From the sequence record OP380601.1: a stretch of 64,000 nucleotides of DNA. One strand, written 5' to 3'. The notes beneath the pieces were generated by a model. That model saw nothing but the letters and a program-made list of their open reading frames with translations. It did no database searches and was not told the origin of the DNA. The first letter of the stretch is position 1. Every line of letters starts with the position of its first letter. This document shows positions 1-64,000 of this stretch, one piece after another. The translations under genes and the position numbers were made by a program.

Positions 1-4
1 ACCT

Positions 5-475
5 ATGAATGGCAGACGTATTAGGGGTGTTAACCCCAGTAAGCTAACTAAAATGAATCATCAGATTCAACTCATTAATGATGAGATTGCGAATAGTCAT
101 AGGGTATTAGAACAAGTCGATTATACGTTAGCACCCGGCGATTATCTTGGTGGTAGGATTGAAGATAACTACCACTACGAAACATGGAGAACTGTCGGGG
201 TTCTAAACCTAACTGACCATTTCCTTGTAAGGTATTTCCAACGGATAGAGAATATTCATATCCCAGAGATCCAGTTGATCCGGATGTATCCGAATTATCA
301 ACGATCAGATCGAGATATGTACTCAGTTTGGTATATGGAAAAGAATTGTATTTTGGATATTAATGCTAAAATCCGTATCCGAGAATTTGTTAAAAATCCG
401 CCCGAAGATGTACGAGTAGTTCGTAATCAAGATCGGGTAATCACAATCCTAACGGAGAATCAATATGACTATTAA
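5..475 (+). CDS. hypothetical protein with possible BECR/RelE-like RNase motif
   Basis: LTDHFLVRYFQR helix and C-terminal VRVVRNQDRVITI strands. Confidence 0.45.
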   Translation: MNGRRIRGVNPSKLTKMNHQIQLINDEIANSHRVLEQVDYTLAPGDYLGGRIEDNYHYETWRTVGVLNLTDHFLVRYFQRIENIHIPEIQLIRMYPNYQRSDRDMYSVWYMEKNCILDINAKIRIREFVKNPPEDVRVVRNQDRVITILTENQYDY

Positions 476-773
476 GTTTGATCGTGTACATTTGCTGGAA
501 AATATTTTTGTTGGAACCATTACATTTCTAGAAGTTCGTGGTGGTGTGGATTATTTCGGTAATGACACAATGCAAGAATATCTAGCAAAAGTTGCACATA
601 CAGTTTATTATGATGCGGTACGAGATGTTTTCTTTACCAAAGAAATATATGATGTGTTTGGTAGTAAACTAGACCTAATTAAGTTTTATCAGAAGAATGT
701 CGGGGAAGTTCGGTCTTATATTGACGAACAAAATAGTTTATTCTTTCATGACATTCAAGAATTGTGCAAATAG
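465..773 (+). CDS. hypothetical protein
   Basis: 102-aa ORF overlapping previous stop, followed by terminator. Confidence 0.7.
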   Translation: MTIKFDRVHLLENIFVGTITFLEVRGGVDYFGNDTMQEYLAKVAHTVYYDAVRDVFFTKEIYDVFGSKLDLIKFYQKNVGEVRSYIDEQNSLFFHDIQELCK

Positions 774-792
774 GGGCTAATCGCCCCTTTTA
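772..792 (+). terminator. intrinsic terminator
   Basis: AGGGGC-TAATC-GCCCCT followed by T run. Confidence 0.65.
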
Positions 793-807
793 ATTAAAAG
801 GTATTTT

Positions 808-1968
808 ATGATAGAGGATCGTTCATTTGACTATGTAATAATGAATCCGCCATATAACAAAAATCTACATCTCGATTTCTTTAACAAAGCGTTTGGAATG
901 TGTAGAGAGATTATTTGTATTCATCCATCCGCCCCAGCTTTCAATAGACGGCGGGTTAAGGAACAGAAGCGAGTAACTGAGTTCAAGAACATTATTAGAA
1001 CCAATATGACTTCCATGGAACTTATCGACGGAAATCTATATTTCTCTGCGGGTCTGTTCGTACCATTATCAATCACTCACACATTGAATGGTGTTCCGTT
1101 TGATGGTTATGTTGATGTATATGGACCTATGATTAATGGTCGAAATCGAATGAAGGTTGAAGAACTTAATTATTTTGGTACTCAGATAAATCCACTATAT
1201 GAAAGAATTCCGGTTGAACAAAATTTACTCAATAGTCAAAATGCAGAAGGTAACTATTTCGTAAACATTGGGCTAATCCGTGGGCACGTTCCGGTTGCAG
1301 GGGATCGGTTTAATGCAGATTTCTTTACAATGGTTCCTAAAGATTATCAGGTAGAAACTTCCCCAAATATGAAGTGGCACCATTACGGGTTTGATAGTAA
1401 GGAAGTAGCGGAAAAGTTCCTTGAATATGTGAAGTCGGATTATGCTCGGGTATTCTTGGCACTTTATAAAAACAATCAGCACCTCGATAGTGGTACTCTT
1501 GCAGCCGTACCGTATCCAGACCTCACCAAAGAGCTTCCAACGATGCGTGAGTGGATTTCCAAATATATGGGGGTCTTACCCTACTACGAATCAGAAAGTC
1601 GCGGTAGCTATCACTCAGGCTCTCACAAAGAGGATAAGAATCGGACTGCATCTGAATTTGATCTGGAACGTCAAAAATCGACCCACGAAGTTTTCACTCC
1701 GGAGGTTGTAACTGATATGTTACTTGATCGTATAACTAATTGGGATGGGTCTTTCATGGATCCTGCATGTGGTGATGGAAACATCCTATATCGAATCGCG
1801 GAACGTAGAATCGAGCAAGGTCATGATAAAGAAACAATCGCACATCAACTTTTTGGATTTGACATTGTTGAATCTAATGTGATAGCATGTCGAGAACGTT
1901 TGGTAACCCTATTGGGATATCCCGAAGTATTTGATGATCATATTATTTGTAAGGATTTTTTGAAATGA
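808..1968 (+). CDS. N6-adenine DNA methyltransferase, motif order permuted
   Basis: N-terminal FDYVIMNPPY (motif IV); C-terminal EVFTP (X), FMDPACGDGN (I), GFDIVESNV (II), ICKDFL (III). Confidence 0.85.
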   Translation: MIEDRSFDYVIMNPPYNKNLHLDFFNKAFGMCREIICIHPSAPAFNRRRVKEQKRVTEFKNIIRTNMTSMELIDGNLYFSAGLFVPLSITHTLNGVPFDGYVDVYGPMINGRNRMKVEELNYFGTQINPLYERIPVEQNLLNSQNAEGNYFVNIGLIRGHVPVAGDRFNADFFTMVPKDYQVETSPNMKWHHYGFDSKEVAEKFLEYVKSDYARVFLALYKNNQHLDSGTLAAVPYPDLTKELPTMREWISKYMGVLPYYESESRGSYHSGSHKEDKNRTASEFDLERQKSTHEVFTPEVVTDMLLDRITNWDGSFMDPACGDGNILYRIAERRIEQGHDKETIAHQLFGFDIVESNVIACRERLVTLLGYPEVFDDHIICKDFLK

Positions 1969-2126
1969 ACAACAAATGGTGGTGTTTTTTCGGTGTACAT
2001 GAATACGAAATATTCGATACACAATGGGTACGAGAGGACCATATGATTAGGGGTTGGAAATCATATCATCGTTTATATATTCGTTGTAAATGTTGTGGTA
2101 AAGTTAAATTTAAAAATATGGGGTAA
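1965..2126 (+). CDS. small Cys/His protein (DUF1660-like), 53 aa
   Basis: Translated by hand: MNNKWWCFFGVHEYEI...RCKCCGKVK; ATGA overlap with the MTase stop. Confidence 0.65.
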   Translation: MNNKWWCFFGVHEYEIFDTQWVREDHMIRGWKSYHRLYIRCKCCGKVKFKNMG

Positions 2127-2132
2127 TAACAA

Positions 2133-2426
2133 ATGTTGAAATTGTATCGTTTTTATTGGGATGCAGGTCGTAATGGTAGCGTCGAGGGTATTTTTGTAGA
2201 AGACTCAGAAGTAGTTGAAAAATATATCGGATCTTATGTGTATTTTGGTGAAATTCTTGGTAAACATTCCGAAGTAGATGGAACCCTTGATCGAGAAGAT
2301 CTTGAAATTGTCACCGATGACCAAGAAAAAATCCAATGGTTGGTTAGTTTGATGGGGTATTCTATTTCCGGATATAATCCTATATCATACATTCGGGAAG
2401 ATGATGAATCCGACGAGGAAGAATAA
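2133..2426 (+). CDS. hypothetical protein, acidic tail
   Basis: 97-aa ORF, coupled to next gene. Confidence 0.75.
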   Translation: MLKLYRFYWDAGRNGSVEGIFVEDSEVVEKYIGSYVYFGEILGKHSEVDGTLDREDLEIVTDDQEKIQWLVSLMGYSISGYNPISYIREDDESDEEE

Positions 2427-2818
2427 TGATTGAAATCATTAAAACGATATTTTTACTTCTGGTATTTTATCAAATAAAACATTATTTGGCTGACTACTTA
2501 CTTCAAGGTAAGTATATGCTGGGGAAATTTAAAGAGAAAGGTTGGGAAATTCCTCTAGCGGCTCATTGTGGGGTTCATGCCGTCATGACGATGTTTATTG
2601 CTGTCATCATGGGTATGGGCTTCTGGGTTGTCGTTGCAGTTACATTTTTTGACTTTGTTTCTCATTTCATAATTGATAAAATCAAAGTTGAATTAAGTAG
2701 AGGACACACACCACAAACTGCGGCATTCTGGTATCATCTTGGGTTAGATCAAATGGCTCATCACTTAGTTCATTATAATATTATCTTTTTTATTGTAATG
2801 AGGATGTTTGGATTATGA
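2426..2818 (+). CDS. DUF3307-like membrane protein
   Basis: HYLADYLLQ, AHCGVH, HFIID, GLDQMAHH motifs in hydrophobic helices. Confidence 0.8.
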   Translation: MIEIIKTIFLLLVFYQIKHYLADYLLQGKYMLGKFKEKGWEIPLAAHCGVHAVMTMFIAVIMGMGFWVVVAVTFFDFVSHFIIDKIKVELSRGHTPQTAAFWYHLGLDQMAHHLVHYNIIFFIVMRMFGL

Positions 2819-2940
2819 TCGATGATGTGGAGTTGATTAAGGATATAGAGTATTTCATCTATAAAAGCGATCTAGTTCGTGCATCCAAACTAATTAATCT
2901 ATATATGTTGAAAAAATATGTTGAAATGATAAATCGTTAG
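2815..2940 (+). CDS. small hypothetical protein, 41 aa
   Basis: Hand-translated, ATGA overlap. Confidence 0.45.
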   Translation: MIDDVELIKDIEYFIYKSDLVRASKLINLYMLKKYVEMINR

Positions 2941-2947
2941 TGTATAC
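2920..2947 (+). promoter_or_regulatory. early promoter
   Basis: TTGAAA-16-TATACT; TCGTTAGT/ACTAACGA inverted repeat around -10. Confidence 0.55.
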
Positions 2948-2979
2948 TACTCATATCAACTAACGAGAGGGAAGAAATT

Positions 2980-3120
2980 ATGGTAATCGCACTTGGATTT
3001 GTTGCTGGTGTTTGTTTCGTTCAGTCTGTACGAGCTACCCGCGCAGCATATCAAAAGGCATTCACCACTGGTTATGTAATAGCCGGTATTTCTTCCCTTT
3101 ATTGTTTTGCTATTTCATAA
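2980..3120 (+). CDS. small membrane protein, 46 aa
   Basis: GAGG SD; hydrophobic MVIALGFVAGVCFV... Confidence 0.6.
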   Translation: MVIALGFVAGVCFVQSVRATRAAYQKAFTTGYVIAGISSLYCFAIS

Positions 3121-3129
3121 GGGGATACT

Positions 3130-3267
3130 ATGAGTTCTTCATTGTTTTTATATGGATTTGTTATGGGTATTTTGTCACAATTTGTACCAACAATGAAAAT
3201 GAAAATTGGTGTGTATTCAATCCTAGTGATATCGATCATATTGGCAGAAATATATCTTCCTAAATAA
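3130..3267 (+). CDS. small membrane protein, 45 aa
   Basis: GGGG SD; two hydrophobic segments. Confidence 0.55.
   Translation: MSSSLFLYGFVMGILSQFVPTMKMKIGVYSILVISIILAEIYLPK
3259..3266 (+). promoter_or_regulatory. late promoter (CCTAAATA variant)
   Basis: Same octamer precedes five minus-strand late-type genes. Confidence 0.6.
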
Positions 3268-3296
3268 AGGGTAAGACTCACCTTAAGGAAAATAAT

Positions 3297-4214
3297 ATGT
3301 TAGAAAATAAACATTTCTTTTCTCGACTATTGAAAATCGAGGAAAGTTCGGCGGAAAGTCGAAATCGCAAAGTCGAATTATCTAAAGACCAAGAGTTTAC
3401 CCTGAGTAAACAATCAAAATTACCCGTGACTATGCGGGTAGGTCCATTTAAAGTTCAAGCTTCTATCCACGCCCAAGCTCGGGCACATCAACGTGCTGGC
3501 GATAAATCCGCCGAAGAGTGGAAAGAGTTTGCCCGTAAGATTGTGAAGCATACAGAAACCAACAAGATTAAAGGTGGAACTTATATGTTTCACTCACAAT
3601 CTGAAAACCGTTCAGTTGTTGCTAGTGTAAAAGGTCGAGAAATTAACATCGTAACCGTATTCCCTAAAGGTACTGGCGGAAAGATCTCTCATAAACAACT
3701 GGCGGCTGGTCAGAAAAGCGCCTTAATGGAATCTTTGCTTGAATCTCTTATGATCCATCCAGATTTTAAAGGAATGATGGATGAGGCTAAACAATTACTT
3801 GACCATGATGTAGATTCTGTTATAATCTTTGATATTGAAGAGAAATTGATGGAAGAAGTTATGATCAATGAGAATATGAGTGGCGCAATTGAATATGTAG
3901 ATACTCCGGTTGGCGAAAGGGAGACTCGTTCGATTGCGCAATTTGCACAATTGGTCACAAAAGATAATAAGTCATTTCCTCTTATGATTCCGGATCGTCA
4001 TGATACTAGTTATTTTGGTGATGGGGTTGCTAGAGTTGATATGTCAGGTGGCGGTCGGTTTGGTGGTCAGAAAACATTTGTTGTTAAATTAGATCTTAAA
4101 AAAGGAACCGTATCATTTCCCGATAATGATAGCGATGATGATAAGGATTTCGAAAAACCAGTAAAGTTTAAGAAAGTAATCGTATTCGATAAAGTTGCTG
4201 CCAAAAGATTCTAA
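3297..4214 (+). CDS. putative internal head protein with BECR-like RNase domain
   Basis: Late promoter; N-terminus FFSRLLKIEE; SIHAQARAHQR...NIVTVFP motif. Confidence 0.5.
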   Translation: MLENKHFFSRLLKIEESSAESRNRKVELSKDQEFTLSKQSKLPVTMRVGPFKVQASIHAQARAHQRAGDKSAEEWKEFARKIVKHTETNKIKGGTYMFHSQSENRSVVASVKGREINIVTVFPKGTGGKISHKQLAAGQKSALMESLLESLMIHPDFKGMMDEAKQLLDHDVDSVIIFDIEEKLMEEVMINENMSGAIEYVDTPVGERETRSIAQFAQLVTKDNKSFPLMIPDRHDTSYFGDGVARVDMSGGGRFGGQKTFVVKLDLKKGTVSFPDNDSDDDKDFEKPVKFKKVIVFDKVAAKRF

Positions 4215-4228
4215 TAAGGAAAAATGAA

Positions 4229-4501
4229 ATGAAAAAATTTAACGAGTTAAACGAAAGGTTGGAAGTATCCATGCTGAGTGAATCAAAAGACTTGATCAAT
4301 AAAGCATTCAAAGATTCTATTGCCGAATTTTTCAATACTTGGATTGAAAAACACGAACTCAAGTTTGGTTCTTTCGATGCTAAGGCTAAATGGTCTGGTG
4401 AGCAACTGACCAAGAAGACTACAATCGGTAAAGCCGCCGTCATGTTTGCTATGTCAAATAACAAAGATGTTGTTGATGCAGTAATGAAAGCGAGAGGTTA
4501 A
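4229..4501 (+). CDS. putative internal head protein
   Basis: MKKFNELNERLE..MLSE resembles T4 capsid-targeting sequence. Confidence 0.55.
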   Translation: MKKFNELNERLEVSMLSESKDLINKAFKDSIAEFFNTWIEKHELKFGSFDAKAKWSGEQLTKKTTIGKAAVMFAMSNNKDVVDAVMKARG

Positions 4502-4503
4502 AA

Positions 4504-4836
4504 ATGTTAGATAACAGTAAATTTTTCCAGCGCATTGACGAGGCTCAGGTTTTGAAGACCTCAAAAGACTATAACCGTATTGTCAATCAATATATTTCTA
4601 TGTTGAGTGCGGTTCAAGCACGTATGACCACTAGCGGGATCCGTGATGCCAAGAAGTATTATGAGGTTCAACAACACGAATGGAAACGTTGGGTTAAAGA
4701 AAACGTAGACTTGACAAAAACAAACATCAGCCCAATAGAAACATTCGGGCAGATTAAGTTTAGTCGTTCTAAAGAAGATACACAAAAGAACTTCAATACC
4801 GCTTTCGATAAGCTGAACGGTATGATGAAGAAATAA
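4504..4836 (+). CDS. putative internal head protein
   Basis: MLDNSKFFQRIDE/A, gp21-type I-x-E cleavage motif. Confidence 0.5.
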   Translation: MLDNSKFFQRIDEAQVLKTSKDYNRIVNQYISMLSAVQARMTTSGIRDAKKYYEVQQHEWKRWVKENVDLTKTNISPIETFGQIKFSRSKEDTQKNFNTAFDKLNGMMKK

Positions 4837-4839
4837 TCT

Positions 4840-4889
4840 ATGGGATCAGGCAAAATAATGCTTGATCCCATTTTTGTTTCTGATATGAT
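4840..4889 (+). terminator. terminator fused to early promoter
   Basis: ATGGGATCAGG/CTTGATCCCAT stem + TTTTGTTT; TTGATC-16-TATGAT starts in 3' arm. Confidence 0.75.
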
Positions 4890-4914
4890 GGTGTCTATGA
4901 CGAAGGAGAAAGTT

Positions 4915-5205
4915 ATGAAAATCCAATTTATCAATGAAGACGTTCGGAAAGTTTTGGAAACTCACGGTAAATCCCTAGCTGGCCGAAACGAATGGCTTAT
5001 CGATCTCCCAAAAAGTTCAAACTTTATAATCATACACATGTCCGGTAATCCCCTTCGTGAAATAGATAATGCAGAAGTGGTTAGCTGGTCACTCAATGGT
5101 CGGGATGTTTATGAAGTGATTAAGGAGATCCACCAAGACGATTATCGTCAGACTTACATGGATATGCTCCATGTTATGATCAGCCCAATGTTGGAGCGAG
5201 TATAA
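4915..5205 (+). CDS. hypothetical protein
   Basis: AAGGAG SD before ATG 4915. Confidence 0.75.
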   Translation: MKIQFINEDVRKVLETHGKSLAGRNEWLIDLPKSSNFIIIHMSGNPLREIDNAEVVSWSLNGRDVYEVIKEIHQDDYRQTYMDMLHVMISPMLERV

Positions 5206-5417
5206 TGAATATTTCTGTTCTACTTGTTATTGCAAAATGTATGATTCATGGTGTATCATCTGGAAATACAGGAAAATATAAATGGGTTGGTACATTGTCA
5301 ATAACCAGTCGTGGTCTTGTTATCAACTACTGTATGGGTAGTAAGTGGAAAACTATGATGGTTACTAATTTGGGCCTTTACAAAAATATCAAATCCGGAA
5401 TATGGGTTATCTCATGA
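5205..5417 (+). CDS. hypothetical protein
   Basis: Coupled ORF. Confidence 0.6.
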   Translation: MNISVLLVIAKCMIHGVSSGNTGKYKWVGTLSITSRGLVINYCMGSKWKTMMVTNLGLYKNIKSGIWVIS

Positions 5418-5623
5418 AATACGAATTTATCCAATTGATGTTAAGAAAAGAATACATCCAACGGGGTGTAAGAGTTGATGCAATTCAAGAGATCCTAAAT
5501 TCTCCGACAATTATTCCAGATAATATTAGACAAGCGTATCTGGAAGAGGTAGAATTTCTTCAGGGTGAAATGGCGGCATTGGTTGATGTAAATGTTAATA
5601 TTGACATACACTTTAAGGAGTAA
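5414..5623 (+). CDS. hypothetical protein
   Basis: ATGA-coupled ORF. Confidence 0.65.
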   Translation: MKYEFIQLMLRKEYIQRGVRVDAIQEILNSPTIIPDNIRQAYLEEVEFLQGEMAALVDVNVNIDIHFKE

Positions 5624-5628
5624 TAATT

Positions 5629-5988
5629 ATGATCTCTCGTTTTAATTATGACCGAAATAATGGTGTGGATAAACTAATTAACAAAGCAAAGAAAGCAATT
5701 CGTAAAGTTCAAGAAAATAACTTTTATCGGGCGGTCGAGTCAATAGAAAAAGTTCACAAATCTACAATTGCACAATCACTGAAGTTAATCAGGAAAGAAC
5801 ATCTATCAGATATAGAAGTTTCAGTAATCAATATTGAGAAGGGTGTTCCTCGGGTTGAATATAATTTTAAAATTAATGGTGAAAATGTATTGTCCATGAT
5901 ATTTCATGGGTCCGAACGTGGTGTAGTCTATGTTAATGCGGTAGTTGGCTATAATTCTGTAATATCTGCTATAAAGGAAAATGAATAG
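5629..5988 (+). CDS. hypothetical protein
   Basis: AAGGAG SD. Confidence 0.75.
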   Translation: MISRFNYDRNNGVDKLINKAKKAIRKVQENNFYRAVESIEKVHKSTIAQSLKLIRKEHLSDIEVSVINIEKGVPRVEYNFKINGENVLSMIFHGSERGVVYVNAVVGYNSVISAIKENE

Positions 5989-6217
5989 TATGAAAAGTTA
6001 TATTAAAATTTGGTGCGAGTATGACATTTGTGGCCCATTCGGTGGAAACAACAATGAACAAGTTTTGGTTATTGATCACGATGAACATATTGTAGATCGT
6101 GAAGCTATAAATGAGATCGTAGAAAAATACGTTATTGATATGTCGGGTTGTAGTAAAGAAGAAATCGACGGATTGTGGACTTGGAGTTTTATTGGGGTGA
6201 TGGAGATCCAACTGTGA
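5981..6217 (+). CDS. hypothetical protein
   Basis: AAGGA SD, coupled. Confidence 0.7.
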   Translation: MNSMKSYIKIWCEYDICGPFGGNNNEQVLVIDHDEHIVDREAINEIVEKYVIDMSGCSKEEIDGLWTWSFIGVMEIQL

Positions 6218-6219
6218 AT

Positions 6220-6789
6220 ATGAATAATCTATATCGTAAAAAGCCGGTAGTCGTTGAGGCCATCCAATGGAACTCCCCAGATATAAACGGACGACCTATG
6301 TTGGCTCGATATTGTAATCATCATCCAATGGTACGACCTACCGATTATATGGAGATCTTTGATCTTCTGGGTACGTCTGGATGTAGTTCTGACGAAAAAA
6401 TGTGGACTTGGGAAGTGATGGGAGTTATTGATACTCTGGAAGGTAAGCACGTAGTAACACCCGGCGACTTTATTGTTAAAGGTGTTAACGGAGAATACTA
6501 CCCATGTAAACCTGATATTTTTTGGAAAACTTACGAAAAAGTTAATATGTTGGAAGATAATGATATGAAAAATTATGTACAATTCGTTTACAGTCAAGAA
6601 GGTATTGACGAACTTAAAACCTTTGCGGGTGATGCAATAGACGGGTTCCGAAAATATCGGAGTCCAAATGCTATTGGTATGTGTTTGCTCAACGGAAATC
6701 TTGTTGTCGAAAGTGATTATGTTGTCAAGACCGACAATGGGTTTATTGCCGTTAATGAGAAAGAAGCTAAACGTCTCGGATACGTATGA
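6220..6789 (+). CDS. conserved phage protein (RKKPVVVEA / YPCKPDIF family) with degenerate second repeat
   Basis: RKKPVVVEAIQW, IDTLEG, PGDFIVKGVNGEYYPCKPDIFWKTYE. Confidence 0.75.
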   Translation: MNNLYRKKPVVVEAIQWNSPDINGRPMLARYCNHHPMVRPTDYMEIFDLLGTSGCSSDEKMWTWEVMGVIDTLEGKHVVTPGDFIVKGVNGEYYPCKPDIFWKTYEKVNMLEDNDMKNYVQFVYSQEGIDELKTFAGDAIDGFRKYRSPNAIGMCLLNGNLVVESDYVVKTDNGFIAVNEKEAKRLGYV

Positions 6790-6926
6790 AATATATTTTG
6801 CTTGGGTGTTTACTTGGCGGTTTAGCTATAGTATGCTCTGATGTGTTTCATACACAAGACTTACAAGATTCGGTCGATGGGCTGAATCTTGTTTACAAAA
6901 AACTAGCAGAGGTTGTATATGAGTAA
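6786..6926 (+). CDS. small protein with N-terminal hydrophobic segment, 46 aa
   Basis: Hand-translated, fills gap with overlaps at both ends. Confidence 0.5.
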   Translation: MKYILLGCLLGGLAIVCSDVFHTQDLQDSVDGLNLVYKKLAEVVYE

Positions 6927-7671
6927 AGTAAAAACATACCATTGGAAGGACTACAATTCCAAAGTTGAATGGATAGGTAAGATAAACAAAATTTTCGGTG
7001 ATGATGGTGCAGAATATGAATTAGCAAACAAGCTAATTTTTGAGAAAGATCTGGTTTGTGTTTTCAATGAAAAATGGCCTAATGACGTAGATATTGTCAA
7101 CGGAAAGTCTGTCTTCGGTCTTCTAATATTCGTTGAGGATGACATTAATAATTTTTTGGTTGAAGTTGGTACTGAACAAAAAACCGAGAACGTGGAAACT
7201 TGGTATAAGTGGAAAAATTCAGACAGTCCCGTATTGTGGAAAGAACGTGTCTTCTACGCATTTCAACGTAATTGGAATAATGACGCCCTAAGCGAACTAG
7301 AAAACGTCATCGACCAAATCCATAAAAAAGTAAGTTTTATTGCCGGTGGGGCATTTACAAATGATAAATCTATTTTCACTGCGGATGGACTTGGTTTCAA
7401 AAATCAAATTCTGTTCCTACCACATGAGGTAGAAGAATATTTGGTCGAGGTTGGTAGCCAAGTTGACCAACAACAAGTAAAACAAGTTGACACTATGCCA
7501 GAATCTGGTATCTTTACTGCTGTATGGATCGAAGATGGATTTTTAAAATCAGAAGATTTCTTTTCTGATGGAGTTTATGTAAAGCTCCAACGTGTGGATG
7601 TGGTAAGGATCCGTAGGGAAGAACTCCTGAAAAGTCTTCCATCAAATACAATTTATATGGTTATTGAATAA
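6919..7671 (+). CDS. GoF/ComC-alpha-like repeat protein
   Basis: Two similar units (YHWKDYNSK..FLVEVG; YKWKNSDSP..YLVEVG). Confidence 0.5.
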   Translation: MSKVKTYHWKDYNSKVEWIGKINKIFGDDGAEYELANKLIFEKDLVCVFNEKWPNDVDIVNGKSVFGLLIFVEDDINNFLVEVGTEQKTENVETWYKWKNSDSPVLWKERVFYAFQRNWNNDALSELENVIDQIHKKVSFIAGGAFTNDKSIFTADGLGFKNQILFLPHEVEEYLVEVGSQVDQQQVKQVDTMPESGIFTAVWIEDGFLKSEDFFSDGVYVKLQRVDVVRIRREELLKSLPSNTIYMVIE

Positions 7672-7686
7672 CTCGGAGAATGAAAA

Positions 7687-7956
7687 ATGAAATTTCGATT
7701 TAAATCAGAAGAATCTTTTAATCAATTTATGAACACCCTTGAGCAAGAAAAGGCAGTGTTTTCTAATTATCCAGAAAGCACTAATAATACTCAGACGGTT
7801 ATCGACTTGTTTAGTGATATTCGTATGAACGTATTTGAAGCAGAATTGTTGGGGTCTGATATGATTGGGGTAAATGATGAATTTCCTTTCGATGACAACG
7901 ACAGCTTAGTAATGTTTTCAGATGAAATCGAAGAATATCTCGATATCGTCGATTAA
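7687..7956 (+). CDS. GoF/ComC-alpha-like domain protein
   Basis: MKFRFKSEESFNQF...DEIEEYLDIVD. Confidence 0.55.
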   Translation: MKFRFKSEESFNQFMNTLEQEKAVFSNYPESTNNTQTVIDLFSDIRMNVFEAELLGSDMIGVNDEFPFDDNDSLVMFSDEIEEYLDIVD

Positions 7957-7975
7957 ACCACTCTGTATGGACGTA

Positions 7976-8032
7976 TAAGAGACTTTGTAACCTACTCTAT
8001 AACTTTGTATAGGTTAAGTGTAAAGTCTCTTA
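7976..8032. repeat. nested inverted repeat
   Basis: TAAGAGACTTT/AAAGTCTCTTA (11 bp) enclosing TAACCTA/TAGGTTA (7 bp). Confidence 0.8.
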
Positions 8033-8048
8033 AAACGCTTTGTATGAG

Positions 8049-8114
8049 TTAGTTTCAAATGCAATCAAAGTATAAAGTTCTATAATATATTAATAGAAAC
8101 TTTATAATTAGAAA
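8049..8114 (+). repeat. 66-bp AT-rich palindromic element, copy 1
   Basis: 63/66 identical to 47133-47198. Confidence 0.9.
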
Positions 8115-8169
8115 ATTCGAGCTTGCGAGACGGCGAAGCCGTTACTCACTACGTTCGTAAAGAGGTTCT

Positions 8170-8553
8170 ATGTTAGAATGGTTTAAGAAAAAAGATATAC
8201 TGAGATTTTATATTGATTTGTCATATATTGATGGGTTGGGTTGTAAGGTTTTTGTCCATAGTGCGATTTTGTCAATAGAAATTGATAAGAGTTGCGACCT
8301 TAATAAGGTTAAGGAACTTATCGATATCAAGGCTAAGTGGTTTGCTCAGAACAATATCGTTTTCCAGAAAACTCTAAATGATAAATTGGTTATTCCACGT
8401 AGGGGCTTCGCTCAATTCTCTAGCGATAAGGTAGATCTCGTAAATTCTAATCGTAAATTTTGGAGTTATGAAGCGTATGATTTCTTCAGTGCTAAAACCA
8501 CATGGGGTATAGACTTACAAAATAAAATAAATGAGGCAATTAGAAATGGCTAA
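8170..8553 (+). CDS. hypothetical protein
   Basis: GAGG SD, 127 aa. Confidence 0.75.
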   Translation: MLEWFKKKDILRFYIDLSYIDGLGCKVFVHSAILSIEIDKSCDLNKVKELIDIKAKWFAQNNIVFQKTLNDKLVIPRRGFAQFSSDKVDLVNSNRKFWSYEAYDFFSAKTTWGIDLQNKINEAIRNG

Positions 8554-9010
8554 AGAAATTGAACGTAAGTGGGTTGTAGATAAATTTCCAAATGTTGAAT
8601 TTGAGAATGAGAAAACCGTATATATCACTCAATGGTATATTGATGGAGTCCGATATCGTAAGGTGCTTTTTAGGGATTATAGTTATCAATATATCCGCAC
8701 TGTAAAAACAGGTTTCGGTCTATCTCGGGATGAAGATGAATTCGAAATGGAAGAGAAAGAGTTTCATGAGATCGTTTATGCTAGTGGGTCTACTGGCTTG
8801 CGTAAGATCCGATACAAAATGCCTTGGATGGGCTACACTATAGAATTTGATGAAATGTTGGATTATCCGACCATGTATGCAGAGATCGAGTTTCCTACAG
8901 AGAAAGAAGCTTTGGATTTTTGTGACTATCCCGAGTGGTTTGGTAAAGAAGTAACGTATGATACCAATCACTCCATGTATGCATATTTTATGAGGTTGAA
9001 TGATGAGTAG
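8546..9010 (+). CDS. CYTH / triphosphate tunnel metalloenzyme
   Basis: KEIERKW (ExExK), KIRY, IEFD, AEIEF, PEWFGKEVT. Confidence 0.85.
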   Translation: MAKEIERKWVVDKFPNVEFENEKTVYITQWYIDGVRYRKVLFRDYSYQYIRTVKTGFGLSRDEDEFEMEEKEFHEIVYASGSTGLRKIRYKMPWMGYTIEFDEMLDYPTMYAEIEFPTEKEALDFCDYPEWFGKEVTYDTNHSMYAYFMRLNDE

Positions 9011-9320
9011 TATGGAATTTGTTAAAGGGGAAATCATTTCCCTTGGGGTATCTTTAGAAACATTCATGAAAATTGAAGATTATGATGATGCACTAGAAGA
9101 ATTTTTGGATAAGTATTATAAATCAAAAGAATATATTTTGGTTGATGGTATCGTCCATAAGGTTATAGAGTACCAAGAACTAGACCCATGTGGTTATGTT
9201 GATATTGAAAAAACAAAGGACGGTACTATCAAATTTATATCACTATGGTATAATGGCGGTGGCGATCTTGATGAGTGTTTGAGTGAGGCTATTAAAGATG
9301 AAGCGCGTAAAAATAATTGA
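9000..9320 (+). CDS. hypothetical protein
   Basis: Coupled ORF. Confidence 0.75.
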   Translation: MMSSMEFVKGEIISLGVSLETFMKIEDYDDALEEFLDKYYKSKEYILVDGIVHKVIEYQELDPCGYVDIEKTKDGTIKFISLWYNGGGDLDECLSEAIKDEARKNN

Positions 9321-9564
9321 TGGACGAGAGTTCGTTGAATCTGGGTTCCCAGATGCTGATGTTGTTGAGATGAATGCATCTATCGTAAAATGGTTTTATG
9401 AAAACAAAGAAAATGAAATCTTTGTAGTTAAAGACCCAAACCAAACAAACCCACAAGGATATATGTTCTATATTGAGCTATATCAAGACGGTGTAAAAAT
9501 GTATAAATTTAGTCCCATTGCGGTTTATGACTGGGAACTAGAAAAGTTTTTTATGGTTTTGTGA
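9298..9564 (+). CDS. GoF-like domain protein (divergent)
   Basis: MKRVKIID..F....N; C-terminal DWELEKFFMVL. Confidence 0.45.
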   Translation: MKRVKIIDGREFVESGFPDADVVEMNASIVKWFYENKENEIFVVKDPNQTNPQGYMFYIELYQDGVKMYKFSPIAVYDWELEKFFMVL

Positions 9565-9601
9565 TTGACACATACATGTGGGTATGAGATACTACCCACA
9601 T
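9565..9601 (+). promoter_or_regulatory. early promoter with stem around -10
   Basis: TTGACA-17-GATACT; ATGTGGGTA-TGAGATAC-TACCCACAT. Confidence 0.85.
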
Positions 9602-9620
9602 CAATTAACAGGGAAATATT

Positions 9621-9800
9621 ATGAAAGCGATTATTGATGTTAACAACGTACAGCTCCAAATTTCGAAACTGTCTGTAAAATATCACCCAAGTATCGTCGA
9701 TGTGATTATGGATATCGACCCCGAGATTTGTCCGGCTTTGGTTATTGAACATCACGAATATAAAACTATCATGAAATATATTGAGATGGGTAAACAATGA
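9621..9800 (+). CDS. hypothetical protein, 59 aa
   Basis: First ORF after promoter, AGGGA SD; below track cutoff. Confidence 0.7.
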   Translation: MKAIIDVNNVQLQISKLSVKYHPSIVDVIMDIDPEICPALVIEHHEYKTIMKYIEMGKQ

Positions 9801-10033
9801 AAAATATTCTTGATTTTCCAGTAGGAACACCCAGTAGTGAAATACCAACACATATGTTGTTTGCTCACGAACGGCGCATTATGGAAACCATCAATATTGT
9901 TTTTGGTGACCAACAAACATTCGTTGAATACGTTAAGGATAAAGATCCAGAAGTCTGGGCAGAAGAAATCCGAAATAAGTATGAAGAAGTAACAGGTTTT
10001 AAGTTCCCCCGTAATATTAAGTTTGGAGAATAA
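9797..10033 (+). CDS. hypothetical protein
   Basis: ATGA-coupled. Confidence 0.7.
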   Translation: MKNILDFPVGTPSSEIPTHMLFAHERRIMETINIVFGDQQTFVEYVKDKDPEVWAEEIRNKYEEVTGFKFPRNIKFGE

Positions 10034-10034
10034 A

Positions 10035-10535
10035 ATGAAAAACTATCCATATTTCCGGTCTTCTGTTTTGGATGTATTTTGTAAAAAGACTCGGTTATAT
10101 CCGCCTTCCGAAATCTTCTTTGGTCTTGTCAATCCAACCAGCCAACAGAAAAAGGCCGAGGTTCGGATCGCTGGTATCTGTGAAGAACTTTATGCTCTAG
10201 AAGTCGGTACATTGCGAGATCTCCGAACTGCCATGAATGATGTTCTGGTAATGGAGCAATTTCACGAAAATATCAAGTCGGTTGTCTTTATTGAGAAGTG
10301 CGCAATCCTTCAAGCCCATGTGAAGTATGCTATGGAGTGTCTAAATGCCATGATGAAGAAAGAACCGTTGTTGAAAGAATATTTCGATTGGGGCTTGACC
10401 AAGGAAGAAATCAATAGTACAATTTTCAATATTGTAGTCGCCAAGATTGATGATCTAGAGCCAAAGGATATTGCTACTATTCAAAATCCTATCATGACTT
10501 CAGAATACAACCGAATCAAAGGACTAAAGAAATGA
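10035..10535 (+). CDS. hypothetical protein
   Basis: GGAG SD. Confidence 0.8.
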   Translation: MKNYPYFRSSVLDVFCKKTRLYPPSEIFFGLVNPTSQQKKAEVRIAGICEELYALEVGTLRDLRTAMNDVLVMEQFHENIKSVVFIEKCAILQAHVKYAMECLNAMMKKEPLLKEYFDWGLTKEEINSTIFNIVVAKIDDLEPKDIATIQNPIMTSEYNRIKGLKK

Positions 10536-10732
10536 CCGGTAAATGTAATGTTCATTATCAAGATTACGATTCTAGCTATGAATTTTCAGATGATCACGCA
10601 CTGCCAGAAATCCAATCTATACAAATTACTTATGATGGTGGTCGATTTGGGGTTTACATTAACGGAGAAGTGTTTTATTATAATAGCTCAAGTGGTAATG
10701 ACTTTTCCTTTTCAATTAACAAGGTAGATTAA
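10532..10732 (+). CDS. hypothetical protein
   Basis: Coupled. Confidence 0.65.
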   Translation: MTGKCNVHYQDYDSSYEFSDDHALPEIQSIQITYDGGRFGVYINGEVFYYNSSSGNDFSFSINKVD

Positions 10733-10734
10733 TT

Positions 10735-11187
10735 ATGAAATTATCATTTTCCCAACTTAATGAAATGTGTGGTGGTAATGTTGCTGTAGTAGATGCATAC
10801 ACTTTTGGTAAAAACTTTGTTATCTGGAATGTATGTGGTTATGATAATGTGTATCATCAAGTAAAAGTTCCTCTTCAAAAGATCTCTCGTTCGTATGCTC
10901 TTGAACTTCTTGAGTATGACCCAGATCAACGAGTTCGGGATTATGAACTTGAACATGAATTACATCAATATGATATTGGGATCTTCATCGACGGAGATCA
11001 ATATTCTGCTTGTAATAGTAAACATAGTTTCCATTCTAACGATTATGAACGGTGGCCTATTAACTGGGATACACCAGTAAACAAGTTTAAACTCGGTCGT
11101 ATTGCAGAGCTGGAAGATAATATCCAGTTGCTGCGTCAAGAGATTGTAAAAATCAAAGATAGTATGAATGGAGATAATAAACAATGA
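10735..11187 (+). CDS. hypothetical protein, C-terminal coiled coil
   Basis: 150-aa ORF. Confidence 0.75.
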   Translation: MKLSFSQLNEMCGGNVAVVDAYTFGKNFVIWNVCGYDNVYHQVKVPLQKISRSYALELLEYDPDQRVRDYELEHELHQYDIGIFIDGDQYSACNSKHSFHSNDYERWPINWDTPVNKFKLGRIAELEDNIQLLRQEIVKIKDSMNGDNKQ

Positions 11188-11384
11188 TTAGCTTTATCTT
11201 GATGTTGATGTCGATTTACGTTATTGTATATTCTGTCTTGATTTTGAAAGGTTGTCATAAAAAATACTCACTACTCTGGCCTTTGGTTGCGTTTTGGGTA
11301 GTGGTCACTCTTATTCAGATTTGGATCGAAATGATTTGGGTAAAAATTCTGGATTTTAAAAATTATATTAGTAAAATTCGTTGA
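11184..11384 (+). CDS. small membrane protein
   Basis: Two hydrophobic helices. Confidence 0.65.
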   Translation: MISFILMLMSIYVIVYSVLILKGCHKKYSLLWPLVAFWVVVTLIQIWIEMIWVKILDFKNYISKIR

Positions 11385-11416
11385 CATATGATTGTGGGTA
11401 TGAGATATTACCCACA
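11381..11416 (+). promoter_or_regulatory. early promoter with stem around -10
   Basis: TTGACA-17-GATATT; TGTGGGTA-TGAGATAT-TACCCACA. Confidence 0.85.
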
Positions 11417-11440
11417 TAGACAACACATGAGGAATATATT

Positions 11441-11977
11441 ATGAATATTAAAATTACTACTTCTGGATTTTCTACCCTTGGTATGTTTGGGCAGAATCAC
11501 AGACTCATCGAAATTAACGGTGTTCCTTTGCTGTATACATGTACAGCTTATGACATAAATGATCCTCGGGTCTTTGTTCTGGAATCAAACCGTCAACTCA
11601 ACAATATTGTAAAACGTAATGTTGTGGTAGATACACAATGGGTTATGGATCATATTGATGAACTAACGGAAGAAGTAGAAAAACATAATGTTGTGGTAGA
11701 TACACAATGGGTTCTGGACCATATTGATGAACTCATTGAAGAAGCAGAAAAACATAATAGCGTCTATATCTATTGTGTTACTACTTCCGGTATGATTGTT
11801 CGTCCATCTAGAGAATCGTTCTCTTGGGGCGCCGCTAATTATATCTCCGGACATTCAACCGATACTTTCGATATGTCATCCGACCTATTTGTTAGTGTGA
11901 TGAAAGATATTATTGAGAATGACGAAATCACCCGATTCTATTTTGTGGATTCAATCACGGGAAAGGAACTCTCCTAA
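11441..11977 (+). CDS. hypothetical protein with 23-aa internal duplication
   Basis: NVVVDTQWVxDHIDELxEExEKH twice. Confidence 0.8.
   Translation: MNIKITTSGFSTLGMFGQNHRLIEINGVPLLYTCTAYDINDPRVFVLESNRQLNNIVKRNVVVDTQWVMDHIDELTEEVEKHNVVVDTQWVLDHIDELIEEAEKHNSVYIYCVTTSGMIVRPSRESFSWGAANYISGHSTDTFDMSSDLFVSVMKDIIENDEITRFYFVDSITGKELS
11618..11755 (+). repeat. 69-bp tandem duplication (2 copies)
   Basis: Units start at 11618 and 11687. Confidence 0.9.
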
Positions 11978-12201
11978 TGTTTCAACAAATATTTAAGAAA
12001 TTGTTTTGTTCTCATGATATGAAAATCATTTTCGAATACACATCCGAAAGTATTGCAGAACAACTTGCTCGGGTTAATTGTACCAAGATCACCCCCAGAT
12101 ATATCGATGACCTAACAAACATCACATCTAAAAAGCAGGTAGTCATTGTTTGTTGCAAAAATTGTGGTAAAATGAAGACTATCAAAACCAAATTCAATTA
12201 A
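11977..12201 (+). CDS. small Cys/His protein (DUF1660-like)
   Basis: KLFCSHDM...CCKNCGK. Confidence 0.6.
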   Translation: MFQQIFKKLFCSHDMKIIFEYTSESIAEQLARVNCTKITPRYIDDLTNITSKKQVVIVCCKNCGKMKTIKTKFN

Positions 12202-12212
12202 GGAATTCTCTC

Positions 12213-12845
12213 ATGTTCTCTATGTTTAATAAAACTACCAAGACCGATAAATCCGTTGCTATCTCTTCTCGTATTGATTGGATCACGAAGTACGTTGACA
12301 CCAAAGAAAAACTGGCGGTTTTTATCGATGCCATTGTTAACCCAAATTCTAATTATCTGGTGATGGGTCGTTCCCCGATTTCTCTAATCACTCCCGTGTT
12401 TGGAACCGAAAACCGAAAAGATCTATATTGCATTCGAAACCGTTTCAATGAAACCAAAATCACGGTTGAATCATACGGTGTTCGTATGTGGTTTAAGAAT
12501 AATTATACCACTCGATATATTCTGAAAGTTCTTACCAAATTGTTTAAGGTTAGTTCTGTTCGACTCACCAACGATCCCAAGTACCCATACAACGTAGTGA
12601 TCAAAATTGGTAAGCCATCCGGTGAAGTAGTTTTTGACACCAGCCTTGATGACAAGATTGAAACTATCATGAAAGATATCGAACTGTGTAAATCGCGAGT
12701 TCTTGTTCAAGATGAACTAATTAAAAAATATGGGTCTGAGGTTCGAGTAATCAATGAGAAGATCCAAAAAGAAACTAATTGCAAATACCATTGGTCTGAT
12801 AAAATTCGTGAACTCGAAAAACAAATCCGTGAAATTAAAGGTTAA
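12213..12845 (+). CDS. hypothetical protein, C-terminal coiled coil
   Basis: 210-aa ORF, AAGGA SD. Confidence 0.8.
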   Translation: MFSMFNKTTKTDKSVAISSRIDWITKYVDTKEKLAVFIDAIVNPNSNYLVMGRSPISLITPVFGTENRKDLYCIRNRFNETKITVESYGVRMWFKNNYTTRYILKVLTKLFKVSSVRLTNDPKYPYNVVIKIGKPSGEVVFDTSLDDKIETIMKDIELCKSRVLVQDELIKKYGSEVRVINEKIQKETNCKYHWSDKIRELEKQIREIKG

Positions 12846-12850
12846 CTAAA

Positions 12851-13303
12851 ATGAGTCATACTAAGATTAAACCCCATGTATTGGAAAAGGCGGTTAATAA
12901 CTATTTCCAGATTAATGAAGTTGCAAAGAAAATGGTTGATAAACGTCTAGCCGAAGTAATGGCAGAAACTAAAGTTGTCGGTTGGTTTTTTAAACGCACG
13001 GTCAATAAAGTTGCATATGACGAGGATCATAATCCATTCTCACAACCGCATATAATCAAATTTGAATTGATGCAAAAATTGCGTGAAGCTCTTTCTCTTA
13101 AGAGTAGTAAGATCCTCAATAAAGTATATGAGTATAAGTCGATGTGCGATGTATGCCCGTCAGGAGATTTTCACGATCAAGAAATTGGCTTTATATATGC
13201 AGATGAGGAAATGTGTTGGTTCATCGATCATATGAATAAAACTAATTCAATTGTGGTTGAAAAGGCTGCGGCTAAACTTTGGTGGAGTGAGTCTAATGAT
13301 TAA
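12851..13303 (+). CDS. hypothetical protein
   Basis: 150-aa ORF. Confidence 0.75.
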   Translation: MSHTKIKPHVLEKAVNNYFQINEVAKKMVDKRLAEVMAETKVVGWFFKRTVNKVAYDEDHNPFSQPHIIKFELMQKLREALSLKSSKILNKVYEYKSMCDVCPSGDFHDQEIGFIYADEEMCWFIDHMNKTNSIVVEKAAAKLWWSESND

Positions 13304-13688
13304 GAAGCTTAAATTTAAAAACCCCGCTGCGGCTCGCGCATGGGTAAACGAAATCCGAAGTAACTATTTCGGGTTCAATTTTAAAACCGCAACCGACCGA
13401 TATAAATTTGACGAGCTAACCCAAAAGGTATATGATTTTCCAGATCGGGTTATGGAGGTTGAAGTAGATGATCGGGGAATTGGAATTTCTATCGATGGTT
13501 GGTCTGTTGGTGAATCTTCTGGTGAATTCCTTTTGTATGAATACGATATCCTTGATGGTATGGACGAGGTAATCACGACCCCACCAGCAGATCCTTTTTA
13601 TGTAGAGCTTGCGGAATTGGCTAACAAATATAATATGGAACCACAAACCGCATGGCACAATATGTTCCGTAAGAGGGTTTCACAATGA
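13296..13688 (+). CDS. GoF-like domain protein
   Basis: KKLKFKNPAAARAWVNE. Confidence 0.5.
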   Translation: MIKKLKFKNPAAARAWVNEIRSNYFGFNFKTATDRYKFDELTQKVYDFPDRVMEVEVDDRGIGISIDGWSVGESSGEFLLYEYDILDGMDEVITTPPADPFYVELAELANKYNMEPQTAWHNMFRKRVSQ

Positions 13689-13981
13689 AGCTAGTAAGTC
13701 AAAATAACGTAGCTCCCACATTCGGGGTTGATTTCCATGGAGTTCGTCTAACCGTTCCCATGAAATATCTACATGGTTACTTGGCAATGGATTCTGATAT
13801 GGTTGTGTACGCATTTCAGAGCAAACCATTAACTGTACATTACTATGATTTTAAGGTACAATATTGGTCTAGTGAACGTGGGGATTCATGTGCGATTGCT
13901 ATAGTAGAAACCGATATGGACTGGAAGGATACTCTTGTTAGTCTACAAGATAACTCAGTAACAAAATACTTAGGAAATTAA
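13685..13981 (+). CDS. hypothetical protein
   Basis: Coupled. Confidence 0.75.
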   Translation: MKLVSQNNVAPTFGVDFHGVRLTVPMKYLHGYLAMDSDMVVYAFQSKPLTVHYYDFKVQYWSSERGDSCAIAIVETDMDWKDTLVSLQDNSVTKYLGN

Positions 13982-13982
13982 T

Positions 13983-14324
13983 ATGTTTTCAACTTTAGCT
14001 TTTAGTTTGACATACGCACAAATTCATTCAATCAAACCATACATTTATGATCTGTATATGGGATATACCCATTGGTTTACATATACCGATTTACATGGTA
14101 ATCAGCGTTTGGTGATTTGGTGTTATGATGAGTATGGAGATCTGAAATTAGTTTTCACCGATGGGTCTGAAGTAATGATTTTGGAAACCATTAAACGGTT
14201 TGTTAATTGTGGATCTACATATGGTACTGGTAAGATGCTGATGAGCATTCCAGAATTATATGAACATATGAAATCTGATGTATTTTTTATGTTTTGTGAT
14301 GGTCGTCTACAGGAAGCATTTTAA
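13983..14324 (+). CDS. hypothetical protein
   Basis: AGGA SD. Confidence 0.7.
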   Translation: MFSTLAFSLTYAQIHSIKPYIYDLYMGYTHWFTYTDLHGNQRLVIWCYDEYGDLKLVFTDGSEVMILETIKRFVNCGSTYGTGKMLMSIPELYEHMKSDVFFMFCDGRLQEAF

Positions 14325-14325
14325 T

Positions 14326-14553
14326 ATGGAAAAGAAAAATTCCGAACATATTCTAATTGGACTGGATCGGGTTCACACTATATCTATTATGATGGGCGAT
14401 CTTTTGGGGTCAGTAGATGGTGAAGACATTAGTGATGTACACGTTGCGTTAAAGCCCCATGCACATCTCTTACTGAGAGCGCAAGAAAGTATGGGTGAAC
14501 TGTATCAACTTCTTGGGAATGACCTGTATCACAGCGAGGAAGACTGGGAATGA
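14326..14553 (+). CDS. hypothetical protein
   Basis: AGGA SD. Confidence 0.7.
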   Translation: MEKKNSEHILIGLDRVHTISIMMGDLLGSVDGEDISDVHVALKPHAHLLLRAQESMGELYQLLGNDLYHSEEDWE

Positions 14554-15086
14554 ATGAAGAAATAGTTTATGCGAATAATGACGGGATCTATATTGGTTGT
14601 GAAATGGTTTGCGTTGAACCTGTTATATTCCATGGTCTCTCACTTGTTGATGTTGGTACTAAGGTAATCGTCTATGGTTATGATGGTATTGATATACTGA
14701 TCCAAGTACCTCATCAACTAAACCCATTTAGAGAATGGTCTATCCCCAAAAAGTATTTTAAGCTGGTAGAATATAAAGAACCTGCTCATTTTTCATTTAC
14801 AACCAATTCAAATTTTATTACCGTTCAACAAATGAGGAATGTACTTTCCCGCATTGGTGATGGAGATGGAGTATTTGAAAAGTGGCATAGTGGTGATTTT
14901 GAAACTGTCTGGACATATAAAGAAGAAATCCCCAAATTGTCCTGTGGTGATATCGTGAACCATATAGATACAGATCGTAATGGTGTTATCTATAACGTAG
15001 ATGAAACTGGTATTCATGTTCGGTTTTGGGATGGTGGTAAAGAAGTATTCCAGAAAGGCGATTTGCGATTGGTACGAGGGGATTGA
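14550..15086 (+). CDS. protein with two SH3/KOW-like beta domains
   Basis: VGTKVIVYG..IQ.PH and CGDIVNH...GVIYNV..IHVRFWDG repeats. Confidence 0.5.
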   Translation: MNEEIVYANNDGIYIGCEMVCVEPVIFHGLSLVDVGTKVIVYGYDGIDILIQVPHQLNPFREWSIPKKYFKLVEYKEPAHFSFTTNSNFITVQQMRNVLSRIGDGDGVFEKWHSGDFETVWTYKEEIPKLSCGDIVNHIDTDRNGVIYNVDETGIHVRFWDGGKEVFQKGDLRLVRGD

Positions 15087-15087
15087 T

Positions 15088-15348
15088 ATGAAACTGATTG
15101 TTAAGGCTCCCCATGTAGAAGATGGGATGACCATAGGACCGTTCCAGTGGATAGAGAATGATGGTAATCTGTATGTGTGGCGATTCCATCAGAAGTTCAC
15201 CAGAGAGCTGTATGACCGTATGCTGCGGGAACTAAATGATGGAAAGCCGTTTGTTGGTGAATCTAAGGATCTGGCTGCTCGTAAGTATCTAAAGTTCGGA
15301 AAGGAAGTAGATCCTAGTTCATTGGTTTCTGGGGTAGTTGTTAGCTAA
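15088..15348 (+). CDS. hypothetical protein
   Basis: GAGG SD. Confidence 0.7.
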   Translation: MKLIVKAPHVEDGMTIGPFQWIENDGNLYVWRFHQKFTRELYDRMLRELNDGKPFVGESKDLAARKYLKFGKEVDPSSLVSGVVVS

Positions 15349-15602
15349 TGCACCAAAATGGTGCAATTGGATATTATATGAAAATAGTTAATGAGATGCC
15401 AAAGACCGGTTCCTTTGTTATGGTCTGGGGAGACCCCGACCATCTATTCAGTGAGAGCTTTAAGTATATTGATGGTGTTCTTCATAACTGGTGTATTATA
15501 GGTGACGATGACGATGGTAATGTTTATGAATCATGGATTGAAGATTACTGGGAATCGTCTTCCATCATGACAGATGCTAATACTAAATTTATTGTAAATT
15601 AA
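15348..15602 (+). CDS. hypothetical protein (similar to 28447)
   Basis: MKIVNEMPKTGSFV resembles VKEMPKCGKFV. Confidence 0.65.
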   Translation: MHQNGAIGYYMKIVNEMPKTGSFVMVWGDPDHLFSESFKYIDGVLHNWCIIGDDDDGNVYESWIEDYWESSSIMTDANTKFIVN

Positions 15603-15672
15603 TAAGTAATGAAAATGGCTCATAGGGTAATCCAATTGAGCTTTACCTAAACTAAAAGTGAGGAAATGAAAG

Positions 15673-16143
15673 ATGTTTGATAAAATTGTAAATTTTGTAA
15701 TTGAACTGGAAAAAGAAGGCTTTGTAGATAAGGTCGGAAAGGATGAGTATAAATTCGTTATGGATTATTTCTATACGAATCCATTTTCCCCGTTGTGTAT
15801 TAAAAACGTTCGTACTAAGGATCCAGTTAAGTATAACTACCGAGAATGCTTTTATGTAACCAATGTACGCAAACGCCTAATTGAAACTGGTGATGTAAAC
15901 TCTATATGGAGTTCTGGATATCGTCATATGTACAATCAAATCCTTCGTGATATGTATGGTGATAACATTGTATCCGGTTATCCACTACGGGAGATTATTG
16001 ATGTTGTGAATGAAGTTCGATATCATTTCCGATTTAAGGGAAACAGTTTTAATTTGATATCTAAGATGATGGTTAATTCTCTGTTTGTTGCTATTCGGGA
16101 TCTAACTGATATTGTGGATGAACGATTTTTATGTTCTAGTTAA
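15673..16143 (+). CDS. hypothetical protein
   Basis: GAGG SD, 156 aa. Confidence 0.75.
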   Translation: MFDKIVNFVIELEKEGFVDKVGKDEYKFVMDYFYTNPFSPLCIKNVRTKDPVKYNYRECFYVTNVRKRLIETGDVNSIWSSGYRHMYNQILRDMYGDNIVSGYPLREIIDVVNEVRYHFRFKGNSFNLISKMMVNSLFVAIRDLTDIVDERFLCSS

Positions 16144-16156
16144 AGAAAAGTTTGAT

Positions 16157-16402
16157 ATGACAGTTGCACATATCAAGTCGTCTGGTGGATACCCTATCTA
16201 TTGTGAACTAGACCATTTTATCTATGTGTCCCCAGAACTCATTAAGTTTGAGACTGATACTCATAACGATAAGCTAATTAATATTATGGTAGTTGATGAT
16301 ATGGTGTATGTATCCAATTCGGCTAAACACCAAAGCCGTAGGGTTATGTCGATGAGTGTTGATAATGAGAAACATCTAAATTTGATTTCAAAATGGAAAT
16401 GA
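16157..16402 (+). CDS. hypothetical protein
   Basis: In-module ORF. Confidence 0.65.
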   Translation: MTVAHIKSSGGYPIYCELDHFIYVSPELIKFETDTHNDKLINIMVVDDMVYVSNSAKHQSRRVMSMSVDNEKHLNLISKWK

Positions 16403-16403
16403 T

Positions 16404-16667
16404 ATGTTGAACTTTAAATATTTACATTCTGGTGAGTATTGTCACAAAACAAACACCATAAAGATTGATAATACTTTGTTCTTCTTCTCTGAAAAGAGTG
16501 GGGAAATTTGTATGTCAAAGAGTGGGGGTGTTGATATACCGATGTATAGGATTCTCAATAGAAACGAGCTTAATGAATTTGAACACGAATTCAGGCAAGT
16601 TAAAGAGAATTACTGGGAGTCTTATGAAAAGTCATACCGGACTATTTTAGAAAATTTATCCAATTAG
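16404..16667 (+). CDS. hypothetical protein
   Basis: In-module ORF. Confidence 0.7.
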   Translation: MLNFKYLHSGEYCHKTNTIKIDNTLFFFSEKSGEICMSKSGGVDIPMYRILNRNELNEFEHEFRQVKENYWESYEKSYRTILENLSN

Positions 16668-16672
16668 TTTCA

Positions 16673-16708
16673 AAAGGGCTTGTCATACGATAGGCCCTTT
16701 GTTATGCT
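16673..16708 (+). terminator. terminator fused to early promoter
   Basis: AAAGGGCTTGTC-ATAC-GATAGGCCCTTT+GTT (G-U pairs); TTGTCA-17-TATGCT. Confidence 0.8.
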
Positions 16709-16740
16709 ATCCGTATACGAAATGATGTTAAGAGGTTATT

Positions 16741-16956
16741 ATGTTTACTGTTACTATTAGTGAAACTGAAAAGATTTGTGTACATTCCAAATATGATTCT
16801 GGTACACACTTGGGCTTCATCGCAGGACTTCGTTCTAAAGGTGAATATACATCAGAAACCCCTGATGAGTTTTTGACCCCAGAACAAATCTCCAAGCTGG
16901 AAATGATTTTGTTGATGGAAATTAAAAAGATGGTTGACGAATACAAACGGGTATGA
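16741..16956 (+). CDS. hypothetical protein
   Basis: GAGG SD. Confidence 0.7.
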   Translation: MFTVTISETEKICVHSKYDSGTHLGFIAGLRSKGEYTSETPDEFLTPEQISKLEMILLMEIKKMVDEYKRV

Positions 16957-16978
16957 GACACTAGCTTTGTTGGAGACA
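16934..16978 (+). promoter_or_regulatory. early promoter, chimeric cassette
   Basis: TTGACG-17-GACACT; left half like 9565, right half like 21549. Confidence 0.7.
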
Positions 16979-17003
16979 TTCCCAAATCATCTAGGAGAAT
17001 ATC

Positions 17004-17264
17004 ATGAATTACGTAGTATCCCTTGCTAAGAAAGTCGTTAACGTTGCAGAAAATGAGATCACTGATGAAATCTATGATCAGGCCAGTAATGTTATCGGTG
17101 TCGATTATGACTGGGCATGTGAATCCATCTATTACGGTGATGTTGAAGAATGCATAGATACCATCCGCGCTTATATGGAATTCCTCAACTGTTTCCCTAC
17201 TAAGTATTGGATGCCTTCTTTGAAAGATGATATGGAAGAAATCAACAAGTTGTTGGAAAGCTAA
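17004..17264 (+). CDS. hypothetical helical protein
   Basis: AGGAG SD. Confidence 0.75.
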   Translation: MNYVVSLAKKVVNVAENEITDEIYDQASNVIGVDYDWACESIYYGDVEECIDTIRAYMEFLNCFPTKYWMPSLKDDMEEINKLLES

Positions 17265-17274
17265 GGAGATTATT

Positions 17275-17517
17275 ATGCACAATTTTATGGTTAAGATTGG
17301 TTATACCCTCGTCAATGATGTATCAGAGTATAACAATTTGTGTGCCCGCTACTTTACATACTACGGGGATAATATGTATCTTGCTCGGGATTATGAAGAA
17401 AGTGATTTTCCCCTTTACATGAAAGAGGTAATCACACACGACTGGGGCAATGATGTGGAAATCCTTAACTTCTCAACTGTAGACCCTAAAATTGTTCAGG
17501 AGCATTACCATGATTGA
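17275..17517 (+). CDS. hypothetical protein (intact paralogue of 20726)
   Basis: KIGYTLVN..EY / DFPLYMKEV. Confidence 0.7.
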   Translation: MHNFMVKIGYTLVNDVSEYNNLCARYFTYYGDNMYLARDYEESDFPLYMKEVITHDWGNDVEILNFSTVDPKIVQEHYHD

Positions 17518-17734
17518 TACCATCATTAACAGTCAGATTGGATTTGCGATCATCACAGCAATTTATCTATGTGCAATTATCTACAATGGGGTATCTACAT
17601 ATTACGAAACCCGTTCATCAAGTAAGCTGGAAACGTTCTTTATGTACACCATGCACATTCTAGTGTGTGGGCTATGTGTGAAGGGTTATATGATAATTCT
17701 AAGTTTTGTTGATTTCAGTAAAATGATTGGTTGA
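17510..17734 (+). CDS. small membrane protein
   Basis: Two hydrophobic helices. Confidence 0.7.
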   Translation: MIDTIINSQIGFAIITAIYLCAIIYNGVSTYYETRSSSKLETFFMYTMHILVCGLCVKGYMIILSFVDFSKMIG

Positions 17735-17780
17735 CATACAAGACTGATATTGAGATACTAATTCCGTAGACAGAAACCCC
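17731..17780 (+). promoter_or_regulatory. early promoter
   Basis: TTGACA-17-GATACT, GTAGACAGAAACCCC leader. Confidence 0.85.
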
Positions 17781-17798
17781 ATAGAAAAGGAAAATATC

Positions 17799-18005
17799 AT
17801 GACTACTAAAGAAATTCTTCGTTCTGTATATGGTTCTTCTTCCTATTCAAATAACATCAAAGATTATGGTATTGTAGACCATCTGGATCACATAGAGATG
17901 GAACGTTCTATCTATGATGAAACTGGTGTTAACGTGTACAACACCCATGTGAAGGTTTCTACTGTTGCCGAACTCGAAGCACTGATAGAGAAAAATCGTT
18001 GTTGA
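17799..18005 (+). CDS. acyl-carrier-like small protein (weak)
   Basis: GIVDHLDHIEM..IYDETGV..KVSTVAELEALIE resembles the ACP fold but lacks the DSL serine. Confidence 0.35.
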   Translation: MTTKEILRSVYGSSSYSNNIKDYGIVDHLDHIEMERSIYDETGVNVYNTHVKVSTVAELEALIEKNRC

Positions 18006-18052
18006 CACCAATAATCAAGTTTGAGATACTAATCCCGTAGACAGAAACCCCC
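18002..18052 (+). promoter_or_regulatory. early promoter
   Basis: TTGACA-17-GATACT, same leader as 17731. Confidence 0.85.
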
Positions 18053-18075
18053 TCTTATTGAAAAAGGAAATTACC

Positions 18076-18294
18076 ATGACTGCTCAAATCTTCTTCTCTA
18101 CCCGTGCTAATGCTCGTCAGGCTTCTTTCGGTAAGATGACTGATAATGGCTCTACTGCTCCTAAGCGTTGGGCTCGGAGTGTTGAGGTAACTTCCACTGG
18201 CAACAAAACCCTGTCGGTCGGTAAAGGTTCCCGCAACAACGGTTACAAGGCCGTTACCATCATCACCAAGAAAACCAAAACTCTGGTTCACTAA
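18076..18294 (+). CDS. small basic protein, paralogue of 42515
   Basis: FFSTRANARQASFGKMTDNG..KRWAR..ITKKTKTLVH. Confidence 0.85.
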   Translation: MTAQIFFSTRANARQASFGKMTDNGSTAPKRWARSVEVTSTGNKTLSVGKGSRNNGYKAVTIITKKTKTLVH

Positions 18295-18345
18295 GGGAAA
18301 TATTTTGCTCAATTATTTTAAAAGTTAATAAAAAAGGGAAATATT

Positions 18346-18621
18346 ATGCTCAAAAATTTAATTATCGCGTGTTGCGTATTGTTGGTTCAAGGTTGTACTT
18401 TTGATTCTTCAGTAGAATCATGGACTCCTATGGAATGTCGGTATATTTCAAACGATAGTTATGTCGTCAAATTTACACAACAATCATCTATAGTTAAAGC
18501 AACTCCATCCGGTATTACTATAATAAATGAGATAGACGGTAACTATATTACCCTTAGTTCTGAAAGCGAACATTTGTGGCGATGTAAACCTCTTGGTCCA
18601 TCTAAGGCTTGGGTTAATTAA
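18346..18621 (+). CDS. putative lipoprotein
   Basis: Signal peptide with LVQG-C lipobox-like motif. Confidence 0.6.
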   Translation: MLKNLIIACCVLLVQGCTFDSSVESWTPMECRYISNDSYVVKFTQQSSIVKATPSGITIINEIDGNYITLSSESEHLWRCKPLGPSKAWVN

Positions 18622-18630
18622 GGAGATATT

Positions 18631-18969
18631 ATGTTGAATACGCGTTATACTGTTATAAAAGATTTTCCCGAGTTTCATAAAAGGTATCAAGAACTGGTTG
18701 TTGGTTCTTCTTTCAAAGTTATCCGAGTTTCTGCGGGTTATATCTGTGATGGGATTATGGGAATCAAAATGGACTCAGGGACTGTTTACGATATTGCGTT
18801 GGATCCAGACTACTGGTGTTTCTATACTGAGAATATGGTAGTGAATTACCTTGAAGCTCAACCTATGGACGATTGGCAATTGTGGAAGTTTGAAGAGGAC
18901 CTAATACTCAAACAACTGGAACTCCATCGTAGCAAAGAACCGAAAAATGGACATGAACATGTTGAATAA
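18631..18969 (+). CDS. hypothetical protein, tandem paralogue of 18959 N-domain
   Basis: Shared RYxVI..VVGxxFxV..WCFYTENM. Confidence 0.8.
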   Translation: MLNTRYTVIKDFPEFHKRYQELVVGSSFKVIRVSAGYICDGIMGIKMDSGTVYDIALDPDYWCFYTENMVVNYLEAQPMDDWQLWKFEEDLILKQLELHRSKEPKNGHEHVE

Positions 18970-19426
18970 GCGTTATAAAATAATCGCCGATTGTGCTCCT
19001 GCCTTGGTAAAATCTTTCCCTCTTATGGTGGTTGGGAATACTTTCACAGTTACCAAAGTACAACACCTTCCAGATGGATATGATCTAATTTGTGGTATGA
19101 CCCAAATCACCATGGGTTGTGGAACTGTTTATAACATCGATATTCAATCCAAGTTCTGGTGTTTCTATACAGAGAATATGATCGCTTGTCGTCTGTTAGA
19201 AATTAATAACTCGATTATCAAAGTAAAATTTAAAAGTCCAGAACATAGGGAAGAATACATTAGTGATTATCTTCCAAACCAATGGGTATCGGATCTAATG
19301 GGTGATGAGTTCCATGAAGCTATTCAATATCCTAGTGGATTGATTGCACTTAAGAATCTCTTTATTACTGGTAATCGAATTGTGTTCTTTAAGCGTGAAC
19401 ATCAATATCTTGAAATCGTGGAGTAG
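18959..19426 (+). CDS. WCFYTEN domain fused to GoF-like domain
   Basis: C-terminal KVKFKSPEHREEY..N...EHQYLEIVE. Confidence 0.65.
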   Translation: MLNKRYKIIADCAPALVKSFPLMVVGNTFTVTKVQHLPDGYDLICGMTQITMGCGTVYNIDIQSKFWCFYTENMIACRLLEINNSIIKVKFKSPEHREEYISDYLPNQWVSDLMGDEFHEAIQYPSGLIALKNLFITGNRIVFFKREHQYLEIVE

Positions 19427-19429
19427 TAT

Positions 19430-19723
19430 ATGTCTGAACGTGAACTGAAATTGAAACGCATTTGTACCAATATTGAAGATGGTAATTACACTGGCGAACC
19501 CCATGGGCTTGTTACTATCGGTGGAACTCTCCATCTTAAATACCGCGCTGGTGGACGGGATCATAATCAGGACTATCAGGTATTGGTAGAAACTGGAAAC
19601 TATTATGCGGGTTATGTGTTTACTCGTCAGGAAGTTGATTCTATACACCAAGCTTTTGCAAAGCGTAACCGCGCTCTTGAGGCAAAGGAAAAGAGTAGAA
19701 TTTTCGATTCTATTGTTATCTAA
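19430..19723 (+). CDS. hypothetical protein
   Basis: GGAG SD. Confidence 0.75.
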   Translation: MSERELKLKRICTNIEDGNYTGEPHGLVTIGGTLHLKYRAGGRDHNQDYQVLVETGNYYAGYVFTRQEVDSIHQAFAKRNRALEAKEKSRIFDSIVI

Positions 19724-19755
19724 AGCTTGCTATAAGATATTGGCTTTGCTATTAT
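19722..19755 (+). promoter_or_regulatory. early promoter, degenerate terminator-fused type
   Basis: TTGCTA-17-TATTAT inside AAAGC/GCTTT arms. Confidence 0.7.
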
Positions 19756-19782
19756 ACCTACATCAAAACGGTGGAGGTTCCC

Positions 19783-19965
19783 ATGGTAACTTATAAAGTA
19801 AACGAGTTTGGTGGTTTGAAAAATTGTAAAGACGTTCAAGAAAAGGTTAGAGAATTATTCAAATCCGGTATTGCGAAAGAATCGATTACGGTTATCATGG
19901 AACAAGGTAATATCGATGTTACCACATGGCAAGTCACTCAAGCGTTGAAGCGTGTTAAACAATAA
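19783..19965 (+). CDS. hypothetical protein
   Basis: GGAGG SD. Confidence 0.7.
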   Translation: MVTYKVNEFGGLKNCKDVQEKVRELFKSGIAKESITVIMEQGNIDVTTWQVTQALKRVKQ

Positions 19966-19978
19966 AAAGGAAATGACC

Positions 19979-20230
19979 ATGAAAGTTTGTCTCTTCTATA
20001 AAAAGCTCCCGCAAAAGTTCTGGGTTGTTGAGGTTGAATGGAAAGGGTCGTCAGTTTATGATATTCAAACCGCTGACTGTATAAATCGGAATCCTCATAG
20101 CTGCGTAACCTTTCAGCCAATGGAACTGTCGGAAAATCAAGCCAAAAAAGTTATGAAATTCCTTGAGGATAAATTCTCGGTTGCTGGGGCTTCTATTGTT
20201 CGGGAAGAAGACTATCAGTTTCATCAATAA
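19979..20230 (+). CDS. hypothetical protein
   Basis: AAGGA SD. Confidence 0.75.
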   Translation: MKVCLFYKKLPQKFWVVEVEWKGSSVYDIQTADCINRNPHSCVTFQPMELSENQAKKVMKFLEDKFSVAGASIVREEDYQFHQ

Positions 20231-20236
20231 TAGTGC

Positions 20237-20265
20237 TTGTCATTAGATAGACCCTTTGCTATTAT
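20237..20265 (+). promoter_or_regulatory. early promoter
   Basis: TTGTCA-17-TATTAT, ATCGAAA leader. Confidence 0.75.
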
Positions 20266-20292
20266 ACCCATATCGAAATAAGAGGATATCCC

Positions 20293-20445
20293 ATGAAAGA
20301 TTACAAAATCACGGTTACATGTAAGGCCGGTTCTATCTCCTACGAAGTTCGCAAGACTATTAAGGGTGCAACCGGTTTTGCAAAGCGGATCTGTAATGAA
20401 GCCTTTTATGGTGAAGAATGTACCATCGAAATTGTAGAGGTATAA
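20293..20445 (+). CDS. small protein, 50 aa
   Basis: GAGGA SD, first gene after promoter. Confidence 0.7.
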   Translation: MKDYKITVTCKAGSISYEVRKTIKGATGFAKRICNEAFYGEECTIEIVEV

Positions 20446-20448
20446 GAT

Positions 20449-20676
20449 ATGAACTTCTTCCATTATCTCGTTGTGATGAAAACTGTTAATGGTATGGAAA
20501 ACTTTCTTGTATTTGCTATGAACCATTCTAAGGCCAAGGAAAAGGTTATTGGTTATCTGACTGATGAATATATACCATTCAGCAAAGACTATCCTCGTAA
20601 TGAAACGGTTCGAGTTGCAAATTCCCAAGTTGAAGAAATGAAAAATCGTTCTGATATCCAGACACTATATGTATGA
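20449..20676 (+). CDS. hypothetical protein
   Basis: GAGG SD. Confidence 0.7.
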   Translation: MNFFHYLVVMKTVNGMENFLVFAMNHSKAKEKVIGYLTDEYIPFSKDYPRNETVRVANSQVEEMKNRSDIQTLYV

Positions 20677-20725
20677 GTTTATGTGTGATAAAATTCGTCA
20701 CTAGGTGTTTGATGAGGTATAAGAT

Positions 20726-20965
20726 ATGAAAAACATTGATATTATGAAATTGATGGGTTATCAACTGTTCAACTCAAAAGAAGAATTCGATGGGGTGATT
20801 GGTGTCTGACAAGAAAGTTATATTTATTATGGAGATGAAGATTTCCCTTGCTGGATGAAGCAGGTAGAAGAAATTGATGTATCATCCAATATTAAAACTA
20901 TTTTGGTATTTGACCGTATCGAGATGGAAACCGTAGAGATGATGGATAAAATTATTAAAGTTTAG
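20726..20965 (+). pseudogene. gene interrupted by in-frame TGA at 20807-20809
   Basis: GAGG SD; both halves resemble 17275..17517. Confidence 0.65.
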
Positions 20966-20993
20966 TTGACTCCATAATCCATTCTGGTAAGAT
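20966..20993 (+). promoter_or_regulatory. early promoter
   Basis: TTGACT-16-(TGG)TAAGAT; CCATTCTGGTAA shared with 45060 and 58778. Confidence 0.7.
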
Positions 20994-21023
20994 AATCATA
21001 TACCAACTGAGAAGGAATACAGA

Positions 21024-21302
21024 ATGAAACTCCAACGTGAAAGCATTAACCTCGGGTCTGAGTATCGTGGTCAATGGTGTTTCTCCATTCACGATAAGAG
21101 TGAAGATGCTTTGGTTGCTGTTGAAACCGCTCTGAATTCCATCGTGATTGGTGTCCGTGGTGATGGTCGTAATATCACATGGAGAGACTACTGTGATGAC
21201 TGCGCAATCTATGATGAGGGTATCGGTTGTGGCTACATGATCCCAGTGGATATGGTAGATGAATTCAAGGCCGATTTTAAGAAAGTGAAAAAGTTGAAAT
21301 AA
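21024..21302 (+). CDS. hypothetical protein
   Basis: AAGGA SD. Confidence 0.8.
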   Translation: MKLQRESINLGSEYRGQWCFSIHDKSEDALVAVETALNSIVIGVRGDGRNITWRDYCDDCAIYDEGIGCGYMIPVDMVDEFKADFKKVKKLK

Positions 21303-21311
21303 GGAACCTAT

Positions 21312-21539
21312 ATGGACCTCTACGTTTTAAAAAATAAATATACCAATCGGTTGGCAGTTATTGAAATTTGTGGACGTGATGTTTATCTGATTGATGATGA
21401 CGGGAATGGTCTTGATTGTTGTGTCTATGCAGAAATGAATTTATTGGATGTTCAAGATGCATTGAATGGAACTCATGTTGATTTCTATACTGAGATTGAT
21501 CCAGACCATTATGATGTTGTAAAAATCAATATTCCTTAA
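21312..21539 (+). CDS. hypothetical protein
   Basis: AAGGA SD. Confidence 0.75.
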   Translation: MDLYVLKNKYTNRLAVIEICGRDVYLIDDDGNGLDCCVYAEMNLLDVQDALNGTHVDFYTEIDPDHYDVVKINIP

Positions 21540-21548
21540 AATAGTTTA

Positions 21549-21587
21549 TTGACCTAATGACTAAGCTATGAGATACTAGCTTTGTTG
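21549..21587 (+). promoter_or_regulatory. early promoter with stem around -10
   Basis: TTGACC-17-GATACT; AAGCTA-TGAGATAC-TAGCTT. Confidence 0.85.
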
Positions 21588-21614
21588 ATTGAGACAAACC
21601 CCAAGGAGCTTATC

Positions 21615-21881
21615 ATGCAAAACATATACCCCGATTTCTATTCCAGAGATATCGATATTAATATCTGGCGCATTCTGGTTGCTACCAATCCAACTCAGGT
21701 TACTAAGAATGGCGAGATCCGCATGTTCAAAGTAAACCAGCATTGTACAGTTACTTGTGTAGATACATATGCTACAATCTTCGCTACCAATGCGGATGTG
21801 GCTAACACTGTCATCGATATGGCTATCATGATGGAAGAATACACAGACCGCATGGTTAAATCCGTGGTCGATGTTTACTAA
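21615..21881 (+). CDS. hypothetical protein
   Basis: AAGGAG SD. Confidence 0.8.
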   Translation: MQNIYPDFYSRDIDINIWRILVATNPTQVTKNGEIRMFKVNQHCTVTCVDTYATIFATNADVANTVIDMAIMMEEYTDRMVKSVVDVY

Positions 21882-21889
21882 GGGATATC

Positions 21890-22081
21890 GTGGAAAATAA
21901 AAAACTTGTAGAACTAGTTGCCTACCAGACCAGTTGTTTGATATCATCAATGGGTCATCGAGAAGCAGTAGTTGCTTTGGGTAAATGGATTGAAGTAACT
22001 CCCTACGTAACCGATGAAGAAATTGATTATCTTATGAGTTTGGTATATCAGGAGAAAACATCATGGCTAAAGGTAAAGTAA
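21890..22081 (+). CDS. hypothetical protein
   Basis: GTG start, AGGGA SD. Confidence 0.6.
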   Translation: MENKKLVELVAYQTSCLISSMGHREAVVALGKWIEVTPYVTDEEIDYLMSLVYQEKTSWLKVK

Positions 22082-22440
22082 CTACTAAATCCCTTCGTGC
22101 TGGTCAGACCGTCTATCGTGTAAGTGGTCCATCTGGTAATATTGGTAAACATATCATCACCTCTCGTCCATTCGCGTACAAGAAAAAATGTTCTGTTCTG
22201 AATGGTACTATGTGGGTAAAATATCGGAAATATTTCAGCGGTAAAGTTTATGGATTGTCAGATTACTACGAAGACGATTTCAGCCTGACTGATGCGGGTA
22301 TTGATGGTAGTCATCGTAATTCTAACAACCGCTCATTCTACAGCTACAAGGCCGCCAAACGCTGGTCCGATTATGTCAAGTCCCTTCCCAAAAAGATTGA
22401 AGACGATTTCGATTTGTTGATGGATGGATGGAGAGAATAA
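22063..22440 (+). CDS. hypothetical protein
   Basis: AGGAG SD. Confidence 0.8.
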   Translation: MAKGKVTTKSLRAGQTVYRVSGPSGNIGKHIITSRPFAYKKKCSVLNGTMWVKYRKYFSGKVYGLSDYYEDDFSLTDAGIDGSHRNSNNRSFYSYKAAKRWSDYVKSLPKKIEDDFDLLMDGWRE

Positions 22441-22443
22441 GAT

Positions 22444-22692
22444 ATGAAGATTAAATTCAAATCAGAAGATGCTAGGATCGCTTTTGCTTCTTTGTCCGTA
22501 GCCAATGCAACGATTGCAGACTATATGAAAGATGGTGTTCATGAAGCCATTAATCACTCCAATGGATGGATTGAACTAGTTGATGAGAATGGACATGGTA
22601 TGGAGTTTAGTTCACCTTCGTGGGACCATTGGTTTTATTCCGGAGTATTCCATATGGATGAGCGCCAATACATTGACATTGATGGAGAATAA
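22444..22692 (+). CDS. GoF-like domain protein
   Basis: MKIKFKSEDARIAF....N..IADYM...DERQYIDI. Confidence 0.6.
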   Translation: MKIKFKSEDARIAFASLSVANATIADYMKDGVHEAINHSNGWIELVDENGHGMEFSSPSWDHWFYSGVFHMDERQYIDIDGE

Positions 22693-22695
22693 GAT

Positions 22696-22899
22696 ATGAC
22701 CGTAAGGACCATTTATTTCGCTTTCGTTGATAAAGGTTATGCGAATCCAAAGACCAATCTTATTGACCCAATCTTATCTTTGGAAAATGTTGACATTTCT
22801 TCTACTACTGGAATGGACATTTATCGCGACCAATCCGGAGCTGTTTACGTCTATCATGACCGTTTCCATGGTGATTTCGACTTTATGCCAAATTGTTGA
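22696..22899 (+). CDS. hypothetical protein
   Basis: GGAG SD. Confidence 0.7.
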   Translation: MTVRTIYFAFVDKGYANPKTNLIDPILSLENVDISSTTGMDIYRDQSGAVYVYHDRFHGDFDFMPNC

Positions 22900-23047
22900 A
22901 ACGTCACTCGGTGTAACGAGGGGTTTTTCATAGTTTTGCACCATTATAGTGCAATGTACATTTATCCCTCTATCCCGCGCTGGTACTGGGTTTCTTTTAA
23001 CATTTATCCAAATATTTTTAAACAGCAACTAATTTTGTATAAATCAA

Positions 23048-23103
23048 AATGTTTTAATTCATAAACCGAATGTTTGATTCATGAAAGAAAATGTTTGATT
23101 CAT
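23048..23103 (+). repeat. three direct repeats at 21-bp spacing
   Basis: AATGTTT(TA/G)ATTCAT at 23048, 23069, 23090. Confidence 0.75.
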
Positions 23104-23123
23104 TTTTATCGTTGGTGTACTAT
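23095..23123 (+). promoter_or_regulatory. early promoter overlapping third repeat
   Basis: TTGATT-17-TACTAT. Confidence 0.55.
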
Positions 23124-23150
23124 ATCTTTACTGAATTAGGACAATAAATT

Positions 23151-23432
23151 ATGAAATCTGTTTTGCAATATATAAAAGAGAATCCGGATGCCTTTATGGG
23201 TGCTGCTGAATCACGTAGCCATACTAGTCCTAGCCATACTAATATGATGAATCATAAACGGTTGATGGTTTATATCCATAGTGAGAATTGGGTTGAAGTT
23301 GAACAACTGATTACTGATGCGTTTTACTATAAACCGCTTGAGGGGGTTGTGCTGCTTGCCGAGCGTTATGGTCTGGATAGTGATGATTGGTTAGGTGCTT
23401 ATGATGCTTATGAAGCTGGGAATATTGTATGA
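23151..23432 (+). CDS. hypothetical protein
   Basis: AGGA SD. Confidence 0.75.
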   Translation: MKSVLQYIKENPDAFMGAAESRSHTSPSHTNMMNHKRLMVYIHSENWVEVEQLITDAFYYKPLEGVVLLAERYGLDSDDWLGAYDAYEAGNIV

Positions 23433-23740
23433 AGCTCTGGATTATTTCTCTTGTTAGTGTAGTATTGTTATCTGGGTGTTTTCCAAAAGTTGTTAGTGAA
23501 AATACTTATAGTGATGATGTGGTTGTTACTTCCTTTGTGAAGAGACATAAACATCAACGGATTGTTGTTCGTACTTCTGATGGTGTTGTTATTGACCAGT
23601 ATGTAGCTAAACGATGTAGTGATTGTGTTGCTGATGTTGGTGATAAGTTTAATGTGGATGTGACTAGAACTGTTTGGGATGATGGTGATGTTACTTATGA
23701 TCTCAACCGTAGTCAGACTAAAGATTTCTTGAGGAAATAG
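23429..23740 (+). CDS. lipoprotein, paralogue of 25970
   Basis: LLSG-C lipobox. Confidence 0.75.
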   Translation: MKLWIISLVSVVLLSGCFPKVVSENTYSDDVVVTSFVKRHKHQRIVVRTSDGVVIDQYVAKRCSDCVADVGDKFNVDVTRTVWDDGDVTYDLNRSQTKDFLRK

Positions 23741-23743
23741 TTT

Positions 23744-24121
23744 ATGACCCAGATTATAGTTTCTGCTCTTATTTGTTTGTTTGTTGTTGGTCTTATCTGT
23801 TGGATCTCTTTTATTGTCTATACAGAAAATCGATTCTTTAAAGAACTAGATTCTATTAGGAAGTGGTTGAAGACTCACGGGTTTGGTATTGAATTTAATA
23901 GTTGGACTGCTTTTGATATATGTTATATGTATCGTCTTGGTGGTCGTCAACGGTATAATAAAGTTTATAGTTATCGTATCTACTGGAAGCTTTACAATAT
24001 CCGAAAGGCTGATTTGTCTCGGGATGCTACTGTAAAACTTATCAATGCTATGATGAAAACTCATCTTGTTGAAACGCCTGAAGTGGTAGTAGAGGAAAAG
24101 AAGAAAGATTTTTGGATTTAG
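23744..24121 (+). CDS. membrane-anchored protein
   Basis: N-terminal TM helix; similar layout to 26482. Confidence 0.7.
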   Translation: MTQIIVSALICLFVVGLICWISFIVYTENRFFKELDSIRKWLKTHGFGIEFNSWTAFDICYMYRLGGRQRYNKVYSYRIYWKLYNIRKADLSRDATVKLINAMMKTHLVETPEVVVEEKKKDFWI

Positions 24122-24133
24122 ATAACTTGAGGA

Positions 24134-24466
24134 TTGAATATGAAACTAAATGCGGATATGATTGAAAAGATTTGGAATAGTAATGTCAAACTAAATGAAT
24201 GGTTTATTCGTGGTAAAGATAACACTATTTATTTTATTGATGTTGAGCAACGACATTTAGTTAAGCATATCATTAAAGGAAATCAACAAAAGTTGGTGTT
24301 TGACAGTCCATTTGAGACGGTCGATATCAGCAAGCTGGTTGATATGATTGATATGGAAATAATTCCAGATACACCAGAGGGGATTATCCTTTTCCTTAAT
24401 GAAATTGCGTCATGGTTTGAGATGCGATATGCAGATAAACAAATGAAAAAATCTATTGACCTTTAG
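24134..24466 (+). CDS. hypothetical protein
   Basis: GAGG SD. Confidence 0.75.
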   Translation: MNMKLNADMIEKIWNSNVKLNEWFIRGKDNTIYFIDVEQRHLVKHIIKGNQQKLVFDSPFETVDISKLVDMIDMEIIPDTPEGIILFLNEIASWFEMRYADKQMKKSIDL

Positions 24467-24527
24467 ATCCGGTTATGCGATACTCGTTTTGTCGATTGGG
24501 ACACAACTTTTTGAGGAATGCATCATG
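24456..24527 (+). promoter_or_regulatory. early promoter/leader/SD cassette, copy 1
   Basis: TTGACC-17-GATACT; 24473-24527 matches 24974-25028 at 54/55. Confidence 0.9.
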
Positions 24528-24719
24528 AAAATACTATGTGAGTTTAAATACGTTCCTAACAATACCAAGTTTTATGTTCTTCGTTACGTAGGTGCGCCGG
24601 TATATGATAGTATTAGTTTCTTCAAAAAAGATTCTAATATCTGTAAGGATGTATATCAAGAATGGTACTCTCCTGTTGAGTTTAGTGATGACCATCCTTG
24701 TTGGTATTTTGAGGGTTGA
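24525..24719 (+). CDS. hypothetical protein, 64 aa
   Basis: Start within cassette after GAGG SD. Confidence 0.75.
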   Translation: MKILCEFKYVPNNTKFYVLRYVGAPVYDSISFFKKDSNICKDVYQEWYSPVEFSDDHPCWYFEG

Positions 24720-24965
24720 TTGATGATTCATGGTGTGATTGTTCGTGAAACAAAACATGGAAAAGATATTGTTTACTCCCATGATAATGGTTTTACTCGT
24801 TATGTAGTTCAAATTTGTGATGGTGGTTATGCTTGTTATATCAATGAGAGTCGTTGCTTTAAACGAAAAACTCATGACTTAATGATGTCTAATTGTGGTA
24901 TTGATTACAAAGAGATCGAACCTTTAAAGTGGTCTAAAGAATATTATAGAAATTGTTTGATTTAA
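24720..24965 (+). CDS. hypothetical protein
   Basis: GAGG SD. Confidence 0.7.
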   Translation: MMIHGVIVRETKHGKDIVYSHDNGFTRYVVQICDGGYACYINESRCFKRKTHDLMMSNCGIDYKEIEPLKWSKEYYRNCLI

Positions 24966-25028
24966 GTTTATCATTATGCGATACTCGTTTTGTCGATTGG
25001 GACACAACTTTTTGAGGAATGTATCATG
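24957..25028 (+). promoter_or_regulatory. early promoter/leader/SD cassette, copy 2
   Basis: TTGATT-17-GATACT; 55-bp direct repeat. Confidence 0.9.
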
Positions 25029-25880
25029 GAAATGAACAAGTGGGAATCTCAGGGTTTTGGTAAGGCTCCTTTCCGTTGTGTTGGTATGTTTAAGATGCCA
25101 AACAAAGATACTGCTACTATGCAAGATTATGCTGCACTTCCTCAAGGTTATGGTGCTGGCTCTTGTCATGTATGTGGTACTGGTATCATTTACAACTACA
25201 TGATCCATGATGCTAGTGGTAAAAAGTTTGTTGTTGGTTGTGAGTGTGTTAATTATACCAACGATACCAAATTGATTGATGAAGTTAAGGCCGAACGTAA
25301 GGCTTTTAATAACGCACAGAAGGCCCTAGAAACTCGTAAGCGCAACGAAGCAGAGCGGGAGCGTAATGGTGGGTTGACTGATAAAGAAATCGCTCAGAAG
25401 GTCGCACAGGCTGAATGGGATGCTAAACGAGAAGCGTATTTTGATACTCACAAAGAATTGTTTGATGCTGGTCTTGCTACTGGTTATGAGTGGATTGAAG
25501 AGATTGTAGAATCTTGCTGCCATTACTGTTCTATGTCTCCGGCTCAAAAGACTGCTATTGAGAATGGTATTGCAGATCACCAGTTCAAGATGAATGCAAA
25601 GAATGAATTCTTTGGTGCTGTTGGTGAGCGTGTGAAGAAAATGGAATTGACTACCACGTTTGAAATGTGTGTGAAGGTTCCTCAGTTCTATAATGACTAT
25701 GCGGTTTACATCGCGGTCATGGTTGACTCAGAAGGTCGCAGTTTCAAATATATGGGTAGCTCTTTGAATTCCATCCCTAAGAAAGGGGAAACTGGTATTC
25801 TTTCATTCAGTATCAAAGCTCATGAAGAATATAAGGGTACTAACCAAACAGTTATCCAGCGTCCTAAGCTTCACGATTGA
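25026..25880 (+). CDS. Zn-finger plus OB-fold-like nucleic-acid-binding protein
   Basis: CHVCG...VGCEC; C-terminal FFGAVGER..SIKAHEEYKGTNQTVIQRPK. Confidence 0.6.
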   Translation: MEMNKWESQGFGKAPFRCVGMFKMPNKDTATMQDYAALPQGYGAGSCHVCGTGIIYNYMIHDASGKKFVVGCECVNYTNDTKLIDEVKAERKAFNNAQKALETRKRNEAERERNGGLTDKEIAQKVAQAEWDAKREAYFDTHKELFDAGLATGYEWIEEIVESCCHYCSMSPAQKTAIENGIADHQFKMNAKNEFFGAVGERVKKMELTTTFEMCVKVPQFYNDYAVYIAVMVDSEGRSFKYMGSSLNSIPKKGETGILSFSIKAHEEYKGTNQTVIQRPKLHD

Positions 25881-25897
25881 TTGGAAAATAATTTCAA

Positions 25898-25933
25898 AAA
25901 GGGCTTGTCTTCGGATAAGCCCTTTGTTATTAT
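25898..25933 (+). terminator. cUUCGg terminator fused to early promoter
   Basis: AAAGGGCTTGTC-TTCG-GATAAGCCCTTT+GTT; TTGTCT-17-TATTAT. Confidence 0.85.
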
Positions 25934-25969
25934 ACCTACATCGAAACGAAACACGGAAAGGAAAACGAA

Positions 25970-26290
25970 ATGAAAAATCTGCTGGTTGTTGTGTTCGCTC
26001 TGTTCGCTCTGGTTGGTTGTAACGAAGTTGTTAACACTGAATCTTTTGTTGAAACTGCTACCGTGACCAAGTTCGTCAAAACGTTTAAAGATGACCAGCG
26101 TATTAGTATCAAAACCGAATCTGGTATCGAGTTGAATAACCGTGTTGTTGGTAAACATAACTGGTATTACAATGCTAAGAAAGGCCAGATTGGTACTTTC
26201 ACCATCACCAAGAAAACTTATGAAGATGGTAAAGTGACTTATGTTTTCTCTGCTAAAGAAATGCGTGAGTTCCTTCGTTCCAATAAATAA
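25970..26290 (+). CDS. lipoprotein, paralogue of 23429
   Basis: LVG-C lipobox; shared VTxFVK..QRI...G...TY..FLR. Confidence 0.75.
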   Translation: MKNLLVVVFALFALVGCNEVVNTESFVETATVTKFVKTFKDDQRISIKTESGIELNNRVVGKHNWYYNAKKGQIGTFTITKKTYEDGKVTYVFSAKEMREFLRSNK

Positions 26291-26317
26291 TACTTGCGTT
26301 GGTATGTAGTTCTGGTA
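26290..26317 (+). promoter_or_regulatory. early promoter
   Basis: TTGCGT-16-(TGG)TAATAT. Confidence 0.55.
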
Positions 26318-26358
26318 ATATATCCATATTGAAACGCCACATCAAAAAGGAAATAATT

Positions 26359-26469
26359 ATGACTCATTTTTCTTTCGCCCTTCGCCGTGTAATGTTCAAA
26401 ATCGAAAAGTACAAAGATAATTTGATTTGTGCTGTTATTGTTGGTTTTGTTCTTTATTTTTTAATGTAA
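26359..26469 (+). CDS. small membrane protein, 36 aa
   Basis: AAGGA SD, C-terminal hydrophobic helix. Confidence 0.55.
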   Translation: MTHFSFALRRVMFKIEKYKDNLICAVIVGFVLYFLM

Positions 26470-26481
26470 GAGGATAAAATT

Positions 26482-26832
26482 ATGATCTTAGATGATATTC
26501 TGTTTTTCACGTATTGTTTTGTGTTTATTTCGGTTTGTGCGTTTGCACTTATTCAGTTGCGATATCAAACCATCATTCGTAACAATTACGATCTAATCGA
26601 ACGTAAATTGAAGGAACGAGGGGTTGTTATCATCTCGGTATCTATGGGTGACGCTTATCGGTTCCGATTGGATGTTGATACATACAAACCTACTTGCCTA
26701 TTTTTGCCATGGAAGACATACAGGCTTTTGAAGCGAATGGAGAAATTTGGTGCTTCTGATGTTGTTTGTTCCTTGCTTCCTAAAGATAAACCTGTTAAAG
26801 TAGTTAAACCAATTGAGTTCAATCCAAAATAA
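26482..26832 (+). CDS. membrane-anchored protein
   Basis: N-terminal TM helix. Confidence 0.7.
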   Translation: MILDDILFFTYCFVFISVCAFALIQLRYQTIIRNNYDLIERKLKERGVVIISVSMGDAYRFRLDVDTYKPTCLFLPWKTYRLLKRMEKFGASDVVCSLLPKDKPVKVVKPIEFNPK

Positions 26833-26841
26833 GGGAAAGAT

Positions 26842-27270
26842 ATGAAAGATATCAAATCTATCTACAATGTGTTTATCGAAAGTGGAAGTTCGGCAATTAG
26901 TACCAATCTTCTGAATCAAATTCGAGAGTTGAAACACTACGAATTTGAACGTGGCAATCCGGATATTTTCAAAGATGAATCTGGTACACTTTCCATTGAT
27001 ATTGATGGAAATCTCACGTTCGAAAATAGTTTCAAAATTCACCCTCGGAAGTGGGCTACACATCTCAATGTACCAGAGCCATATGATATTGTGGTTCTTT
27101 TGGATGGAGTTCTTTATGAGAGTCCAGATACCTATTCCGAACGGGACTTTGTAGTTGCTTCAGTTAAATGTCTTGAAACTGAATTGACTATCGATTATAT
27201 TAGAGACGAGTGGAACGAATCAGGTTACAATTATTTGGCATTTAATCAAGCTGTCCAAGATTGGGAATAA
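26842..27270 (+). CDS. hypothetical protein
   Basis: AGGGA SD. Confidence 0.75.
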   Translation: MKDIKSIYNVFIESGSSAISTNLLNQIRELKHYEFERGNPDIFKDESGTLSIDIDGNLTFENSFKIHPRKWATHLNVPEPYDIVVLLDGVLYESPDTYSERDFVVASVKCLETELTIDYIRDEWNESGYNYLAFNQAVQDWE

Positions 27271-27280
27271 GGAGAATATT

Positions 27281-27892
27281 ATGAGTTCAGGAAAATCAAC
27301 AATTCGAACTACTGCTAAACATGCTCGTCGTCAAGTTCAAGATCGTCGTGTTATTAAACGTTGGTTGCTGCAAGGAAACAACTTTAGCAAGTTCATTTCT
27401 TGTTTTAAAACATCATACAATACTGATGATATAAGATATCTAGACAGATGTGGTACTGGTATTGGTATTCGTATGTATCGATTTATGAAAGAAAATGGAT
27501 TTTTATATACCAATATTTGGTCTGATGTTAAAAATAGCGGACCATACATCGTTGTAATTCGTCCGAAAGCTGGATTGGGCACATTCCTTCGTAAGTTGGA
27601 TATCGTCTTTAATAACAATGGTCTTAATTATGAGATCCTTCGTAATCAAGATATCGAACCTAAGCCAGTAAAACCACGTTTCAAAAAGCCAGAAATTCGT
27701 GAGGTGGTCCCAGTTTTTACCTCAGATTTTGGAACTGATGAGGGTCAAGTTGTTGAATTGATGAAGAAGATTAAACAACTTGACAAAGAACGAGTTGAGG
27801 CGGAACTGAGATTGAATGGGATCGAACACCAACTCAAGACAGCAAAACAAAACCTGAAATCAATCATTGGTGGTTATCTTGAAAACAATTAA
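27281..27892 (+). CDS. basic protein with C-terminal coiled coil
   Basis: AAGGAG SD, 203 aa. Confidence 0.8.
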   Translation: MSSGKSTIRTTAKHARRQVQDRRVIKRWLLQGNNFSKFISCFKTSYNTDDIRYLDRCGTGIGIRMYRFMKENGFLYTNIWSDVKNSGPYIVVIRPKAGLGTFLRKLDIVFNNNGLNYEILRNQDIEPKPVKPRFKKPEIREVVPVFTSDFGTDEGQVVELMKKIKQLDKERVEAELRLNGIEHQLKTAKQNLKSIIGGYLENN

Positions 27893-28445
27893 TGTATACG
27901 AGGTAGGGGTTGATCCCCTACCAATACCGGGAATGGAAATAAATTGGTGGGAACGTACTTCATCTTTTGGTACTTTTGTTGATGATGATATACATAGTGG
28001 TGTTGTTTGTGTAGGAATCCCAGAAGGGGAAGAATTCGACATTTCAAAGGTAGTTACTGAACATTTTGAGTATGATTGCGATGAAATGTTTGATGAATAT
28101 GGGCTTCCACTTAAACAATATATGTACATTGAAGATCCTGACAACCATGTTTGTGATGGATTGAAATGGATGTATACTCATGAGTATATGGATGCAATTG
28201 GTTCAGATGAAGATGTGTTTCCATTCCAACATGCAGAACAGTTGGAATCTGCTATAAAATATGGAATTATTGATTTAGTCAATCATTCCGTTTCTTCAAG
28301 AGAAATGGTTGAAGGTGGGAAAGAATTTAATTATTATTTTCACACGTTCGTGGTAAAATATAAAGGTGTGGATTGGATCATTAAGTTTGGTTCTTTGAGT
28401 GAAGATAAACCAAATAATCGTTGTTTTGAAACAGAAAGGGTATAA
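27867..28445 (+). CDS. acidic hypothetical protein
   Basis: 192-aa ORF. Confidence 0.75.
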   Translation: MVVILKTINVYEVGVDPLPIPGMEINWWERTSSFGTFVDDDIHSGVVCVGIPEGEEFDISKVVTEHFEYDCDEMFDEYGLPLKQYMYIEDPDNHVCDGLKWMYTHEYMDAIGSDEDVFPFQHAEQLESAIKYGIIDLVNHSVSSREMVEGGKEFNYYFHTFVVKYKGVDWIIKFGSLSEDKPNNRCFETERV

Positions 28446-28446
28446 T

Positions 28447-28695
28447 ATGAAATTAGTTGAAGTAAAAGAAATGCCAAAGTGTGGTAAGTTTGTTGCTACT
28501 GGAATTTATGTAGAAACTGATTGGGCTGGTCGTGGGTTTATCCCATGCTCGGGTATGTATGAGTTTGTTGATGGTAATGTTCTGGAATTTGACTCAGAAA
28601 TGGATGACTGGTGCGATGACACTTTAAATTCAAGCACCAACGAACCATACTTCATGCAGTGGTTGGACCTTAAATTTTTTGTAGTTTCTGAATAA
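28447..28695 (+). CDS. hypothetical protein (similar to 15348)
   Basis: AAGGG SD. Confidence 0.7.
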   Translation: MKLVEVKEMPKCGKFVATGIYVETDWAGRGFIPCSGMYEFVDGNVLEFDSEMDDWCDDTLNSSTNEPYFMQWLDLKFFVVSE

Positions 28696-28700
28696 AAAGT

Positions 28701-28738
28701 TTGACAGAGTATCCCCGTTTGTGGGATACTCTCTTTGT
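28701..28738 (+). terminator. terminator-like hairpin fused to early promoter
   Basis: TTGACA-18-GATACT; AGAGTATCCC/GGGATACTCT + CTTTGT. Confidence 0.8.
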
Positions 28739-28758
28739 CGAAACAAAAGGAGTTACCC

Positions 28759-29058
28759 ATGAAAGATATCGCCATCAAGTTCAAAAACCTGTTCGCTTCC
28801 CGTGGTCACAATGTTGATCGTGTACAAGTCATCTATAACGTTGATGGTAAGTGTGAAGGCCGTAACATGGTATGTGTGTTTAATCAAGACATTAATACAT
28901 TGACGAAGATCCGAAAAGACCTTTCCAATGCCGGTGGATTCTCTGAAATGGTTATAGAAAAGACAATCGATTGGACTGATTTTGATTTTGTTAACGCCCC
29001 CGAAGATGCTCAAGTTCCATCAACTTTCGTTTTGAAGGCTATTGTTAAAGAAAGTTAA
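28759..29058 (+). CDS. hypothetical protein
   Basis: AAGGAG SD. Confidence 0.8.
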   Translation: MKDIAIKFKNLFASRGHNVDRVQVIYNVDGKCEGRNMVCVFNQDINTLTKIRKDLSNAGGFSEMVIEKTIDWTDFDFVNAPEDAQVPSTFVLKAIVKES

Positions 29059-29098
29059 TTTTAAATAAGAGCGTTGTTACACTTAAAGGAAGTAAAAA

Positions 29099-29557
29099 AT
29101 GAAGTATATGATATTGGCAACCGCTCTTATATCAACCGCAATATTTGCAAACGATGTATACCTAATTGGTGGTGGATTTAGTAAACACTTCAAATCTGGT
29201 AATCAGAATGAAACTCATCCATCATTTGGTATACAAGTAGATAACATGTCGGTTATCTACGTTCAATCCAATTCAATAGAATCAAAATCTGTTCAAGTTT
29301 CTTATTCTGATAATTTCTATGAATCTGAATATGTAGATATTGGTTATAGATTTGGCCTTGCTTCTGGTTATAAGAAAGGGACACATTTTGGAGAAAATAA
29401 TGTTTACAGTGGAACTAGCTTTGAGTTGGGAAACTCTGGTATAATTCCTATTGTTGCTGCTGAGTTTTCTTTTCATACACCGATACCAAACTTCGATCTA
29501 GTTATTGATGTGATCCCAACTGTAGCAATGTTTGGTTTCAAATATAGGATAGAATAA
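29099..29557 (+). CDS. PagP-like outer-membrane beta-barrel protein
   Basis: Signal peptide; SKHF...NETHPSFG, NS..S, GLASGY, terminal FGFKYRIE. Confidence 0.6.
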   Translation: MKYMILATALISTAIFANDVYLIGGGFSKHFKSGNQNETHPSFGIQVDNMSVIYVQSNSIESKSVQVSYSDNFYESEYVDIGYRFGLASGYKKGTHFGENNVYSGTSFELGNSGIIPIVAAEFSFHTPIPNFDLVIDVIPTVAMFGFKYRIE

Positions 29558-30015
29558 TGTATCTTTATAAAAATATGAAACGCGATGAACTGATCCGACT
29601 TATCAATGATATCTCGCCAGAACTTGCTGATAAGATTGAAGAAATCATAGAAAACGATGTGGAGGCCGCTATGGACAGTTGGGGTGATCAGGAAGCATTT
29701 GAGCTATCCTGTCATATTGCGTCCATGGAAACCATGGAATACCTTTGCAATGACCCTGATTGGGTTCGTGATGGAGACAAAAACCTCTATTATATAAATG
29801 GTATTTTCAAACCATATCACCCAGATAACCACAATATATCGGTTTCTAAATTCAATGAAACAAATTCGTGGTATGTTGAGATTTGTTGTGGTACGGTAGG
29901 ACAAGATGGTTGGAAAGGGTATTTGAAAGGAAATTTAGAAGATGTTATGAGCGAAACTGTCAGTATCGCTAAAGACTTTCTAAAAGAAGGGAAATATCTT
30001 AAATGGAACGGTTGA
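29557..30015 (+). CDS. hypothetical protein
   Basis: Coupled ORF. Confidence 0.75.
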   Translation: MYLYKNMKRDELIRLINDISPELADKIEEIIENDVEAAMDSWGDQEAFELSCHIASMETMEYLCNDPDWVRDGDKNLYYINGIFKPYHPDNHNISVSKFNETNSWYVEICCGTVGQDGWKGYLKGNLEDVMSETVSIAKDFLKEGKYLKWNG

Positions 30016-30218
30016 TGAAGATAGAATGTGGAGATAATGAGGAATTTGTCGATTACTTTTTATCTCTCAATGCATGGAAATATACTCCGGCAGGAAATGC
30101 CAGAGTATTGAAAGTAAATAATATAGATTCTCTGAAATATATAACCAAGTGTCAGGTTGTTAAAGCTACCTTATGGGACCGGATTCAGTATGTAAAGGAA
30201 CATGGAAATGAAAACTAA
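30003..30218 (+). CDS. hypothetical protein
   Basis: Coupled ORF. Confidence 0.6.
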   Translation: MERLMKIECGDNEEFVDYFLSLNAWKYTPAGNARVLKVNNIDSLKYITKCQVVKATLWDRIQYVKEHGNEN

Positions 30219-30615
30219 AATAGTTCTAGGTAAAGATTTAGAAGTTGGTATGAGAATTTGTGCATGGGGTGATTTGTACGCTACAATTTCACATATAAGA
30301 GATTATGTGGGTGTTAATCAAGAGCATTATGATAAAACCATTACACTGGATCCCATTCACAAAAATGATGACGCTGCGCTTGCTGGGTATGATAGAAATA
30401 TAGCCCCAACTGACTGGTATTGGGTTGTTGATGATAGACCAATAACCGCAAATAGTATTCTATGTGATTTCCTTGTTGGTAAAACTACTTGGGATGGTTG
30501 TTTTGTAACCGATGTGACTATGGAAAATGGGGCTGATGGTCCGTGTATTAGGATACATACATCAATCGGATACGAAGATTATTATCAATCAGAACAAATA
30601 AATTTGGAAAACTAG
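30208..30615 (+). CDS. hypothetical protein, paralogue of 32575
   Basis: MKTKIVLGKDLEVGMRI. Confidence 0.75.
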   Translation: MKTKIVLGKDLEVGMRICAWGDLYATISHIRDYVGVNQEHYDKTITLDPIHKNDDAALAGYDRNIAPTDWYWVVDDRPITANSILCDFLVGKTTWDGCFVTDVTMENGADGPCIRIHTSIGYEDYYQSEQINLEN

Positions 30616-30644
30616 TTGACTTTTAGTTGTGACCATAAGATAAT
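30616..30644 (+). promoter_or_regulatory. early promoter
   Basis: TTGACT-17-GATAAT. Confidence 0.75.
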
Positions 30645-30672
30645 GTGTATCTACCAACAGAGGAAAGTAATC

Positions 30673-30951
30673 ATGAAAAAATATCACAATAGAGACACCA
30701 TGGGATTTCAAGGTTATAAGATTATGGAGACTCCCACAGGCCGTCAGTTGTCGGATGTGTGTTCTCAATTTGAATATCGCGGGTTTGTTATCTCATTCTC
30801 TACCAGTGGATATGCAGATGGAAGTTGTTGCCATGAAGTTATTGCTATGCGGGCCGGTCATGATGACCAAACGTTTTATACTGTAGAAGGTGCTATTGCT
30901 TATATCGATGTATATCATAACAAACAGGTCGAACTGGATGGGTATAATTAA
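30673..30951 (+). CDS. hypothetical protein
   Basis: GAGGA SD. Confidence 0.75.
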   Translation: MKKYHNRDTMGFQGYKIMETPTGRQLSDVCSQFEYRGFVISFSTSGYADGSCCHEVIAMRAGHDDQTFYTVEGAIAYIDVYHNKQVELDGYN

Positions 30952-30953
30952 TC

Positions 30954-31220
30954 ATGAAAGTTAATATGAATGATACTGTTACTGTAAAGCTTACCGATCA
31001 TGGTCTTAACATTTTAGAGAAACGTTGGAGAGACACATATTCAAGTTTCTATTCTTATGATATCGTTAATGATAAAGTTTGGGAATCTAGAATTAATATC
31101 CGAGATAATGGTATGATTTATAGGACTCAACTACATAACCTCATGAGTCAATTTGGACAGCATATTGGTATGGGTTTACCTTTGTGTTTCGAAACTGAAT
31201 TTGATATAATGTCTTTGTAG
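30954..31220 (+). CDS. conserved phage hypothetical protein
   Basis: VNMNDTVTVKLTDHG...QLHNLMSQFG motif. Confidence 0.75.
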   Translation: MKVNMNDTVTVKLTDHGLNILEKRWRDTYSSFYSYDIVNDKVWESRINIRDNGMIYRTQLHNLMSQFGQHIGMGLPLCFETEFDIMSL

Positions 31221-31235
31221 ACAAAGGAGAGAATC

Positions 31236-31583
31236 ATGAAATTTAAGAGCGGTCAAAATGTAGTATGTGTAGACAATCTTGATATGGAACGTACTTTGAT
31301 TGTTGGTAAAACTTATGTCGTCAACGAGCAAATTAATGACAGAATTTTGTTTATACAAGGCCATAGTAATCAGATGTACACAGAACGATTTCTTGCAGAA
31401 GGTCACAAAAATCTGGAAAAGATTGTATTGGTTTACAGCAATATCAAGGAACTTGATAAAAAGATTCAAGAATCTTATAATCTTGAATCTGACAGAGGTG
31501 ACGATTATTTTTGGCAGCGTGAATCTCTTCGTGGTAATATTGACGAACTGGAACAAATCGCAAAGTCATTGAGGGAAGAATAA
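31236..31583 (+). CDS. SH3-like N-terminal domain protein
   Basis: FKSGQNVVCVD..LIVGKTYVV..ERF. Confidence 0.65.
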   Translation: MKFKSGQNVVCVDNLDMERTLIVGKTYVVNEQINDRILFIQGHSNQMYTERFLAEGHKNLEKIVLVYSNIKELDKKIQESYNLESDRGDDYFWQRESLRGNIDELEQIAKSLREE

Positions 31584-32110
31584 TGATTTTTATCAAAGCA
31601 AATACGTGGAAAAAACTAAAAATTGGCGACATTTTTTCTGGGATTGATAATCAAAATCTCCCGATTGTCGCTATCAATCATTTGTTTGGTCAGATCCGTT
31701 TAAGTAACGGGATTGAACTAAAGTTTGATTCTATGCACAGTTACGAATACACTATTGGAAACCTTCATGTAAGCTCAATGCAATGGCAATATGCGTTTAT
31801 TGATGGTGCATTGTATTACTTCGGAGAAAGGAAACAATTGCAGACCGGTGATGTTGTTACCATTACCAGATATGAAGATGATCAAGTATTTCGTCGAGAA
31901 TATATCGTTAAAAATCTTCTGAAGTCGGATTCATTTGTTGTTGATATGTGTGGTCAGGAAGATGTGATTCTTACCGTTGGATATGGTAATAACCTAATTT
32001 CGTTATATAACGATAACATCCCGGAATGTACATGTGATAACCTTGAGGTTGGGGTTACAGGTTTGGTTTCTAGGATTCTAGATGAACGATCTTCAGGTGG
32101 GGTAATATAA
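31583..32110 (+). CDS. hypothetical protein
   Basis: Coupled ORF. Confidence 0.75.
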   Translation: MIFIKANTWKKLKIGDIFSGIDNQNLPIVAINHLFGQIRLSNGIELKFDSMHSYEYTIGNLHVSSMQWQYAFIDGALYYFGERKQLQTGDVVTITRYEDDQVFRREYIVKNLLKSDSFVVDMCGQEDVILTVGYGNNLISLYNDNIPECTCDNLEVGVTGLVSRILDERSSGGVI

Positions 32111-32295
32111 TGTTTACACTATGGTTTGATTGTTGGAACAGTTCTTTTGATCAATACACATCTCTCTTACATTCAAAAGGAATTCGTTATGATTGGGTTA
32201 TTGATGAACACGTTACTTATGGTGACGGGGTTATCTTCACATTTTATTCTGATGAAGATTTAGAATCCGCAAGTGATATTTATTTGGATATGTAA
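32110..32295 (+). CDS. small protein, tandem paralogue of 32298
   Basis: Shared L.....I...V..F..x.DL..A. Confidence 0.65.
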   Translation: MFTLWFDCWNSSFDQYTSLLHSKGIRYDWVIDEHVTYGDGVIFTFYSDEDLESASDIYLDM

Positions 32296-32297
32296 AA

Positions 32298-32477
32298 ATG
32301 AGAAGTATTATTTTTGTCAAGGCAGATTTCGAATTCTCATTTAGCTATCTACATCAACTTTTTGATGATAATGATATTCATCCACATTCCGTCACATTCT
32401 GCCAAGAATATGTTGAAATCAATTTCAAAAACGATTATGATTTAGACCTTGCAGAGAAAATATTGAGAGGAATTTAA
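32298..32477 (+). CDS. small protein, 59 aa
   Basis: Hand-translated. Confidence 0.6.
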   Translation: MRSIIFVKADFEFSFSYLHQLFDDNDIHPHSVTFCQEYVEINFKNDYDLDLAEKILRGI

Positions 32478-32574
32478 TGACGTTTTTAAATGCTTTTGTT
32501 CTTGAAACTGTTATTGGTTTTGTGGTAATATTTGGTCTACTCATTTGGTTTTATAAAAAATAAAGGATACAATT

Positions 32575-32955
32575 ATGAAAACTCAGATTGTTTTGGCTAA
32601 AGATCTCGAATGCGGTATGAAAATTATCCCTTGGGCAGATATCGAGTTTACCGTTTCATCTGTAAGTAAAGGACCGGATGGAGTTAAAGTTTCTGTTCGA
32701 GATTCTGATAATAAAGAATCTAATTTTTTGTGTTATGAGCATTCTGAGTTTAGTCAAGTAGTGCCCGAATATAAAACATCACATTTCGAACGAATTTTAA
32801 GGGAATCTTTGGTAGGAAAAGAGTTGTTCTATGGTGGCGCAAATCGAGGTAAGATTACCGATGTTATGATTTGTAAGACCCTTATTCAGGTAGAAACCAA
32901 TTATGGGACGGTTCATGATTATCACAATACTGAAGAAATTACAGTTGTATTCTAA
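32575..32955 (+). CDS. hypothetical protein, paralogue of 30208
   Basis: MKTQIVLAKDLECGMKI. Confidence 0.75.
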   Translation: MKTQIVLAKDLECGMKIIPWADIEFTVSSVSKGPDGVKVSVRDSDNKESNFLCYEHSEFSQVVPEYKTSHFERILRESLVGKELFYGGANRGKITDVMICKTLIQVETNYGTVHDYHNTEEITVVF

Positions 32956-32973
32956 ATCTAGATAGGTTATATT
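32945..32973 (+). promoter_or_regulatory. early promoter
   Basis: TTGTAT-17-TATATT, ATCGAAAC leader. Confidence 0.55.
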
Positions 32974-33004
32974 AACTATATCGAAACGAACTGAGGAATT
33001 GACT

Positions 33005-33391
33005 ATGATTACTGCTGAAAAATACGAACTGGACAAAGCAACCCGTATCGCGGCAATGCAAGTAAACGTAGATTACATTTTGTCTAAGTTGGATCCGGTT
33101 CTTATTCCATACATGCAAGTATATCCTAACTGGTGTTTGGGTCTGGTTGACACTACAGTAACATTCGTGGCTACTGGTAAGGATGTTGAATCCGGTGTAA
33201 AATACTTCAATGGTCGGATCATCCAGTTTATTATGCATGAAGACGAAACTAAGTTTAAAGTTCTTCTGAGTAGTGTTAAGAAACCGGTTCTCCGTAAAAA
33301 GAAAACTCAACTTGAAGCATGTGATGCGGTTATCAAGTTCTTTAATGAAAATGTCGAAACCTTCATGGCTATCGTAGCTAAATTTAACTGA
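33005..33391 (+). CDS. hypothetical protein
   Basis: GAGGA SD. Confidence 0.8.
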   Translation: MITAEKYELDKATRIAAMQVNVDYILSKLDPVLIPYMQVYPNWCLGLVDTTVTFVATGKDVESGVKYFNGRIIQFIMHEDETKFKVLLSSVKKPVLRKKKTQLEACDAVIKFFNENVETFMAIVAKFN

Positions 33392-33401
33392 GGAAATTAT
33401 T

Positions 33402-33644
33402 ATGTTTGATTATATCAATACTTGGCTGTTTACCTTGTCCGTTATGGAATGTATCTCTCTGGTACTGGTGGTACTCGGATCTTACTTTTACATGAAAGCC
33501 CCAATTTATAGGCTGGTGGTAATTAACAATAAAATATTTGGTAGTGGTACACTCACATTTACCCAACACCCAATCGGTCTTATTGCTGAATTTGTTTGGT
33601 ACTACGGCGTTTACTATTTTGTTACTTCTTTTATGGCAGGATGA
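33402..33644 (+). CDS. membrane protein
   Basis: Two hydrophobic helices. Confidence 0.7.
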   Translation: MFDYINTWLFTLSVMECISLVLVVLGSYFYMKAPIYRLVVINNKIFGSGTLTFTQHPIGLIAEFVWYYGVYYFVTSFMAG

Positions 33645-33907
33645 ATATGAAAAATATTATTGAAAATATTGAAGTTGGTACACAGTTTTGGGACGGTCGT
33701 TACGGGCCGTTTGTATGTACACAAAAACCTGAGTTTCAAAAAGTTAATGATGGTCAAGATGAAGGATATTTTTGGCTAGGTAAAGACTCTCACGGTTCTA
33801 TGTGTGAATTTCTTTGGATTGAGAAATATTCTCATTACGGTCCGAAAGTGTATCTTGAACAGGCATATTTTAGTCCGGAAGAACTTAAGAAGGCTATGTT
33901 AAAATGA
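33641..33907 (+). CDS. hypothetical protein
   Basis: Coupled ORF. Confidence 0.7.
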   Translation: MNMKNIIENIEVGTQFWDGRYGPFVCTQKPEFQKVNDGQDEGYFWLGKDSHGSMCEFLWIEKYSHYGPKVYLEQAYFSPEELKKAMLK

Positions 33908-34413
33908 TAGAACTTGATGACGATTGGGTATCTTGTCACGATAAGTCTGGAAATCGAGCATATTTCCCTTATGACAATATTCACCCTGATTACACACAAG
34001 ACGGCTATGTTTTAGTCACAGCAAAAGAATTCCTAGATTATTATGATTGTGTTGATAGTACGTATGACGATTCATATTTTCAGACATACGACTATTTCAA
34101 ACAATTACATACAGGGAAGGAAATCGAGTTCGAAGATATCCATATTTCCAAAGACGCATTGCAGGATATGGCAATAAATGCACTGTTGAATGATAATTAT
34201 AGATGTCAAGTTTTTAATCGTTCTTATGATGAATGGGAATTTATCACAAGTCTCGATACTGTGATGGATGATCATTTTTACTGTGATTATACAGTAGATC
34301 ACATATTGAAAGAGATGAAACTACCAGATCTGTATACTCTTCAGGCGGATTTCCTTACTGATGATATTCAGTTTGAAGATGAAAACAACCCATATCCAAT
34401 TATGAAAAAATAA
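33904..34413 (+). CDS. acidic hypothetical protein
   Basis: 169-aa ORF. Confidence 0.75.
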   Translation: MIELDDDWVSCHDKSGNRAYFPYDNIHPDYTQDGYVLVTAKEFLDYYDCVDSTYDDSYFQTYDYFKQLHTGKEIEFEDIHISKDALQDMAINALLNDNYRCQVFNRSYDEWEFITSLDTVMDDHFYCDYTVDHILKEMKLPDLYTLQADFLTDDIQFEDENNPYPIMKK

Positions 34414-34416
34414 TTG

Positions 34417-34455
34417 TTGCATTCAAAGCCCGTTCGTGTAGAATGGGCTTTGTTG
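34417..34455 (+). terminator. terminator hairpin with -10 box in loop
   Basis: TTGCAT-16-TAGAAT; AAAGCCCGT/ATGGGCTTT + GTTG. Confidence 0.7.
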
Positions 34456-34474
34456 ATTCAGAGGAGATAATGTT

Positions 34475-34675
34475 ATGAACCATTACGTTGAACTGAACAT
34501 GAAGAAGTTGGAAACCCTTGGTAAAAAGGCCGCGTATTGTCGCCACGAACTGACGAAAGACCTTGACGTTTGGGCTAAAAACGAATATGCTTGTATTCTA
34601 GCTGATACGGAAGTAGAGATTAAAGATACTCAAACCCGAATCGAACAAATGCTTAATGATCCGTGGTTTAACTGA
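34475..34675 (+). CDS. small coiled-coil protein
   Basis: GAGGAG SD. Confidence 0.7.
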   Translation: MNHYVELNMKKLETLGKKAAYCRHELTKDLDVWAKNEYACILADTEVEIKDTQTRIEQMLNDPWFN

Positions 34676-34685
34676 GGAAATTATT

Positions 34686-34922
34686 ATGAAAACTTTTGAA
34701 CTTCTCCCTACTGGCGCTTTCGTTGTTGAAATCGAATGGGTTTCAGGTCATAGTGAAGAAATGGCAGAAAGTTTCTTCAAGCTTCACGAAATGGAATATG
34801 AAAAAGTTTCTATTGGTTGGGGTAACTCTTTCATCGTCAAGTCAGGTCAGTTCAAAGGGTTCTATGACGTTCACGCAAACCCAGCCGACCGAACCATATG
34901 TATTCTTCAAGATATAGGATAA
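34686..34922 (+). CDS. hypothetical protein
   Basis: GAGGA SD. Confidence 0.75.
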   Translation: MKTFELLPTGAFVVEIEWVSGHSEEMAESFFKLHEMEYEKVSIGWGNSFIVKSGQFKGFYDVHANPADRTICILQDIG

Positions 34923-34927
34923 AATTT

Positions 34928-35191
34928 ATGAAACGTAAAATTCGCAGTACCGGAAGTTTTAATAACGATCCTTGGTTCTTCCGCCACATCAACAAGATCA
35001 TTACAGGTATTTTTATCTTTGTTTTTGTTGGGATCATTTGTCAAATGGCATTGATTGGTTATGCCACCATGAATGTGCAGGAAAAGGGCCTTAAAGGCGT
35101 TGTTGAGTCAGTTTGGTGTGGTAGTAGCCAGACCTCGGAAGAATGCAAGGAATCGATTCGTAAGACACTTCAAGAGGGTCTGTCGAAATGA
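34928..35191 (+). CDS. membrane-anchored protein
   Basis: Single TM helix. Confidence 0.7.
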   Translation: MKRKIRSTGSFNNDPWFFRHINKIITGIFIFVFVGIICQMALIGYATMNVQEKGLKGVVESVWCGSSQTSEECKESIRKTLQEGLSK

Positions 35192-35538
35192 GTACACTCC
35201 ATCCTTATAAGTTTATGACTAATGACCAAATCAATGTTTTGTTCACCCAAGTTTATTATGGTCTTCAACATTGGGATTATAATGAACAATCTCATGCATT
35301 GACCTATCATGATGGAACTACTTTTCCTATTAAAAACTGGTGTGATAATGATTCTATTGCAATTGAACTTATTATGAATCATAATATCAGTGTGAATCGT
35401 GAAGATGGTGAGTCTTTCGCTTTCTTTGGTGAACAACTCTCAGAAATTTATGGTGATGTGTGTGGATACGATTTTGTGTGTGCGGATGGTAACATCATCA
35501 AAGCACTGATTATCGTTTACCTGATGATGAATTCATAA
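35188..35538 (+). CDS. NinX-like (ABA sandwich) protein
   Basis: NWCDNDSIAIELIMNHNISV motif. Confidence 0.5.
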   Translation: MSTLHPYKFMTNDQINVLFTQVYYGLQHWDYNEQSHALTYHDGTTFPIKNWCDNDSIAIELIMNHNISVNREDGESFAFFGEQLSEIYGDVCGYDFVCADGNIIKALIIVYLMMNS

Positions 35539-35550
35539 TGAGGTTTTAAT

Positions 35551-35802
35551 ATGTCGATTAAAAAACGTTATGACCGTGCTATGAGTTGGTTGGAAACTAT
35601 GATGGAGCAAGAACCAGATCATATGAAGTTTGCGATCAAAACCGATATGCCAAATTTACGGGTCTTGCGTAATGAAGCAGAACTCTGGAAAGACTATAAA
35701 GAAAATCCGGATTATATTCTTGGTGGTGTTAACCACGATCCTAACCATCCAGACAATCTATCAGCTATTGTGTGGAACGACTTCAAGAGAAAATATCAAT
35801 GA
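35551..35802 (+). CDS. hypothetical protein
   Basis: GAGG SD. Confidence 0.75.
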   Translation: MSIKKRYDRAMSWLETMMEQEPDHMKFAIKTDMPNLRVLRNEAELWKDYKENPDYILGGVNHDPNHPDNLSAIVWNDFKRKYQ

Positions 35803-36224
35803 ATACTAAACTTAATGAATTCGTAAAAAAGATTACAATCGGTCATTACACTCTTAGTATGAAAGATGGGTCTATTAAGTATGTACAACGATCCAGCGAG
35901 ATTAAAGATCTGGATACCGGTATTAAATACACTCGCACTTCGTTTCAAGAGGCATTTGGAGATGATATAGTTTCAATACAATATGGTATTGTATCTGACA
36001 ACTTCGAACGTTGGAAACATATTTACGCAGATGATTGTGCGGGCAAATTTGTTATTGATGGTGATGAATTTAAGTTTGAAATCAAGCAATATTATACTGG
36101 GGATGATGAGGAAACATATGTTAATGTGTTTTTGTATCATCAAATTCCTTGGAATGGGGTTGTGTTGTCTGATACATTTGAATCATTGAAAGATTCAGTT
36201 TCTCATGTAGAGGTGGAATGCTAA
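35799..36224 (+). CDS. hypothetical protein
   Basis: Coupled ORF. Confidence 0.75.
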   Translation: MNTKLNEFVKKITIGHYTLSMKDGSIKYVQRSSEIKDLDTGIKYTRTSFQEAFGDDIVSIQYGIVSDNFERWKHIYADDCAGKFVIDGDEFKFEIKQYYTGDDEETYVNVFLYHQIPWNGVVLSDTFESLKDSVSHVEVEC

Positions 36225-36445
36225 TGGTTATCGATTTTCGTGAGTTTAGCGACTTAACCCCAACAGAACCGGGATATTATCTATGGAATCCATCATATAC
36301 TGATGTAACTATGATCCACGTTTACCGATATCCAGCTAAAGATGAATATGGTATCCATTGGGAATCATATCTAGGTGTTCCTATGATGGGAGGTCGAAAC
36401 GTTGGCAATCTAAAAGGGTCTTTCCTTAAATTGGAGTTTGTTTAA
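36218..36445 (+). CDS. hypothetical protein
   Basis: GAGG SD. Confidence 0.7.
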   Translation: MLMVIDFREFSDLTPTEPGYYLWNPSYTDVTMIHVYRYPAKDEYGIHWESYLGVPMMGGRNVGNLKGSFLKLEFV

Positions 36446-36749
36446 TGCAATATATTTTGACAGAAGAAGAATATAAAGAACTTAAGAAAAACAAATTCTT
36501 GAACTTGACATTCAAAAGAATAAGCTACAGAAATTGTGTACAAAGATCGCAAATACCATGCCGGTTTTCTATTGGAATAATGAAGAAGCTTCTATTTGGG
36601 GATGTATTCATAACGAACAAATTGAACGTGAAGAGTATCTAGGTGAAGATGATGTTCCTAAAGGTGTTGAAATTCAATTAACCCCCGGTTATTGTGATCA
36701 GTGTCCGGTAATTGATATTTGCCCAAGTCATAAACGATGGAGTAAGTAA
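36445..36749 (+). pseudogene. frameshifted Cys-rich protein
   Basis: MQYILTEEEYKELK continues as EKQILELDIQKNKLQKLCTKIA..WGC..YCDQCP..CP only after a -1 shift near 36484-36492. Confidence 0.65.
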
Positions 36750-37462
36750 TGGCTAAACTATCAAAACAGCAAATGAAACTTCACAATCAGGCAATGGATC
36801 TGGTTCATAGTGATAAAGTTCTAACATGGGATGAACGGATGTTTATTCTTGAAAATTTTCAAGAGGGGTTCAACCAAGCCAATAGCTTGGCAGGTGCATT
36901 CTTTACTCCCCTCATGTTATCCCGCGATACTTGTATTGAAATCAATAGTAATCAGTCTGTAGTGGATTTGTGTGCTGGTATTGGTGGTCTTTCGTTCTGG
37001 CTAGATCGTGATAACGAGATTACATGTGTCGAACTCAACCCAAATTATATCGAGGTTGGTAAGCGTGTGAATCCGTATGCTAAATGGATCCAGATGGACG
37101 CATTAGAGTATTGTGAAACCACTACAGACCGATTTGTAAACGCACTTAGTAATCCACCTTTTGGAAATATCAAGACCTCGGATTATAAAGGTCTTTACAC
37201 CGGTTCAGATTTCGAGTATAAGATTATAGAGGCTGCTGGTAAAGTTGCTGAGTTCGGAGTTTTCATCATTCCTCAATCTAGTGCCCCATTCCGTCTTAGT
37301 GGTGTTAGGGAATATTATGATAAGATGGAAATAAAATGTAAAAAGTTTGTGGATCAAACTGGTATTGAGATGACACCGGGTTGTGGGGTAGATACCTCAA
37401 TGTATTTAAAACAGTGGCATGGTGTTAGTCCAATGTGTGAAATTGTTACAGTGGAGTATTAA
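36749..37462 (+). CDS. N6-adenine DNA methyltransferase
   Basis: GAFFTP (X), VVDLCAGIGG (I), CVELN (II), LSNPPF (IV). Confidence 0.85.
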   Translation: MAKLSKQQMKLHNQAMDLVHSDKVLTWDERMFILENFQEGFNQANSLAGAFFTPLMLSRDTCIEINSNQSVVDLCAGIGGLSFWLDRDNEITCVELNPNYIEVGKRVNPYAKWIQMDALEYCETTTDRFVNALSNPPFGNIKTSDYKGLYTGSDFEYKIIEAAGKVAEFGVFIIPQSSAPFRLSGVREYYDKMEIKCKKFVDQTGIEMTPGCGVDTSMYLKQWHGVSPMCEIVTVEY

Positions 37463-37464
37463 AA

Positions 37465-37644
37465 ATGAAAGAGTATGTAGTTATTAAAGAGGTTTCCGGT
37501 TATATTCGTGGCAATCAAACCCAAACAGTTTTAGCCAATTCAGAAGAGGAAGCGATTGAGATCGCAAGGGATCTTGGGGATTGGGGAGAATTGGATATCG
37601 TTCGGGATGACACAGAAACGCAAGATATCTGGTGTATGGGATAA
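37465..37644 (+). CDS. small protein, 59 aa
   Basis: GGAG SD; hand-translated. Confidence 0.65.
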   Translation: MKEYVVIKEVSGYIRGNQTQTVLANSEEEAIEIARDLGDWGELDIVRDDTETQDIWCMG

Positions 37645-37656
37645 GGTAAAAATCTT

Positions 37657-37830
37657 ATGTGGATTTTGATATTGACATTGAGTTTTCAATCAGGCGCTGC
37701 TATAGAAATGGAAAGATTTCTTAGCAAAAAGAATTGTGAAGATGCTGCAAGTTTGTGGACAAAACAAGTTTATAACACAATACACGAATATGATAAAAAG
37801 AAAGTAATCGCTTTGTGTGTTGAGAGGTAA
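37657..37830 (+). CDS. small secreted/membrane protein with two Cys, 57 aa
   Basis: MWILILTL..F..K.NCEDAA...ALCV. Confidence 0.6.
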   Translation: MWILILTLSFQSGAAIEMERFLSKKNCEDAASLWTKQVYNTIHEYDKKKVIALCVER

Positions 37831-37837
37831 TGGAACT

Positions 37838-38080
37838 ATGACAAATGAAATGGTACTTCGTGCCAAATACACAGAAACACAGAATGATCTTGCTGAGAAT
37901 CTATCTACCATCCGCAGTGTTGAAGCACTTTATCAAGAGTGTATTGTAGATTTGAAAGTCTCACGGGTTGGTATGAAATTTCTTTCTAGGATCAACGATC
38001 TATATGAACATCGTATGAACAACCTTGTTCCGGAAAATCGTAGGGCACATAGAAAACTTATGGTGGAATTGTTTAAATGA
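37838..38080 (+). CDS. hypothetical protein
   Basis: In-module ORF. Confidence 0.7.
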   Translation: MTNEMVLRAKYTETQNDLAENLSTIRSVEALYQECIVDLKVSRVGMKFLSRINDLYEHRMNNLVPENRRAHRKLMVELFK

Positions 38081-38358
38081 AACACACCTATCAAGTGGTT
38101 AGTGAAAAGACCGTAGAGATTACAGCTTTACAATTTGTAAAGAAATATCTTCGTCAAGTTAACGTGTGGAATGACGAATATGACTTCTATGTTGAAGACA
38201 CATTTGCGCGTGGGGATGGATTCTTGATTCGAAAATTTTCTCTACCTAAAAAGCTTTTCTCTATGGATATCACGAAGTTCAATCATGAAAATGACAGAAC
38301 TCAGGTTCTGATCCGACATATGGCTTCAGTCATTGAAGAAAATTATAAAAGTTATTGA
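38077..38358 (+). CDS. hypothetical protein
   Basis: Coupled. Confidence 0.7.
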   Translation: MKHTYQVVSEKTVEITALQFVKKYLRQVNVWNDEYDFYVEDTFARGDGFLIRKFSLPKKLFSMDITKFNHENDRTQVLIRHMASVIEENYKSY

Positions 38359-38383
38359 CCTATGTTTTTGGATATGAGATAGT
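38355..38383 (+). promoter_or_regulatory. early promoter
   Basis: TTGACC-17-GATAGT, ATCGAAAC leader. Confidence 0.8.
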
Positions 38384-38412
38384 GTCTATATCGAAACGCA
38401 GGAGATGACCCC

Positions 38413-38826
38413 ATGAAAAACGAAAAAGCTTTCACCAAGAACCAAATCGTAGTTATGTTCCGCCCTACTTACGGGGAAGGTTGTGGAGAAGGTACTTGGG
38501 GTTGGAGACGTGCTAGGGTAGTCTCTTGCGGTAAAGTAAAAATGACTGTAGAGACTCTTGATGGTGTGATGTTGGGGCGAAACTATGAGCCTACAAAAGA
38601 CACCCACGATCAATACGGTGATTTGAATCGTGTCATTTTTATGGATGATATGGAAGATGATGATATTGTTAGCAAAGCTCTTGATTTTGCTAACATAGAT
38701 ATCGAGTCTGCAAAAGAACGGTATAACTACCAAATAAAACATAGTACGAACGAATCTTACATCGAATCAACTAAAACTCTATTGAACCATTTGTTTACAA
38801 TTTCCGCCCGAGCGGTTTCCCTTTAA
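38413..38826 (+). CDS. hypothetical protein, SH3-like N-terminus
   Basis: AGGAG SD. Confidence 0.75.
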   Translation: MKNEKAFTKNQIVVMFRPTYGEGCGEGTWGWRRARVVSCGKVKMTVETLDGVMLGRNYEPTKDTHDQYGDLNRVIFMDDMEDDDIVSKALDFANIDIESAKERYNYQIKHSTNESYIESTKTLLNHLFTISARAVSL

Positions 38827-38837
38827 AAGGATAATTT

Positions 38838-39047
38838 ATGAAAATCAAATTTATTAACGAACAGGCCATCCAAGACTTTCTAAATTTTGGTTCGGAAACG
38901 GGGGAAATTGTACACAATAGCCTTATTGTTGAAATGTATAAACTTTCCCCGTTTGAGGTGGTCAAGCGTAATTGTTGTGGCTATAGTAACAAGTCTATTT
39001 ATATTGCAGATGAAGAGATGCAATTTTTTGAAATAATTGAGGAATGA
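38838..39047 (+). CDS. GoF-like domain protein
   Basis: MKIKFINEQAIQDF..HN..PFEV..DEEMQFFEII. Confidence 0.65.
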   Translation: MKIKFINEQAIQDFLNFGSETGEIVHNSLIVEMYKLSPFEVVKRNCCGYSNKSIYIADEEMQFFEIIEE

Positions 39048-39048
39048 A

Positions 39049-39279
39049 ATGAAAATTCAGTTTAAATCTGAGGAAGCAATGGAAGAGTTTCGAATGGCTT
39101 TGGGTGTTGACCAAAGTTCCAGAGATCACAATTCCAAATTCGTTCAAAAATACGGAATGTCTGTAATCGAAATCACACACACTGATGAATATTGGTGGGA
39201 TATTATTGATTCAAATGGCGGTCTTGAATATACAGTCGATATCGACTGTGAAGGACACCTTTTCAATATTATCAAATAA
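39049..39279 (+). CDS. GoF-like domain protein
   Basis: MKIQFKSEEAMEEF..HN..EGHLFNII. Confidence 0.65.
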   Translation: MKIQFKSEEAMEEFRMALGVDQSSRDHNSKFVQKYGMSVIEITHTDEYWWDIIDSNGGLEYTVDIDCEGHLFNIIK

Positions 39280-39285
39280 AAACAG

Positions 39286-39319
39286 TTGACGGAAATGATG
39301 GGATATGAGACTATATCCC
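39286..39319 (+). promoter_or_regulatory. early promoter with stem around -10
   Basis: TTGACG-17-GACTAT; GGGATA-TGAGACTA-TATCCC. Confidence 0.8.
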
Positions 39320-39345
39320 TATCGAAACAGAGAAGAGGTTTTACC

Positions 39346-39579
39346 ATGCAAGTTGATAACTATTTGGCTTTCCTTCATAATGTAAAAGGTTTCAATTTCA
39401 TTGATGCATCGAATGACGATTGTCTTCTTGTCCACCTTGATGGTGGAAAGGTAATGCGATTCGAAATGGTATATGATGAAGATTTCGAAATGGATCTGTT
39501 CATGTATTTCGACGTCGAAACCGATTGCGGTCTGGAAACATTTGATATTAATGACATTTTGACATTTGAGGTAGTATAA
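39346..39579 (+). CDS. hypothetical protein
   Basis: GAGG SD. Confidence 0.75.
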   Translation: MQVDNYLAFLHNVKGFNFIDASNDDCLLVHLDGGKVMRFEMVYDEDFEMDLFMYFDVETDCGLETFDINDILTFEVV

Positions 39580-39581
39580 AC

Positions 39582-39824
39582 ATGGTTTTCATTACTTCTT
39601 ATTATAGTAAATGTCTTGGAAAAACATCAATTAGCATTTCAGCACCAAAAAATAAAGGAAGGAGTCATCAAGTAAAAGATGACTTGGAAGAGATCCGGAA
39701 AGAAATGAACAAATTGGTTCCACTACATGATAGAACCGTAAACGGGGTAGATACGTTGGTTATTACATATTTCCCCCATATGGAAATCGAACATTATATG
39801 GTTTCCCCGAGTATTCAATTTTAA
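39582..39824 (+). CDS. hypothetical protein
   Basis: GAGG SD. Confidence 0.65.
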   Translation: MVFITSYYSKCLGKTSISISAPKNKGRSHQVKDDLEEIRKEMNKLVPLHDRTVNGVDTLVITYFPHMEIEHYMVSPSIQF

Positions 39825-39832
39825 GGTAATTT

Positions 39833-40141
39833 ATGATTGATTTTGATAATGTAGATGAATTTTATAGCCAAGAATATCAAAAAGGTATTGGTCATTATCG
39901 CAAATGTAAAGATGCTCTTAAAAATCTAAAAGGTCTATTTCCAAATATTAAATGGGTGTATGTTTTTACCCACAACTATGAATTAGAAAATCCGGATTAT
40001 TCAACGGTCGTAAACGGTTGTATTGATATTTGTTCTCGCGACTATATCATAGTAACTGAACAAGGTAAGGTGATCGGTCTTGGGACCAGCGAATGGGGCC
40101 ATCTTGAAGAAACTAACGCAGATAATTTTGAGGTAGTGTAA
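39833..40141 (+). CDS. hypothetical protein
   Basis: AAGG SD. Confidence 0.75.
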   Translation: MIDFDNVDEFYSQEYQKGIGHYRKCKDALKNLKGLFPNIKWVYVFTHNYELENPDYSTVVNGCIDICSRDYIIVTEQGKVIGLGTSEWGHLEETNADNFEVV

Positions 40142-40142
40142 T

Positions 40143-40502
40143 ATGGTTGATAAAGTAAAAGTAGAAAAGAATGCACATCTAGTTGATAAGTGGGTACTTA
40201 CAGAGTCAATATGTATAGGTGGGGTTGTTGCTGGTAGACCTCGGCTTGTTACTAAGGTATCAAATGACCGAGTATATATTTCCCGAAGACTACCAACTGC
40301 TAGAGATTCAGATAAGATTGGGGAACTTGAAGAAGATTCTTATGTAAATGTCAAGAAAATTAAATATGTTTTTGATTCTGAGGAAAAAGCTAACGAAGCG
40401 GCTGCTCAATGTAAAACTCTATGGGATAGTTGGTTCCACACACAGCGAGCGGATATGACAAATGAAAGTGTTCGTATCTTGAAGGAACTTAGCATTGGAT
40501 AA
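40143..40502 (+). CDS. hypothetical protein, SH3-like
   Basis: GAGG SD. Confidence 0.7.
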   Translation: MVDKVKVEKNAHLVDKWVLTESICIGGVVAGRPRLVTKVSNDRVYISRRLPTARDSDKIGELEEDSYVNVKKIKYVFDSEEKANEAAAQCKTLWDSWFHTQRADMTNESVRILKELSIG

Positions 40503-40579
40503 AGTATATACATATAAATTTTACGATCATCCAATAACACAACTATATCATATCCGGATAGCTGATTGTCATCCGAAAG

Positions 40580-40882
40580 GTGGATGGTATTGTTCAATTA
40601 ACATCAATCGAAAGTTTGGTTGGACGAATGCTTAATAGGTGGTATAATCATCACTACCTCAAAGGAAAGATGAAAACTGGGGTTTTTGGTAGATATGACC
40701 GCTGTGAATACAATGATAATGAAAGATTGAATATATCTATTGGTGAAGAAAATTATTATCGAAATCAAGAAATAAGTTTCGATAGTGTATGGGATTTCTA
40801 TGACCATATAGGGTATAATCATAAAGACAAAACTATGAAAACATTAGATAAACTAATCACCAATTGGAAAATTGAAAAATGA
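40580..40882 (+). CDS. hypothetical protein
   Basis: GTG start, 100 aa. Confidence 0.6.
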   Translation: MDGIVQLTSIESLVGRMLNRWYNHHYLKGKMKTGVFGRYDRCEYNDNERLNISIGEENYYRNQEISFDSVWDFYDHIGYNHKDKTMKTLDKLITNWKIEK

Positions 40883-41295
40883 ATATTAAAACTAGCTCTT
40901 GGCACTATCGTTTCGTGAATTCTTTCTTTGATAGCGTTCCACGCTCTCTATGTCCATATTTCTGGAAGGTTGTTTGGGGGTTGATGATCGTAACTGGTAT
41001 TATCTTACTGCTTCTTATGGCAAGCTTTAGTATCGGGGTATCAATTTTAGAATTCTTTGCTGTTAATATCGGTTTGATAGCAATGATTGCGTCTCCATTT
41101 GTTGGAATTCTTGCTATAGTAATCGTAATTGCGGTTATGGTATTTATTGCAATATCTTGGGAAATTATGAAAAGTAAACTCCGAAATAAGAAGTGGAGTA
41201 ATAAGAATCTACATGAAAAGAAACCGTCTTTGGTAGGTTCATATATCAAAGCTCGTAAAGAAAAAATCTGCCCAACATTGAATTTTGTTGATTAA
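40879..41295 (+). CDS. membrane protein
   Basis: Two long TM helices, basic tail. Confidence 0.8.
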   Translation: MNIKTSSWHYRFVNSFFDSVPRSLCPYFWKVVWGLMIVTGIILLLLMASFSIGVSILEFFAVNIGLIAMIASPFVGILAIVIVIAVMVFIAISWEIMKSKLRNKKWSNKNLHEKKPSLVGSYIKARKEKICPTLNFVD

Positions 41296-41300
41296 AAAAG

Positions 41301-41336
41301 TTGACTGAGTATCCCATTCGTGGGATACTCTTTTTG
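41301..41336 (+). terminator. UUCG terminator fused to early promoter
   Basis: TTGACT-17-GATACT; GAGTATCCCA-TTCG-TGGGATACTC+TTTTTG. Confidence 0.85.
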
Positions 41337-41356
41337 TCGAAACAACAGGATTTACT

Positions 41357-41521
41357 ATGATCGAAATCGTAAAGTGTTTTATTGTTATCATATTGGGAAT
41401 CGTATGTATTTGTATAGCTGAATGGTCTGGAAAAAAGGATGCATCGGGGGGTTTAACTGGTATTTCCGTTCTAGTATTGTTTACATTCATATGGATTTAT
41501 GTTATTTCATTGCTTAATTAA
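41357..41521 (+). CDS. small two-TM membrane protein, 54 aa
   Basis: AGGA SD; hand-translated. Confidence 0.65.
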   Translation: MIEIVKCFIVIILGIVCICIAEWSGKKDASGGLTGISVLVLFTFIWIYVISLLN

Positions 41522-41541
41522 TATAATTCGGAGAAAATATC

Positions 41542-41871
41542 ATGACTAATAATGAAATTTTGAATAATCAAGAGTTCGGCCAGATGATGACAGTTGTTGA
41601 GGCTTCATCTAAACTAAAGCAGCAACTGTCGGCTTTGGTGGGTCAACACGTTAGGGGTGTTACTAAACATCATCAAATCTTGTCTCTTGTTTACGGAACA
41701 GACCCAGACCTAGCATTTAAGTTTTCTGCTTCTCGTTATGTGCGGGTTAGTGGGACGATAGAACGTAACCGAAAATGTAGTATCGGGTACATAGCGCAAA
41801 TGGTATATGAAGAACTAGAAAATTATGAAAAATTCTTGAAGAAACCAGTTGCCATGGGTCAGATTTTTTGA
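41542..41871 (+). CDS. hypothetical protein
   Basis: GGAG SD. Confidence 0.75.
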   Translation: MTNNEILNNQEFGQMMTVVEASSKLKQQLSALVGQHVRGVTKHHQILSLVYGTDPDLAFKFSASRYVRVSGTIERNRKCSIGYIAQMVYEELENYEKFLKKPVAMGQIF

Positions 41872-41898
41872 GATACTAATCCCGTAGACATAAACCCA
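41849..41898 (+). promoter_or_regulatory. early promoter
   Basis: TTGCCA-17-GATACT; AATCCCGTAGACA leader as at 18002. Confidence 0.75.
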
Positions 41899-41913
41899 TA
41901 GGAGATTTGAATT

Positions 41914-42222
41914 ATGAGTAATATCACAGAGTCACTTCGTTCTATATTCGATTCTATCAAGATGTTGGAAGTTAAATTGAACAAAGATAAAGCAACAAAA
42001 GATACCTATCAGGATCTGATGCTTAATATTTCAGAATTTTATATCTCTCTTGGTTCTGGATATACTGAGATCCGAAAGCATATTGATTCAGCCTTGTGTG
42101 ATATCGAAAACTCTCTTAATGTTTTCGAACGAGACGATTATTATGAAAATGATCTTCGTGGAATCCATCTTGATATGGCTTGTGTTAATATTCGTGCTGC
42201 AATTTACTTTTCACATAAATAA
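41914..42222 (+). CDS. helical protein, paralogue of 45136
   Basis: Shared SLRxxxxxI and DxxxxNxRAA. Confidence 0.75.
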   Translation: MSNITESLRSIFDSIKMLEVKLNKDKATKDTYQDLMLNISEFYISLGSGYTEIRKHIDSALCDIENSLNVFERDDYYENDLRGIHLDMACVNIRAAIYFSHK

Positions 42223-42232
42223 GGAAATGACT

Positions 42233-42442
42233 ATGAAAATCCGTTTCAAATCTGAATGCGCTATGAAGAACTTTATGGCAAATGGTATGGACTCCGGCGA
42301 TTATAACCACAACAAAGCAATGGTAGAAACCTATCAATCTCTCCCATTCCATGTAGATGTGAAAGGCCATGGTTGGGAAAATGAAGAGTTTTATATTTCC
42401 CCTGACGAATACGATTTCTTTGAAATTATTAGTGAAAGTTAG
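42233..42442 (+). CDS. GoF-like domain protein
   Basis: MKIRFKSECAMKNF..HN..PFHV..DEYDFFEII. Confidence 0.65.
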   Translation: MKIRFKSECAMKNFMANGMDSGDYNHNKAMVETYQSLPFHVDVKGHGWENEEFYISPDEYDFFEIISES

Positions 42443-42471
42443 TTGACTACTAAACCAGATAATGCGATACT
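42443..42471 (+). promoter_or_regulatory. early promoter
   Basis: TTGACT-17-GATACT. Confidence 0.8.
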
Positions 42472-42514
42472 GTCCTTGTTGAAACGAAACCCCATTTTGA
42501 AAAAGGAAATTACC

Positions 42515-42736
42515 ATGACTAACGTACAAGTTTTCTTCTCTACCCGCGCCGCCGCTCGTCAAGCTTCTTTCGGTAAGATGACTGATAATGGTACTACTTC
42601 CGAAAAGCGTTGGGCTCGTACTGTAACGGCCACAAGTAACGGTAACAAAACACTGTCTATCGCTTCAGGTGTTCGTAAGAATGGTTACAAGGACGTTACC
42701 GTAATCACCAAGAAAACCAAAACTCTGGTTCATTGA
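42515..42736 (+). CDS. small basic protein, paralogue of 18076
   Basis: FFSTRAAARQASFGKMTDNG..KRWAR..ITKKTKTLVH. Confidence 0.85.
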   Translation: MTNVQVFFSTRAAARQASFGKMTDNGTTSEKRWARTVTATSNGNKTLSIASGVRKNGYKDVTVITKKTKTLVH

Positions 42737-42754
42737 AATCTAGGAAAACAATTA

Positions 42755-43117
42755 ATGAATAAAACATTGAAGTTTAACGGTATCATTTCAAAAGCCAATG
42801 GTAAATTGTTCTACGAACATGAAAATTGTCAGAGGTTGAAAGGGTTGGGATTCTCCATAGAATGGAACAATTACGATAGCGGTAACGTGTATAAAGTATC
42901 GATATCACATAAATCCGCAGACCGATACACAACTGATATTGGATTGGAATTAAGTCAAGAAATGTTTTCTGATTCTAATGCGATTGATTATAATGTATGC
43001 ACACACTCAGGAAAATCATTGACATCCTCTATCTTAGTGGTGGATAATCAGTTGGTAGAGGTAATGAAGTGTGGATGTTGCGGTATGGTATACGCAAACG
43101 AAATTTATATTAAATAA
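42755..43117 (+). CDS. hypothetical protein with C-terminal Cys cluster
   Basis: CTHSG...KCGCCG. Confidence 0.7.
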   Translation: MNKTLKFNGIISKANGKLFYEHENCQRLKGLGFSIEWNNYDSGNVYKVSISHKSADRYTTDIGLELSQEMFSDSNAIDYNVCTHSGKSLTSSILVVDNQLVEVMKCGCCGMVYANEIYIK

Positions 43118-43129
43118 AAGGAAATAATT

Positions 43130-43546
43130 ATGAGCGTAGTATCTTCAATTTTTGTTGACATTAGTAACCATAATATCAACATTATTGACATTGGTCATGT
43201 AGTTAATCGATTGGTACAACGAATTCATGCAAAACATACGAAAGGTTTTAGTGGTGGATTCTCGAAAGTATTATCTTATGATTTCGAGAGTTTCATGATT
43301 GTTTTTAATTCCAAATCTGGTTCTAGAAGTATGCATATGTGCTCGGTTTCTCAGAAAGAGGAAGTAGATGGTTTTATTTATGAAGGTGAAAAGGTTTATA
43401 TCTCCCTAGGTCATAACCCAGAAGGGATCGAAATCATGGAAATGATTGCTGGTAAACTGGTAGAAGAATTTAAAGATCTTCCTGTGTTCTTCAGAGAATC
43501 TGATTCAGATTTTCACGAAAATAACGAATGGGTAGAAATCAAATGA
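43130..43546 (+). CDS. hypothetical protein
   Basis: AAGGA SD. Confidence 0.8.
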   Translation: MSVVSSIFVDISNHNINIIDIGHVVNRLVQRIHAKHTKGFSGGFSKVLSYDFESFMIVFNSKSGSRSMHMCSVSQKEEVDGFIYEGEKVYISLGHNPEGIEIMEMIAGKLVEEFKDLPVFFRESDSDFHENNEWVEIK

Positions 43547-43917
43547 AAACTTTTGAAAAGTGGCCTAGTGCTGGTGTGGTAATGGGGCATATGGACCATA
43601 TGATGTGTCTGATTGGTTATTCTCCAAATAACGGAAAAGGATGGACTGGTTATTATGACGTTCGTGGTGTTCAACAAAAGGCAATGAAAAATATATCTTG
43701 GCAAGAAGCACGTAGCTTGTGTGTTAATATTTTTGATACGGTCAGTATGCCACAACATCTAGTTGTGAATGGTGTTAAGATTTCAGGTTATGGGATGATG
43801 GATCTTGATGTATATATCCGAAAACATATAAAAGAAGTTGACCTTATTCGTCAACTGGTATACCATAAGAAAGCTAAGAAGTTGTCTCTAATTGGTTATA
43901 ACGAAATTAACCTATAA
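43543..43917 (+). CDS. hypothetical protein
   Basis: Coupled. Confidence 0.75.
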   Translation: MKTFEKWPSAGVVMGHMDHMMCLIGYSPNNGKGWTGYYDVRGVQQKAMKNISWQEARSLCVNIFDTVSMPQHLVVNGVKISGYGMMDLDVYIRKHIKEVDLIRQLVYHKKAKKLSLIGYNEINL

Positions 43918-43928
43918 GGAATTATGAA

Positions 43929-44297
43929 ATGGTTTATCTAAGTGCGATGGTTGATGGTGAATATGTTGAATTGGGATATTTCACATGTACTCGCCCAAGC
44001 GATGCAATACAATACTGTATTGATTCAAATCTGGTCCCAACAACAGTAAAACATTTTGAAATTAAAGAAATTAATTCAAAAATGCTTCCTAATAACACAG
44101 ATAGAACTCTAGTCGGGGATGCTACCGTAATCGGTGAAGATCATTATAAAACATTCGATAATGGTTCCTACGAAATCACCAAAACAGTTAAACTGTCGAA
44201 TTCAATGACTTCTGAAGAAAATAACGCGATTAAAGCGTTTAAATCTCTCAGTAAGCAAGAACAAGATGCAGTTCGTAAGTTTATAGCGGGGGTATAA
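43929..44297 (+). CDS. hypothetical protein
   Basis: AAGGA SD. Confidence 0.75.
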   Translation: MVYLSAMVDGEYVELGYFTCTRPSDAIQYCIDSNLVPTTVKHFEIKEINSKMLPNNTDRTLVGDATVIGEDHYKTFDNGSYEITKTVKLSNSMTSEENNAIKAFKSLSKQEQDAVRKFIAGV

Positions 44298-44308
44298 ACC
44301 CCCTTCAT
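44288..44308 (+). terminator. weak terminator-like hairpin
   Basis: GGGGGT-ATAA-ACCCCC+TTCATT. Confidence 0.4.
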
Positions 44309-44326
44309 TATTGATGGAGAATTGTT

Positions 44327-44860
44327 ATGAAGATTGAATATTTTAATCACAATACATATCTAGGTGTTTGGCAAGTTAATATCGGAACTGATATTGAGCA
44401 ATTTCATTCTCGGATCAAAAAACCAGTTTCAGAATGTTGGGTTGATTACGAAGATGGTAAATTATATCACCACACTCCCGACTATGTGAAAACCGTATGG
44501 GAATTTGAACCAAACTCGGAAGTTGGTGATGATATTTATAAGGCGTTTGTTCGAGTCGAGAATGAGAAACATTTTACTAAAGTGTGGTTGACTTCCGAAC
44601 TTACCATTAGCATTCCCACTAACTTTCTAAAGAAAACAAAATATCCGACACATGAATTTTATGTGAAGGAGTACAAGAGATGGATTGGGTCCAATTATCC
44701 CAGTGATATGAAATCGGTTATCAGTTCTACTATTGAGATGCTTATATCTCGACATAGGAGACGCCATATGGAAGATATCCCACACAACCATAAAACTGTT
44801 GAATCTTTGTGTGATGCTATAAATTCTATCAATTTTACAATGGATGATATATTCCTATGA
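44327..44860 (+). CDS. hypothetical protein
   Basis: GGAG SD, 177 aa. Confidence 0.8.
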   Translation: MKIEYFNHNTYLGVWQVNIGTDIEQFHSRIKKPVSECWVDYEDGKLYHHTPDYVKTVWEFEPNSEVGDDIYKAFVRVENEKHFTKVWLTSELTISIPTNFLKKTKYPTHEFYVKEYKRWIGSNYPSDMKSVISSTIEMLISRHRRRHMEDIPHNHKTVESLCDAINSINFTMDDIFL

Positions 44861-45063
44861 GACACTTCTCTATAAACCAAGGAATTGAATTTTCCCCTAT
44901 GGATCTGGAAGATCAGGCATATCTTTTGGATAACGTTATGATGATGCTTGACATGATAGAATTTCAACTGGAATCAAATCCGGACCCAGTTTATAAGCAT
45001 TGGCATAGTCTATATAAGACTAGGTATGACGAAATTTGTAAAAAAGTTGAGTTGAAGCGTTGA
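44857..45063 (+). CDS. hypothetical protein
   Basis: Coupled. Confidence 0.7.
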   Translation: MRHFSINQGIEFSPMDLEDQAYLLDNVMMMLDMIEFQLESNPDPVYKHWHSLYKTRYDEICKKVELKR

Positions 45064-45116
45064 CACCACTAACCATTCTGGTAATATGGGTCTTGTTGGA
45101 GGGGAATTATCCCCTC
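45060..45116 (+). promoter_or_regulatory. early promoter with 5' leader hairpin
   Basis: TTGACA-16-(TGG)TAATAT; GAGGGGA-ATTA-TCCCCTC. Confidence 0.8.
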
Positions 45117-45135
45117 TCTTAAAAAGGAATTACTT

Positions 45136-45450
45136 ATGACCATCACTATGCAATCTATTCGTGAAACTATTATGGATATTCAATCTGATCTGGTAATGGT
45201 TAACGCGAAAGTAGTTAGTGGAATCAGTTCTCCGTTTACTTTCGAAAAGACGGCCATTGATATGAAAAACCTTATGTGTATGCTTGGTCCATGTAAGTCT
45301 TCAGAATATGTAGCAAAGGCCATAGAAGAGTTGAACGAGTCATACCACGAATGCGCTGCTAACGATGGAGAGATTACTGAAAATTTCAGTATCTACATGG
45401 ATATTTGTGTTGGTAATCTTCGTGCTGCTTACATCAACTTGGGGAAATAA
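45136..45450 (+). CDS. helical protein, paralogue of 41914
   Basis: DICVGNLRAA vs DMACVNIRAA. Confidence 0.75.
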   Translation: MTITMQSIRETIMDIQSDLVMVNAKVVSGISSPFTFEKTAIDMKNLMCMLGPCKSSEYVAKAIEELNESYHECAANDGEITENFSIYMDICVGNLRAAYINLGK

Positions 45451-45452
45451 TC

Positions 45453-45755
45453 ATGATCATCAGTAAAATCGATAGTGCAATAAAAGTTTTCGAAAATGAA
45501 TGCAAATACCCGGGGAATGGTCATGTACTTCTTAACGATATTTTTGGGGAACTAGTTTCTTATTTCTTCGAATATAGTACATTTGCTTTTCAGGCAATTA
45601 ATCGCGCTCGGGATCTTCTTGATAAATATGAAATTCTCATAGGAGAGGCATTCGAGTTGAAGAATCATCACATACGTCAGGCATACTTTGACGTTATAGT
45701 TTCTGAACTAAAATTGATAAAAAATCTTGTAAAAGGGGTTTACATCCCTAAGTAG
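45453..45755 (+). CDS. helical hypothetical protein
   Basis: GGGG SD. Confidence 0.7.
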   Translation: MIISKIDSAIKVFENECKYPGNGHVLLNDIFGELVSYFFEYSTFAFQAINRARDLLDKYEILIGEAFELKNHHIRQAYFDVIVSELKLIKNLVKGVYIPK

Positions 45756-45782
45756 AAATGAGATACTATCCCTGTTGAGACA
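45739..45782 (+). promoter_or_regulatory. early promoter, chimeric cassette
   Basis: (G)TTTACA-17-GATACT; right arm TATCCCT as at 39314 but with no matching left arm. Confidence 0.75.
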
Positions 45783-45804
45783 AGACCCCGCCACTTTGGA
45801 GAGT

Positions 45805-46191
45805 ATGAATATGATGAATCAAATCGAAGTTATGGTTGCTGAAATGAATGTCTTCTCTGAAGATAACTGGGTTAATCGTGTTCTGCCAGAAATGCGGGCA
45901 CGTTATGACGAGGATCATGTTGCGTCTTTCATCGAACAAAACCTCAATCGTCGTTCTTACTCTTACGATAAAAAAGGCCGAAAGTTCGTTCGTATCGTGA
46001 TGCATGACTATGGTCGCGAGGAAACTACCGGTTCCGTGGTTTGGTTTGTTAATATGGAAAACGGAAACATCCATAAGGCCAATGGCTGGAAAGCCGCCTC
46101 TAAGTATGTTCGTGGTCATATTTCCAACTGGAAGGCCGCTATGAGTGTTGGTTCTTCTTCTGGTGTTTATGGTTTCATTTCTTGCAAATAA
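45805..46191 (+). CDS. conserved T4-like phage protein (GRKY/F-x-KI ... KAxxWKAP family)
   Basis: GRKFVRIV..SVVWFVNMENGNIHKANGWKAASKYVRGHI. Confidence 0.7.
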   Translation: MNMMNQIEVMVAEMNVFSEDNWVNRVLPEMRARYDEDHVASFIEQNLNRRSYSYDKKGRKFVRIVMHDYGREETTGSVVWFVNMENGNIHKANGWKAASKYVRGHISNWKAAMSVGSSSGVYGFISCK

Positions 46192-46199
46192 GGTATAAT

Positions 46200-46364
46200 A
46201 TGACCATCGAACAAGCTTTTGAAATTAGAAAGAAACTACTGACCATGAAAGACCGTGTTGAGGCAATGGTGCTGGAAAATATTCTACGGGGTGAATATGA
46301 TCGTTTAGAAAATGCAAAATCCATTGCGGAAGATGATATAAGATTTATAAACGGAAATTATTGA
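46200..46364 (+). CDS. small protein
   Basis: AAGG SD. Confidence 0.65.
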   Translation: MTIEQAFEIRKKLLTMKDRVEAMVLENILRGEYDRLENAKSIAEDDIRFINGNY

Positions 46365-46389
46365 CTGATAATTAGATTGCAATTAAACT
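46361..46389 (+). promoter_or_regulatory. early promoter
   Basis: TTGACT-17-TAAACT. Confidence 0.65.
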
Positions 46390-46418
46390 AGTATTGAATC
46401 AAAACAAGAGGAAACACC

Positions 46419-46679
46419 ATGATTATTCTTCGTATGAAAATCCATGAGTTTTACGAACTATATCTGCGATATCAAGAATGGGTTTGTGTTGCTAACCCTT
46501 CACAATACGCAATTGAAGCGGTATATAATCGAGCCATGCATCAGAAATATCTGAATGTTATGGAAGCTCAAGAGGTTCTGTCGTTTGTTACTTGGGTTGA
46601 AAACAACTCTTGTAAAGAAGATCTGGAAGTCCTCAAATCCACTATCCAATATATTAAAGGTGTATTAAATGCTGCTTGA
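46419..46679 (+). CDS. hypothetical protein
   Basis: GAGGA SD. Confidence 0.75.
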   Translation: MIILRMKIHEFYELYLRYQEWVCVANPSQYAIEAVYNRAMHQKYLNVMEAQEVLSFVTWVENNSCKEDLEVLKSTIQYIKGVLNAA

Positions 46680-47136
46680 GAAAATTAAGAAAGACCAAAT
46701 CGCCCTTCGTAAATCCGAAGAACGTACAACCCACGTTGGTAAAATGAAAATCAACGCCCTGACTACTCTGATTGGCGAAGCTTCTCCTTCCGGTCACAAT
46801 TCAGTAGTTTCTGATGAAGATGTACAGAAAATTGTTCGAAAGTTCGTGAAGAATCTAGATGAAACTCTGGAACAACTCGGGGTTGATACCACAATTACCA
46901 GCTTTGAAAAAGCCGTTGATGTGTTGAAAGAATGCTCTAAAATCTCCATGCTTCTAATCGAGCGCCAGATGTATATGAGTTACCTGCCACAAGTATTTGA
47001 TGAAACCCAAATCAAAGAAGTGGTTGATTCTATGCAGGGCGCAAATATCGGTCAAATCATGGGAGCCTGCAAGAAAGCCGCTACCTCTAAAGGTATGATG
47101 TTTGATGGTTCCCTAGTCAAAAAAGTGATTGGTTAG
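46669..47136 (+). CDS. YqeY/GatB-like protein
   Basis: LEKIKKDQIALRK..LTTLIGE..SDEDVQKIVRK..YLPQ..NIGQIMG. Confidence 0.8.
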   Translation: MLLEKIKKDQIALRKSEERTTHVGKMKINALTTLIGEASPSGHNSVVSDEDVQKIVRKFVKNLDETLEQLGVDTTITSFEKAVDVLKECSKISMLLIERQMYMSYLPQVFDETQIKEVVDSMQGANIGQIMGACKKAATSKGMMFDGSLVKKVIG

Positions 47137-47198
47137 TTTCAAGTGTAATCAAAGTATAAAGTTCTATAATATATTAATAGAGACTTTATAATTAGAAA
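47133..47198 (+). repeat. 66-bp AT-rich palindromic element, copy 2
   Basis: 63/66 identical to 8049-8114. Confidence 0.9.
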
Positions 47199-47247
47199 TG
47201 GTGAGTCGTAGACGAACACCCGTTAGGGGCTCTCTATCGCTCGCCAT

Positions 47248-47263
47248 TTGATTTATAAATCAA
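47248..47263. repeat. perfect 16-bp palindrome TTGATTTATAAATCAA
   Basis: Self-complementary, intergenic. Confidence 0.85.
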
Positions 47264-47326
47264 CTTGAGTCGTTATTCATATTCATTCTTATAATCGATT
47301 CTACGCAGTCCTATGAGGTTTTAGCT

Positions 47327-47572
47327 ATGGTTTCTATCGAACAGTTCATTAATATTAAAAAAGCTGATGGTTATACACAACAACCGGATCTAGATGGTTG
47401 TGTCGTATTGACTATGAAGGTTAAGGATTGGGTTTACTCTTTTCATGTAAACCGTGATACAAAAAATGTTGAGTATCGTGTTACAAAACCCCTTGACACT
47501 CAGGCTATGAATATATACAATCTCAATAATGTTCTGGTAAAGAACGGTGTATTTTTCATTCGTAACGTATGA
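47327..47572 (+). CDS. hypothetical protein
   Basis: GAGG SD. Confidence 0.75.
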   Translation: MVSIEQFINIKKADGYTQQPDLDGCVVLTMKVKDWVYSFHVNRDTKNVEYRVTKPLDTQAMNIYNLNNVLVKNGVFFIRNV

Positions 47573-47590
47573 GGTTATAGAGGATCGATT

Positions 47591-47995
47591 ATGAAAAAGA
47601 ATTTGACAACTAAAGAGATTATTAAGCATGGGGCGGTTGTTGTTGGTAACTTTACTGGGATCCATCTTCAAGAGACTGGGGATATTCTTAAAGAAGGGTT
47701 CTACTTCATTGCAGCACCGAACAGCTCGGTTGTGTATGCTACCCATGTAGGGAACCAACAACGCCGTAGGGGCTTTGGTGAGACTATGATCCGTCTACGT
47801 ACCCCACGAACCGGACAGGCCCGAGAAGTAAAAGACTATCTTTTGAGTGGAAAGAGTGTTAAACTGTATTTCTTGAAGTTTAGTCAAGTCCGGAACCTTC
47901 TTGATTTGGAAGAATATGGACAAATGAACAACGGTCATGAATTGATCGGTAAGGTTCGAAATAAATTTATCATTCACGGTCGTATGGCTTCGTAA
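47591..47995 (+). CDS. ndd: nucleoid disruption protein
   Basis: Resembles T4 Ndd (GAVVVG..GFYF..HVGNQ..RRGF); upstream of gene 52 as in T4. Confidence 0.8.
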   Translation: MKKNLTTKEIIKHGAVVVGNFTGIHLQETGDILKEGFYFIAAPNSSVVYATHVGNQQRRRGFGETMIRLRTPRTGQAREVKDYLLSGKSVKLYFLKFSQVRNLLDLEEYGQMNNGHELIGKVRNKFIIHGRMAS

Positions 47996-48009
47996 ATAAG
48001 GAAAATATC

Positions 48010-48219
48010 ATGAAAGAATTGATTATTAGTCAAAGTTGGGACGTTATTGTTGCAGGTTTGTATTTCATTATTTGGGGTATCGCGTATGGTTTCGGTAACT
48101 CTTTGGTACTGGTCCAATGTATGTTTAGTAAACAAGGTTTAAATCAAAATTTTATTGGTAAAATTGGCGATTCTATTTTCTATGTCGCATTTGTATGGTT
48201 GATTATTAGTTTCATTTAA
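48010..48219 (+). CDS. small membrane protein
   Basis: Hydrophobic; in the position of T4 ac/stp. Confidence 0.65.
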   Translation: MKELIISQSWDVIVAGLYFIIWGIAYGFGNSLVLVQCMFSKQGLNQNFIGKIGDSIFYVAFVWLIISFI

Positions 48220-48230
48220 AAGAGGTATTG

Positions 48231-49583
48231 ATGAAAATAGTTGAACGTTCTATTACAAGTTATATTGATAACGAAGCAAAAGAATTTACTTTCTACGTTA
48301 TTGTAAATCGGGCTCTACCATCATTGATTGATGGTCTAAAGCCATCCCAACGATTTGTTTTATATTCAGCGATCAAACATGCCAGTCTTGATTTCAAGAA
48401 AAACGCTTATTTGTGTGGTGTATTGTCTGATTATGGCTACCCCCACGGGGAAACTTCAGCTTTTGATGTTGCTTCAAAAATGGCAACTGATTACGCCAAC
48501 AACTATCCAGTGTTGGAAGGTAGAGGAAACTTCGGTTCCCGTGCTAATCGAGATGCAGCAGAACCGCGATATATTTTTTGTAAGTTGAATAGCAACTTCC
48601 ATGATATTTTCAAAGATGAGGATCTACTTTTAAAGAATGAAATCGTTTCATATTCCGTTCCTAAATTTTACCTTCCTGTTATTCCATTTGTTTTGTTGAA
48701 CGGGATTACTGGTATTGCATCAGCATACGCCACCAATATTCCACCACACGATATTCATAGCGTTATCGATGAATGTGTTAAATATGTAAAAACTGGGAAA
48801 TGTGATAATCCTCAAGTCAAATATCCGTCTTTCATTGGTAAGGTAAACACACCAGAAGATGGACAATGGACGAATGAGGGTGTTTATGAATTGCAAGGTA
48901 AAACTAAGCTAACAATTAAAGAAATCCCAGTTAGCTATGACCGTATTAAATATGTATCTACACTAAACAAATTGATTGATTCGGATCAGATTGTCGGGTA
49001 TGATGAAATTGAGGGTGAGGGTGATTTCACTTTCCGAGTGACGTTGAAACGGGATTTTGATACATCTCACGAAAACATAATGAATAAGTTTGATCTACGT
49101 GAGAATATTAATCCGAATTTAGTTACCATCGGACCAAATTCAAATATGGTAACCCGAGAAATGGATTTGAGAATTTATAAACATTCTCGCGAATTGATCG
49201 CGGACTTTATAAATTATCGACTTCCTATTGTAGATCAACGTATCAAAAATATGATTGATACGTTGACCAAAAAAATTCCGGAACTTAAAGCAAGGGTTGA
49301 ATTTATTCGCCTAGCTCGCGATGGTAAGGTCAATTTTAATCAACCAAAGAAAGCTATGATAAAGCAGGTTGAAGGATTGATGGAGCCAGAATTGGCGGTA
49401 TTTTCTGATAAAGTTGTCGGTATGCCAATATTCAACATGACCGATGATGAAATTGCACGTCTTAATAAAGAATATGAACAAGCGATTTCAGACCTTAATT
49501 ACTGGAAGAATACAAACTCCAAGAAAGAGTATCTGAAAGATCTATCTACACTTAAAAATGGGCTTAAGAAAAATGACATTTGA
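48231..49583 (+). CDS. 52: DNA topoisomerase II medium subunit
   Basis: NRALPSLIDGLKPSQRFVLY, PHGETS, GNFGS..AAEPRY active-site Tyr. Confidence 0.95.
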   Translation: MKIVERSITSYIDNEAKEFTFYVIVNRALPSLIDGLKPSQRFVLYSAIKHASLDFKKNAYLCGVLSDYGYPHGETSAFDVASKMATDYANNYPVLEGRGNFGSRANRDAAEPRYIFCKLNSNFHDIFKDEDLLLKNEIVSYSVPKFYLPVIPFVLLNGITGIASAYATNIPPHDIHSVIDECVKYVKTGKCDNPQVKYPSFIGKVNTPEDGQWTNEGVYELQGKTKLTIKEIPVSYDRIKYVSTLNKLIDSDQIVGYDEIEGEGDFTFRVTLKRDFDTSHENIMNKFDLRENINPNLVTIGPNSNMVTREMDLRIYKHSRELIADFINYRLPIVDQRIKNMIDTLTKKIPELKARVEFIRLARDGKVNFNQPKKAMIKQVEGLMEPELAVFSDKVVGMPIFNMTDDEIARLNKEYEQAISDLNYWKNTNSKKEYLKDLSTLKNGLKKNDI

Positions 49584-49998
49584 TAATGATGTATTTGTAA
49601 ATTTATATAAAAAAGAAAGTAGTTTGATTCATGGATGGAGAAATTTCATCATATCATCTTCTATTATTCTTATTATGGCAATTATTCTAATTGCTAATGG
49701 TGTTTTATACCCATATACATTCTTGTTCGCTGCCGCAACGATCTATTCGCTGGTAGATTTGATTATGTATCGTCAATTCGGAAAATTGCGAGAGATTCAA
49801 TTTGGCCCTAAATATAGTCACCCGTATTTATTGAAAATGATGAAATCTAAATCTCTAGATTCAAATAATATCAATAATATGGATAACTCGGAAATAAAAA
49901 GTCTGGCGAATCGTTCGATGGTTATTCTTACATTAGTTGACATTATTTCCGTATTTTTGATTGCATCTGGTATTCACTATGTAATTAATCTATTCTAA
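49573..49998 (+). CDS. membrane protein
   Basis: Three TM segments. Confidence 0.75.
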   Translation: MTFDNDVFVNLYKKESSLIHGWRNFIISSSIILIMAIILIANGVLYPYTFLFAAATIYSLVDLIMYRQFGKLREIQFGPKYSHPYLLKMMKSKSLDSNNINNMDNSEIKSLANRSMVILTLVDIISVFLIASGIHYVINLF

Positions 49999-50008
49999 GG
50001 AAATAAAA

Positions 50009-50458
50009 ATGGTTAGTCCTGCTCGTATTACAAAAGTAAAACTTCGTATCAAAGAGGAAAAGGAAAAGCTTAGTAAGAATTCTCTGGTTTCTTGGGGAGT
50101 GTTCTTCGTTGCGATTGCCCTTGGTTCTTTGGTTGCGTCAAGTATGTATGGTCCAATCCTTCTTGGTGCATTGTGTGTGGTTCTGTTCCAATGGATACAG
50201 CTCCATAATCTTGCATCAGATCGAGTTGGTATTCTTGGTAAAGCTTATAAAAACCCAATGGTCCTGATTTATCTTGAAACTGGTATTGATGGAATTAAGG
50301 ATATTGATGAATCCATAACCAAATGGGAAGATATGACCACATCAGACCGAACAGATCGAGATAAACGGCTGAATGCGATTATGGTGTTTTCTGCAATATT
50401 TGCTATTGTGGCGATTGCATCCATCTTCTCTGGTATTTTTTGGCTTCTTCCAGCATAA
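50009..50458 (+). CDS. membrane protein, similar layout to 49573
   Basis: Three TM segments. Confidence 0.75.
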   Translation: MVSPARITKVKLRIKEEKEKLSKNSLVSWGVFFVAIALGSLVASSMYGPILLGALCVVLFQWIQLHNLASDRVGILGKAYKNPMVLIYLETGIDGIKDIDESITKWEDMTTSDRTDRDKRLNAIMVFSAIFAIVAIASIFSGIFWLLPA

Positions 50459-50463
50459 GATAC

Positions 50464-50520
50464 TTGCATAATGTAAGTTAGTATGAGAGAATATATTCGT
50501 AGGTGGGGAGAAATCCCCAC
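50464..50520 (+). promoter_or_regulatory. early promoter with GAAA leader hairpin
   Basis: TTGCAT-17-GAGAAT; GTGGGGA-GAAA-TCCCCAC. Confidence 0.7.
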
Positions 50521-50542
50521 AATAATTTCTAAGGAGAATATT

Positions 50543-50656
50543 ATGAATCCGGTAGCAAAGAATAACTTTAATCGACCGTGCGTTATGAAAGATAAGAAAG
50601 AGCTTTCTAAGAAAATTCGTGGTGATAAACATAAGCATAAAAACAAGGACTATTAA
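50543..50656 (+). CDS. arn.1-like small basic protein, 37 aa
   Basis: MNPVAKNNFNR..MKDKK..KHK resembles recalled T4 Arn.1; syntenic. Confidence 0.65.
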   Translation: MNPVAKNNFNRPCVMKDKKELSKKIRGDKHKHKNKDY

Positions 50657-50657
50657 T

Positions 50658-50894
50658 ATGAAACAAGTTCTTTTTGGCGGTAGTATCGTTCAAGGGGTTC
50701 GTGATGGTAATCAAGTTACTGTAAACCTTAAAGATTATGCAATGCAAACTGTAGAGTTGTTTCTTCAAGATAATAAATTTAACACAAATGTAATCAGTTT
50801 AGTGAAACTGCCAGATGGTACATCAATTCGATTCATGGGCGATGCCCGAGAATTATCAACTATCACTCTACGTGATGAAGGATATAAACTATGA
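50658..50894 (+). CDS. hypothetical protein
   Basis: Follows arn.1-like stop. Confidence 0.7.
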   Translation: MKQVLFGGSIVQGVRDGNQVTVNLKDYAMQTVELFLQDNKFNTNVISLVKLPDGTSIRFMGDARELSTITLRDEGYKL

Positions 50895-51139
50895 ACTATC
50901 CAATGATAGGCTGTAAATATAAAATCGTGGGAAAATTGGACAAATCCCATCGTGGTAATACAATTGGTGATATTATTGAATGTACAAATTATGAAATTTT
51001 AGACAACCATTGTGAGTTCCAGTCTAAAGATTTATTTTGGGATGGAACGAAACTACAATATGATAACTGGGGATTTGGTATAGTTCCATACGATATCGAA
51101 CAAACGTGGGATGATGTTCTAGAACTCATTGAAGAATAA
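50891..51139 (+). CDS. hypothetical protein, SH3-like
   Basis: Coupled. Confidence 0.7.
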   Translation: MNYPMIGCKYKIVGKLDKSHRGNTIGDIIECTNYEILDNHCEFQSKDLFWDGTKLQYDNWGFGIVPYDIEQTWDDVLELIEE

Positions 51140-51161
51140 TAATTATAAATAAGAGAATTTT

Positions 51162-51455
51162 ATGAGCAATAAGATTGAAGTCCTTAAAGATATTGTGGCA
51201 ACTGCATCGATTCTAATCAAATTTGGTAGAGATGATATTCTAGATACACAACGAGGGTTTGTTGACTTTCTATCAGAGGCTGGATTTACCACCCCATCAG
51301 GAAAACCTTTAACTATTCAGAACTTTCGTGTAATGGTGAAAAGCCTTAAACCTTCCCAAATTAAAGATATATTCCAAGAATTTGACGCCGGTCGAATGTA
51401 CGATATGATTGATTGTATGATATCTCAACATCCAGACTTGGAACTAGAAAGTTAA
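51162..51455 (+). CDS. asiA: anti-sigma70 factor
   Basis: ASILIKFGRDDI..FVDFLSEAG..G.PL..NFRVMV matches T4 AsiA. Confidence 0.9.
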   Translation: MSNKIEVLKDIVATASILIKFGRDDILDTQRGFVDFLSEAGFTTPSGKPLTIQNFRVMVKSLKPSQIKDIFQEFDAGRMYDMIDCMISQHPDLELES

Positions 51456-51456
51456 C

Positions 51457-51491
51457 AAAAAAGCCTACTCCGTTATGGAGTAGGCTTTTTT
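51457..51491. terminator. bidirectional terminator between asiA and e
   Basis: A6-GCCTACTCC-GTTAT-GGAGTAGGC-T6. Confidence 0.9.
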
Positions 51492-51494
51492 GTT

Positions 51495-51995
51495 TTATGC
51501 GAAAGGATAACCCTTATAGGTTCCTGTCTCTATTACATCAGTAACTCGTTTAGCTCTATTTGGGGTTTGTTTTGCCCAAGCACTAGCTAAACCATGCTTC
51601 TTTGCACCGGCCCAATCTTTATTTCTTAGGGCTCGTAACATAGAAGGAAATCCATTTACTCCTTTAGCTCCCATCTGGAATACCATATTTTCTAATGCAG
51701 TCTTACGAACCGCATCCAAACCAACATAAGTACCCCATAGATCTTCATATCTCTTCATCGAAGATCGTACCGTATCCAGATCCTTAGCAAATAACATACT
51801 CTGCTCTGAATCGGTTATAGTCCCATTCATGACTGTTCTACCAACATGAGAACTTAGTTCCCGATTTATGGCTCCCATGTCTTTCGTTTTTAATTTCAAT
51901 ATAAGATGCCCAATTCCGATAGTGGGATACCCTTCGGTATCCCAATATACGGTTAATTTAGATCCCTCATCAAATTTCAACATTTTTTCTAACAT
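51495..51995 (-). CDS. e: T4-type lysozyme (GH24 endolysin)
   Basis: DEG..YWDTEGYPTIGIGHL; NMVFQMG..F; WAKQTPNRAKRV. Confidence 0.95.
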   Translation of the reverse strand: MLEKMLKFDEGSKLTVYWDTEGYPTIGIGHLILKLKTKDMGAINRELSSHVGRTVMNGTITDSEQSMLFAKDLDTVRSSMKRYEDLWGTYVGLDAVRKTALENMVFQMGAKGVNGFPSMLRALRNKDWAGAKKHGLASAWAKQTPNRAKRVTDVIETGTYKGYPFA

Positions 51996-52014
51996 ATAAA
52001 ACCTCTATAATTAT

Positions 52015-52034
52015 AATGGGACTTTCGCCCCATT
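52015..52034 (-). promoter_or_regulatory. GAAA-tetraloop hairpin between fibre gene and e
   Basis: AATGGGGC-GAAA-GTCCCATT on minus strand, no U tract. Confidence 0.5.
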
Positions 52035-52037
52035 CTA

Positions 52038-55000
52038 TTAACTAACACGCTGCCACAAAGAAGTATTCCAACGAGCATATGTTCCTTCAAGAACATAACC
52101 CATCAATCGCCAGTTACCCGGAGGTACGGATGATGATACGTTATTACCTTCAGCAGAACACCAACGCAAGTTGCTACCAGCAGTAACAAATCCCGGACCT
52201 CTTTCTCCGATATTAACAGCGGTAGTCATCATTGCGAATTGCCCTATTGCGGAATAACTAGCCCCTGCAAGTTGGTTACCCGCAGCTTGGGCAGCAGGTG
52301 GAGGGTTGTTGGCTGAATACACCCGAGCACCACCATCATATACACCAGTACCGAAAATGGTTGAGGCGCAAGTTATTGGCTGATAAAAATAGAATCCACT
52401 TCCAGCATTCGTAGTAAAGTGAGAATATCCAGAGTTCTTTGGACCCATTTCAAGATACGTGCTACCGAGATTTATCCTAAATTGACCCGCAGTAGATGGA
52501 ACAATAGTAACGTTACCACTAACAGTACCACCAGACAGAGCCAATGCCCCAACAGCAGCAGCCGTAGGTGGGCGCAACGAATCGTAAGTCAATGCCCATG
52601 CAGACCAATCGGTATAATATGTTCGAATGTATCTAACCCCCGTAGCATAAACCGTATATTCTTGGATTATTCCAGCAGCTTTCGTAATAACCAATGCCCC
52701 CGCTTGTGCTGTTGGGTAATTGTTGGCTGTGCTGGCATTTGAATTTAAGTCCTGATAGTAATATCCTGGGGTTTGGATATTATTCAAGTTTGCAGCAGTA
52801 CCAAGATGGATAGCGTTAGCCGGTGTCTGGGTTGACAGCGAACTCTCAAGATAATCTTTCCGCACCAGTGAACCCGCAGTTGTTCCTTGGTTAACCAGAG
52901 AAATTGGGTCTTTACTTAGTGATATACTATCTGCACCCACTCTTATATAAGCTGTATGACCATAGCTATAAAGGAATGTATCAGCAGACCCAGCACCACC
53001 TTGACCAACATACCAACGACTTGCACCTGTTGAGTCAACCCCAATAAGATATTGTGCTGACGTTACTCCTAATGTTGTACTTTTCAGTGCAAGAGGTAGG
53101 CTGGTTGATGACTGAACTATTAGCTGACCAGTCATAGTATCGCCAGATTTTGATACCTGTTGTGCTATTAGACCATCAACGTAATCTTTGCGGGTTAAAG
53201 AATTTGCTTCAGTACCCTGAGCAGCAGATAGCAATACTTTTGGAGCAGTCAAGTTACCAGTCATGGTATCGCCGGTCTTTGTAACCTGTTTAGCACACTC
53301 AGAAATTACAAAGTCTCTTCTAGCCGCCGAGTTAACTTCAGTACCTTGAACCGCAGATAGCAATACTTTTGGAGTGGTTAGATTACCAGTCATGGTATCG
53401 CCAGTTTTACTAACTTGCTTTGCCAACTCAGCATTTATTTCAGATGTGGTCAAAGTACCAATATCGGCAGGAGATGGTTTATTAGCAGTTGTGTATATAT
53501 CAGCAGTACCATGTTTCAGATTACCAGCACCACGAATAATTGTGTTGTTGTTATCTACACCCACGGTAAGATTGCCATCGTTTATGTTTCTGGAAATCAT
53601 AAACATGTTTACAAACGATCCACCGATTATATTATATAGTCCAGAAGTAACCCCATTATCAGCCAAATATAATCTACGTTCAGACCTTCTAACACCAACT
53701 TGTGGTTCAGCAGTAGTTCCAGCGTCTACAATTAGGTTACCGGTCATAGTATCACCGGCTATATTAACGACACCTAATTCTGTTGAAGTTGGTTTATATC
53801 CTTCGTGATATATCTTTTGGTTAGAATATTCAAGACTTCCGTTATCTTTAAGTTGCAATAACTTAGAAGATATACCATTTCGGAAAAATACATCAGTAGT
53901 CCCAGTAGATATAGTTAACTTATCTATCCCATCTCTAACGCTATGAAAGTTATTGGCAATACGAAGTGCCCCCGTCATGGTATCGCCAGTTTTAGATACC
54001 TTAGTACCTACTTCCGCATCTACATAATCTTTACGGGTTGAACTGTTTACCAAACTACTTTGTGTGGTATTCTGCAAAAAGTCATCGGCGGTAACTCTAC
54101 CAGTATTTATTTGTACCTTTCTAGCCGCATGGGTAAACTCAGCTCCCATTTCTCTATTAATAGCTAAAATTGAACTATCGGATACAGTACCATCAGCCCT
54201 ACGAAGTCTAGACGAGAAATATAGTGATCCATCATATTCACCCGCAGTTGCGGTATTGGTTACCATTCCTAAAATTCTAGATAGTTGATCCCCTGAGTGT
54301 GGGTCGTATCTATTTGCAGAACCTGCACGGAAAGATATTTCACCTACGGTATAATACGTCCCCGGGGCAACTGTATCCCTATACTTCTCTTTGGTATAAG
54401 ATACATAAGGATATACAGAATCGTCAGCTCCTACAGTATTTCTACGAAGGATACCAGTTCTATATGTGTTTACTGTTTCCCATTGACCAGAAGGAACCCA
54501 ATCAGACCACCCATCAGTTGCATTTATCCAAGTACGAGTGAATTCTCTTTGGTTTGTTGCACTTTGAGCGGTAGCCCAATACATAAACTTCTGAATAGTT
54601 AGGTTATCAAAAGCCCGTTGATATACTTGTAATATACCTGTATGTCCGGTTGATGTAGCTGTGTTATCAACTCCATTTGCCCAAGAACCTTCAACCGTGA
54701 AATTCCCGTTAGTCTTAGCCAAGTTGAAATCACGAACGTTTCCAGTGATTGTAAGAGCGTTTGGAGCGTCACCAACACCAAGACCCATACCACCAACCGG
54801 TTGCTTGTTAGAAGTTGAATACAACTCAAACCAAGGCTGCCAAACATTGATATGTTGACGACGAACAAACACCCTATCAGACCCATAGGTAAAGAACATC
54901 TGAGTATTGGCACCATTACCCCAACGAGTTACAAGTAATGTAGAACCACTAGGTCCAGTACCATGTGGAGTGTTTACTGTATTAGCAAATATGCCATAGT

Positions 55001-55784
55001 TACCCGGCATGGTTGCGTTATTACAATCATCATCAGTTGGGCGATCATAAATAGCCATTGCACTAATGTCTTGTGGAGTAGGCATATTCCCACGATGGAG
55101 AATATCATAGTTTACCCCACCCTGAAGAACTTGAGGTTGTATGCCAGATGCCATACTAATTCTGAATTGAGACAAAGGTGTACCAAACCATCCAGACAAC
55201 ATCATCTTTTGATCTGCAATATCTCTATCTTTTTTACCGGATTGAAAATATCCAATAGCTCCAGAAACTACGATTCTTTGTGCGTATGTGTCGTCCATAT
55301 TTTCAAGACCGGAATTTGAGGTTGCTGTAATTTTCCCTTGTGAAGAGAAATTACCAGTAGTAGCTAAATTTCCATTTACCGTATCCCCATCTCTATTAAC
55401 TACGTTAAATGGATGGTTGTCCAATTTAGTTTTATCTACCGCACTCATCGAACCCGCAGCAGTTGGAGTTGCCGGATCTATAGATACAGTCGGATTTATT
55501 CCGGTAGTTACTCTAATAGGTGTAGTTCCACTAACTGATTTAACTGATGTGGAATCTTTACCATCTACGTATGATTTGTTTGTGGCATCATTAGCCAATA
55601 CAGGAGTAGGAACTGTAGCACCTGTAGTAAAATCTTTTTTTCCGGCGATAGTCTGATTATTTTTGCTATCTACCAGCTCCATATCCTTGTAGAATATTTT
55701 CCCATCTTGAGGGGAAACCGGTAGGTTTGTTTGTGTCCAAACCAGACTTCCCCCAGCAGTAGATGAACTCTTCAATTCTGCCAT
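52038..55784 (-). CDS. 36: long tail fibre, gp36-like N-terminus, pyocin-knob-like domains
   Basis: MAELKSSSTAGGSLVWTQTNLP resembles T4 gp36; repeated KTGDTMTG fibre motifs; three knob-like domains. Confidence 0.8.
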   Translation of the reverse strand: MAELKSSSTAGGSLVWTQTNLPVSPQDGKIFYKDMELVDSKNNQTIAGKKDFTTGATVPTPVLANDATNKSYVDGKDSTSVKSVSGTTPIRVTTGINPTVSIDPATPTAAGSMSAVDKTKLDNHPFNVVNRDGDTVNGNLATTGNFSSQGKITATSNSGLENMDDTYAQRIVVSGAIGYFQSGKKDRDIADQKMMLSGWFGTPLSQFRISMASGIQPQVLQGGVNYDILHRGNMPTPQDISAMAIYDRPTDDDCNNATMPGNYGIFANTVNTPHGTGPSGSTLLVTRWGNGANTQMFFTYGSDRVFVRRQHINVWQPWFELYSTSNKQPVGGMGLGVGDAPNALTITGNVRDFNLAKTNGNFTVEGSWANGVDNTATSTGHTGILQVYQRAFDNLTIQKFMYWATAQSATNQREFTRTWINATDGWSDWVPSGQWETVNTYRTGILRRNTVGADDSVYPYVSYTKEKYRDTVAPGTYYTVGEISFRAGSANRYDPHSGDQLSRILGMVTNTATAGEYDGSLYFSSRLRRADGTVSDSSILAINREMGAEFTHAARKVQINTGRVTADDFLQNTTQSSLVNSSTRKDYVDAEVGTKVSKTGDTMTGALRIANNFHSVRDGIDKLTISTGTTDVFFRNGISSKLLQLKDNGSLEYSNQKIYHEGYKPTSTELGVVNIAGDTMTGNLIVDAGTTAEPQVGVRRSERRLYLADNGVTSGLYNIIGGSFVNMFMISRNINDGNLTVGVDNNNTIIRGAGNLKHGTADIYTTANKPSPADIGTLTTSEINAELAKQVSKTGDTMTGNLTTPKVLLSAVQGTEVNSAARRDFVISECAKQVTKTGDTMTGNLTAPKVLLSAAQGTEANSLTRKDYVDGLIAQQVSKSGDTMTGQLIVQSSTSLPLALKSTTLGVTSAQYLIGVDSTGASRWYVGQGGAGSADTFLYSYGHTAYIRVGADSISLSKDPISLVNQGTTAGSLVRKDYLESSLSTQTPANAIHLGTAANLNNIQTPGYYYQDLNSNASTANNYPTAQAGALVITKAAGIIQEYTVYATGVRYIRTYYTDWSAWALTYDSLRPPTAAAVGALALSGGTVSGNVTIVPSTAGQFRINLGSTYLEMGPKNSGYSHFTTNAGSGFYFYQPITCASTIFGTGVYDGGARVYSANNPPPAAQAAGNQLAGASYSAIGQFAMMTTAVNIGERGPGFVTAGSNLRWCSAEGNNVSSSVPPGNWRLMGYVLEGTYARWNTSLWQRVS
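53131..53420 (-). repeat. 129-bp (43-aa) tandem repeat in fibre gene
   Basis: GTCAT.GTATCGCC units at 53131, 53260, 53389. Confidence 0.85.
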
Positions 55785-55821
55785 CTTCGTTTCCTCGAAA
55801 AATTGTTTTGTATTACCTTAT

Positions 55822-55829
55822 TATTTAGG
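55822..55829 (-). promoter_or_regulatory. late promoter CCTAAATA
   Basis: Upstream of fibre gene. Confidence 0.8.
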
Positions 55830-55833
55830 TATT

Positions 55834-55861
55834 AAAAAAGGCTCCATTAAGGAGCCTTTTT
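55834..55861 (-). terminator. terminator after spanins
   Basis: A6-GGCTCC-ATTAA-GGAGCC-T5. Confidence 0.85.
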
Positions 55862-56143
55862 ACATTGTGGTTCATTTAATTCTTTTCTATAAGTACATAA
55901 CATTCGATTTTGAGAGTCTATATAAACTCCAATTTTCTCCAACCAAGCCCTATATCTTAAACTGTCTTCATATGTCATACCAACAAACGTTGTATCACCT
56001 TCTTTTATTACAGTCCACTTAGGAACATACGTTTTAACTGCTACTGGTCTATTTGGATGGAATGTTAATTTAGTTTCCGGTATCGGTTTTGAAGAACATG
56101 CAACTAATACAGAAAACATTAAGCCGATTATAATTAATCTCAT
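55847..56143 (-). CDS. pseT.2: o-spanin lipoprotein (Rz1/pseT.2-like)
   Basis: LVA-C lipobox, HP..P motif, overlaps i-spanin stop. Confidence 0.8.
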   Translation of the reverse strand: MRLIIIGLMFSVLVACSSKPIPETKLTFHPNRPVAVKTYVPKWTVIKEGDTTFVGMTYEDSLRYRAWLEKIGVYIDSQNRMLCTYRKELNEPQCKKAP

Positions 56144-56517
56144 TTACATTCCCCCATGGTAATACAATCCATTCTTACCCCAAATTCAACATAATCTTTC
56201 TGGATTAACTTCTCTACAAGCTTAGGTTTCTTATCTATAGCAACCTGACCACGCCCAGCATTCACTTCTAGTGTGTTAATTCGCTTGGAAAGCTCTCTGT
56301 TAGATTCCTGTTCAATCTTGCTATATTCACCGGACTGTAATTTGAAATCGCTTATACTCGTTTCTAGAGCGTTTAAACGGGACTTGGTAGTTTCCAATGT
56401 CTGAGTTAGTTCACCAATAACAATCCCTTGAGATTCTATCTTGTTTGTCATATACCAAGCAGACCCACCAATCGCAATTATTATCGCCAGAACTGCAAAT
56501 ATTTTGAGTTTCATCAT
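56140..56517 (-). CDS. pseT.3: i-spanin (Rz/pseT.3-like)
   Basis: N-terminal TM, coiled coil, KPKLVEKLI, C-terminal Cys. Confidence 0.8.
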   Translation of the reverse strand: MMKLKIFAVLAIIIAIGGSAWYMTNKIESQGIVIGELTQTLETTKSRLNALETSISDFKLQSGEYSKIEQESNRELSKRINTLEVNAGRGQVAIDKKPKLVEKLIQKDYVEFGVRMDCITMGECK

Positions 56518-56535
56518 TTATATTCTCCCATAACG

Positions 56536-56567
56536 AAAAAAGCCTCACCCATATTTAGGGGAGGCTT
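56536..56567 (-). terminator. terminator whose loop carries the late promoter CCTAAATA (56552-56559)
   Basis: Minus strand AAGCCTC-CCC-TAAATAT-GGG-T-GAGGCTT+TTTT. Confidence 0.8.
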
Positions 56568-56573
56568 AGGAGA

Positions 56574-57065
56574 TTATTTTTTATTCCATTCAACGCAAAT
56601 CAATTCAGTAAAATCACCATCGTCAATTGTATTTTCAATTATACGTGAGATAACTTCCCAATCTCCACCGGCTACACCAGCACCAATTTTAGGGAAAACT
56701 AATCGATATCCTTCATATCCATAATCTTCAGCTATATTTCTAAATGCGTCTTCAAGTGCATCGAGACGAAGATCCGCTCCCGGAAAGTATTGGGTGTATA
56801 GGTTGCATAGTTTACTTACACTTGCACCATCAGAAAGGTTTATATAACTATAATTCCCCAACATATCCATATTATCTTTGAAATACTTGTAATACCATTC
56901 ATCAGCCTGTACAGCTTCTGGAAAATGAATAGAGATTCCACCGGCAATACCGGATTTCATAGCGAGATGACAATTACATCCGTGTACAAAGATAGTAGGG
57001 ATTTTAAGCTGTTCTGGGTCTTTCATCATATCGATCATATCACCAGAAATATATTTAATTTTCAC
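56574..57065 (-). CDS. tk.4: macrodomain (ADP-ribose processing) protein
   Basis: VHGCNC...MKSGIA, NLYTQ, FPKIGAGVAGGDW; GTG start after AAGGA. Confidence 0.85.
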   Translation of the reverse strand: MKIKYISGDMIDMMKDPEQLKIPTIFVHGCNCHLAMKSGIAGGISIHFPEAVQADEWYYKYFKDNMDMLGNYSYINLSDGASVSKLCNLYTQYFPGADLRLDALEDAFRNIAEDYGYEGYRLVFPKIGAGVAGGDWEVISRIIENTIDDGDFTELICVEWNKK

Positions 57066-57327
57066 AATAAATTTCCTTATAAAATTCACCAATAACCCAA
57101 TCGGGAGAATAATTTAAGGTTGTTAGATTGACAGGATGAATATACGTAATTGATCCGGATACAAAATAAAACTTAACAATATTACTATCCAATTCGGCTT
57201 TAGATTCATCAAGGGTCACGAAGTCATATGCCCAATCATTAAAACCTAGATATTTGGCATTATTCAGGATCAATTCACCGGATGTACCAAATGATCTAGC
57301 AAGGTATTTAATGTCTTTGACGGTCAT
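57055..57327 (-). CDS. hypothetical protein
   Basis: Coupled ORF. Confidence 0.7.
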   Translation of the reverse strand: MTVKDIKYLARSFGTSGELILNNAKYLGFNDWAYDFVTLDESKAELDSNIVKFYFVSGSITYIHPVNLTTLNYSPDWVIGEFYKEIYCEN

Positions 57328-57599
57328 TCGTGGATCCTATAAAAATGAACACTTTCGACATTGTTAATATAAACAGTTCCATCATTTCGATAATATGGTC
57401 TTTCACCAAGAACATCATCAATGGAACAGATCGCAATAACGTTATCATCTTCGTCAGTATGAAATACACGAAAACCATCTTTCATCAGCTCATAATTGAA
57501 ACGGTTGCTTTCGCAACTATTTCTATATGCATGACGAGATTCTAATGAGCGGAATTGATACCGCCCTTCTACTACCATTCGATTTTCAGTTGAAAACAT
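57324..57599 (-). CDS. GoF/ComC-alpha-like protein
   Basis: RYQFRSLESRHAY..N..LM..GFRV..D..NVESVHF parallels recalled T4 GoF. Confidence 0.6.
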   Translation of the reverse strand: MFSTENRMVVEGRYQFRSLESRHAYRNSCESNRFNYELMKDGFRVFHTDEDDNVIAICSIDDVLGERPYYRNDGTVYINNVESVHFYRIHE

Positions 57600-58159
57600 T
57601 GTTTACCTTCCGAGTCTTTGGAAATAGTCATTTCGTATTTGGAAACACCTTCCATTACATTTGATACCAAATCAAGAATCTCAACATTATCGATTCTGAT
57701 ATGTTCAACTGGTTTAGGAAGCCCAGTCAGTTTCAATTCCCCAGACATACTCATACCTGAAAGATCCTTTGCAAAATCATCTTCTGGCTCTTTTTTCTGG
57801 GGAAGTTCTGGAACGTAAAGATCCTTCATGATAGCAGAATACAATACATCTTCATCGATTTGGGTATCCTCTTCCCGATCATCCATGTCGTAATCACGGA
57901 TCCATTCGAAATATTTACCAAAGTCTGACGTATTAATATGATTGATTTCGTCAATCTTCTCTACACCATTTACAATAAATCGACTAATGTATCCATCTTT
58001 ATCTGCGAATTTAAGAGAATCATTTGAAACATGCAATTCAATTGAACCATCTACATCGTGATTCATATACACATTCAAAATAAAATCTCGATTTTCCGCT
58101 GATTTAATAAATTTATCAATCAAATCGGAATTCCTAAAAACAAAAACAGCTACTTTCAT
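57572..58159 (-). CDS. GoF-like N-domain, acidic linker, C-terminal domain
   Basis: FVFRNSDLIDKFIK..N; SDFGKYFEWI; acidic linker as in T4 GoF. Confidence 0.5.
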   Translation of the reverse strand: MKVAVFVFRNSDLIDKFIKSAENRDFILNVYMNHDVDGSIELHVSNDSLKFADKDGYISRFIVNGVEKIDEINHINTSDFGKYFEWIRDYDMDDREEDTQIDEDVLYSAIMKDLYVPELPQKKEPEDDFAKDLSGMSMSGELKLTGLPKPVEHIRIDNVEILDLVSNVMEGVSKYEMTISKDSEGKQCFQLKIEW

Positions 58160-58174
58160 TTATTTTTCCTTATC

Positions 58175-58738
58175 TTAATCCATATAGGACGATACACGGG
58201 CAATTTTTTCACCAACAACATTGTTAATTTCTTCACAAATAATCTTGGTGATTTCTTCCTTGTAAGTCAAAGACTGATGACCACAAGAGGGAATTCGAAA
58301 CTTGGGATCCATAATTGAATCGGTTCCACTTTTATAAGCGATATTAAAACCAAGAGCTTGAACCTGTTCCTTCATCTTACGTTTGCGACCAAACTCAATC
58401 GATACCGATGCAAATCCACAACAATCCCAATCATGGGGGTGTTCTACCAGATAAGTTTTATGGTATTCGTCAATTTTTGCAATGACGCGAGCCACAAACA
58501 CAGGATTAAATCCGGTTTCTGGTTGAACTACTGTAGGAATTTTGGTTTCTTCCTGATAGTCAAGACAGGTCAATTCATCTTCCTCGTAATAACTGATCGT
58601 ACCATTAGGCCATTCGACTTTTGTCCAGATTTTAGGACTATGATCGACAACCTCACCGACAATACCAAAAGGATTTTCGTGGTCATTTTCACCAGAAAAG
58701 TTATTTACGTTAATCTGTACCATCGATCCTACTTTCAT
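58175..58738 (-). CDS. SH3-like domain plus C-terminal domain
   Basis: MKVGSMVQI..GEVV..VEWPNG..YEEDEL. Confidence 0.75.
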   Translation of the reverse strand: MKVGSMVQINVNNFSGENDHENPFGIVGEVVDHSPKIWTKVEWPNGTISYYEEDELTCLDYQEETKIPTVVQPETGFNPVFVARVIAKIDEYHKTYLVEHPHDWDCCGFASVSIEFGRKRKMKEQVQALGFNIAYKSGTDSIMDPKFRIPSCGHQSLTYKEEITKIICEEINNVVGEKIARVSSYMD

Positions 58739-58777
58739 GTTTACTTCCTCAGTTCTGTTGTGTTGTCTACGTGATAG

Positions 58778-58805
58778 ATATTACCAGAATGGGTCAGGAA
58801 TGCAA
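58778..58805 (-). promoter_or_regulatory. early promoter
   Basis: TTGCAT-16-(TGG)TAATAT, GTAGACA leader. Confidence 0.75.
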
Positions 58806-59029
58806 TCTTTTTCTATATTATAGATAAAATCATCATAATCGTATTGGTCAAAATATCTACCAGTCATAAAGACTTCATCATCAACCATAACCAACTCAAT
58901 TACCGGATCTTCATTGGTAGAATGCTTTTCCCAAACATATAGCACTTCATTATCAAATGTACGAAAATGTTTAACATCATAACGATTAGTGTATTTTACT
59001 TTTTCGAAAAATCCAGAATCAAGTTTCAT
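58781..59029 (-). CDS. hypothetical protein
   Basis: In-operon ORF. Confidence 0.7.
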   Translation of the reverse strand: MKLDSGFFEKVKYTNRYDVKHFRTFDNEVLYVWEKHSTNEDPVIELVMVDDEVFMTGRYFDQYDYDDFIYNIEKDCIPDPFW

Positions 59030-59030
59030 A

Positions 59031-59405
59031 TTACATACCCCATTCGGTTTCTATTACAGAGTTGCCAAAATCGACAGAACGTTCAAAATCATACATCTTG
59101 TTCATCAAATCACCAAACTTATCTTTGATGATCTTTTCCGCAGCATCCCTTACACGCATATCAAACGCATCAACATTATATTCCTGTTTAAGTTTGTTTT
59201 CCATAACTTCATATTGATATTTCATAAAGTTTTCGTATGAATCTACATGTTCAATCTGAACACCATTGATCATGATAGTAAGTTTAAATGGTTCGTCAAT
59301 CACTTCTTTACTACGGGTTTCTCGGATTTTCTCTAGGATCTCTTGTGATTGGTTGAGAAAAAGGTGATTAATAACAAGGTTAGCGTCGTCAAGTTTAAAA
59401 TTCAT
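59031..59405 (-). CDS. hypothetical protein
   Basis: Coupled ORF. Confidence 0.75.
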   Translation of the reverse strand: MNFKLDDANLVINHLFLNQSQEILEKIRETRSKEVIDEPFKLTIMINGVQIEHVDSYENFMKYQYEVMENKLKQEYNVDAFDMRVRDAAEKIIKDKFGDLMNKMYDFERSVDFGNSVIETEWGM

Positions 59406-59632
59406 GATGTTTCCTTAATTCCGTACATTGTGAAAATAATAAATACAATAACAAATAATATTATTTCTGGTGAATTTATTTCTTTTGCTCTATGAAGAAT
59501 AGAAAATTCTGATAAGACAGCAACCCACATTACAAAAAACCATCCATCCCCATCAACCCACGATTTATTCAGATAAAATGGAATGCTTAAAAATATCAAC
59601 ACGATAGAGACTATATATAATATATCAATCAT
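59402..59632 (-). CDS. membrane protein
   Basis: Three hydrophobic segments. Confidence 0.7.
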   Translation of the reverse strand: MIDILYIVSIVLIFLSIPFYLNKSWVDGDGWFFVMWVAVLSEFSILHRAKEINSPEIILFVIVFIIFTMYGIKETS

Positions 59633-59643
59633 AAGTTTTCTTC

Positions 59644-59982
59644 TTAGTCACTCAATTTACCAAATGGGAGTTCTTCAACGAATGCCCATGCCGCATGATA
59701 GACAGTTGCCCCGGGAGTTTCTGACATAAACACGGCATCTACCGGTGCAACTACTCGAAATAATGTAGGTTCCCCACCGATAGAGCGGGCCGCCCGCCTT
59801 GCATATACCTTAGCAAGTCCACGATCTTTTGTAAAGAAGACCCGATCTAAATTCTTCTTTCTACCTTTCTCAGATATCGTATCAGTCATTTCAGGAGGAA
59901 GCAACATATTTCCTTTAAGGCCAAGAGTACAGGAACCGTGATAGAACTCTACAAACTCAGGCTTACAATGGATGGTTTTCAT
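59644..59982 (-). CDS. ADP-ribosyltransferase-like protein (Arr-type fold)
   Basis: FYHGS..L..LLP...VFFT....A.VYA. Confidence 0.65.
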   Translation of the reverse strand: MKTIHCKPEFVEFYHGSCTLGLKGNMLLPPEMTDTISEKGRKKNLDRVFFTKDRGLAKVYARRAARSIGGEPTLFRVVAPVDAVFMSETPGATVYHAAWAFVEELPFGKLSD

Positions 59983-60008
59983 GTCTTATCTCCCTCAATG
60001 TCTAAAAC

Positions 60009-60380
60009 CTATTTTACACGACCCGAGCGAGAAGTAAAGCAATCTTTTGAAATTAATTTGATTGAACTACCCACACGTTTAAACTCCCAGATACAATTCA
60101 GGTATTTGGTTGTTAACGGATCCTCTTCGTCAAGATGACCAATCATAATTTCACTATCCCAGCTATAATTATCATGGTCGGCGGATACATGAAATCCGCA
60201 AAATTTATTGTATGACATACCAACATCTATACAAGACTCAGGCCACAATTCAATCAACCCATTGTCATTAATAGTCACCGCAAATTTATCAAATTTGTGT
60301 GTATCTACCGGCAACATAAGAGTTATGTCGTCGATCTTTACAGGTTTATTAAAACTTACAAAATTGGGTTCTTTACTCAT
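60009..60380 (-). CDS. hypothetical protein
   Basis: Start MSKEPNF after GGAG SD; ORF-track N-extension crosses a terminator. Confidence 0.7.
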   Translation of the reverse strand: MSKEPNFVSFNKPVKIDDITLMLPVDTHKFDKFAVTINDNGLIELWPESCIDVGMSYNKFCGFHVSADHDNYSWDSEIMIGHLDEEDPLTTKYLNCIWEFKRVGSSIKLISKDCFTSRSGRVK

Positions 60381-60411
60381 TTTTAACTCCATCATGTATT
60401 TTACAACCAAG

Positions 60412-60440
60412 ATACTATCATAATATTTTATAGTAGTCAA
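60412..60440 (-). promoter_or_regulatory. early promoter abutting terminator
   Basis: TTGACT-17-(TGA)TAGTAT. Confidence 0.75.
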
Positions 60441-60441
60441 C

Positions 60442-60470
60442 AAAAAAGTCCCCATTATGGGGACTTTTTT
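60442..60470 (-). terminator. terminator after tk
   Basis: AAAAAAGTCCCCA-TTA-TGGGGACTTTTTT. Confidence 0.9.
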
Positions 60471-61047
60471 AATAAGAGTGTGGCTTTCCAGAAGCCCAAT
60501 GTTTACGGCATACTGAAATATATCGGTCATTCCCACCAATACATACTTGATCTCCAATTACCTTATTTCCATTTTCATCAATTCTCATGTTCATGATAGC
60601 TTTTTTACCACACCAACAGATAGTTTTATGTTCTACTTTCTTTTCTGCTAGAACAATCAATGCCGCAGAACCTTCAAATAGTTCTCCATTTGAATCAGAC
60701 AAAAGTCCATAACACATAACGGGTACATCATACCAATCAACTATATTACTCAACTGTTTTACTTGTTTCTTAGACAAGAATTGCGCTTCATCTACCAGAA
60801 TACAATCAACATGCATACCAATATTGTAACTAAGAAATAAATCTAATAAGTGTTCGTCCGGACCGACCATAATAGAAGGACGTTTCAGCCCGATTCGAGA
60901 TGAAACAAAATCTCCATCACGATCATCTATTTTAGGTTTCAATACTAAAACCTTCATTTCACGTTCTTCGTAATTATGGGCAACTTGTAATAGACTTGTG
61001 GATTTACCTGAGTTCATAGCAGAGTAATGGAAATGGAGAGATGCCAT
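60469..61047 (-). CDS. tk: thymidine kinase
   Basis: YSAMNSGKST, ILVDEAQF, CYGL.SD..GELFEGS, ICWCG, YISVCRKH. Confidence 0.95.
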   Translation of the reverse strand: MASLHFHYSAMNSGKSTSLLQVAHNYEEREMKVLVLKPKIDDRDGDFVSSRIGLKRPSIMVGPDEHLLDLFLSYNIGMHVDCILVDEAQFLSKKQVKQLSNIVDWYDVPVMCYGLLSDSNGELFEGSAALIVLAEKKVEHKTICWCGKKAIMNMRIDENGNKVIGDQVCIGGNDRYISVCRKHWASGKPHSY

Positions 61048-61053
61048 ATTTTA

Positions 61054-61482
61054 TTATCCTTTTAATTTCATAAATTTACTAAATCCAATCTTACATTCGT
61101 TGATACCTTTATAAAATGTAAGAGGAAACGCATATGCATATTGTAACAGATCATCAATAGGAATGTCTACTCTATAAATTTCCATAAGTTTGTTTGGATT
61201 TTGAGCCAAAACCGCACTATATCTATGGTGTCCGTCTAAAATATAATCGTCATCGGATGTTATAATAGGAGCACACAAAACCGAGTCGGGAGCTGATACC
61301 ATATTTTTAACTTTGGCTTCGTTATATTCTGACTGAGTAGGAAGAAGAGACTTAACAGCAACTCGTTCTTTTCTATATGTAACACCTTTCTTTAACATAA
61401 ACTCTAAAAATACGGGTACATTCGCCACAGTTATTTGTGGCATTTTATCGCGGGATATTCCACGACTTTTTTCATATTTCAT
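61054..61482 (-). CDS. ParB/sulfiredoxin-like domain protein
   Basis: LLPTQ..PIITSDDDYILDGHHRY. Confidence 0.8.
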   Translation of the reverse strand: MKYEKSRGISRDKMPQITVANVPVFLEFMLKKGVTYRKERVAVKSLLPTQSEYNEAKVKNMVSAPDSVLCAPIITSDDDYILDGHHRYSAVLAQNPNKLMEIYRVDIPIDDLLQYAYAFPLTFYKGINECKIGFSKFMKLKG

Positions 61483-61502
61483 TTTATTATCTCCTAAAAC
61501 TA

Positions 61503-61510
61503 TATTTAGG
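61503..61510 (-). promoter_or_regulatory. late promoter CCTAAATA
   Basis: Upstream of ParB-like gene. Confidence 0.75.
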
Positions 61511-61513
61511 ATC

Positions 61514-61535
61514 AAAAAAGGCTCCCGAAGGAGCC
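61514..61535 (-). terminator. cUUCGg terminator after hoc
   Basis: GGCTCC-TTCG-GGAGCC-T6 on minus strand. Confidence 0.9.
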
Positions 61536-61539
61536 TCTA

Positions 61540-62334
61540 TTATTTCAAATCACTAACTTTCAAAAGGCGACCATTTCGGCTTTCCAGAAGGAAAACTTCA
61601 CCATAGTCATTAAATGCTTTAACAATTGTCTCAACTTCTTTTTTGTATTTCATAGTAGAGTAATCATCAAACCAATCAGATTTAGCTTTGATTTCATCAA
61701 TTACCCAATATCCAATCCAAGTAAATGAAGCGTTCCGATAACTTAATGGAACAACCGCCCACTCTGCAACCAATTCAACTGCTTCAGTTACACTCAATTC
61801 ACCAACATCAAACGTGGTAGAAGATTGGACTACCGATTCTTTTAGAAACGATTGAGATACGCCAAAAATAACACCATCATCTGAGATATCTACCAAATGA
61901 GTATAGCCGAGTGAAGTTTCACCATCTATATTCTCTACACCACGAACCCATTGAGTAGAAACATCAAACATATCGGTTATTGATGGATCTGTAGTTACTG
62001 GCGTATATTTAATTTCACCTTTGGTAACTACAAAAAGGGCGGAATCTCCAACAACTTTATTGACAACAGGTACAGGGTCTATTACTTCCGGTATATGTTC
62101 AACACACCCAAGCTCAAACGTATCAATTACATCATCTTCTTCAGCCTTAGAAGCTGTAACTGTATAAACCCCTACATCTGTATCTGTGAAGTTATTAAGT
62201 GTTTTTGTTTTACCAGATCCAGATATTACTGAAGAATCTTTTTTCCATACAAAAGTATATCCTTCGGAAGTACCACCCGTGACGGTTGAAGTCAAAGTAG
62301 TGGACTTACCTTTTACAATATAAACATAAGCCAT
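61540..62334 (-). CDS. hoc: head outer capsid protein with Ig-like domains
   Basis: Ig-like YxWxKD..D.GVYTV; C-terminal PL.YRNASFTWIGYWV..ESRNG capsid-binding motif. Confidence 0.9.
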   Translation of the reverse strand: MAYVYIVKGKSTTLTSTVTGGTSEGYTFVWKKDSSVISGSGKTKTLNNFTDTDVGVYTVTASKAEEDDVIDTFELGCVEHIPEVIDPVPVVNKVVGDSALFVVTKGEIKYTPVTTDPSITDMFDVSTQWVRGVENIDGETSLGYTHLVDISDDGVIFGVSQSFLKESVVQSSTTFDVGELSVTEAVELVAEWAVVPLSYRNASFTWIGYWVIDEIKAKSDWFDDYSTMKYKKEVETIVKAFNDYGEVFLLESRNGRLLKVSDLK

Positions 62335-62365
62335 TTTAATTTTCCTCTTATTTTATGTTCATTGG

Positions 62366-62373
62366 TATTTAGG
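62366..62373 (-). promoter_or_regulatory. late promoter CCTAAATA
   Basis: Upstream of hoc. Confidence 0.8.
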
Positions 62374-62378
62374 GAAAA

Positions 62379-63227
62379 TTATTTCTTCATTATCATAGCC
62401 CAAGTTTCCGGATTTGGAATATAATCAGCAATTTTACCAACAATGGCTTTATCCAATTCAGTTGCCTTCATCGGGGCTTTACCTTGTTGTTTCACCCTAA
62501 TATAGTTGGCTTCTTTGATGTAACTACCACCTTTACCAGACTTGGCAAGTTCCGAGTCAACCCCCACTTGGTTAAAGGCGATATACCAATCACCATCCGC
62601 ATAGTTCTTAGCACCTTCACCCATCGCCATTAGGTTTTTAAAGGTCATTGCTGCACCTTCATGGGTAGATACTAGAATTTCAAGAGGGACTGTACGACTA
62701 CGCTTATTATTCTGATCGATAGCAACATCAACTTTGTTCATAACCCATACAATATGAACGTTTTCTTTTTCATATCCAAGATCCCTAACTTGTTTTGCAA
62801 TTTGAGCCATTTTACCCATATCTTTCAAGGTAACGTCAAATATAATATTGGGTTTCCGTCCTTCTGGTGCGGCAAGAACCCCATCAAACACCCGCTTATC
62901 CATTTTCTTGGTAGTCTTATATTCAGACGCAAGTAGATTATGGAGAGTAGATACGTTCTCTGGCTTCTTAAGATCAAACTGAGTAATATCGTGACCGGTT
63001 TCTCGCTTGATACGAGCAGAAAGCTTTGTAGACGCCATAGCCAGTTCTTTAACGCGATCAACATCAAGAACAATACCGTCCATACCTACTAATTTCGATG
63101 TTACAAAGCCCTTACCGCTACCGGCACCGCCCGCAAGAATAAGAACGTTTCCAAATTTCGGGTATGCTTTTTTACCAAATACCATCAATTTTTCTTCCAA
63201 CTTTACAAATTCACGAAATGTTTTCAT
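62379..63227 (-). CDS. P-loop kinase (zeta-toxin/AAA_33-like) with capsid-targeting-like N-terminus
   Basis: MKTFREFVKLEE; LAGGAGSGKG Walker A; DVDRVKE; IIFDVT; RxRxVP. Confidence 0.75.
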   Translation of the reverse strand: MKTFREFVKLEEKLMVFGKKAYPKFGNVLILAGGAGSGKGFVTSKLVGMDGIVLDVDRVKELAMASTKLSARIKRETGHDITQFDLKKPENVSTLHNLLASEYKTTKKMDKRVFDGVLAAPEGRKPNIIFDVTLKDMGKMAQIAKQVRDLGYEKENVHIVWVMNKVDVAIDQNNKRSRTVPLEILVSTHEGAAMTFKNLMAMGEGAKNYADGDWYIAFNQVGVDSELAKSGKGGSYIKEANYIRVKQQGKAPMKATELDKAIVGKIADYIPNPETWAMIMKK

Positions 63228-63255
63228 TTTATTTTCCTTTTAGGTTGTTACTTAG

Positions 63256-63263
63256 TATTTAGG
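63256..63263 (-). promoter_or_regulatory. late promoter CCTAAATA
   Basis: Upstream of kinase gene. Confidence 0.75.
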
Positions 63264-63510
63264 CATCAACCCAATAAGAAAACTCCTCTATGGTTTTGAA
63301 AACCATACTTTTCTTATCTTTAAACGGAGTAACTACAATACCACTCTTCATAACCCCAATTACATATTCACATTCCATTACACACGGTTCATCAATAAAA
63401 CACGCCTTTGTGTAATAAGTTTTTATCTTTGTATATGAACCCATATCAAAAACTTTAACAACTTCATAAGAATCTTTACAAATATCAATCACACGTTGTA
63501 CATCATACAT
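63259..63510 (-). CDS. hypothetical protein
   Basis: ORF after early promoter. Confidence 0.65.
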   Translation of the reverse strand: MYDVQRVIDICKDSYEVVKVFDMGSYTKIKTYYTKACFIDEPCVMECEYVIGVMKSGIVVTPFKDKKSMVFKTIEEFSYWVDA

Positions 63511-63546
63511 ACATATTATTTTATTCCTTATTCTTATAATTTCTTT

Positions 63547-63588
63547 ACTATACACAAATAAAAATCCCCCGTCAATAGACGAGGGATT
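63547..63588 (-). terminator. terminator fused to early promoter
   Basis: AATCCCTCGTC-TATT-GACGGGGGATT+TTTATTT; TTGACG-17-TATAGT. Confidence 0.75.
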
Positions 63589-63592
63589 ATTT

Positions 63593-63994
63593 TTATTTGA
63601 ATCGTTTTACCTTGTAGATCACTTTCTTAATAAATTCAAGTGAGTCCTCAACCGCGTTTAGAGTACCTTTAAATTCAGGTTTACCTTCTAGAATAGAAAC
63701 CAGTTCAACACCGGCATCATATAGCTTCTGTAAGACCTCTAGCGCGTCTTCTCCGGACACTTCATATGGTACATATGATAGAGTTATGTCGTTGGCTAAC
63801 GCACTCTCAGCAACTCCATCTAGATAATCATCTGGGAACTCTTTATAAAATTCATCAAGTGCCATATGCAACGCATAGTTACTTGTTACCAAATGGAGAT
63901 AATGGATCTTAGCTACGGTTTTTAAACCAATAGTAACAAATTGAGAAACCCGATCCGATATACGTTTAATATCATATTTATAAGCTATTTTCAT
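63593..63994 (-). CDS. ferritin/Dps-like four-helix protein (DUF5856-like)
   Basis: IHYLHLVTSNYALHMALDEFY..DGVAE motif. Confidence 0.75.
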   Translation of the reverse strand: MKIAYKYDIKRISDRVSQFVTIGLKTVAKIHYLHLVTSNYALHMALDEFYKEFPDDYLDGVAESALANDITLSYVPYEVSGEDALEVLQKLYDAGVELVSILEGKPEFKGTLNAVEDSLEFIKKVIYKVKRFK

Positions 63995-64000
63995 TGCATT

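Follow-up and report, generated by a model that had tools for sequence, protein, structure and literature searches.

A repeated non-coding cassette with outward-facing -10-like hexamers at six sites in T4-like Aeromonas phages: a candidate divergent promoter

Introduction

What does a T4-like phage use a non-coding sequence for that it carries in several near-identical copies beside unrelated genes? The question is raised by Aeromonas phage avDM6 (OP380601.1; 233,966 bp), which belongs to the Straboviridae, Emmerichvirinae, Ishigurovirus. Aeromonas phages with genomes of about 230 kb are under development against fish pathogens, and most of their genes are unannotated. The window examined here is identical (100%) to the first 64,000 nt of the avDM6 record and has a G+C content of 36.5%. 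A preliminary description, made from these letters alone, reported an AT-rich palindrome of 66 bp that occurs twice and is followed each time by a GC-rich, folded stretch. It was proposed to be an origin of replication, a primosome site or a binding site for a phage protein. The literature searched for the cassette held no description of the element.

Comparable elements have been described in T4-type phages. The firing mode of most T4 origins is an open question, and these origins have no sequence in common (Kreuzer and Brister 2010, PMC3016281). Moreover, T4-like genomes contain repeated units called PeSL and PmSL (Arbiol et al. 2010, PMC2839356; Comeau et al. 2014, PMC4122927). In a PeSL, a stem-loop directly precedes an early promoter with -35 and -10 boxes, and a Shine-Dalgarno sequence and a start codon form the 3' end; PeSLs number in the tens and are concentrated in hyperplastic regions, beside indels (Comeau et al. 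2014, PMC4122927).

Copies and distribution of the cassette

A repeat search of the window recovered positions 8048-8114 and 47132-47198 as a match of 64/67 nt (96% identity), both on the plus strand and 39,084 bp apart; the 63/66 match from position 8049 that had been noticed before is the same one. With up to three mismatches allowed, the 21-nt left part matches twice in the window as compared to 0.01 matches expected by chance, and a search of the window for extra half-sites gave none above chance. Both copies are real, but they are only part of the set: by searching the whole record, it was found that avDM6 contains seven copies of a non-coding cassette of about 115 nt at six sites (Table 1). 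Moreover, copy 2 is not strictly intergenic, as had been assumed for both, because its first 5 nt are also the final ones of the gene before it (46669-47136). In the Ishigurovirus genomes, the copies c3 and c4 of site 3 are inverted and face each other.

Table 1 Window, cassette parts in copies 1 and 2, and the seven cassette copies in avDM6
Feature	Position	Strand	Remarks
Window	1-64000		Aeromonas phage avDM6, OP380601.1
Copy 1, part F	8048..8069	+	flank GTTAGTTTCAAATGCAATCAAA; small internal dyad TTTCAnnTGAAA
Copy 1, part D	8065..8112	.	AT-rich dyad, core about 89% A+T; dyad search
Copy 1, leftward-facing -10-like hexamer	8069..8074	-	TATACT; predicted start near 8062
Copy 1, rightward-facing -10-like hexamer	8103..8108	+	TATAAT; predicted start near 8115
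Copy 1, part G	8117..8157	+	block order b-a-c-a'-b': CGAGC, GCGAG, hairpin, CTCAC, GTTCG
Copy 1, mini-hairpin	8130-8142	+	ACGGC-GAA-GCCGT; read in sequence
Copy 2, part F	47132..47153	+	first 5 nt overlap end of gene 46669-47136
Copy 2, part D	47149..47196	.	AT dyad; dyad search
Copy 2, leftward-facing hexamer	47153-47158	-	TATACT; predicted start near 47146
Copy 2, rightward-facing hexamer	47187-47192	+	TATAAT; predicted start near 47199
Copy 2, part G	47198-47247	+	variant, nested 50-nt hairpin: GGTGAG...CGAAC...CCC-gtta-GGG...CTCGCC
Site 1, copy c1	8048	+	whole-record search
Site 2, copy c2	47132	+	whole-record search
Site 3, copy c3	78491	+	whole-record search
Site 3, copy c4	78698	-	whole-record search
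Site 5, copy c5	121568	-	whole-record search
Site 6, copy c6	145430	+	whole-record search
Site 7, copy c7	188405	-	whole-record search

The search of the genome and its relatives also established that the element is conserved, with the same six syntenic sites being occupied in three phage lineages. Phages 65 and 65.2 are about 86% identical to avDM6 around the cassette locus, and phage 65 carries the same set of seven copies. The Ceceduovirus (CC2-like) phages and ZPAH1/Aswh_1 are more remote from avDM6 than phage 65. Of these, CC2, AS-sw, AS-yj and G2 have six sites each, and every one of them has a syntenic counterpart in avDM6. In ZPAH1/Aswh_1, the six sites contain seven copies, two of which form an overlapping inverted pair at site 6; four of the sites were paired with those of avDM6 by flanking sequence and two by genome order. 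For AS-zj and AsSzw2, just four clear copies per record were detected because Ns and a deletion lie inside the cassettes. Indeed, in NC_048673 (AS-zj) and MN871441 (AsSzw2) the Ns and deletions fall exactly within cassette copies, which suggests assembly trouble at the repeat. In public runs, the contigs of related phages break off at the cassette, where they pile up about 10-fold, in keeping with a multicopy repeat. No RNA run that contains the sequence was found among the public runs. IMG/VR and the metagenome collection, when scanned by pattern, gave genuine matches to phage-65-like and CC2-like phages only, among them two phage-65-like contigs, and the remaining 15 metagenome pattern matches were dismissed as chance.

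Anatomy of the cassette

The alignment of 32 distinct copies revealed three parts, which are designated F, D and G from left to right. Part F comprises 21 nt with near-invariant columns (consensus TAGTWTCAnnTGnAATCAAA). Part D is the AT-rich dyad, the arms of which were found in copy 1 (8065-8079/8098-8112) as well as in copy 2 (47149-47162/47183-47196), in agreement with the near-perfect palindrome reported earlier. It is among the most AT-rich 40-mers of the window, and in copy 1 it ties for the lowest G+C count (4/40). As single-stranded DNA, it folds with -6.7 kcal/mol (z = -3.3 relative to shuffles). The conserved blocks of D are an outer TATA on each side, the inner boxes TCTATA and ATAGA, and the right end CTATAATTAGA. 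Phage 65 has been reported to lack the T4 endonuclease VII (gp49) and to have a substitute nuclease instead (PMC2993671), and this swap may matter for how the phage copes with long AT dyads. In avDM6, the two arms have complementary middle blocks (AAGTT/AACTT), whereas those of ZPAH1 are not complementary (AAGTTT/AGATC). Therefore, selection is not keeping a perfect hairpin or cruciform, and the idea that D is selected as a cruciform or perfect dyad is weakened.

Both ends of D carry a -10-like hexamer facing outward, 28 bp apart in Ishigurovirus and 30 bp apart in the other lineages. In 54 copies from nine genomes, the right hexamer on the top strand reads TATAAT (48), TACAGT (3), TATAGT (2) or TACACT (1), and the left one on the bottom strand TATAAT (21), TATACT (16), TATAGT (14) or TATATT (3). 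All differences are confined to positions 3-5, and both hexamers are TAnnnT in 54/54 copies. In the sigma-70 -10 element TATAAT, A2 and T6 are essentially invariant and the middle positions are tolerant; every one of the outward hexamers conforms to this pattern. An inner TATAAT-like hexamer drops its final T in most copies (TATAAG in 38, TATTAA in 4), and in two lineages it is TATAAG. A symmetric version, F-D-F', exists at ZPAH1 site 6, in addition to the inverted pair at Ishigurovirus site 3. In this pair, c3 has a degenerate rightward hexamer (TACACT/TACAGT), which would fire against the direction of the genes and into the partner copy. Reading the arms as late promoters (TATAAATA) was rejected because the octamer varies (TATAAAGT, TATAAAAT, TATAGATC).

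The GC-rich part G is composed of the blocks a (GTGAG) and b (CGAAC), a small hairpin c, and the blocks a' (CTCAC) and b' (GTTCG). The conserved unit stops at CGTTCG, past which the sites diverge. The usual order a-b-c-a'-b' is interleaved and pseudoknot-like. At ZPAH1 sites 2 and 5, the order is permuted to b-a-c-b'-a', yet still interleaved, and a nested order is found at sites 1 and 2 of Ishigurovirus and at site 2 of CC2. The versions of G at site 2 and at Ishigurovirus site 3 are quite different. G is separated from the -10 hexamer by a linker that varies by 2-9 nt, and almost all sites have it to the right of D, even those without a following gene. The pairing of hairpin c is kept by co-variation across at least five stems (CGGC, CGCC, CGCG(C), CCC and CGGGC), the loops are free (gaa, ttc, aaa, ttt, tac, tcc, tgc, gta and gga), and two G-U pairs occur, both on the top strand. 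Blocks a and b are invariant and show no co-variation; they are uninformative on pairing because they never vary.

The folding that had been described behind both copies was confirmed for copy 2, whose hairpin (RNA, -24.5 kcal/mol, z = -4.6) is kept in phage 65, but the whole GC stretch of copy 1 folds no better than shuffled sequences (z = -1.1 as RNA and -0.2 as DNA). For the nested folds of G, this is the case in two of four copies. The copy-2 hairpin is directly followed by a perfect 16-bp AT palindrome (47248-47263, TTGATTTATAAATCAA), which is also kept in phage 65. The mini-hairpin of copy 1 is present where it had been placed. It had been linked to the very stable d(GCGAAGC) hairpin and to primosome sites. 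Mini-hairpins of the type d(GCGAAGC) and single-strand initiation (primosome) signals are features of phiX174/G4-type origins, and double-stranded T4-like phages are not known to use such signals. Copy 1 indeed has GCGAAGC inside ACGGCGAAGCCGT, but the GAA loop and the stem sequence vary among the copies. The cassette hairpin is thus kept as a structure and not as that motif, and the primosome idea was abandoned.

Gene context of the six sites

At sites 1, 2 and 5, the cassette is co-oriented with the genes, and a Shine-Dalgarno sequence and an ATG are located downstream of G. For instance, the Shine-Dalgarno sequence of site 1 (8160-8166) directly follows G and the ATG is at 8170, within about 10 nt. 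Copy 2 had been placed just upstream of ndd; a gene of 81 codons (47327-47572) intervenes before the Ndd-like gene (47591-47995). The data do not support a special link to ndd: copy 2 represents one of six sites with unrelated neighbours. At site 5, the adjoining downstream gene encodes a SLOG/DprA-like protein and not UvsY, and the analogy to T4 oriF by position was dropped on this ground.

The cassette of site 3 in the CC2-like phages has the baseplate hub gene 73 nt to its left, and in CC2 a hairpin is present within about 20 nt past G. At site 6, the cassette is located between a gp34-like fibre gene and a SegE-like GIY-YIG homing gene. Behind the cassette come an ordinary TTTACA-17-TATGAT promoter and a frame of 38 codons (about 145611-145727 of the genome), which is unannotated, has its own Shine-Dalgarno sequence and encodes a hydrophobic C-terminus. 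The cassette of site 7 opposes the genes, and the ATG of the next gene is on the other strand, 15 nt (avDM6) or 11 nt (CC2) beyond F; the leftward hexamer would serve this divergent gene. A rightward transcript would have no gene to serve at sites 3, 6 and 7. Family scans of the small genes beside the cassettes for DNA-binding domains found nothing.

Hairpins upstream of the cassette can be read from the sequence at sites 1, 5 and 6. The terminator scan called only the one at site 6, for the opposite (leftward) strand, and none at sites 1 and 5. At site 1, the upstream gene is separated from copy 1 by a nested hairpin (7990-8036; GAGACTTT...AACCTA...TAGGTT...AAAGTCTC), which phage 65 has kept and which may act as a terminator that lacks a U-run. 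In the scan for intrinsic terminators, which consist of a GC hairpin with a U-run right behind it, the reverse strand of G was flagged at site 5 only, with hairpin c and a T-rich tail, and G was not flagged at sites 1, 2, 6 and 7.

The window contains further repeats. The ordinary early promoters belong to a different class (TTGACA-N14-TGnGATACT). Many ordinary PeSL-like early cassettes of this type are present (repeat families D2-D8), at 9565-9601, 11381-11417, 16934-16970, 18002-18038 and 38355-38391 and in the families D3-D8, and their spacer frequently contains a stem. Another class, GCTTGTCA...TGTTATTATAC, also differs from the cassette studied here. A tandem repeat of 69 nt (11611-11748, 90% identical) is situated inside a coding region. 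Moreover, a direct repeat of 206 nt (18085-18290 and 42527-42732, 79% identity, 24 kb apart) has similar promoter/Shine-Dalgarno cassettes in front of both copies and probably represents a pair of paralogous small genes.

Concerted evolution and spacing

Orthologous copies of avDM6 and phage 65 are 97% identical as compared to about 86% for their flanks. Within one genome, paralogous copies share 91.5% identity in Ishigurovirus and 88% in CC2. Across genera, pairs of copies are 82% identical, no matter whether they come from the same site. Therefore, the copies evolve in concert, which would be due either to conversion or to the tracking of a common factor.

The gaps between the six sites are 39, 31, 43, 24, 43 and 54 kb. 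When six intergenic gaps were drawn at random, an equally large minimum gap occurred in 0.7% of the trials and an equally small standard deviation in 0.2%. The sites are thus more even than expected by chance (P about 0.002-0.009). However, the spacing counts as one observation because the lineages share the arrangement by descent. Three sites are 0-3 kb from strand-switch points, and half of the six are found in late/core gene regions. The orientation of the cassette is independent of the neighbouring genes. Over the whole genome, GC and AT skew track the gene strand only, and no shift was visible at the sites inside co-directional blocks.

A divergent promoter as the best reading

The promoter-like outward TAnnnT hexamers are the strongest sequence signal in the cassette, and the preliminary description had proposed no promoter. 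The cassette may best be read as a compact, factor-dependent divergent promoter, to which we assign a probability of roughly 0.45. A two-way promoter with a folded leader is the best fit to the TAnnnT pattern of both hexamers, the genes starting to the left or to the right, the linker of variable length and the co-variation in the hairpin. From the anatomy, the conservation and the gene positions, we infer transcription, its start sites, its timing and a factor. Host RNA polymerase together with a phage factor would use each cassette via the two outward -10 elements, 28-30 bp apart within D. The rightward one would fire into G, which would fold at the 5' end of the RNA, and the leftward one through the conserved flank F. 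These would be -35-independent promoters of a 'middle type', since a -35 box is missing and the phage encodes a homologue of the anti-sigma factor AsiA (51162-51455). A consensus scan for a TTGACA-like -35 box 16-18 bp upstream of the outward hexamers found none, so that they do not form canonical sigma-70 promoters. The putative factor would read either the inner boxes (TCTATA/ATAGA) or F.

Several features agree with this. The linker of varying length, the stem changes of hairpin c, its free loops and its G-U pairs fit a transcribed leader. The non-complementary middle blocks of the ZPAH1/Aswh_1 arms look as expected for promoter spacers. The degenerate hexamer of c3 is the wrongly directed one and may likewise be counted for a promoter, as were the hairpins before the cassette at sites 1, 5 and 6, of which only the site-6 one was called by the scan, and on the opposite strand. 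A scan of the gaps at sites 1, 2 and 7 found no canonical sigma-70 promoter, which was also counted in favour, as was the different class of the ordinary early promoters.

Other results speak against a promoter. With a simple sigma-70 weight matrix, no cassette promoter was clearly above background. The best consistent match, formed by the inner hexamer and a weak nTGnAA as -35, scored 6.4-11 (background mean 6.1, 95th percentile 9.4). Pfam searches with MotCF and MotA_activ did not find MotA in avDM6 and CC2 (for ZPAH1, MotA_activ only), although such searches can overlook divergent homologues. Nor did family scans of the genes that separate gp52 from asiA reveal a MotA-like protein. A gene of 141 codons (49573-49998) that adjoins the gp52 topoisomerase gene has no family match. 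Moreover, the conserved 115 nt are far above what a promoter needs, and even spacing would be unexpected of gene-specific promoters. Together with the rightward RNA that lacks a gene at three sites, these two points favour a role at the DNA level, such as that of an origin.

Alternative functions

The cassettes could thus be origins that share one sequence, with D as the unwinding element. Transcription from the -10 elements, or a phage initiator bound to F, would open D or leave an R-loop primer, as at T4 oriF and oriG. This is possible, although we consider it less probable than the divergent promoter, with which it is compatible. Back-to-back promoters would drive negative supercoils into D and thereby open it for the replisome. 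Of the functions first proposed, an origin or a protein-binding site indeed fits the synteny, the conservation, the even spacing and the meltable AT core, but so does a site for RNA polymerase. In favour of origins are the spacing (P = 0.007 for the minimum gap and 0.002 for the standard deviation against random intergenic gaps), the orientation independent of adjacent genes, the concerted evolution of the entire 115 nt (88-92% between paralogues, 82% across genera), the AT-richness of D and the symmetric versions at ZPAH1 site 6 and Ishigurovirus site 3. T4 oriF (uvsY) and oriG (gene 34) are also units of about 100 bp, with a sigma-70-type -10 lacking a normal -35 and with an A+T-rich stretch; moreover, T4 has several origins per genome, some of them (oriE/F/G) near strand-switch points, as are three of the cassette sites (Kreuzer and Brister 2010, PMC3016281). 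However, the T4 origins have no common motif, whereas the cassette has one sequence at all sites. The A+T-rich element of oriF and oriG lies downstream of the promoter (PMC3016281), but that of the cassette lies between or upstream of the divergent -10 boxes and is followed downstream by GC-rich DNA, which is not the arrangement of a downstream unwinding element. Likewise, oriF and oriG have a MotA box at -30, whereas the cassette shares with this middle-mode promoter only the -10: a TGCTT box was not found at -30, nor was MotA in the Pfam searches of avDM6 and CC2. Origins of the oriF/oriG type also sustain the replication of plasmids upon infection and have a persistent R-loop. No initiator gene is known, the skew does not shift at sites in co-directional blocks, and the positions inherited across three lineages reduce the spacing to a single observation.

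It is improbable that the cassette is a PeSL-like terminator-plus-promoter unit whose main evolutionary role is that of a recombination point. In such a unit, the bottom strand of G would terminate incoming transcription and the leftward -10 would restart it. Indeed, along the gene strand of sites 3 and 7, a gene, the reverse complement of G, the promoter and the next gene succeed one another, and hairpin c with its T-rich tail was flagged on the bottom strand at site 5. Copies within one genome stay alike and evolve in concert, and such short, conserved and repeated intergenic units of promoter and stem-loop are known from T4-like genomes (Arbiol et al. 2010, PMC2839356; Comeau et al. 2014, PMC4122927). 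However, PeSLs have -35 and -10 boxes 17 bp apart and an upstream stem-loop, whereas the cassette has no -35, two outward -10s in a dyad plus a 21-nt flank, and, at sites 1, 2 and 5, a hairpin that follows the gene-facing promoter. Moreover, PeSLs are present in many copies near indels, whereas the cassette occupies six fixed, even sites that are syntenic in three lineages, lie half in core late regions and are without indels, and it is found in either orientation relative to the genes. In the CC2 lineage, the T-tail on G is weak. Thus, neither the structure nor the copy number and indel association of PeSLs was found, and membership was rejected on the missing -35, the copy number and the fixed positions. 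Similarly doubtful is that the functional product is a small structured, pseudoknot-like G RNA of about 45-90 nt, made at every site and acting as a decoy, a regulator or a protective 5' cap structure, with F and D merely being its promoter. This would explain why G is to the right of D even where no gene follows, why the interleaving survives the permutation at ZPAH1 sites 2 and 5 and why hairpin c co-varies, and the hairpin just past G at CC2 site 3 agrees with it. By contrast, a search of six cassette loci against Rfam 15 with E up to 1 gave no match, the invariant blocks a and b never co-vary, half of the four nested folds do not beat shuffles, G is quite different at site 2 and at Ishigurovirus site 3, and there are no clear terminators after sites 6 and 7. 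By far the least likely function is that of a MITE-like mobile element or a homing-endonuclease target that has spread to intergenic sites. The cassette is a multicopy intergenic repeat, and the SegE-like GIY-YIG gene adjoins copy 6, but this homing gene is found beside one site only. As the same six sites are occupied in three lineages, the element has not moved recently. Moreover, terminal inverted repeats and target duplications are absent, and the IMG/VR and metagenome scans match these phages only.

Conclusions

That the cassette is a conserved cis-acting element is supported in general terms by its sequence, and it provides a practical landmark for annotating 230-kb Aeromonas phages. If it is a promoter only, it would represent a new AsiA-era class in phages that seemingly lack MotA, and would point to an activator. 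If, as is possible but less probable than the divergent promoter, a group of T4-like Aeromonas phages has six evenly spaced, transcription-activated origins sharing one sequence, the cassette would offer a defined and mutable sequence for probing the link between transcription and origin firing.

Follow-up and report, generated by a model that had tools for sequence, protein, structure and literature searches.

The window analysed here comprises bases 1-64000 of Aeromonas phage avDM6 (record OP380601.1), a T4-like phage (Ishigurovirus). In the hyperplastic region of the window, about 138 small plus-strand ORFs, all annotated as hypothetical, are separated by gaps of about 55 nt. Promoter cassettes sit between these mostly orphan ORFs, each delimited at its 5′ end by the stop codon of the upstream ORF and at its 3′ end by a Shine-Dalgarno site and a start codon. 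The 25 nt upstream from the −35 are 80% A+T, compared with 63% for the whole window. The dispersed repeat families of the window turned out to be the cassettes themselves, which make up direct-repeat families D2-D4, D7-D9, D14 and D19. A census of the −35 and extended −10 motifs, blind to the presence of a stem, returned 19 sites in the window and no cassettes beyond 48 kb, where the core genes lie. Generic promoter and terminator scans of the window gave counts near the shuffled expectation and flagged the 25898 and 41307 sites as terminator-like. Rfam covariance models produced 0 matches at gathering score against the entire window, a tRNA scan of the same sequence found nothing, and a literature search on avDM6 retrieved no paper.

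Four of the promoters share a common layout, TTGAC(N), a 17-nt spacer and TGnGAYnnT, in which the extended −10, spanning −15 to −8, forms the 8-nt loop of a hairpin whose right arm begins at the −7 T (Table 1). These hairpins and the weak G-T version at 38369 are present in the sequence as first noted in a preliminary description of this DNA. The stop codon of the upstream ORF adjoins the −35 of the 9565 promoter (stop at 9562-9564) and falls within the −35 hexamer of the 11381 promoter. RNA folding z-scores of the hairpins range from −2.2 to −3.9, the 9576-9601 hairpin having a dG of −12.5 and a z-score of −3.1. The loop of the 39300 hairpin can be closed further, to 6 or 4 nt; its promoter is the copy on the right of a three-ORF cassette. 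The 38369-38388 segment forms 1 Watson-Crick pair in the strict register, or 6 pairs with wobbles; its RNA fold has 7 pairs including 3 G·U (dG −5.1).

Table 1. Promoter cassettes and associated hairpins in the avDM6 window (all on the plus strand).
Feature	Coordinates	Hairpin or motif	Remarks
Early promoter	9565..9601	9-bp hairpin 9576-9601	−35 at 9565-9570; −10 GATACT at 9588-9593
Early promoter	11381..11416	8-bp hairpin 11393-11416	Paralog of 9565 cassette (family D2)
Second promoter family	16673..16708	12-bp hairpin enclosing −35, 2 G·U, T-rich tail	TTGTCA-N17-TATGCT
Stemless promoter	16934..16962		Same core; family D2
Two stemless promoters	17731..18030		At 17731 and 18002; same core; flanking one ORF; D3
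Early promoter	21549..21582	6-bp hairpin 21563-21582, then T-rich tail	dG −6.4
Two promoter copies	24456..25033		60-nt 3′ halves 97% identical; flanking ORFs 24525-24965; D4
Second promoter family	25898..25935	12-bp hairpin over −35, T-rich tail	TATTAT −10; terminator-like
Early promoter	28701..28732	10-bp hairpin, right arm = −10, then T-rich tail	dG −15.7, z −4.6
Intergenic hairpin	34424..34452	12 bp, T-rich tail	
Early promoter	38355..38391	Weak G·U-dependent hairpin 38369-38388	Left-hand copy flanking cassette 38413-39279
Early promoter	39286..39319	6-7 bp hairpin 39300-39319	dG −10.2
Early promoter	41301..41340	Right arm = −10, as at 28701; then TTTTTGT	Terminator-like; dG −15.9, z −5.1
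Early promoter	45060..45116	GC-rich hairpin 45099-45116, downstream of −10	

The four stems had been described as completely different from one another. This needed qualifying on two counts. The 9576 and 11393 hairpins are paralogs built on one stem core (D2), so that there are three independent stems, not four. In addition, the inner TA/TA pairs belong to the promoter consensus, the −7 T being fixed and the TA before the TG occurring in stemless sites as well; the freely varying parts of the stems amount to only 7, 6, 4 and 4 bp. A stem is present in only 4-5 of the approximately 15 promoters with this core. The chance formation of such stems, an explanation that the preliminary description had left to be checked, does not account for the observed numbers. 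Stem lengths in this register at the 19 census sites are 9, 8, 6 and 6, with the remainder at 2 or less; four sites have at least 6 pairs, against 0.22 expected from cross-pairing of left and right arms. When sites from the window, phage 65, phage P19 and IMG/VR were pooled and made non-redundant, 6 of the resulting 78 had at least 6 pairs; the permuted mean was 0.54 and none of 2000 permutations reached 6. RNA folding gave z-scores below −2 in 12 of 33 intergenic regions. Furthermore, the same geometry was found in unrelated IMG/VR contigs directly after the stop codon of a co-directional ORF, with unrelated stems of 7-12 bp. The identical TGAGATACT core also occurs without a stem, at 75 of 81 IMG/VR sites.

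Hairpins occupy several positions relative to the promoter elements: the −10 is in the loop at 4-5 sites and in the right arm at two, the −35 is enclosed at two, and one hairpin lies downstream of the −10. Among the stemless promoters, the one at 16934 looks chimeric, since its left half resembles the 9565 promoter and its right half the 21549 promoter.

The hyperplastic region of avDM6 is syntenic with a region of phage 65 that ends at ndd, gene 52 and asiA. The covariation check that had been proposed for the hairpins was carried out on these orthologous sequences. At 11393, the outermost pair is T-A in avDM6 and C-G in phage 65, a compensatory change; the 34424 hairpin shows a compensatory change from A-T to T-A. 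Apart from these pairs, the stems are mostly invariant and it is the loops and flanks that change: stem positions are substituted at about 3%, against a regional divergence of 11-15%. The 9576 stem is identical in phage 65 and its adjacent spacer differs; the 28701 and 45060 promoters both retain the stem with an altered loop; the 21563 hairpin has lost its outer pair and kept 5 bp around a changed loop. Since a search of IMG/VR for further orthologs of the gene behind promoter 11381 returned none, the covariation rests on one close relative and on paralogs. Together, the compensatory changes and the near-invariance of the stems support the view, already put forward in the preliminary description, that it is the pairing, and not the sequence of an operator, that is under selection.

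The same comparison revealed that cassettes lie at the boundaries of insertions and deletions. Indels flanked by promoter copies were found at 38406-39301, 24473-24973 and 17750-18020, and in three clear cases phage 65 has a single chimeric copy where avDM6 has two. Phage 65 lacks the 38406-39301 segment and has, in place of the 38355/39286 pair, a single chimeric promoter in which the crossover falls inside the shared GATATGAG, where the left arm ends and the loop starts. A single chimeric copy stands for promoters 17731 and 18002, and a single copy, with a 9-bp hairpin including 3 G·U, for the 24456 pair. The 17731/18002 and 24456/24957 cassettes have no stem, yet flank indels. Also absent from phage 65 is ORF 21615-21881, downstream of the 21549 promoter. 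By a hand count, about 11 of 20 indel events touch a cassette, a modest enrichment over other gene junctions. This comparison shows that the repeated cassettes double as homology for the gain and loss of small gene cassettes.

The wobble pairs carry a sense-strand RNA signature. Counting only internal wobbles flanked by two Watson-Crick pairs, the intergenic hairpins have 16 G·T to 2 A·C, as opposed to 90:63 in hairpins of coding regions (Fisher p = 0.019, a value to be taken with care because the rule was tightened after artefactual end extensions had appeared). With a looser hairpin definition the ratios are 26:12 and 181:141, a non-significant difference (p = 0.14-0.17). In terminator-like members the sense orientation is the more stable by 6-10 kcal, the difference from the antisense being 10 kcal for the 16673 hairpin; across the 33 intergenic regions taken together, neither orientation was favoured in folding energy. 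The asymmetry stems mostly from hairpin classes other than those with the −10 in the loop. The four stems of the latter class are perfect palindromes carrying no strand information, and wobble evidence for this class comes from three sites only, 38369 and one each in phi1 and P19. A U tract is absent after three of these four hairpins, and the terminator scan listed none of the four as terminator-like; their 8-nt tails contain 1-2 T, except at 21563. Thus, these three are not canonical intrinsic terminators. An antisense-direction terminator was considered separately and rejected, the minus strand having no T tract and this region no minus-strand genes.

The preliminary description had pointed to the PeSL cassettes of T4-type phages as an analogue, and this proved apt. 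PeSLs (promoter-early stem-loop cassettes) were described in coliphages phi1 and RB49, where they fall into five subclasses, the stem-loop most commonly overlapping the −10 or lying in the interval that separates it from the −35 (Arbiol et al. 2010, PMC2839356). Comeau et al. (2014, PMC4122927) later added T4/PST and KVP40/nt-1 to the phages with PeSLs, and PeSL-like motifs have been mentioned in the literature, data not given, for Aeromonas phages 44RR2.8t, 25 and Aeh1. A stem enclosing the −10 had been thought foreign to PeSLs. This was mistaken: the published subclass "overlapping the −10 box" covers it (Arbiol et al. 2010), and in the phi1 sequence the loop contains −10 hexamers and the right arm begins at −8 or −7. 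As in phi1/RB49, the avDM6 cassettes occupy intergenic sites between small ORFs of the hyperplastic region and combine an A/T-rich upstream stretch, a near-consensus sigma70 promoter with a 17-nt spacer, a stem-loop, a Shine-Dalgarno site and an ATG. The position of the stem-loop is likewise variable, including a subclass with the −10 in the loop; repeated copies are again found on either side of cassette indels that distinguish close relatives; and a CGAAAC motif after the −10 is common to phi1 and avDM6. Differences lie in the host (Aeromonas) and lineage (Emmerichvirinae), in the −10, a TG-extended GATACT as against TATAAT, in stems that are less G/C-homopolymeric, and in the loop, 8 nt in avDM6 versus 4-6 nt in phi1. 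Judged by these sequence features, the avDM6 promoter hairpins are PeSL cassettes, an already described type, in a further phage lineage. avDM6 is known here from its sequence, and functional data, namely reporter evidence of terminator and promoter activity and inverse-PCR data on mini-circles, belong to the PeSLs of phi1/RB49 (PMC2839356).

The cassette is repeated through the early region and has five components, namely an A/T-rich stretch, an early promoter of the sigma70 type, the hairpin, a Shine-Dalgarno site and the start codon. In our view the hairpin probably acts as RNA in read-through transcripts, serving as an attenuator or terminator or as a protector of 3′ ends. The transcript of the promoter itself would begin downstream of the right arm, so that the hairpin would be made only in read-through from the co-directional upstream gene. 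The stop codon of that gene abuts the −35. In such a transcript the hairpin could attenuate or terminate transcription, or block 3′-to-5′ exonucleases and protect the upstream cistron. For the −10-in-loop hairpins without a U tract, our guess is a role as attenuator, pause site or 3′ protector. The geometry itself may follow from constraint. In a gap of about 55 nt the −35 and extended −10 cannot be changed, and the spacer (−24 to −16) and discriminator (−7 to +2) would be the only segments free to supply complementary arms; with the arms confined to these segments, the −10 would be left in the loop. This suggests a testable rule, that a hairpin sharing a gap of about 55 nt with a promoter would be built from the free positions of that promoter.

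Parts of this scheme have parallels elsewhere. The 41307 and 25898 hairpins satisfy the hairpin-plus-T-tract definition of the terminator scan, and on manual reading those at 28706, 16673 and 34424 also resemble intrinsic terminators, with GC in each hairpin and a T-rich tail behind it. The −10-in-loop hairpins differ from such terminators: three of the four have no T tract, and the stem at 21563 is weak. A stable hairpin that comes right behind a stop codon and lacks a U tract recalls instead the REP-type 3′ stabilisers, and could block 3′-to-5′ exonucleases after downstream cleavage; T4 RegB cleaves GGAG Shine-Dalgarno sites of early mRNAs. Unlike REP-type stabilisers, the avDM6 hairpin overlaps a promoter, and its stabilising role is putative.

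Doubtful, in our view, is the reading that the −10-in-loop hairpins are DNA structures, not RNA, which either mask the −10 or serve as crossover points mobilising cassettes. Such structures would form on supercoiled DNA, or on single-stranded DNA during recombination-dependent replication. The DNA reading would explain the constant register relative to the −10 as well as the phage 65 crossover at the loop. In the recombination form, which we hold to be unlikely, hairpins or cruciforms would be preferred break or crossover points moving cassettes between PeSL copies, for instance through a structure-specific nuclease acting at hairpins in single-stranded or supercoiled phage DNA. The 38355/39286 crossover where left arm and loop meet within GATATGAG, the several indel boundaries at cassettes and the perfect palindromes, equally good on either strand, all agree with this. 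The same crossovers are nonetheless explained by plain homologous recombination over 10-60 nt of identical promoter; the stemless 17731/18002 and 24456/24957 cassettes flank indels as well, and the sense-strand wobble bias points to RNA for the hairpin class overall. Masking, whereby a supercoil-dependent cruciform would switch these early promoters off, is very improbable. The geometry would indeed sequester the −10, and an engineered E. coli promoter was reportedly repressed by cruciform extrusion (Horwitz and Loeb, 1988). An 8-nt loop with 6-9 bp arms makes a poor cruciform, however, the wobble-bearing 38369 hairpin would mispair on one strand, and the downstream genes give no specific hint of such control. 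The physical objections apply equally to the first option of the preliminary description, a DNA hairpin or cruciform presenting the −10 single-stranded to sigma70 and activating freshly injected DNA in the manner of phage N4, where a promoter element lies within a small DNA hairpin. The constant register, the compensated pairing and the modest stability of the hairpins as single-stranded DNA (−3.9 to −7.2 kcal) would suit this option, to which we nevertheless give very little credence. The identical TGAGATACT core is mostly stemless, both here and in IMG/VR, so the stem is not part of promoter recognition; the hairpin pairs the −7 T and unpairs the −15/−14 TG, the opposite of how sigma70, which reads this TG as duplex, would see them; and hairpins in other registers fill the same intergenic niche. 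N4 promoters require a virion-carried RNA polymerase and have a 3-nt loop of defined bases on a 5-7 bp stem. The avDM6 loop differs from this, being 8 nt long and made of the sigma70 extended −10, and the avDM6 promoters are of the ordinary sigma70 type and also occur stemless, in a T4-like phage with asiA in the syntenic region. The wobbles, too, are specific to the sense strand (16:2), and it is the second option of the preliminary description, an RNA hairpin in read-through transcripts, that fits best.

Two further readings were considered. The stems could be neutral by-products, short palindromes left by paralog copying or template switching and serving no function. Two of the four stems are paralogs, those at 21563 and 39300 vary over only 4 bp beyond the consensus TA/TA, and the 16934 promoter and the phage 65 chimeras have lost stems without obvious harm. 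Against this stand the two compensatory double changes between orthologs, the low substitution of stem positions relative to the region and the recurrence of the geometry in unrelated contigs, on 7-12 bp stems that are themselves unrelated, and we consider a neutral origin rather unlikely. Least probable of all is a dimeric DNA-binding regulator that would use the inverted repeats as operators. Promoter-centred inverted repeats are typical of operators, but the arms here differ completely between sites (the D2 paralogs apart), and a protein operator was rejected since only complementarity is conserved.

With the hairpins described here, the lineages known to carry PeSL cassettes come to include the Ishigurovirus and Ceceduovirus phages of Aeromonas. 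New with respect to the original PeSL papers are the compensatory changes between orthologous cassettes, the sense-strand wobble bias and the fact that unrelated phage contigs also have the −10-in-loop layout, built on unrelated stems. In annotation, the motifs may serve to mark early transcription units and likely points of gene-cassette exchange. Phage P19 displays the same variety of hairpin positions, and at one of its sites the −10 is a different one, TATCCT, and the left arm matches it.

Bases 9000-12000 matched Aeromonas phage avDM6 (OP380601.1) at 100% with equal coordinates and, at about 85-89%, its nearest relatives, Aeromonas phages 65 and 65.2. Phage avDM6 belongs to the T4-like myoviruses (Straboviridae, Ishigurovirus). 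Its first 50 kb carry 138 annotated plus-strand ORFs, every one of them small and hypothetical, with about 55 nt between neighbours. This ORF content, together with synteny to phage 65 extending as far as ndd, gene 52 and asiA, identifies the segment as the early hyperplastic region. Two long intergenic gaps bracket the entire small-ORF region. Both contain a 67-nt direct repeat (8048-8114 and 47132-47198; 96% identical) with an A/T-rich palindrome, about 13 bp long, inside it. These gaps are 94-98% identical to phage 65, a conservation exceeding that of the surrounding genes; phage P19 has one recognisable copy.

The four promoters singled out in the preliminary description were found to be as it had read them. 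Each consists of a TTGAC(N) box, a spacer of 17 nt and an extended −10 that fits TGnGAYnnT; the hairpin loop spans −15 to −8, and the −7 T forms the first base of the right arm. The weak hairpin at 38369 is present as well, its pairing depending on G·U. RNA-fold z-scores of the four hairpins range from −2.2 to −3.9. A stem-blind census, choosing sites by −35 and extended −10 alone, yielded 19 sites in the window; same-register stems measured 9, 8, 6 and 6 pairs, then 2 or fewer. Cross-combining the left arms with the right arms of all other sites gave an expectation of 0.22 sites with at least 6 pairs, a figure inflated by paralogs. Sites from the window, phage 65 and phage P19 were pooled with those of an IMG/VR scan and freed of redundancy; of the resulting 78, six had at least 6 pairs against a permuted mean of 0.54, and 0 of 2000 permutations reached six. 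Both the cross-pairing and the permutation expectations are exceeded: the four-hairpin observation is confirmed and a chance origin is excluded. The mutual independence of the stems held in part. The 9576 and 11393 hairpins are paralogous copies (direct-repeat family D2) and, because the inner TA/TA is promoter consensus, the freely varying stem parts amount to 7, 6, 4 and 4 bp.

Promoters, hairpins and associated motifs (window coordinates unless a contig is named)
Feature	Position	Strand	Basis
9 bp hairpin	9576-9601	+	RNA fold −12.5 kcal/mol
8 bp hairpin	11393-11416	+	RNA fold −12.5 kcal/mol
6 bp hairpin	21563-21582	+	RNA fold −6.4 kcal/mol
6 bp hairpin	39300-39319	+	RNA fold −10.2 kcal/mol
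10-bp hairpin, right arm = −10, then T-rich tail	promoters 28701 and 41301	+	gap folding
Second promoter family: 12-bp hairpin over −35, then T-rich tail, then −10	16673, 25898	+	gap folding
Hairpin downstream of −10	promoter 45060	+	gap folding
Hairpin with T-rich tail	34424	+	gap folding
Same promoter core, without stem	16934, 17731, 18002, 24456, 41849, 42443, 45739	–	stem-blind census
(T/C)CGAAAC motif	25941, 28738, 32981, 38391, 39322, 41337	–	promoter comparison
12-bp hairpin, loop TGAGATAC as in avDM6	L002 (3300050151_000071) 9436-9480	reverse	IMG/VR core-motif scan

Folding of all intergenic gaps placed the four sites within a larger set of hairpin-bearing gaps (fold z < −2 in 12 of 33). 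The hairpin is optional among promoters with the same core, and its position varies. The promoter cassettes themselves make up the region's dispersed repeats. One stemless promoter (16934-16970) is apparently chimeric, resembling the 9565 cassette in its left half and the 21549 cassette in its right; the derivation of its halves from different cassettes would account for the missing stem. The paralogous small ORFs 18076-18294 and 42515-42736 (206 nt, 79% identical; repeat families D1 and D14) each follow a promoter cassette and a 5′ leader, and these too are related.

Comparison with phage 65 bore out the proposal that structure, as opposed to operator sequence, is under selection. Aligned blocks diverge by 11-15%, and about 5 of some 158 stem positions are changed, four of these making up two compensatory pairs: the outermost T-A of stem 11393 is C-G in phage 65, and an A-T pair of stem 34424 is T-A. 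Stem 9576 is identical beside a diverged spacer, changes in the 28706 and 45099 hairpins are confined to the loops, and 21563 lacks its outer pair in phage 65. Phage P19 (Ceceduovirus) displays an equal variety of hairpins, including three with the −10 in the loop and new stems (L083 19925, 24264 and 39897) and a right-arm type whose left arm is complementary to another −10, TATCCT. The core-motif scan of IMG/VR returned 81 sites, 75 of them with 0-2 extra pairs. A tail of sites reaches 5, 7, 8 and 10 extra pairs; neither stems nor contigs are related, and each site directly follows a co-directional ORF stop. On contig L002 (76 kb) an endolysin-like gene and a DNA polymerase gene flank the 12-bp hairpin; the contig does not resemble a T4-type hyperplastic region, and the layout therefore extends beyond T4-like phages.

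Pairing is thus under selection, and the hairpin most likely works as RNA in read-through transcripts, one of the two options initially considered. The upstream gene is co-directional in every case, with its stop codon at the −35. As the promoter's own transcript would begin 3′ of the right arm, the hairpin would exist as RNA only in transcripts entering from upstream, where it could attenuate read-through or protect the 3′ end of the upstream cistron. In T4, early Shine-Dalgarno sites are cut by RegB and host 3′ exonucleases act afterwards. The fixed register would follow from the arms being buildable only from spacer and discriminator, the free positions of the promoter. Internal wobbles support action at the RNA level: in avDM6, P19 and phi1, G·T outnumbers A·C by 16 to 2 in intergenic hairpins, whereas hairpins within coding regions give 90 to 63 (Fisher p = 0.019); the result varies with hairpin definition. 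One cassette keeps its stem in the phage 65 and P19 orthologs with 2-3 G·U pairs. The four focal stems, being perfect palindromes, carry no strand information, and the terminator scan found the U tract after the stem missing in three of the four.

The other option, a DNA hairpin presenting the −10 to sigma70 in the manner of phage N4, is unlikely. Identical cores function without stems, if the stemless promoters are active. The hairpin would pair the −7 T and unpair the TG at −15/−14, contrary to how sigma70 reads a promoter; an 8-nt loop with short arms makes a poor cruciform, the computed folding gain per DNA strand is only 4-7 kcal, and N4-type promoters depend on their own polymerase. The hairpins may, with low probability, have a DNA-level role in recombination. 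A chimeric phage 65 promoter has its crossover at the left-arm end and loop start, and RB49 mini-circle junctions fall within the loop (Arbiol et al. 2010, PMC2839356).

The avDM6 cassettes are promoter-early stem-loops (PeSLs), a kind already described. In coliphages phi1 and RB49 the PeSL was defined as a succession of A/T-rich stretch, sigma70 early promoter, stem-loop, Shine-Dalgarno and start codon, with five subclasses by stem-loop position, most commonly in the −35/−10 interval or overlapping the −10; terminator and promoter activity are backed there by reporter evidence, and recombination between copies was shown as well (Arbiol et al. 2010, PMC2839356). Comeau et al. (2014, PMC4122927) extended PeSLs to T4/PST and KVP40/nt-1, and similar motifs in other Aeromonas phages have been mentioned without data. 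A stem enclosing the −10 had not been recognised from PeSLs in the preliminary description. Direct folding of the phi1 gaps revealed several PeSLs in which the −10 hexamer occupies the loop and −8 or −7 is the first position of the right arm, so that, together with the published subclasses, this geometry represents a described subclass. Cassette shuffling, a PeSL hallmark, is likewise seen between avDM6 and phage 65: pairs of promoter copies flank 38413-39279, 24525-24965 and 17799-18005 in avDM6, at each of which phage 65 carries one chimeric copy, and about 11 of 20 indels between the two phages touch a cassette.

Many early promoters of avDM6 and PeSLs of phi1 (L084) carry (T/C)CGAAAC about 10 nt past the −10; it is enriched at that position only, with no enrichment over the window as a whole, and constitutes a conserved start-of-transcript motif common to distant T4-like genera. 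The gaps 20676-21024 (347 nt) and 22899-23151 (251 nt) have strong predicted structure and no annotated gene. ORF 11441-11977 contains a tandem duplication (11611-11748, unit 69 nt, 90% identical; D11), and 129-nt-period repeats (D5/D6) at 53128-53994 are syntenic with a minus-strand tail-fibre gene of phage 65.
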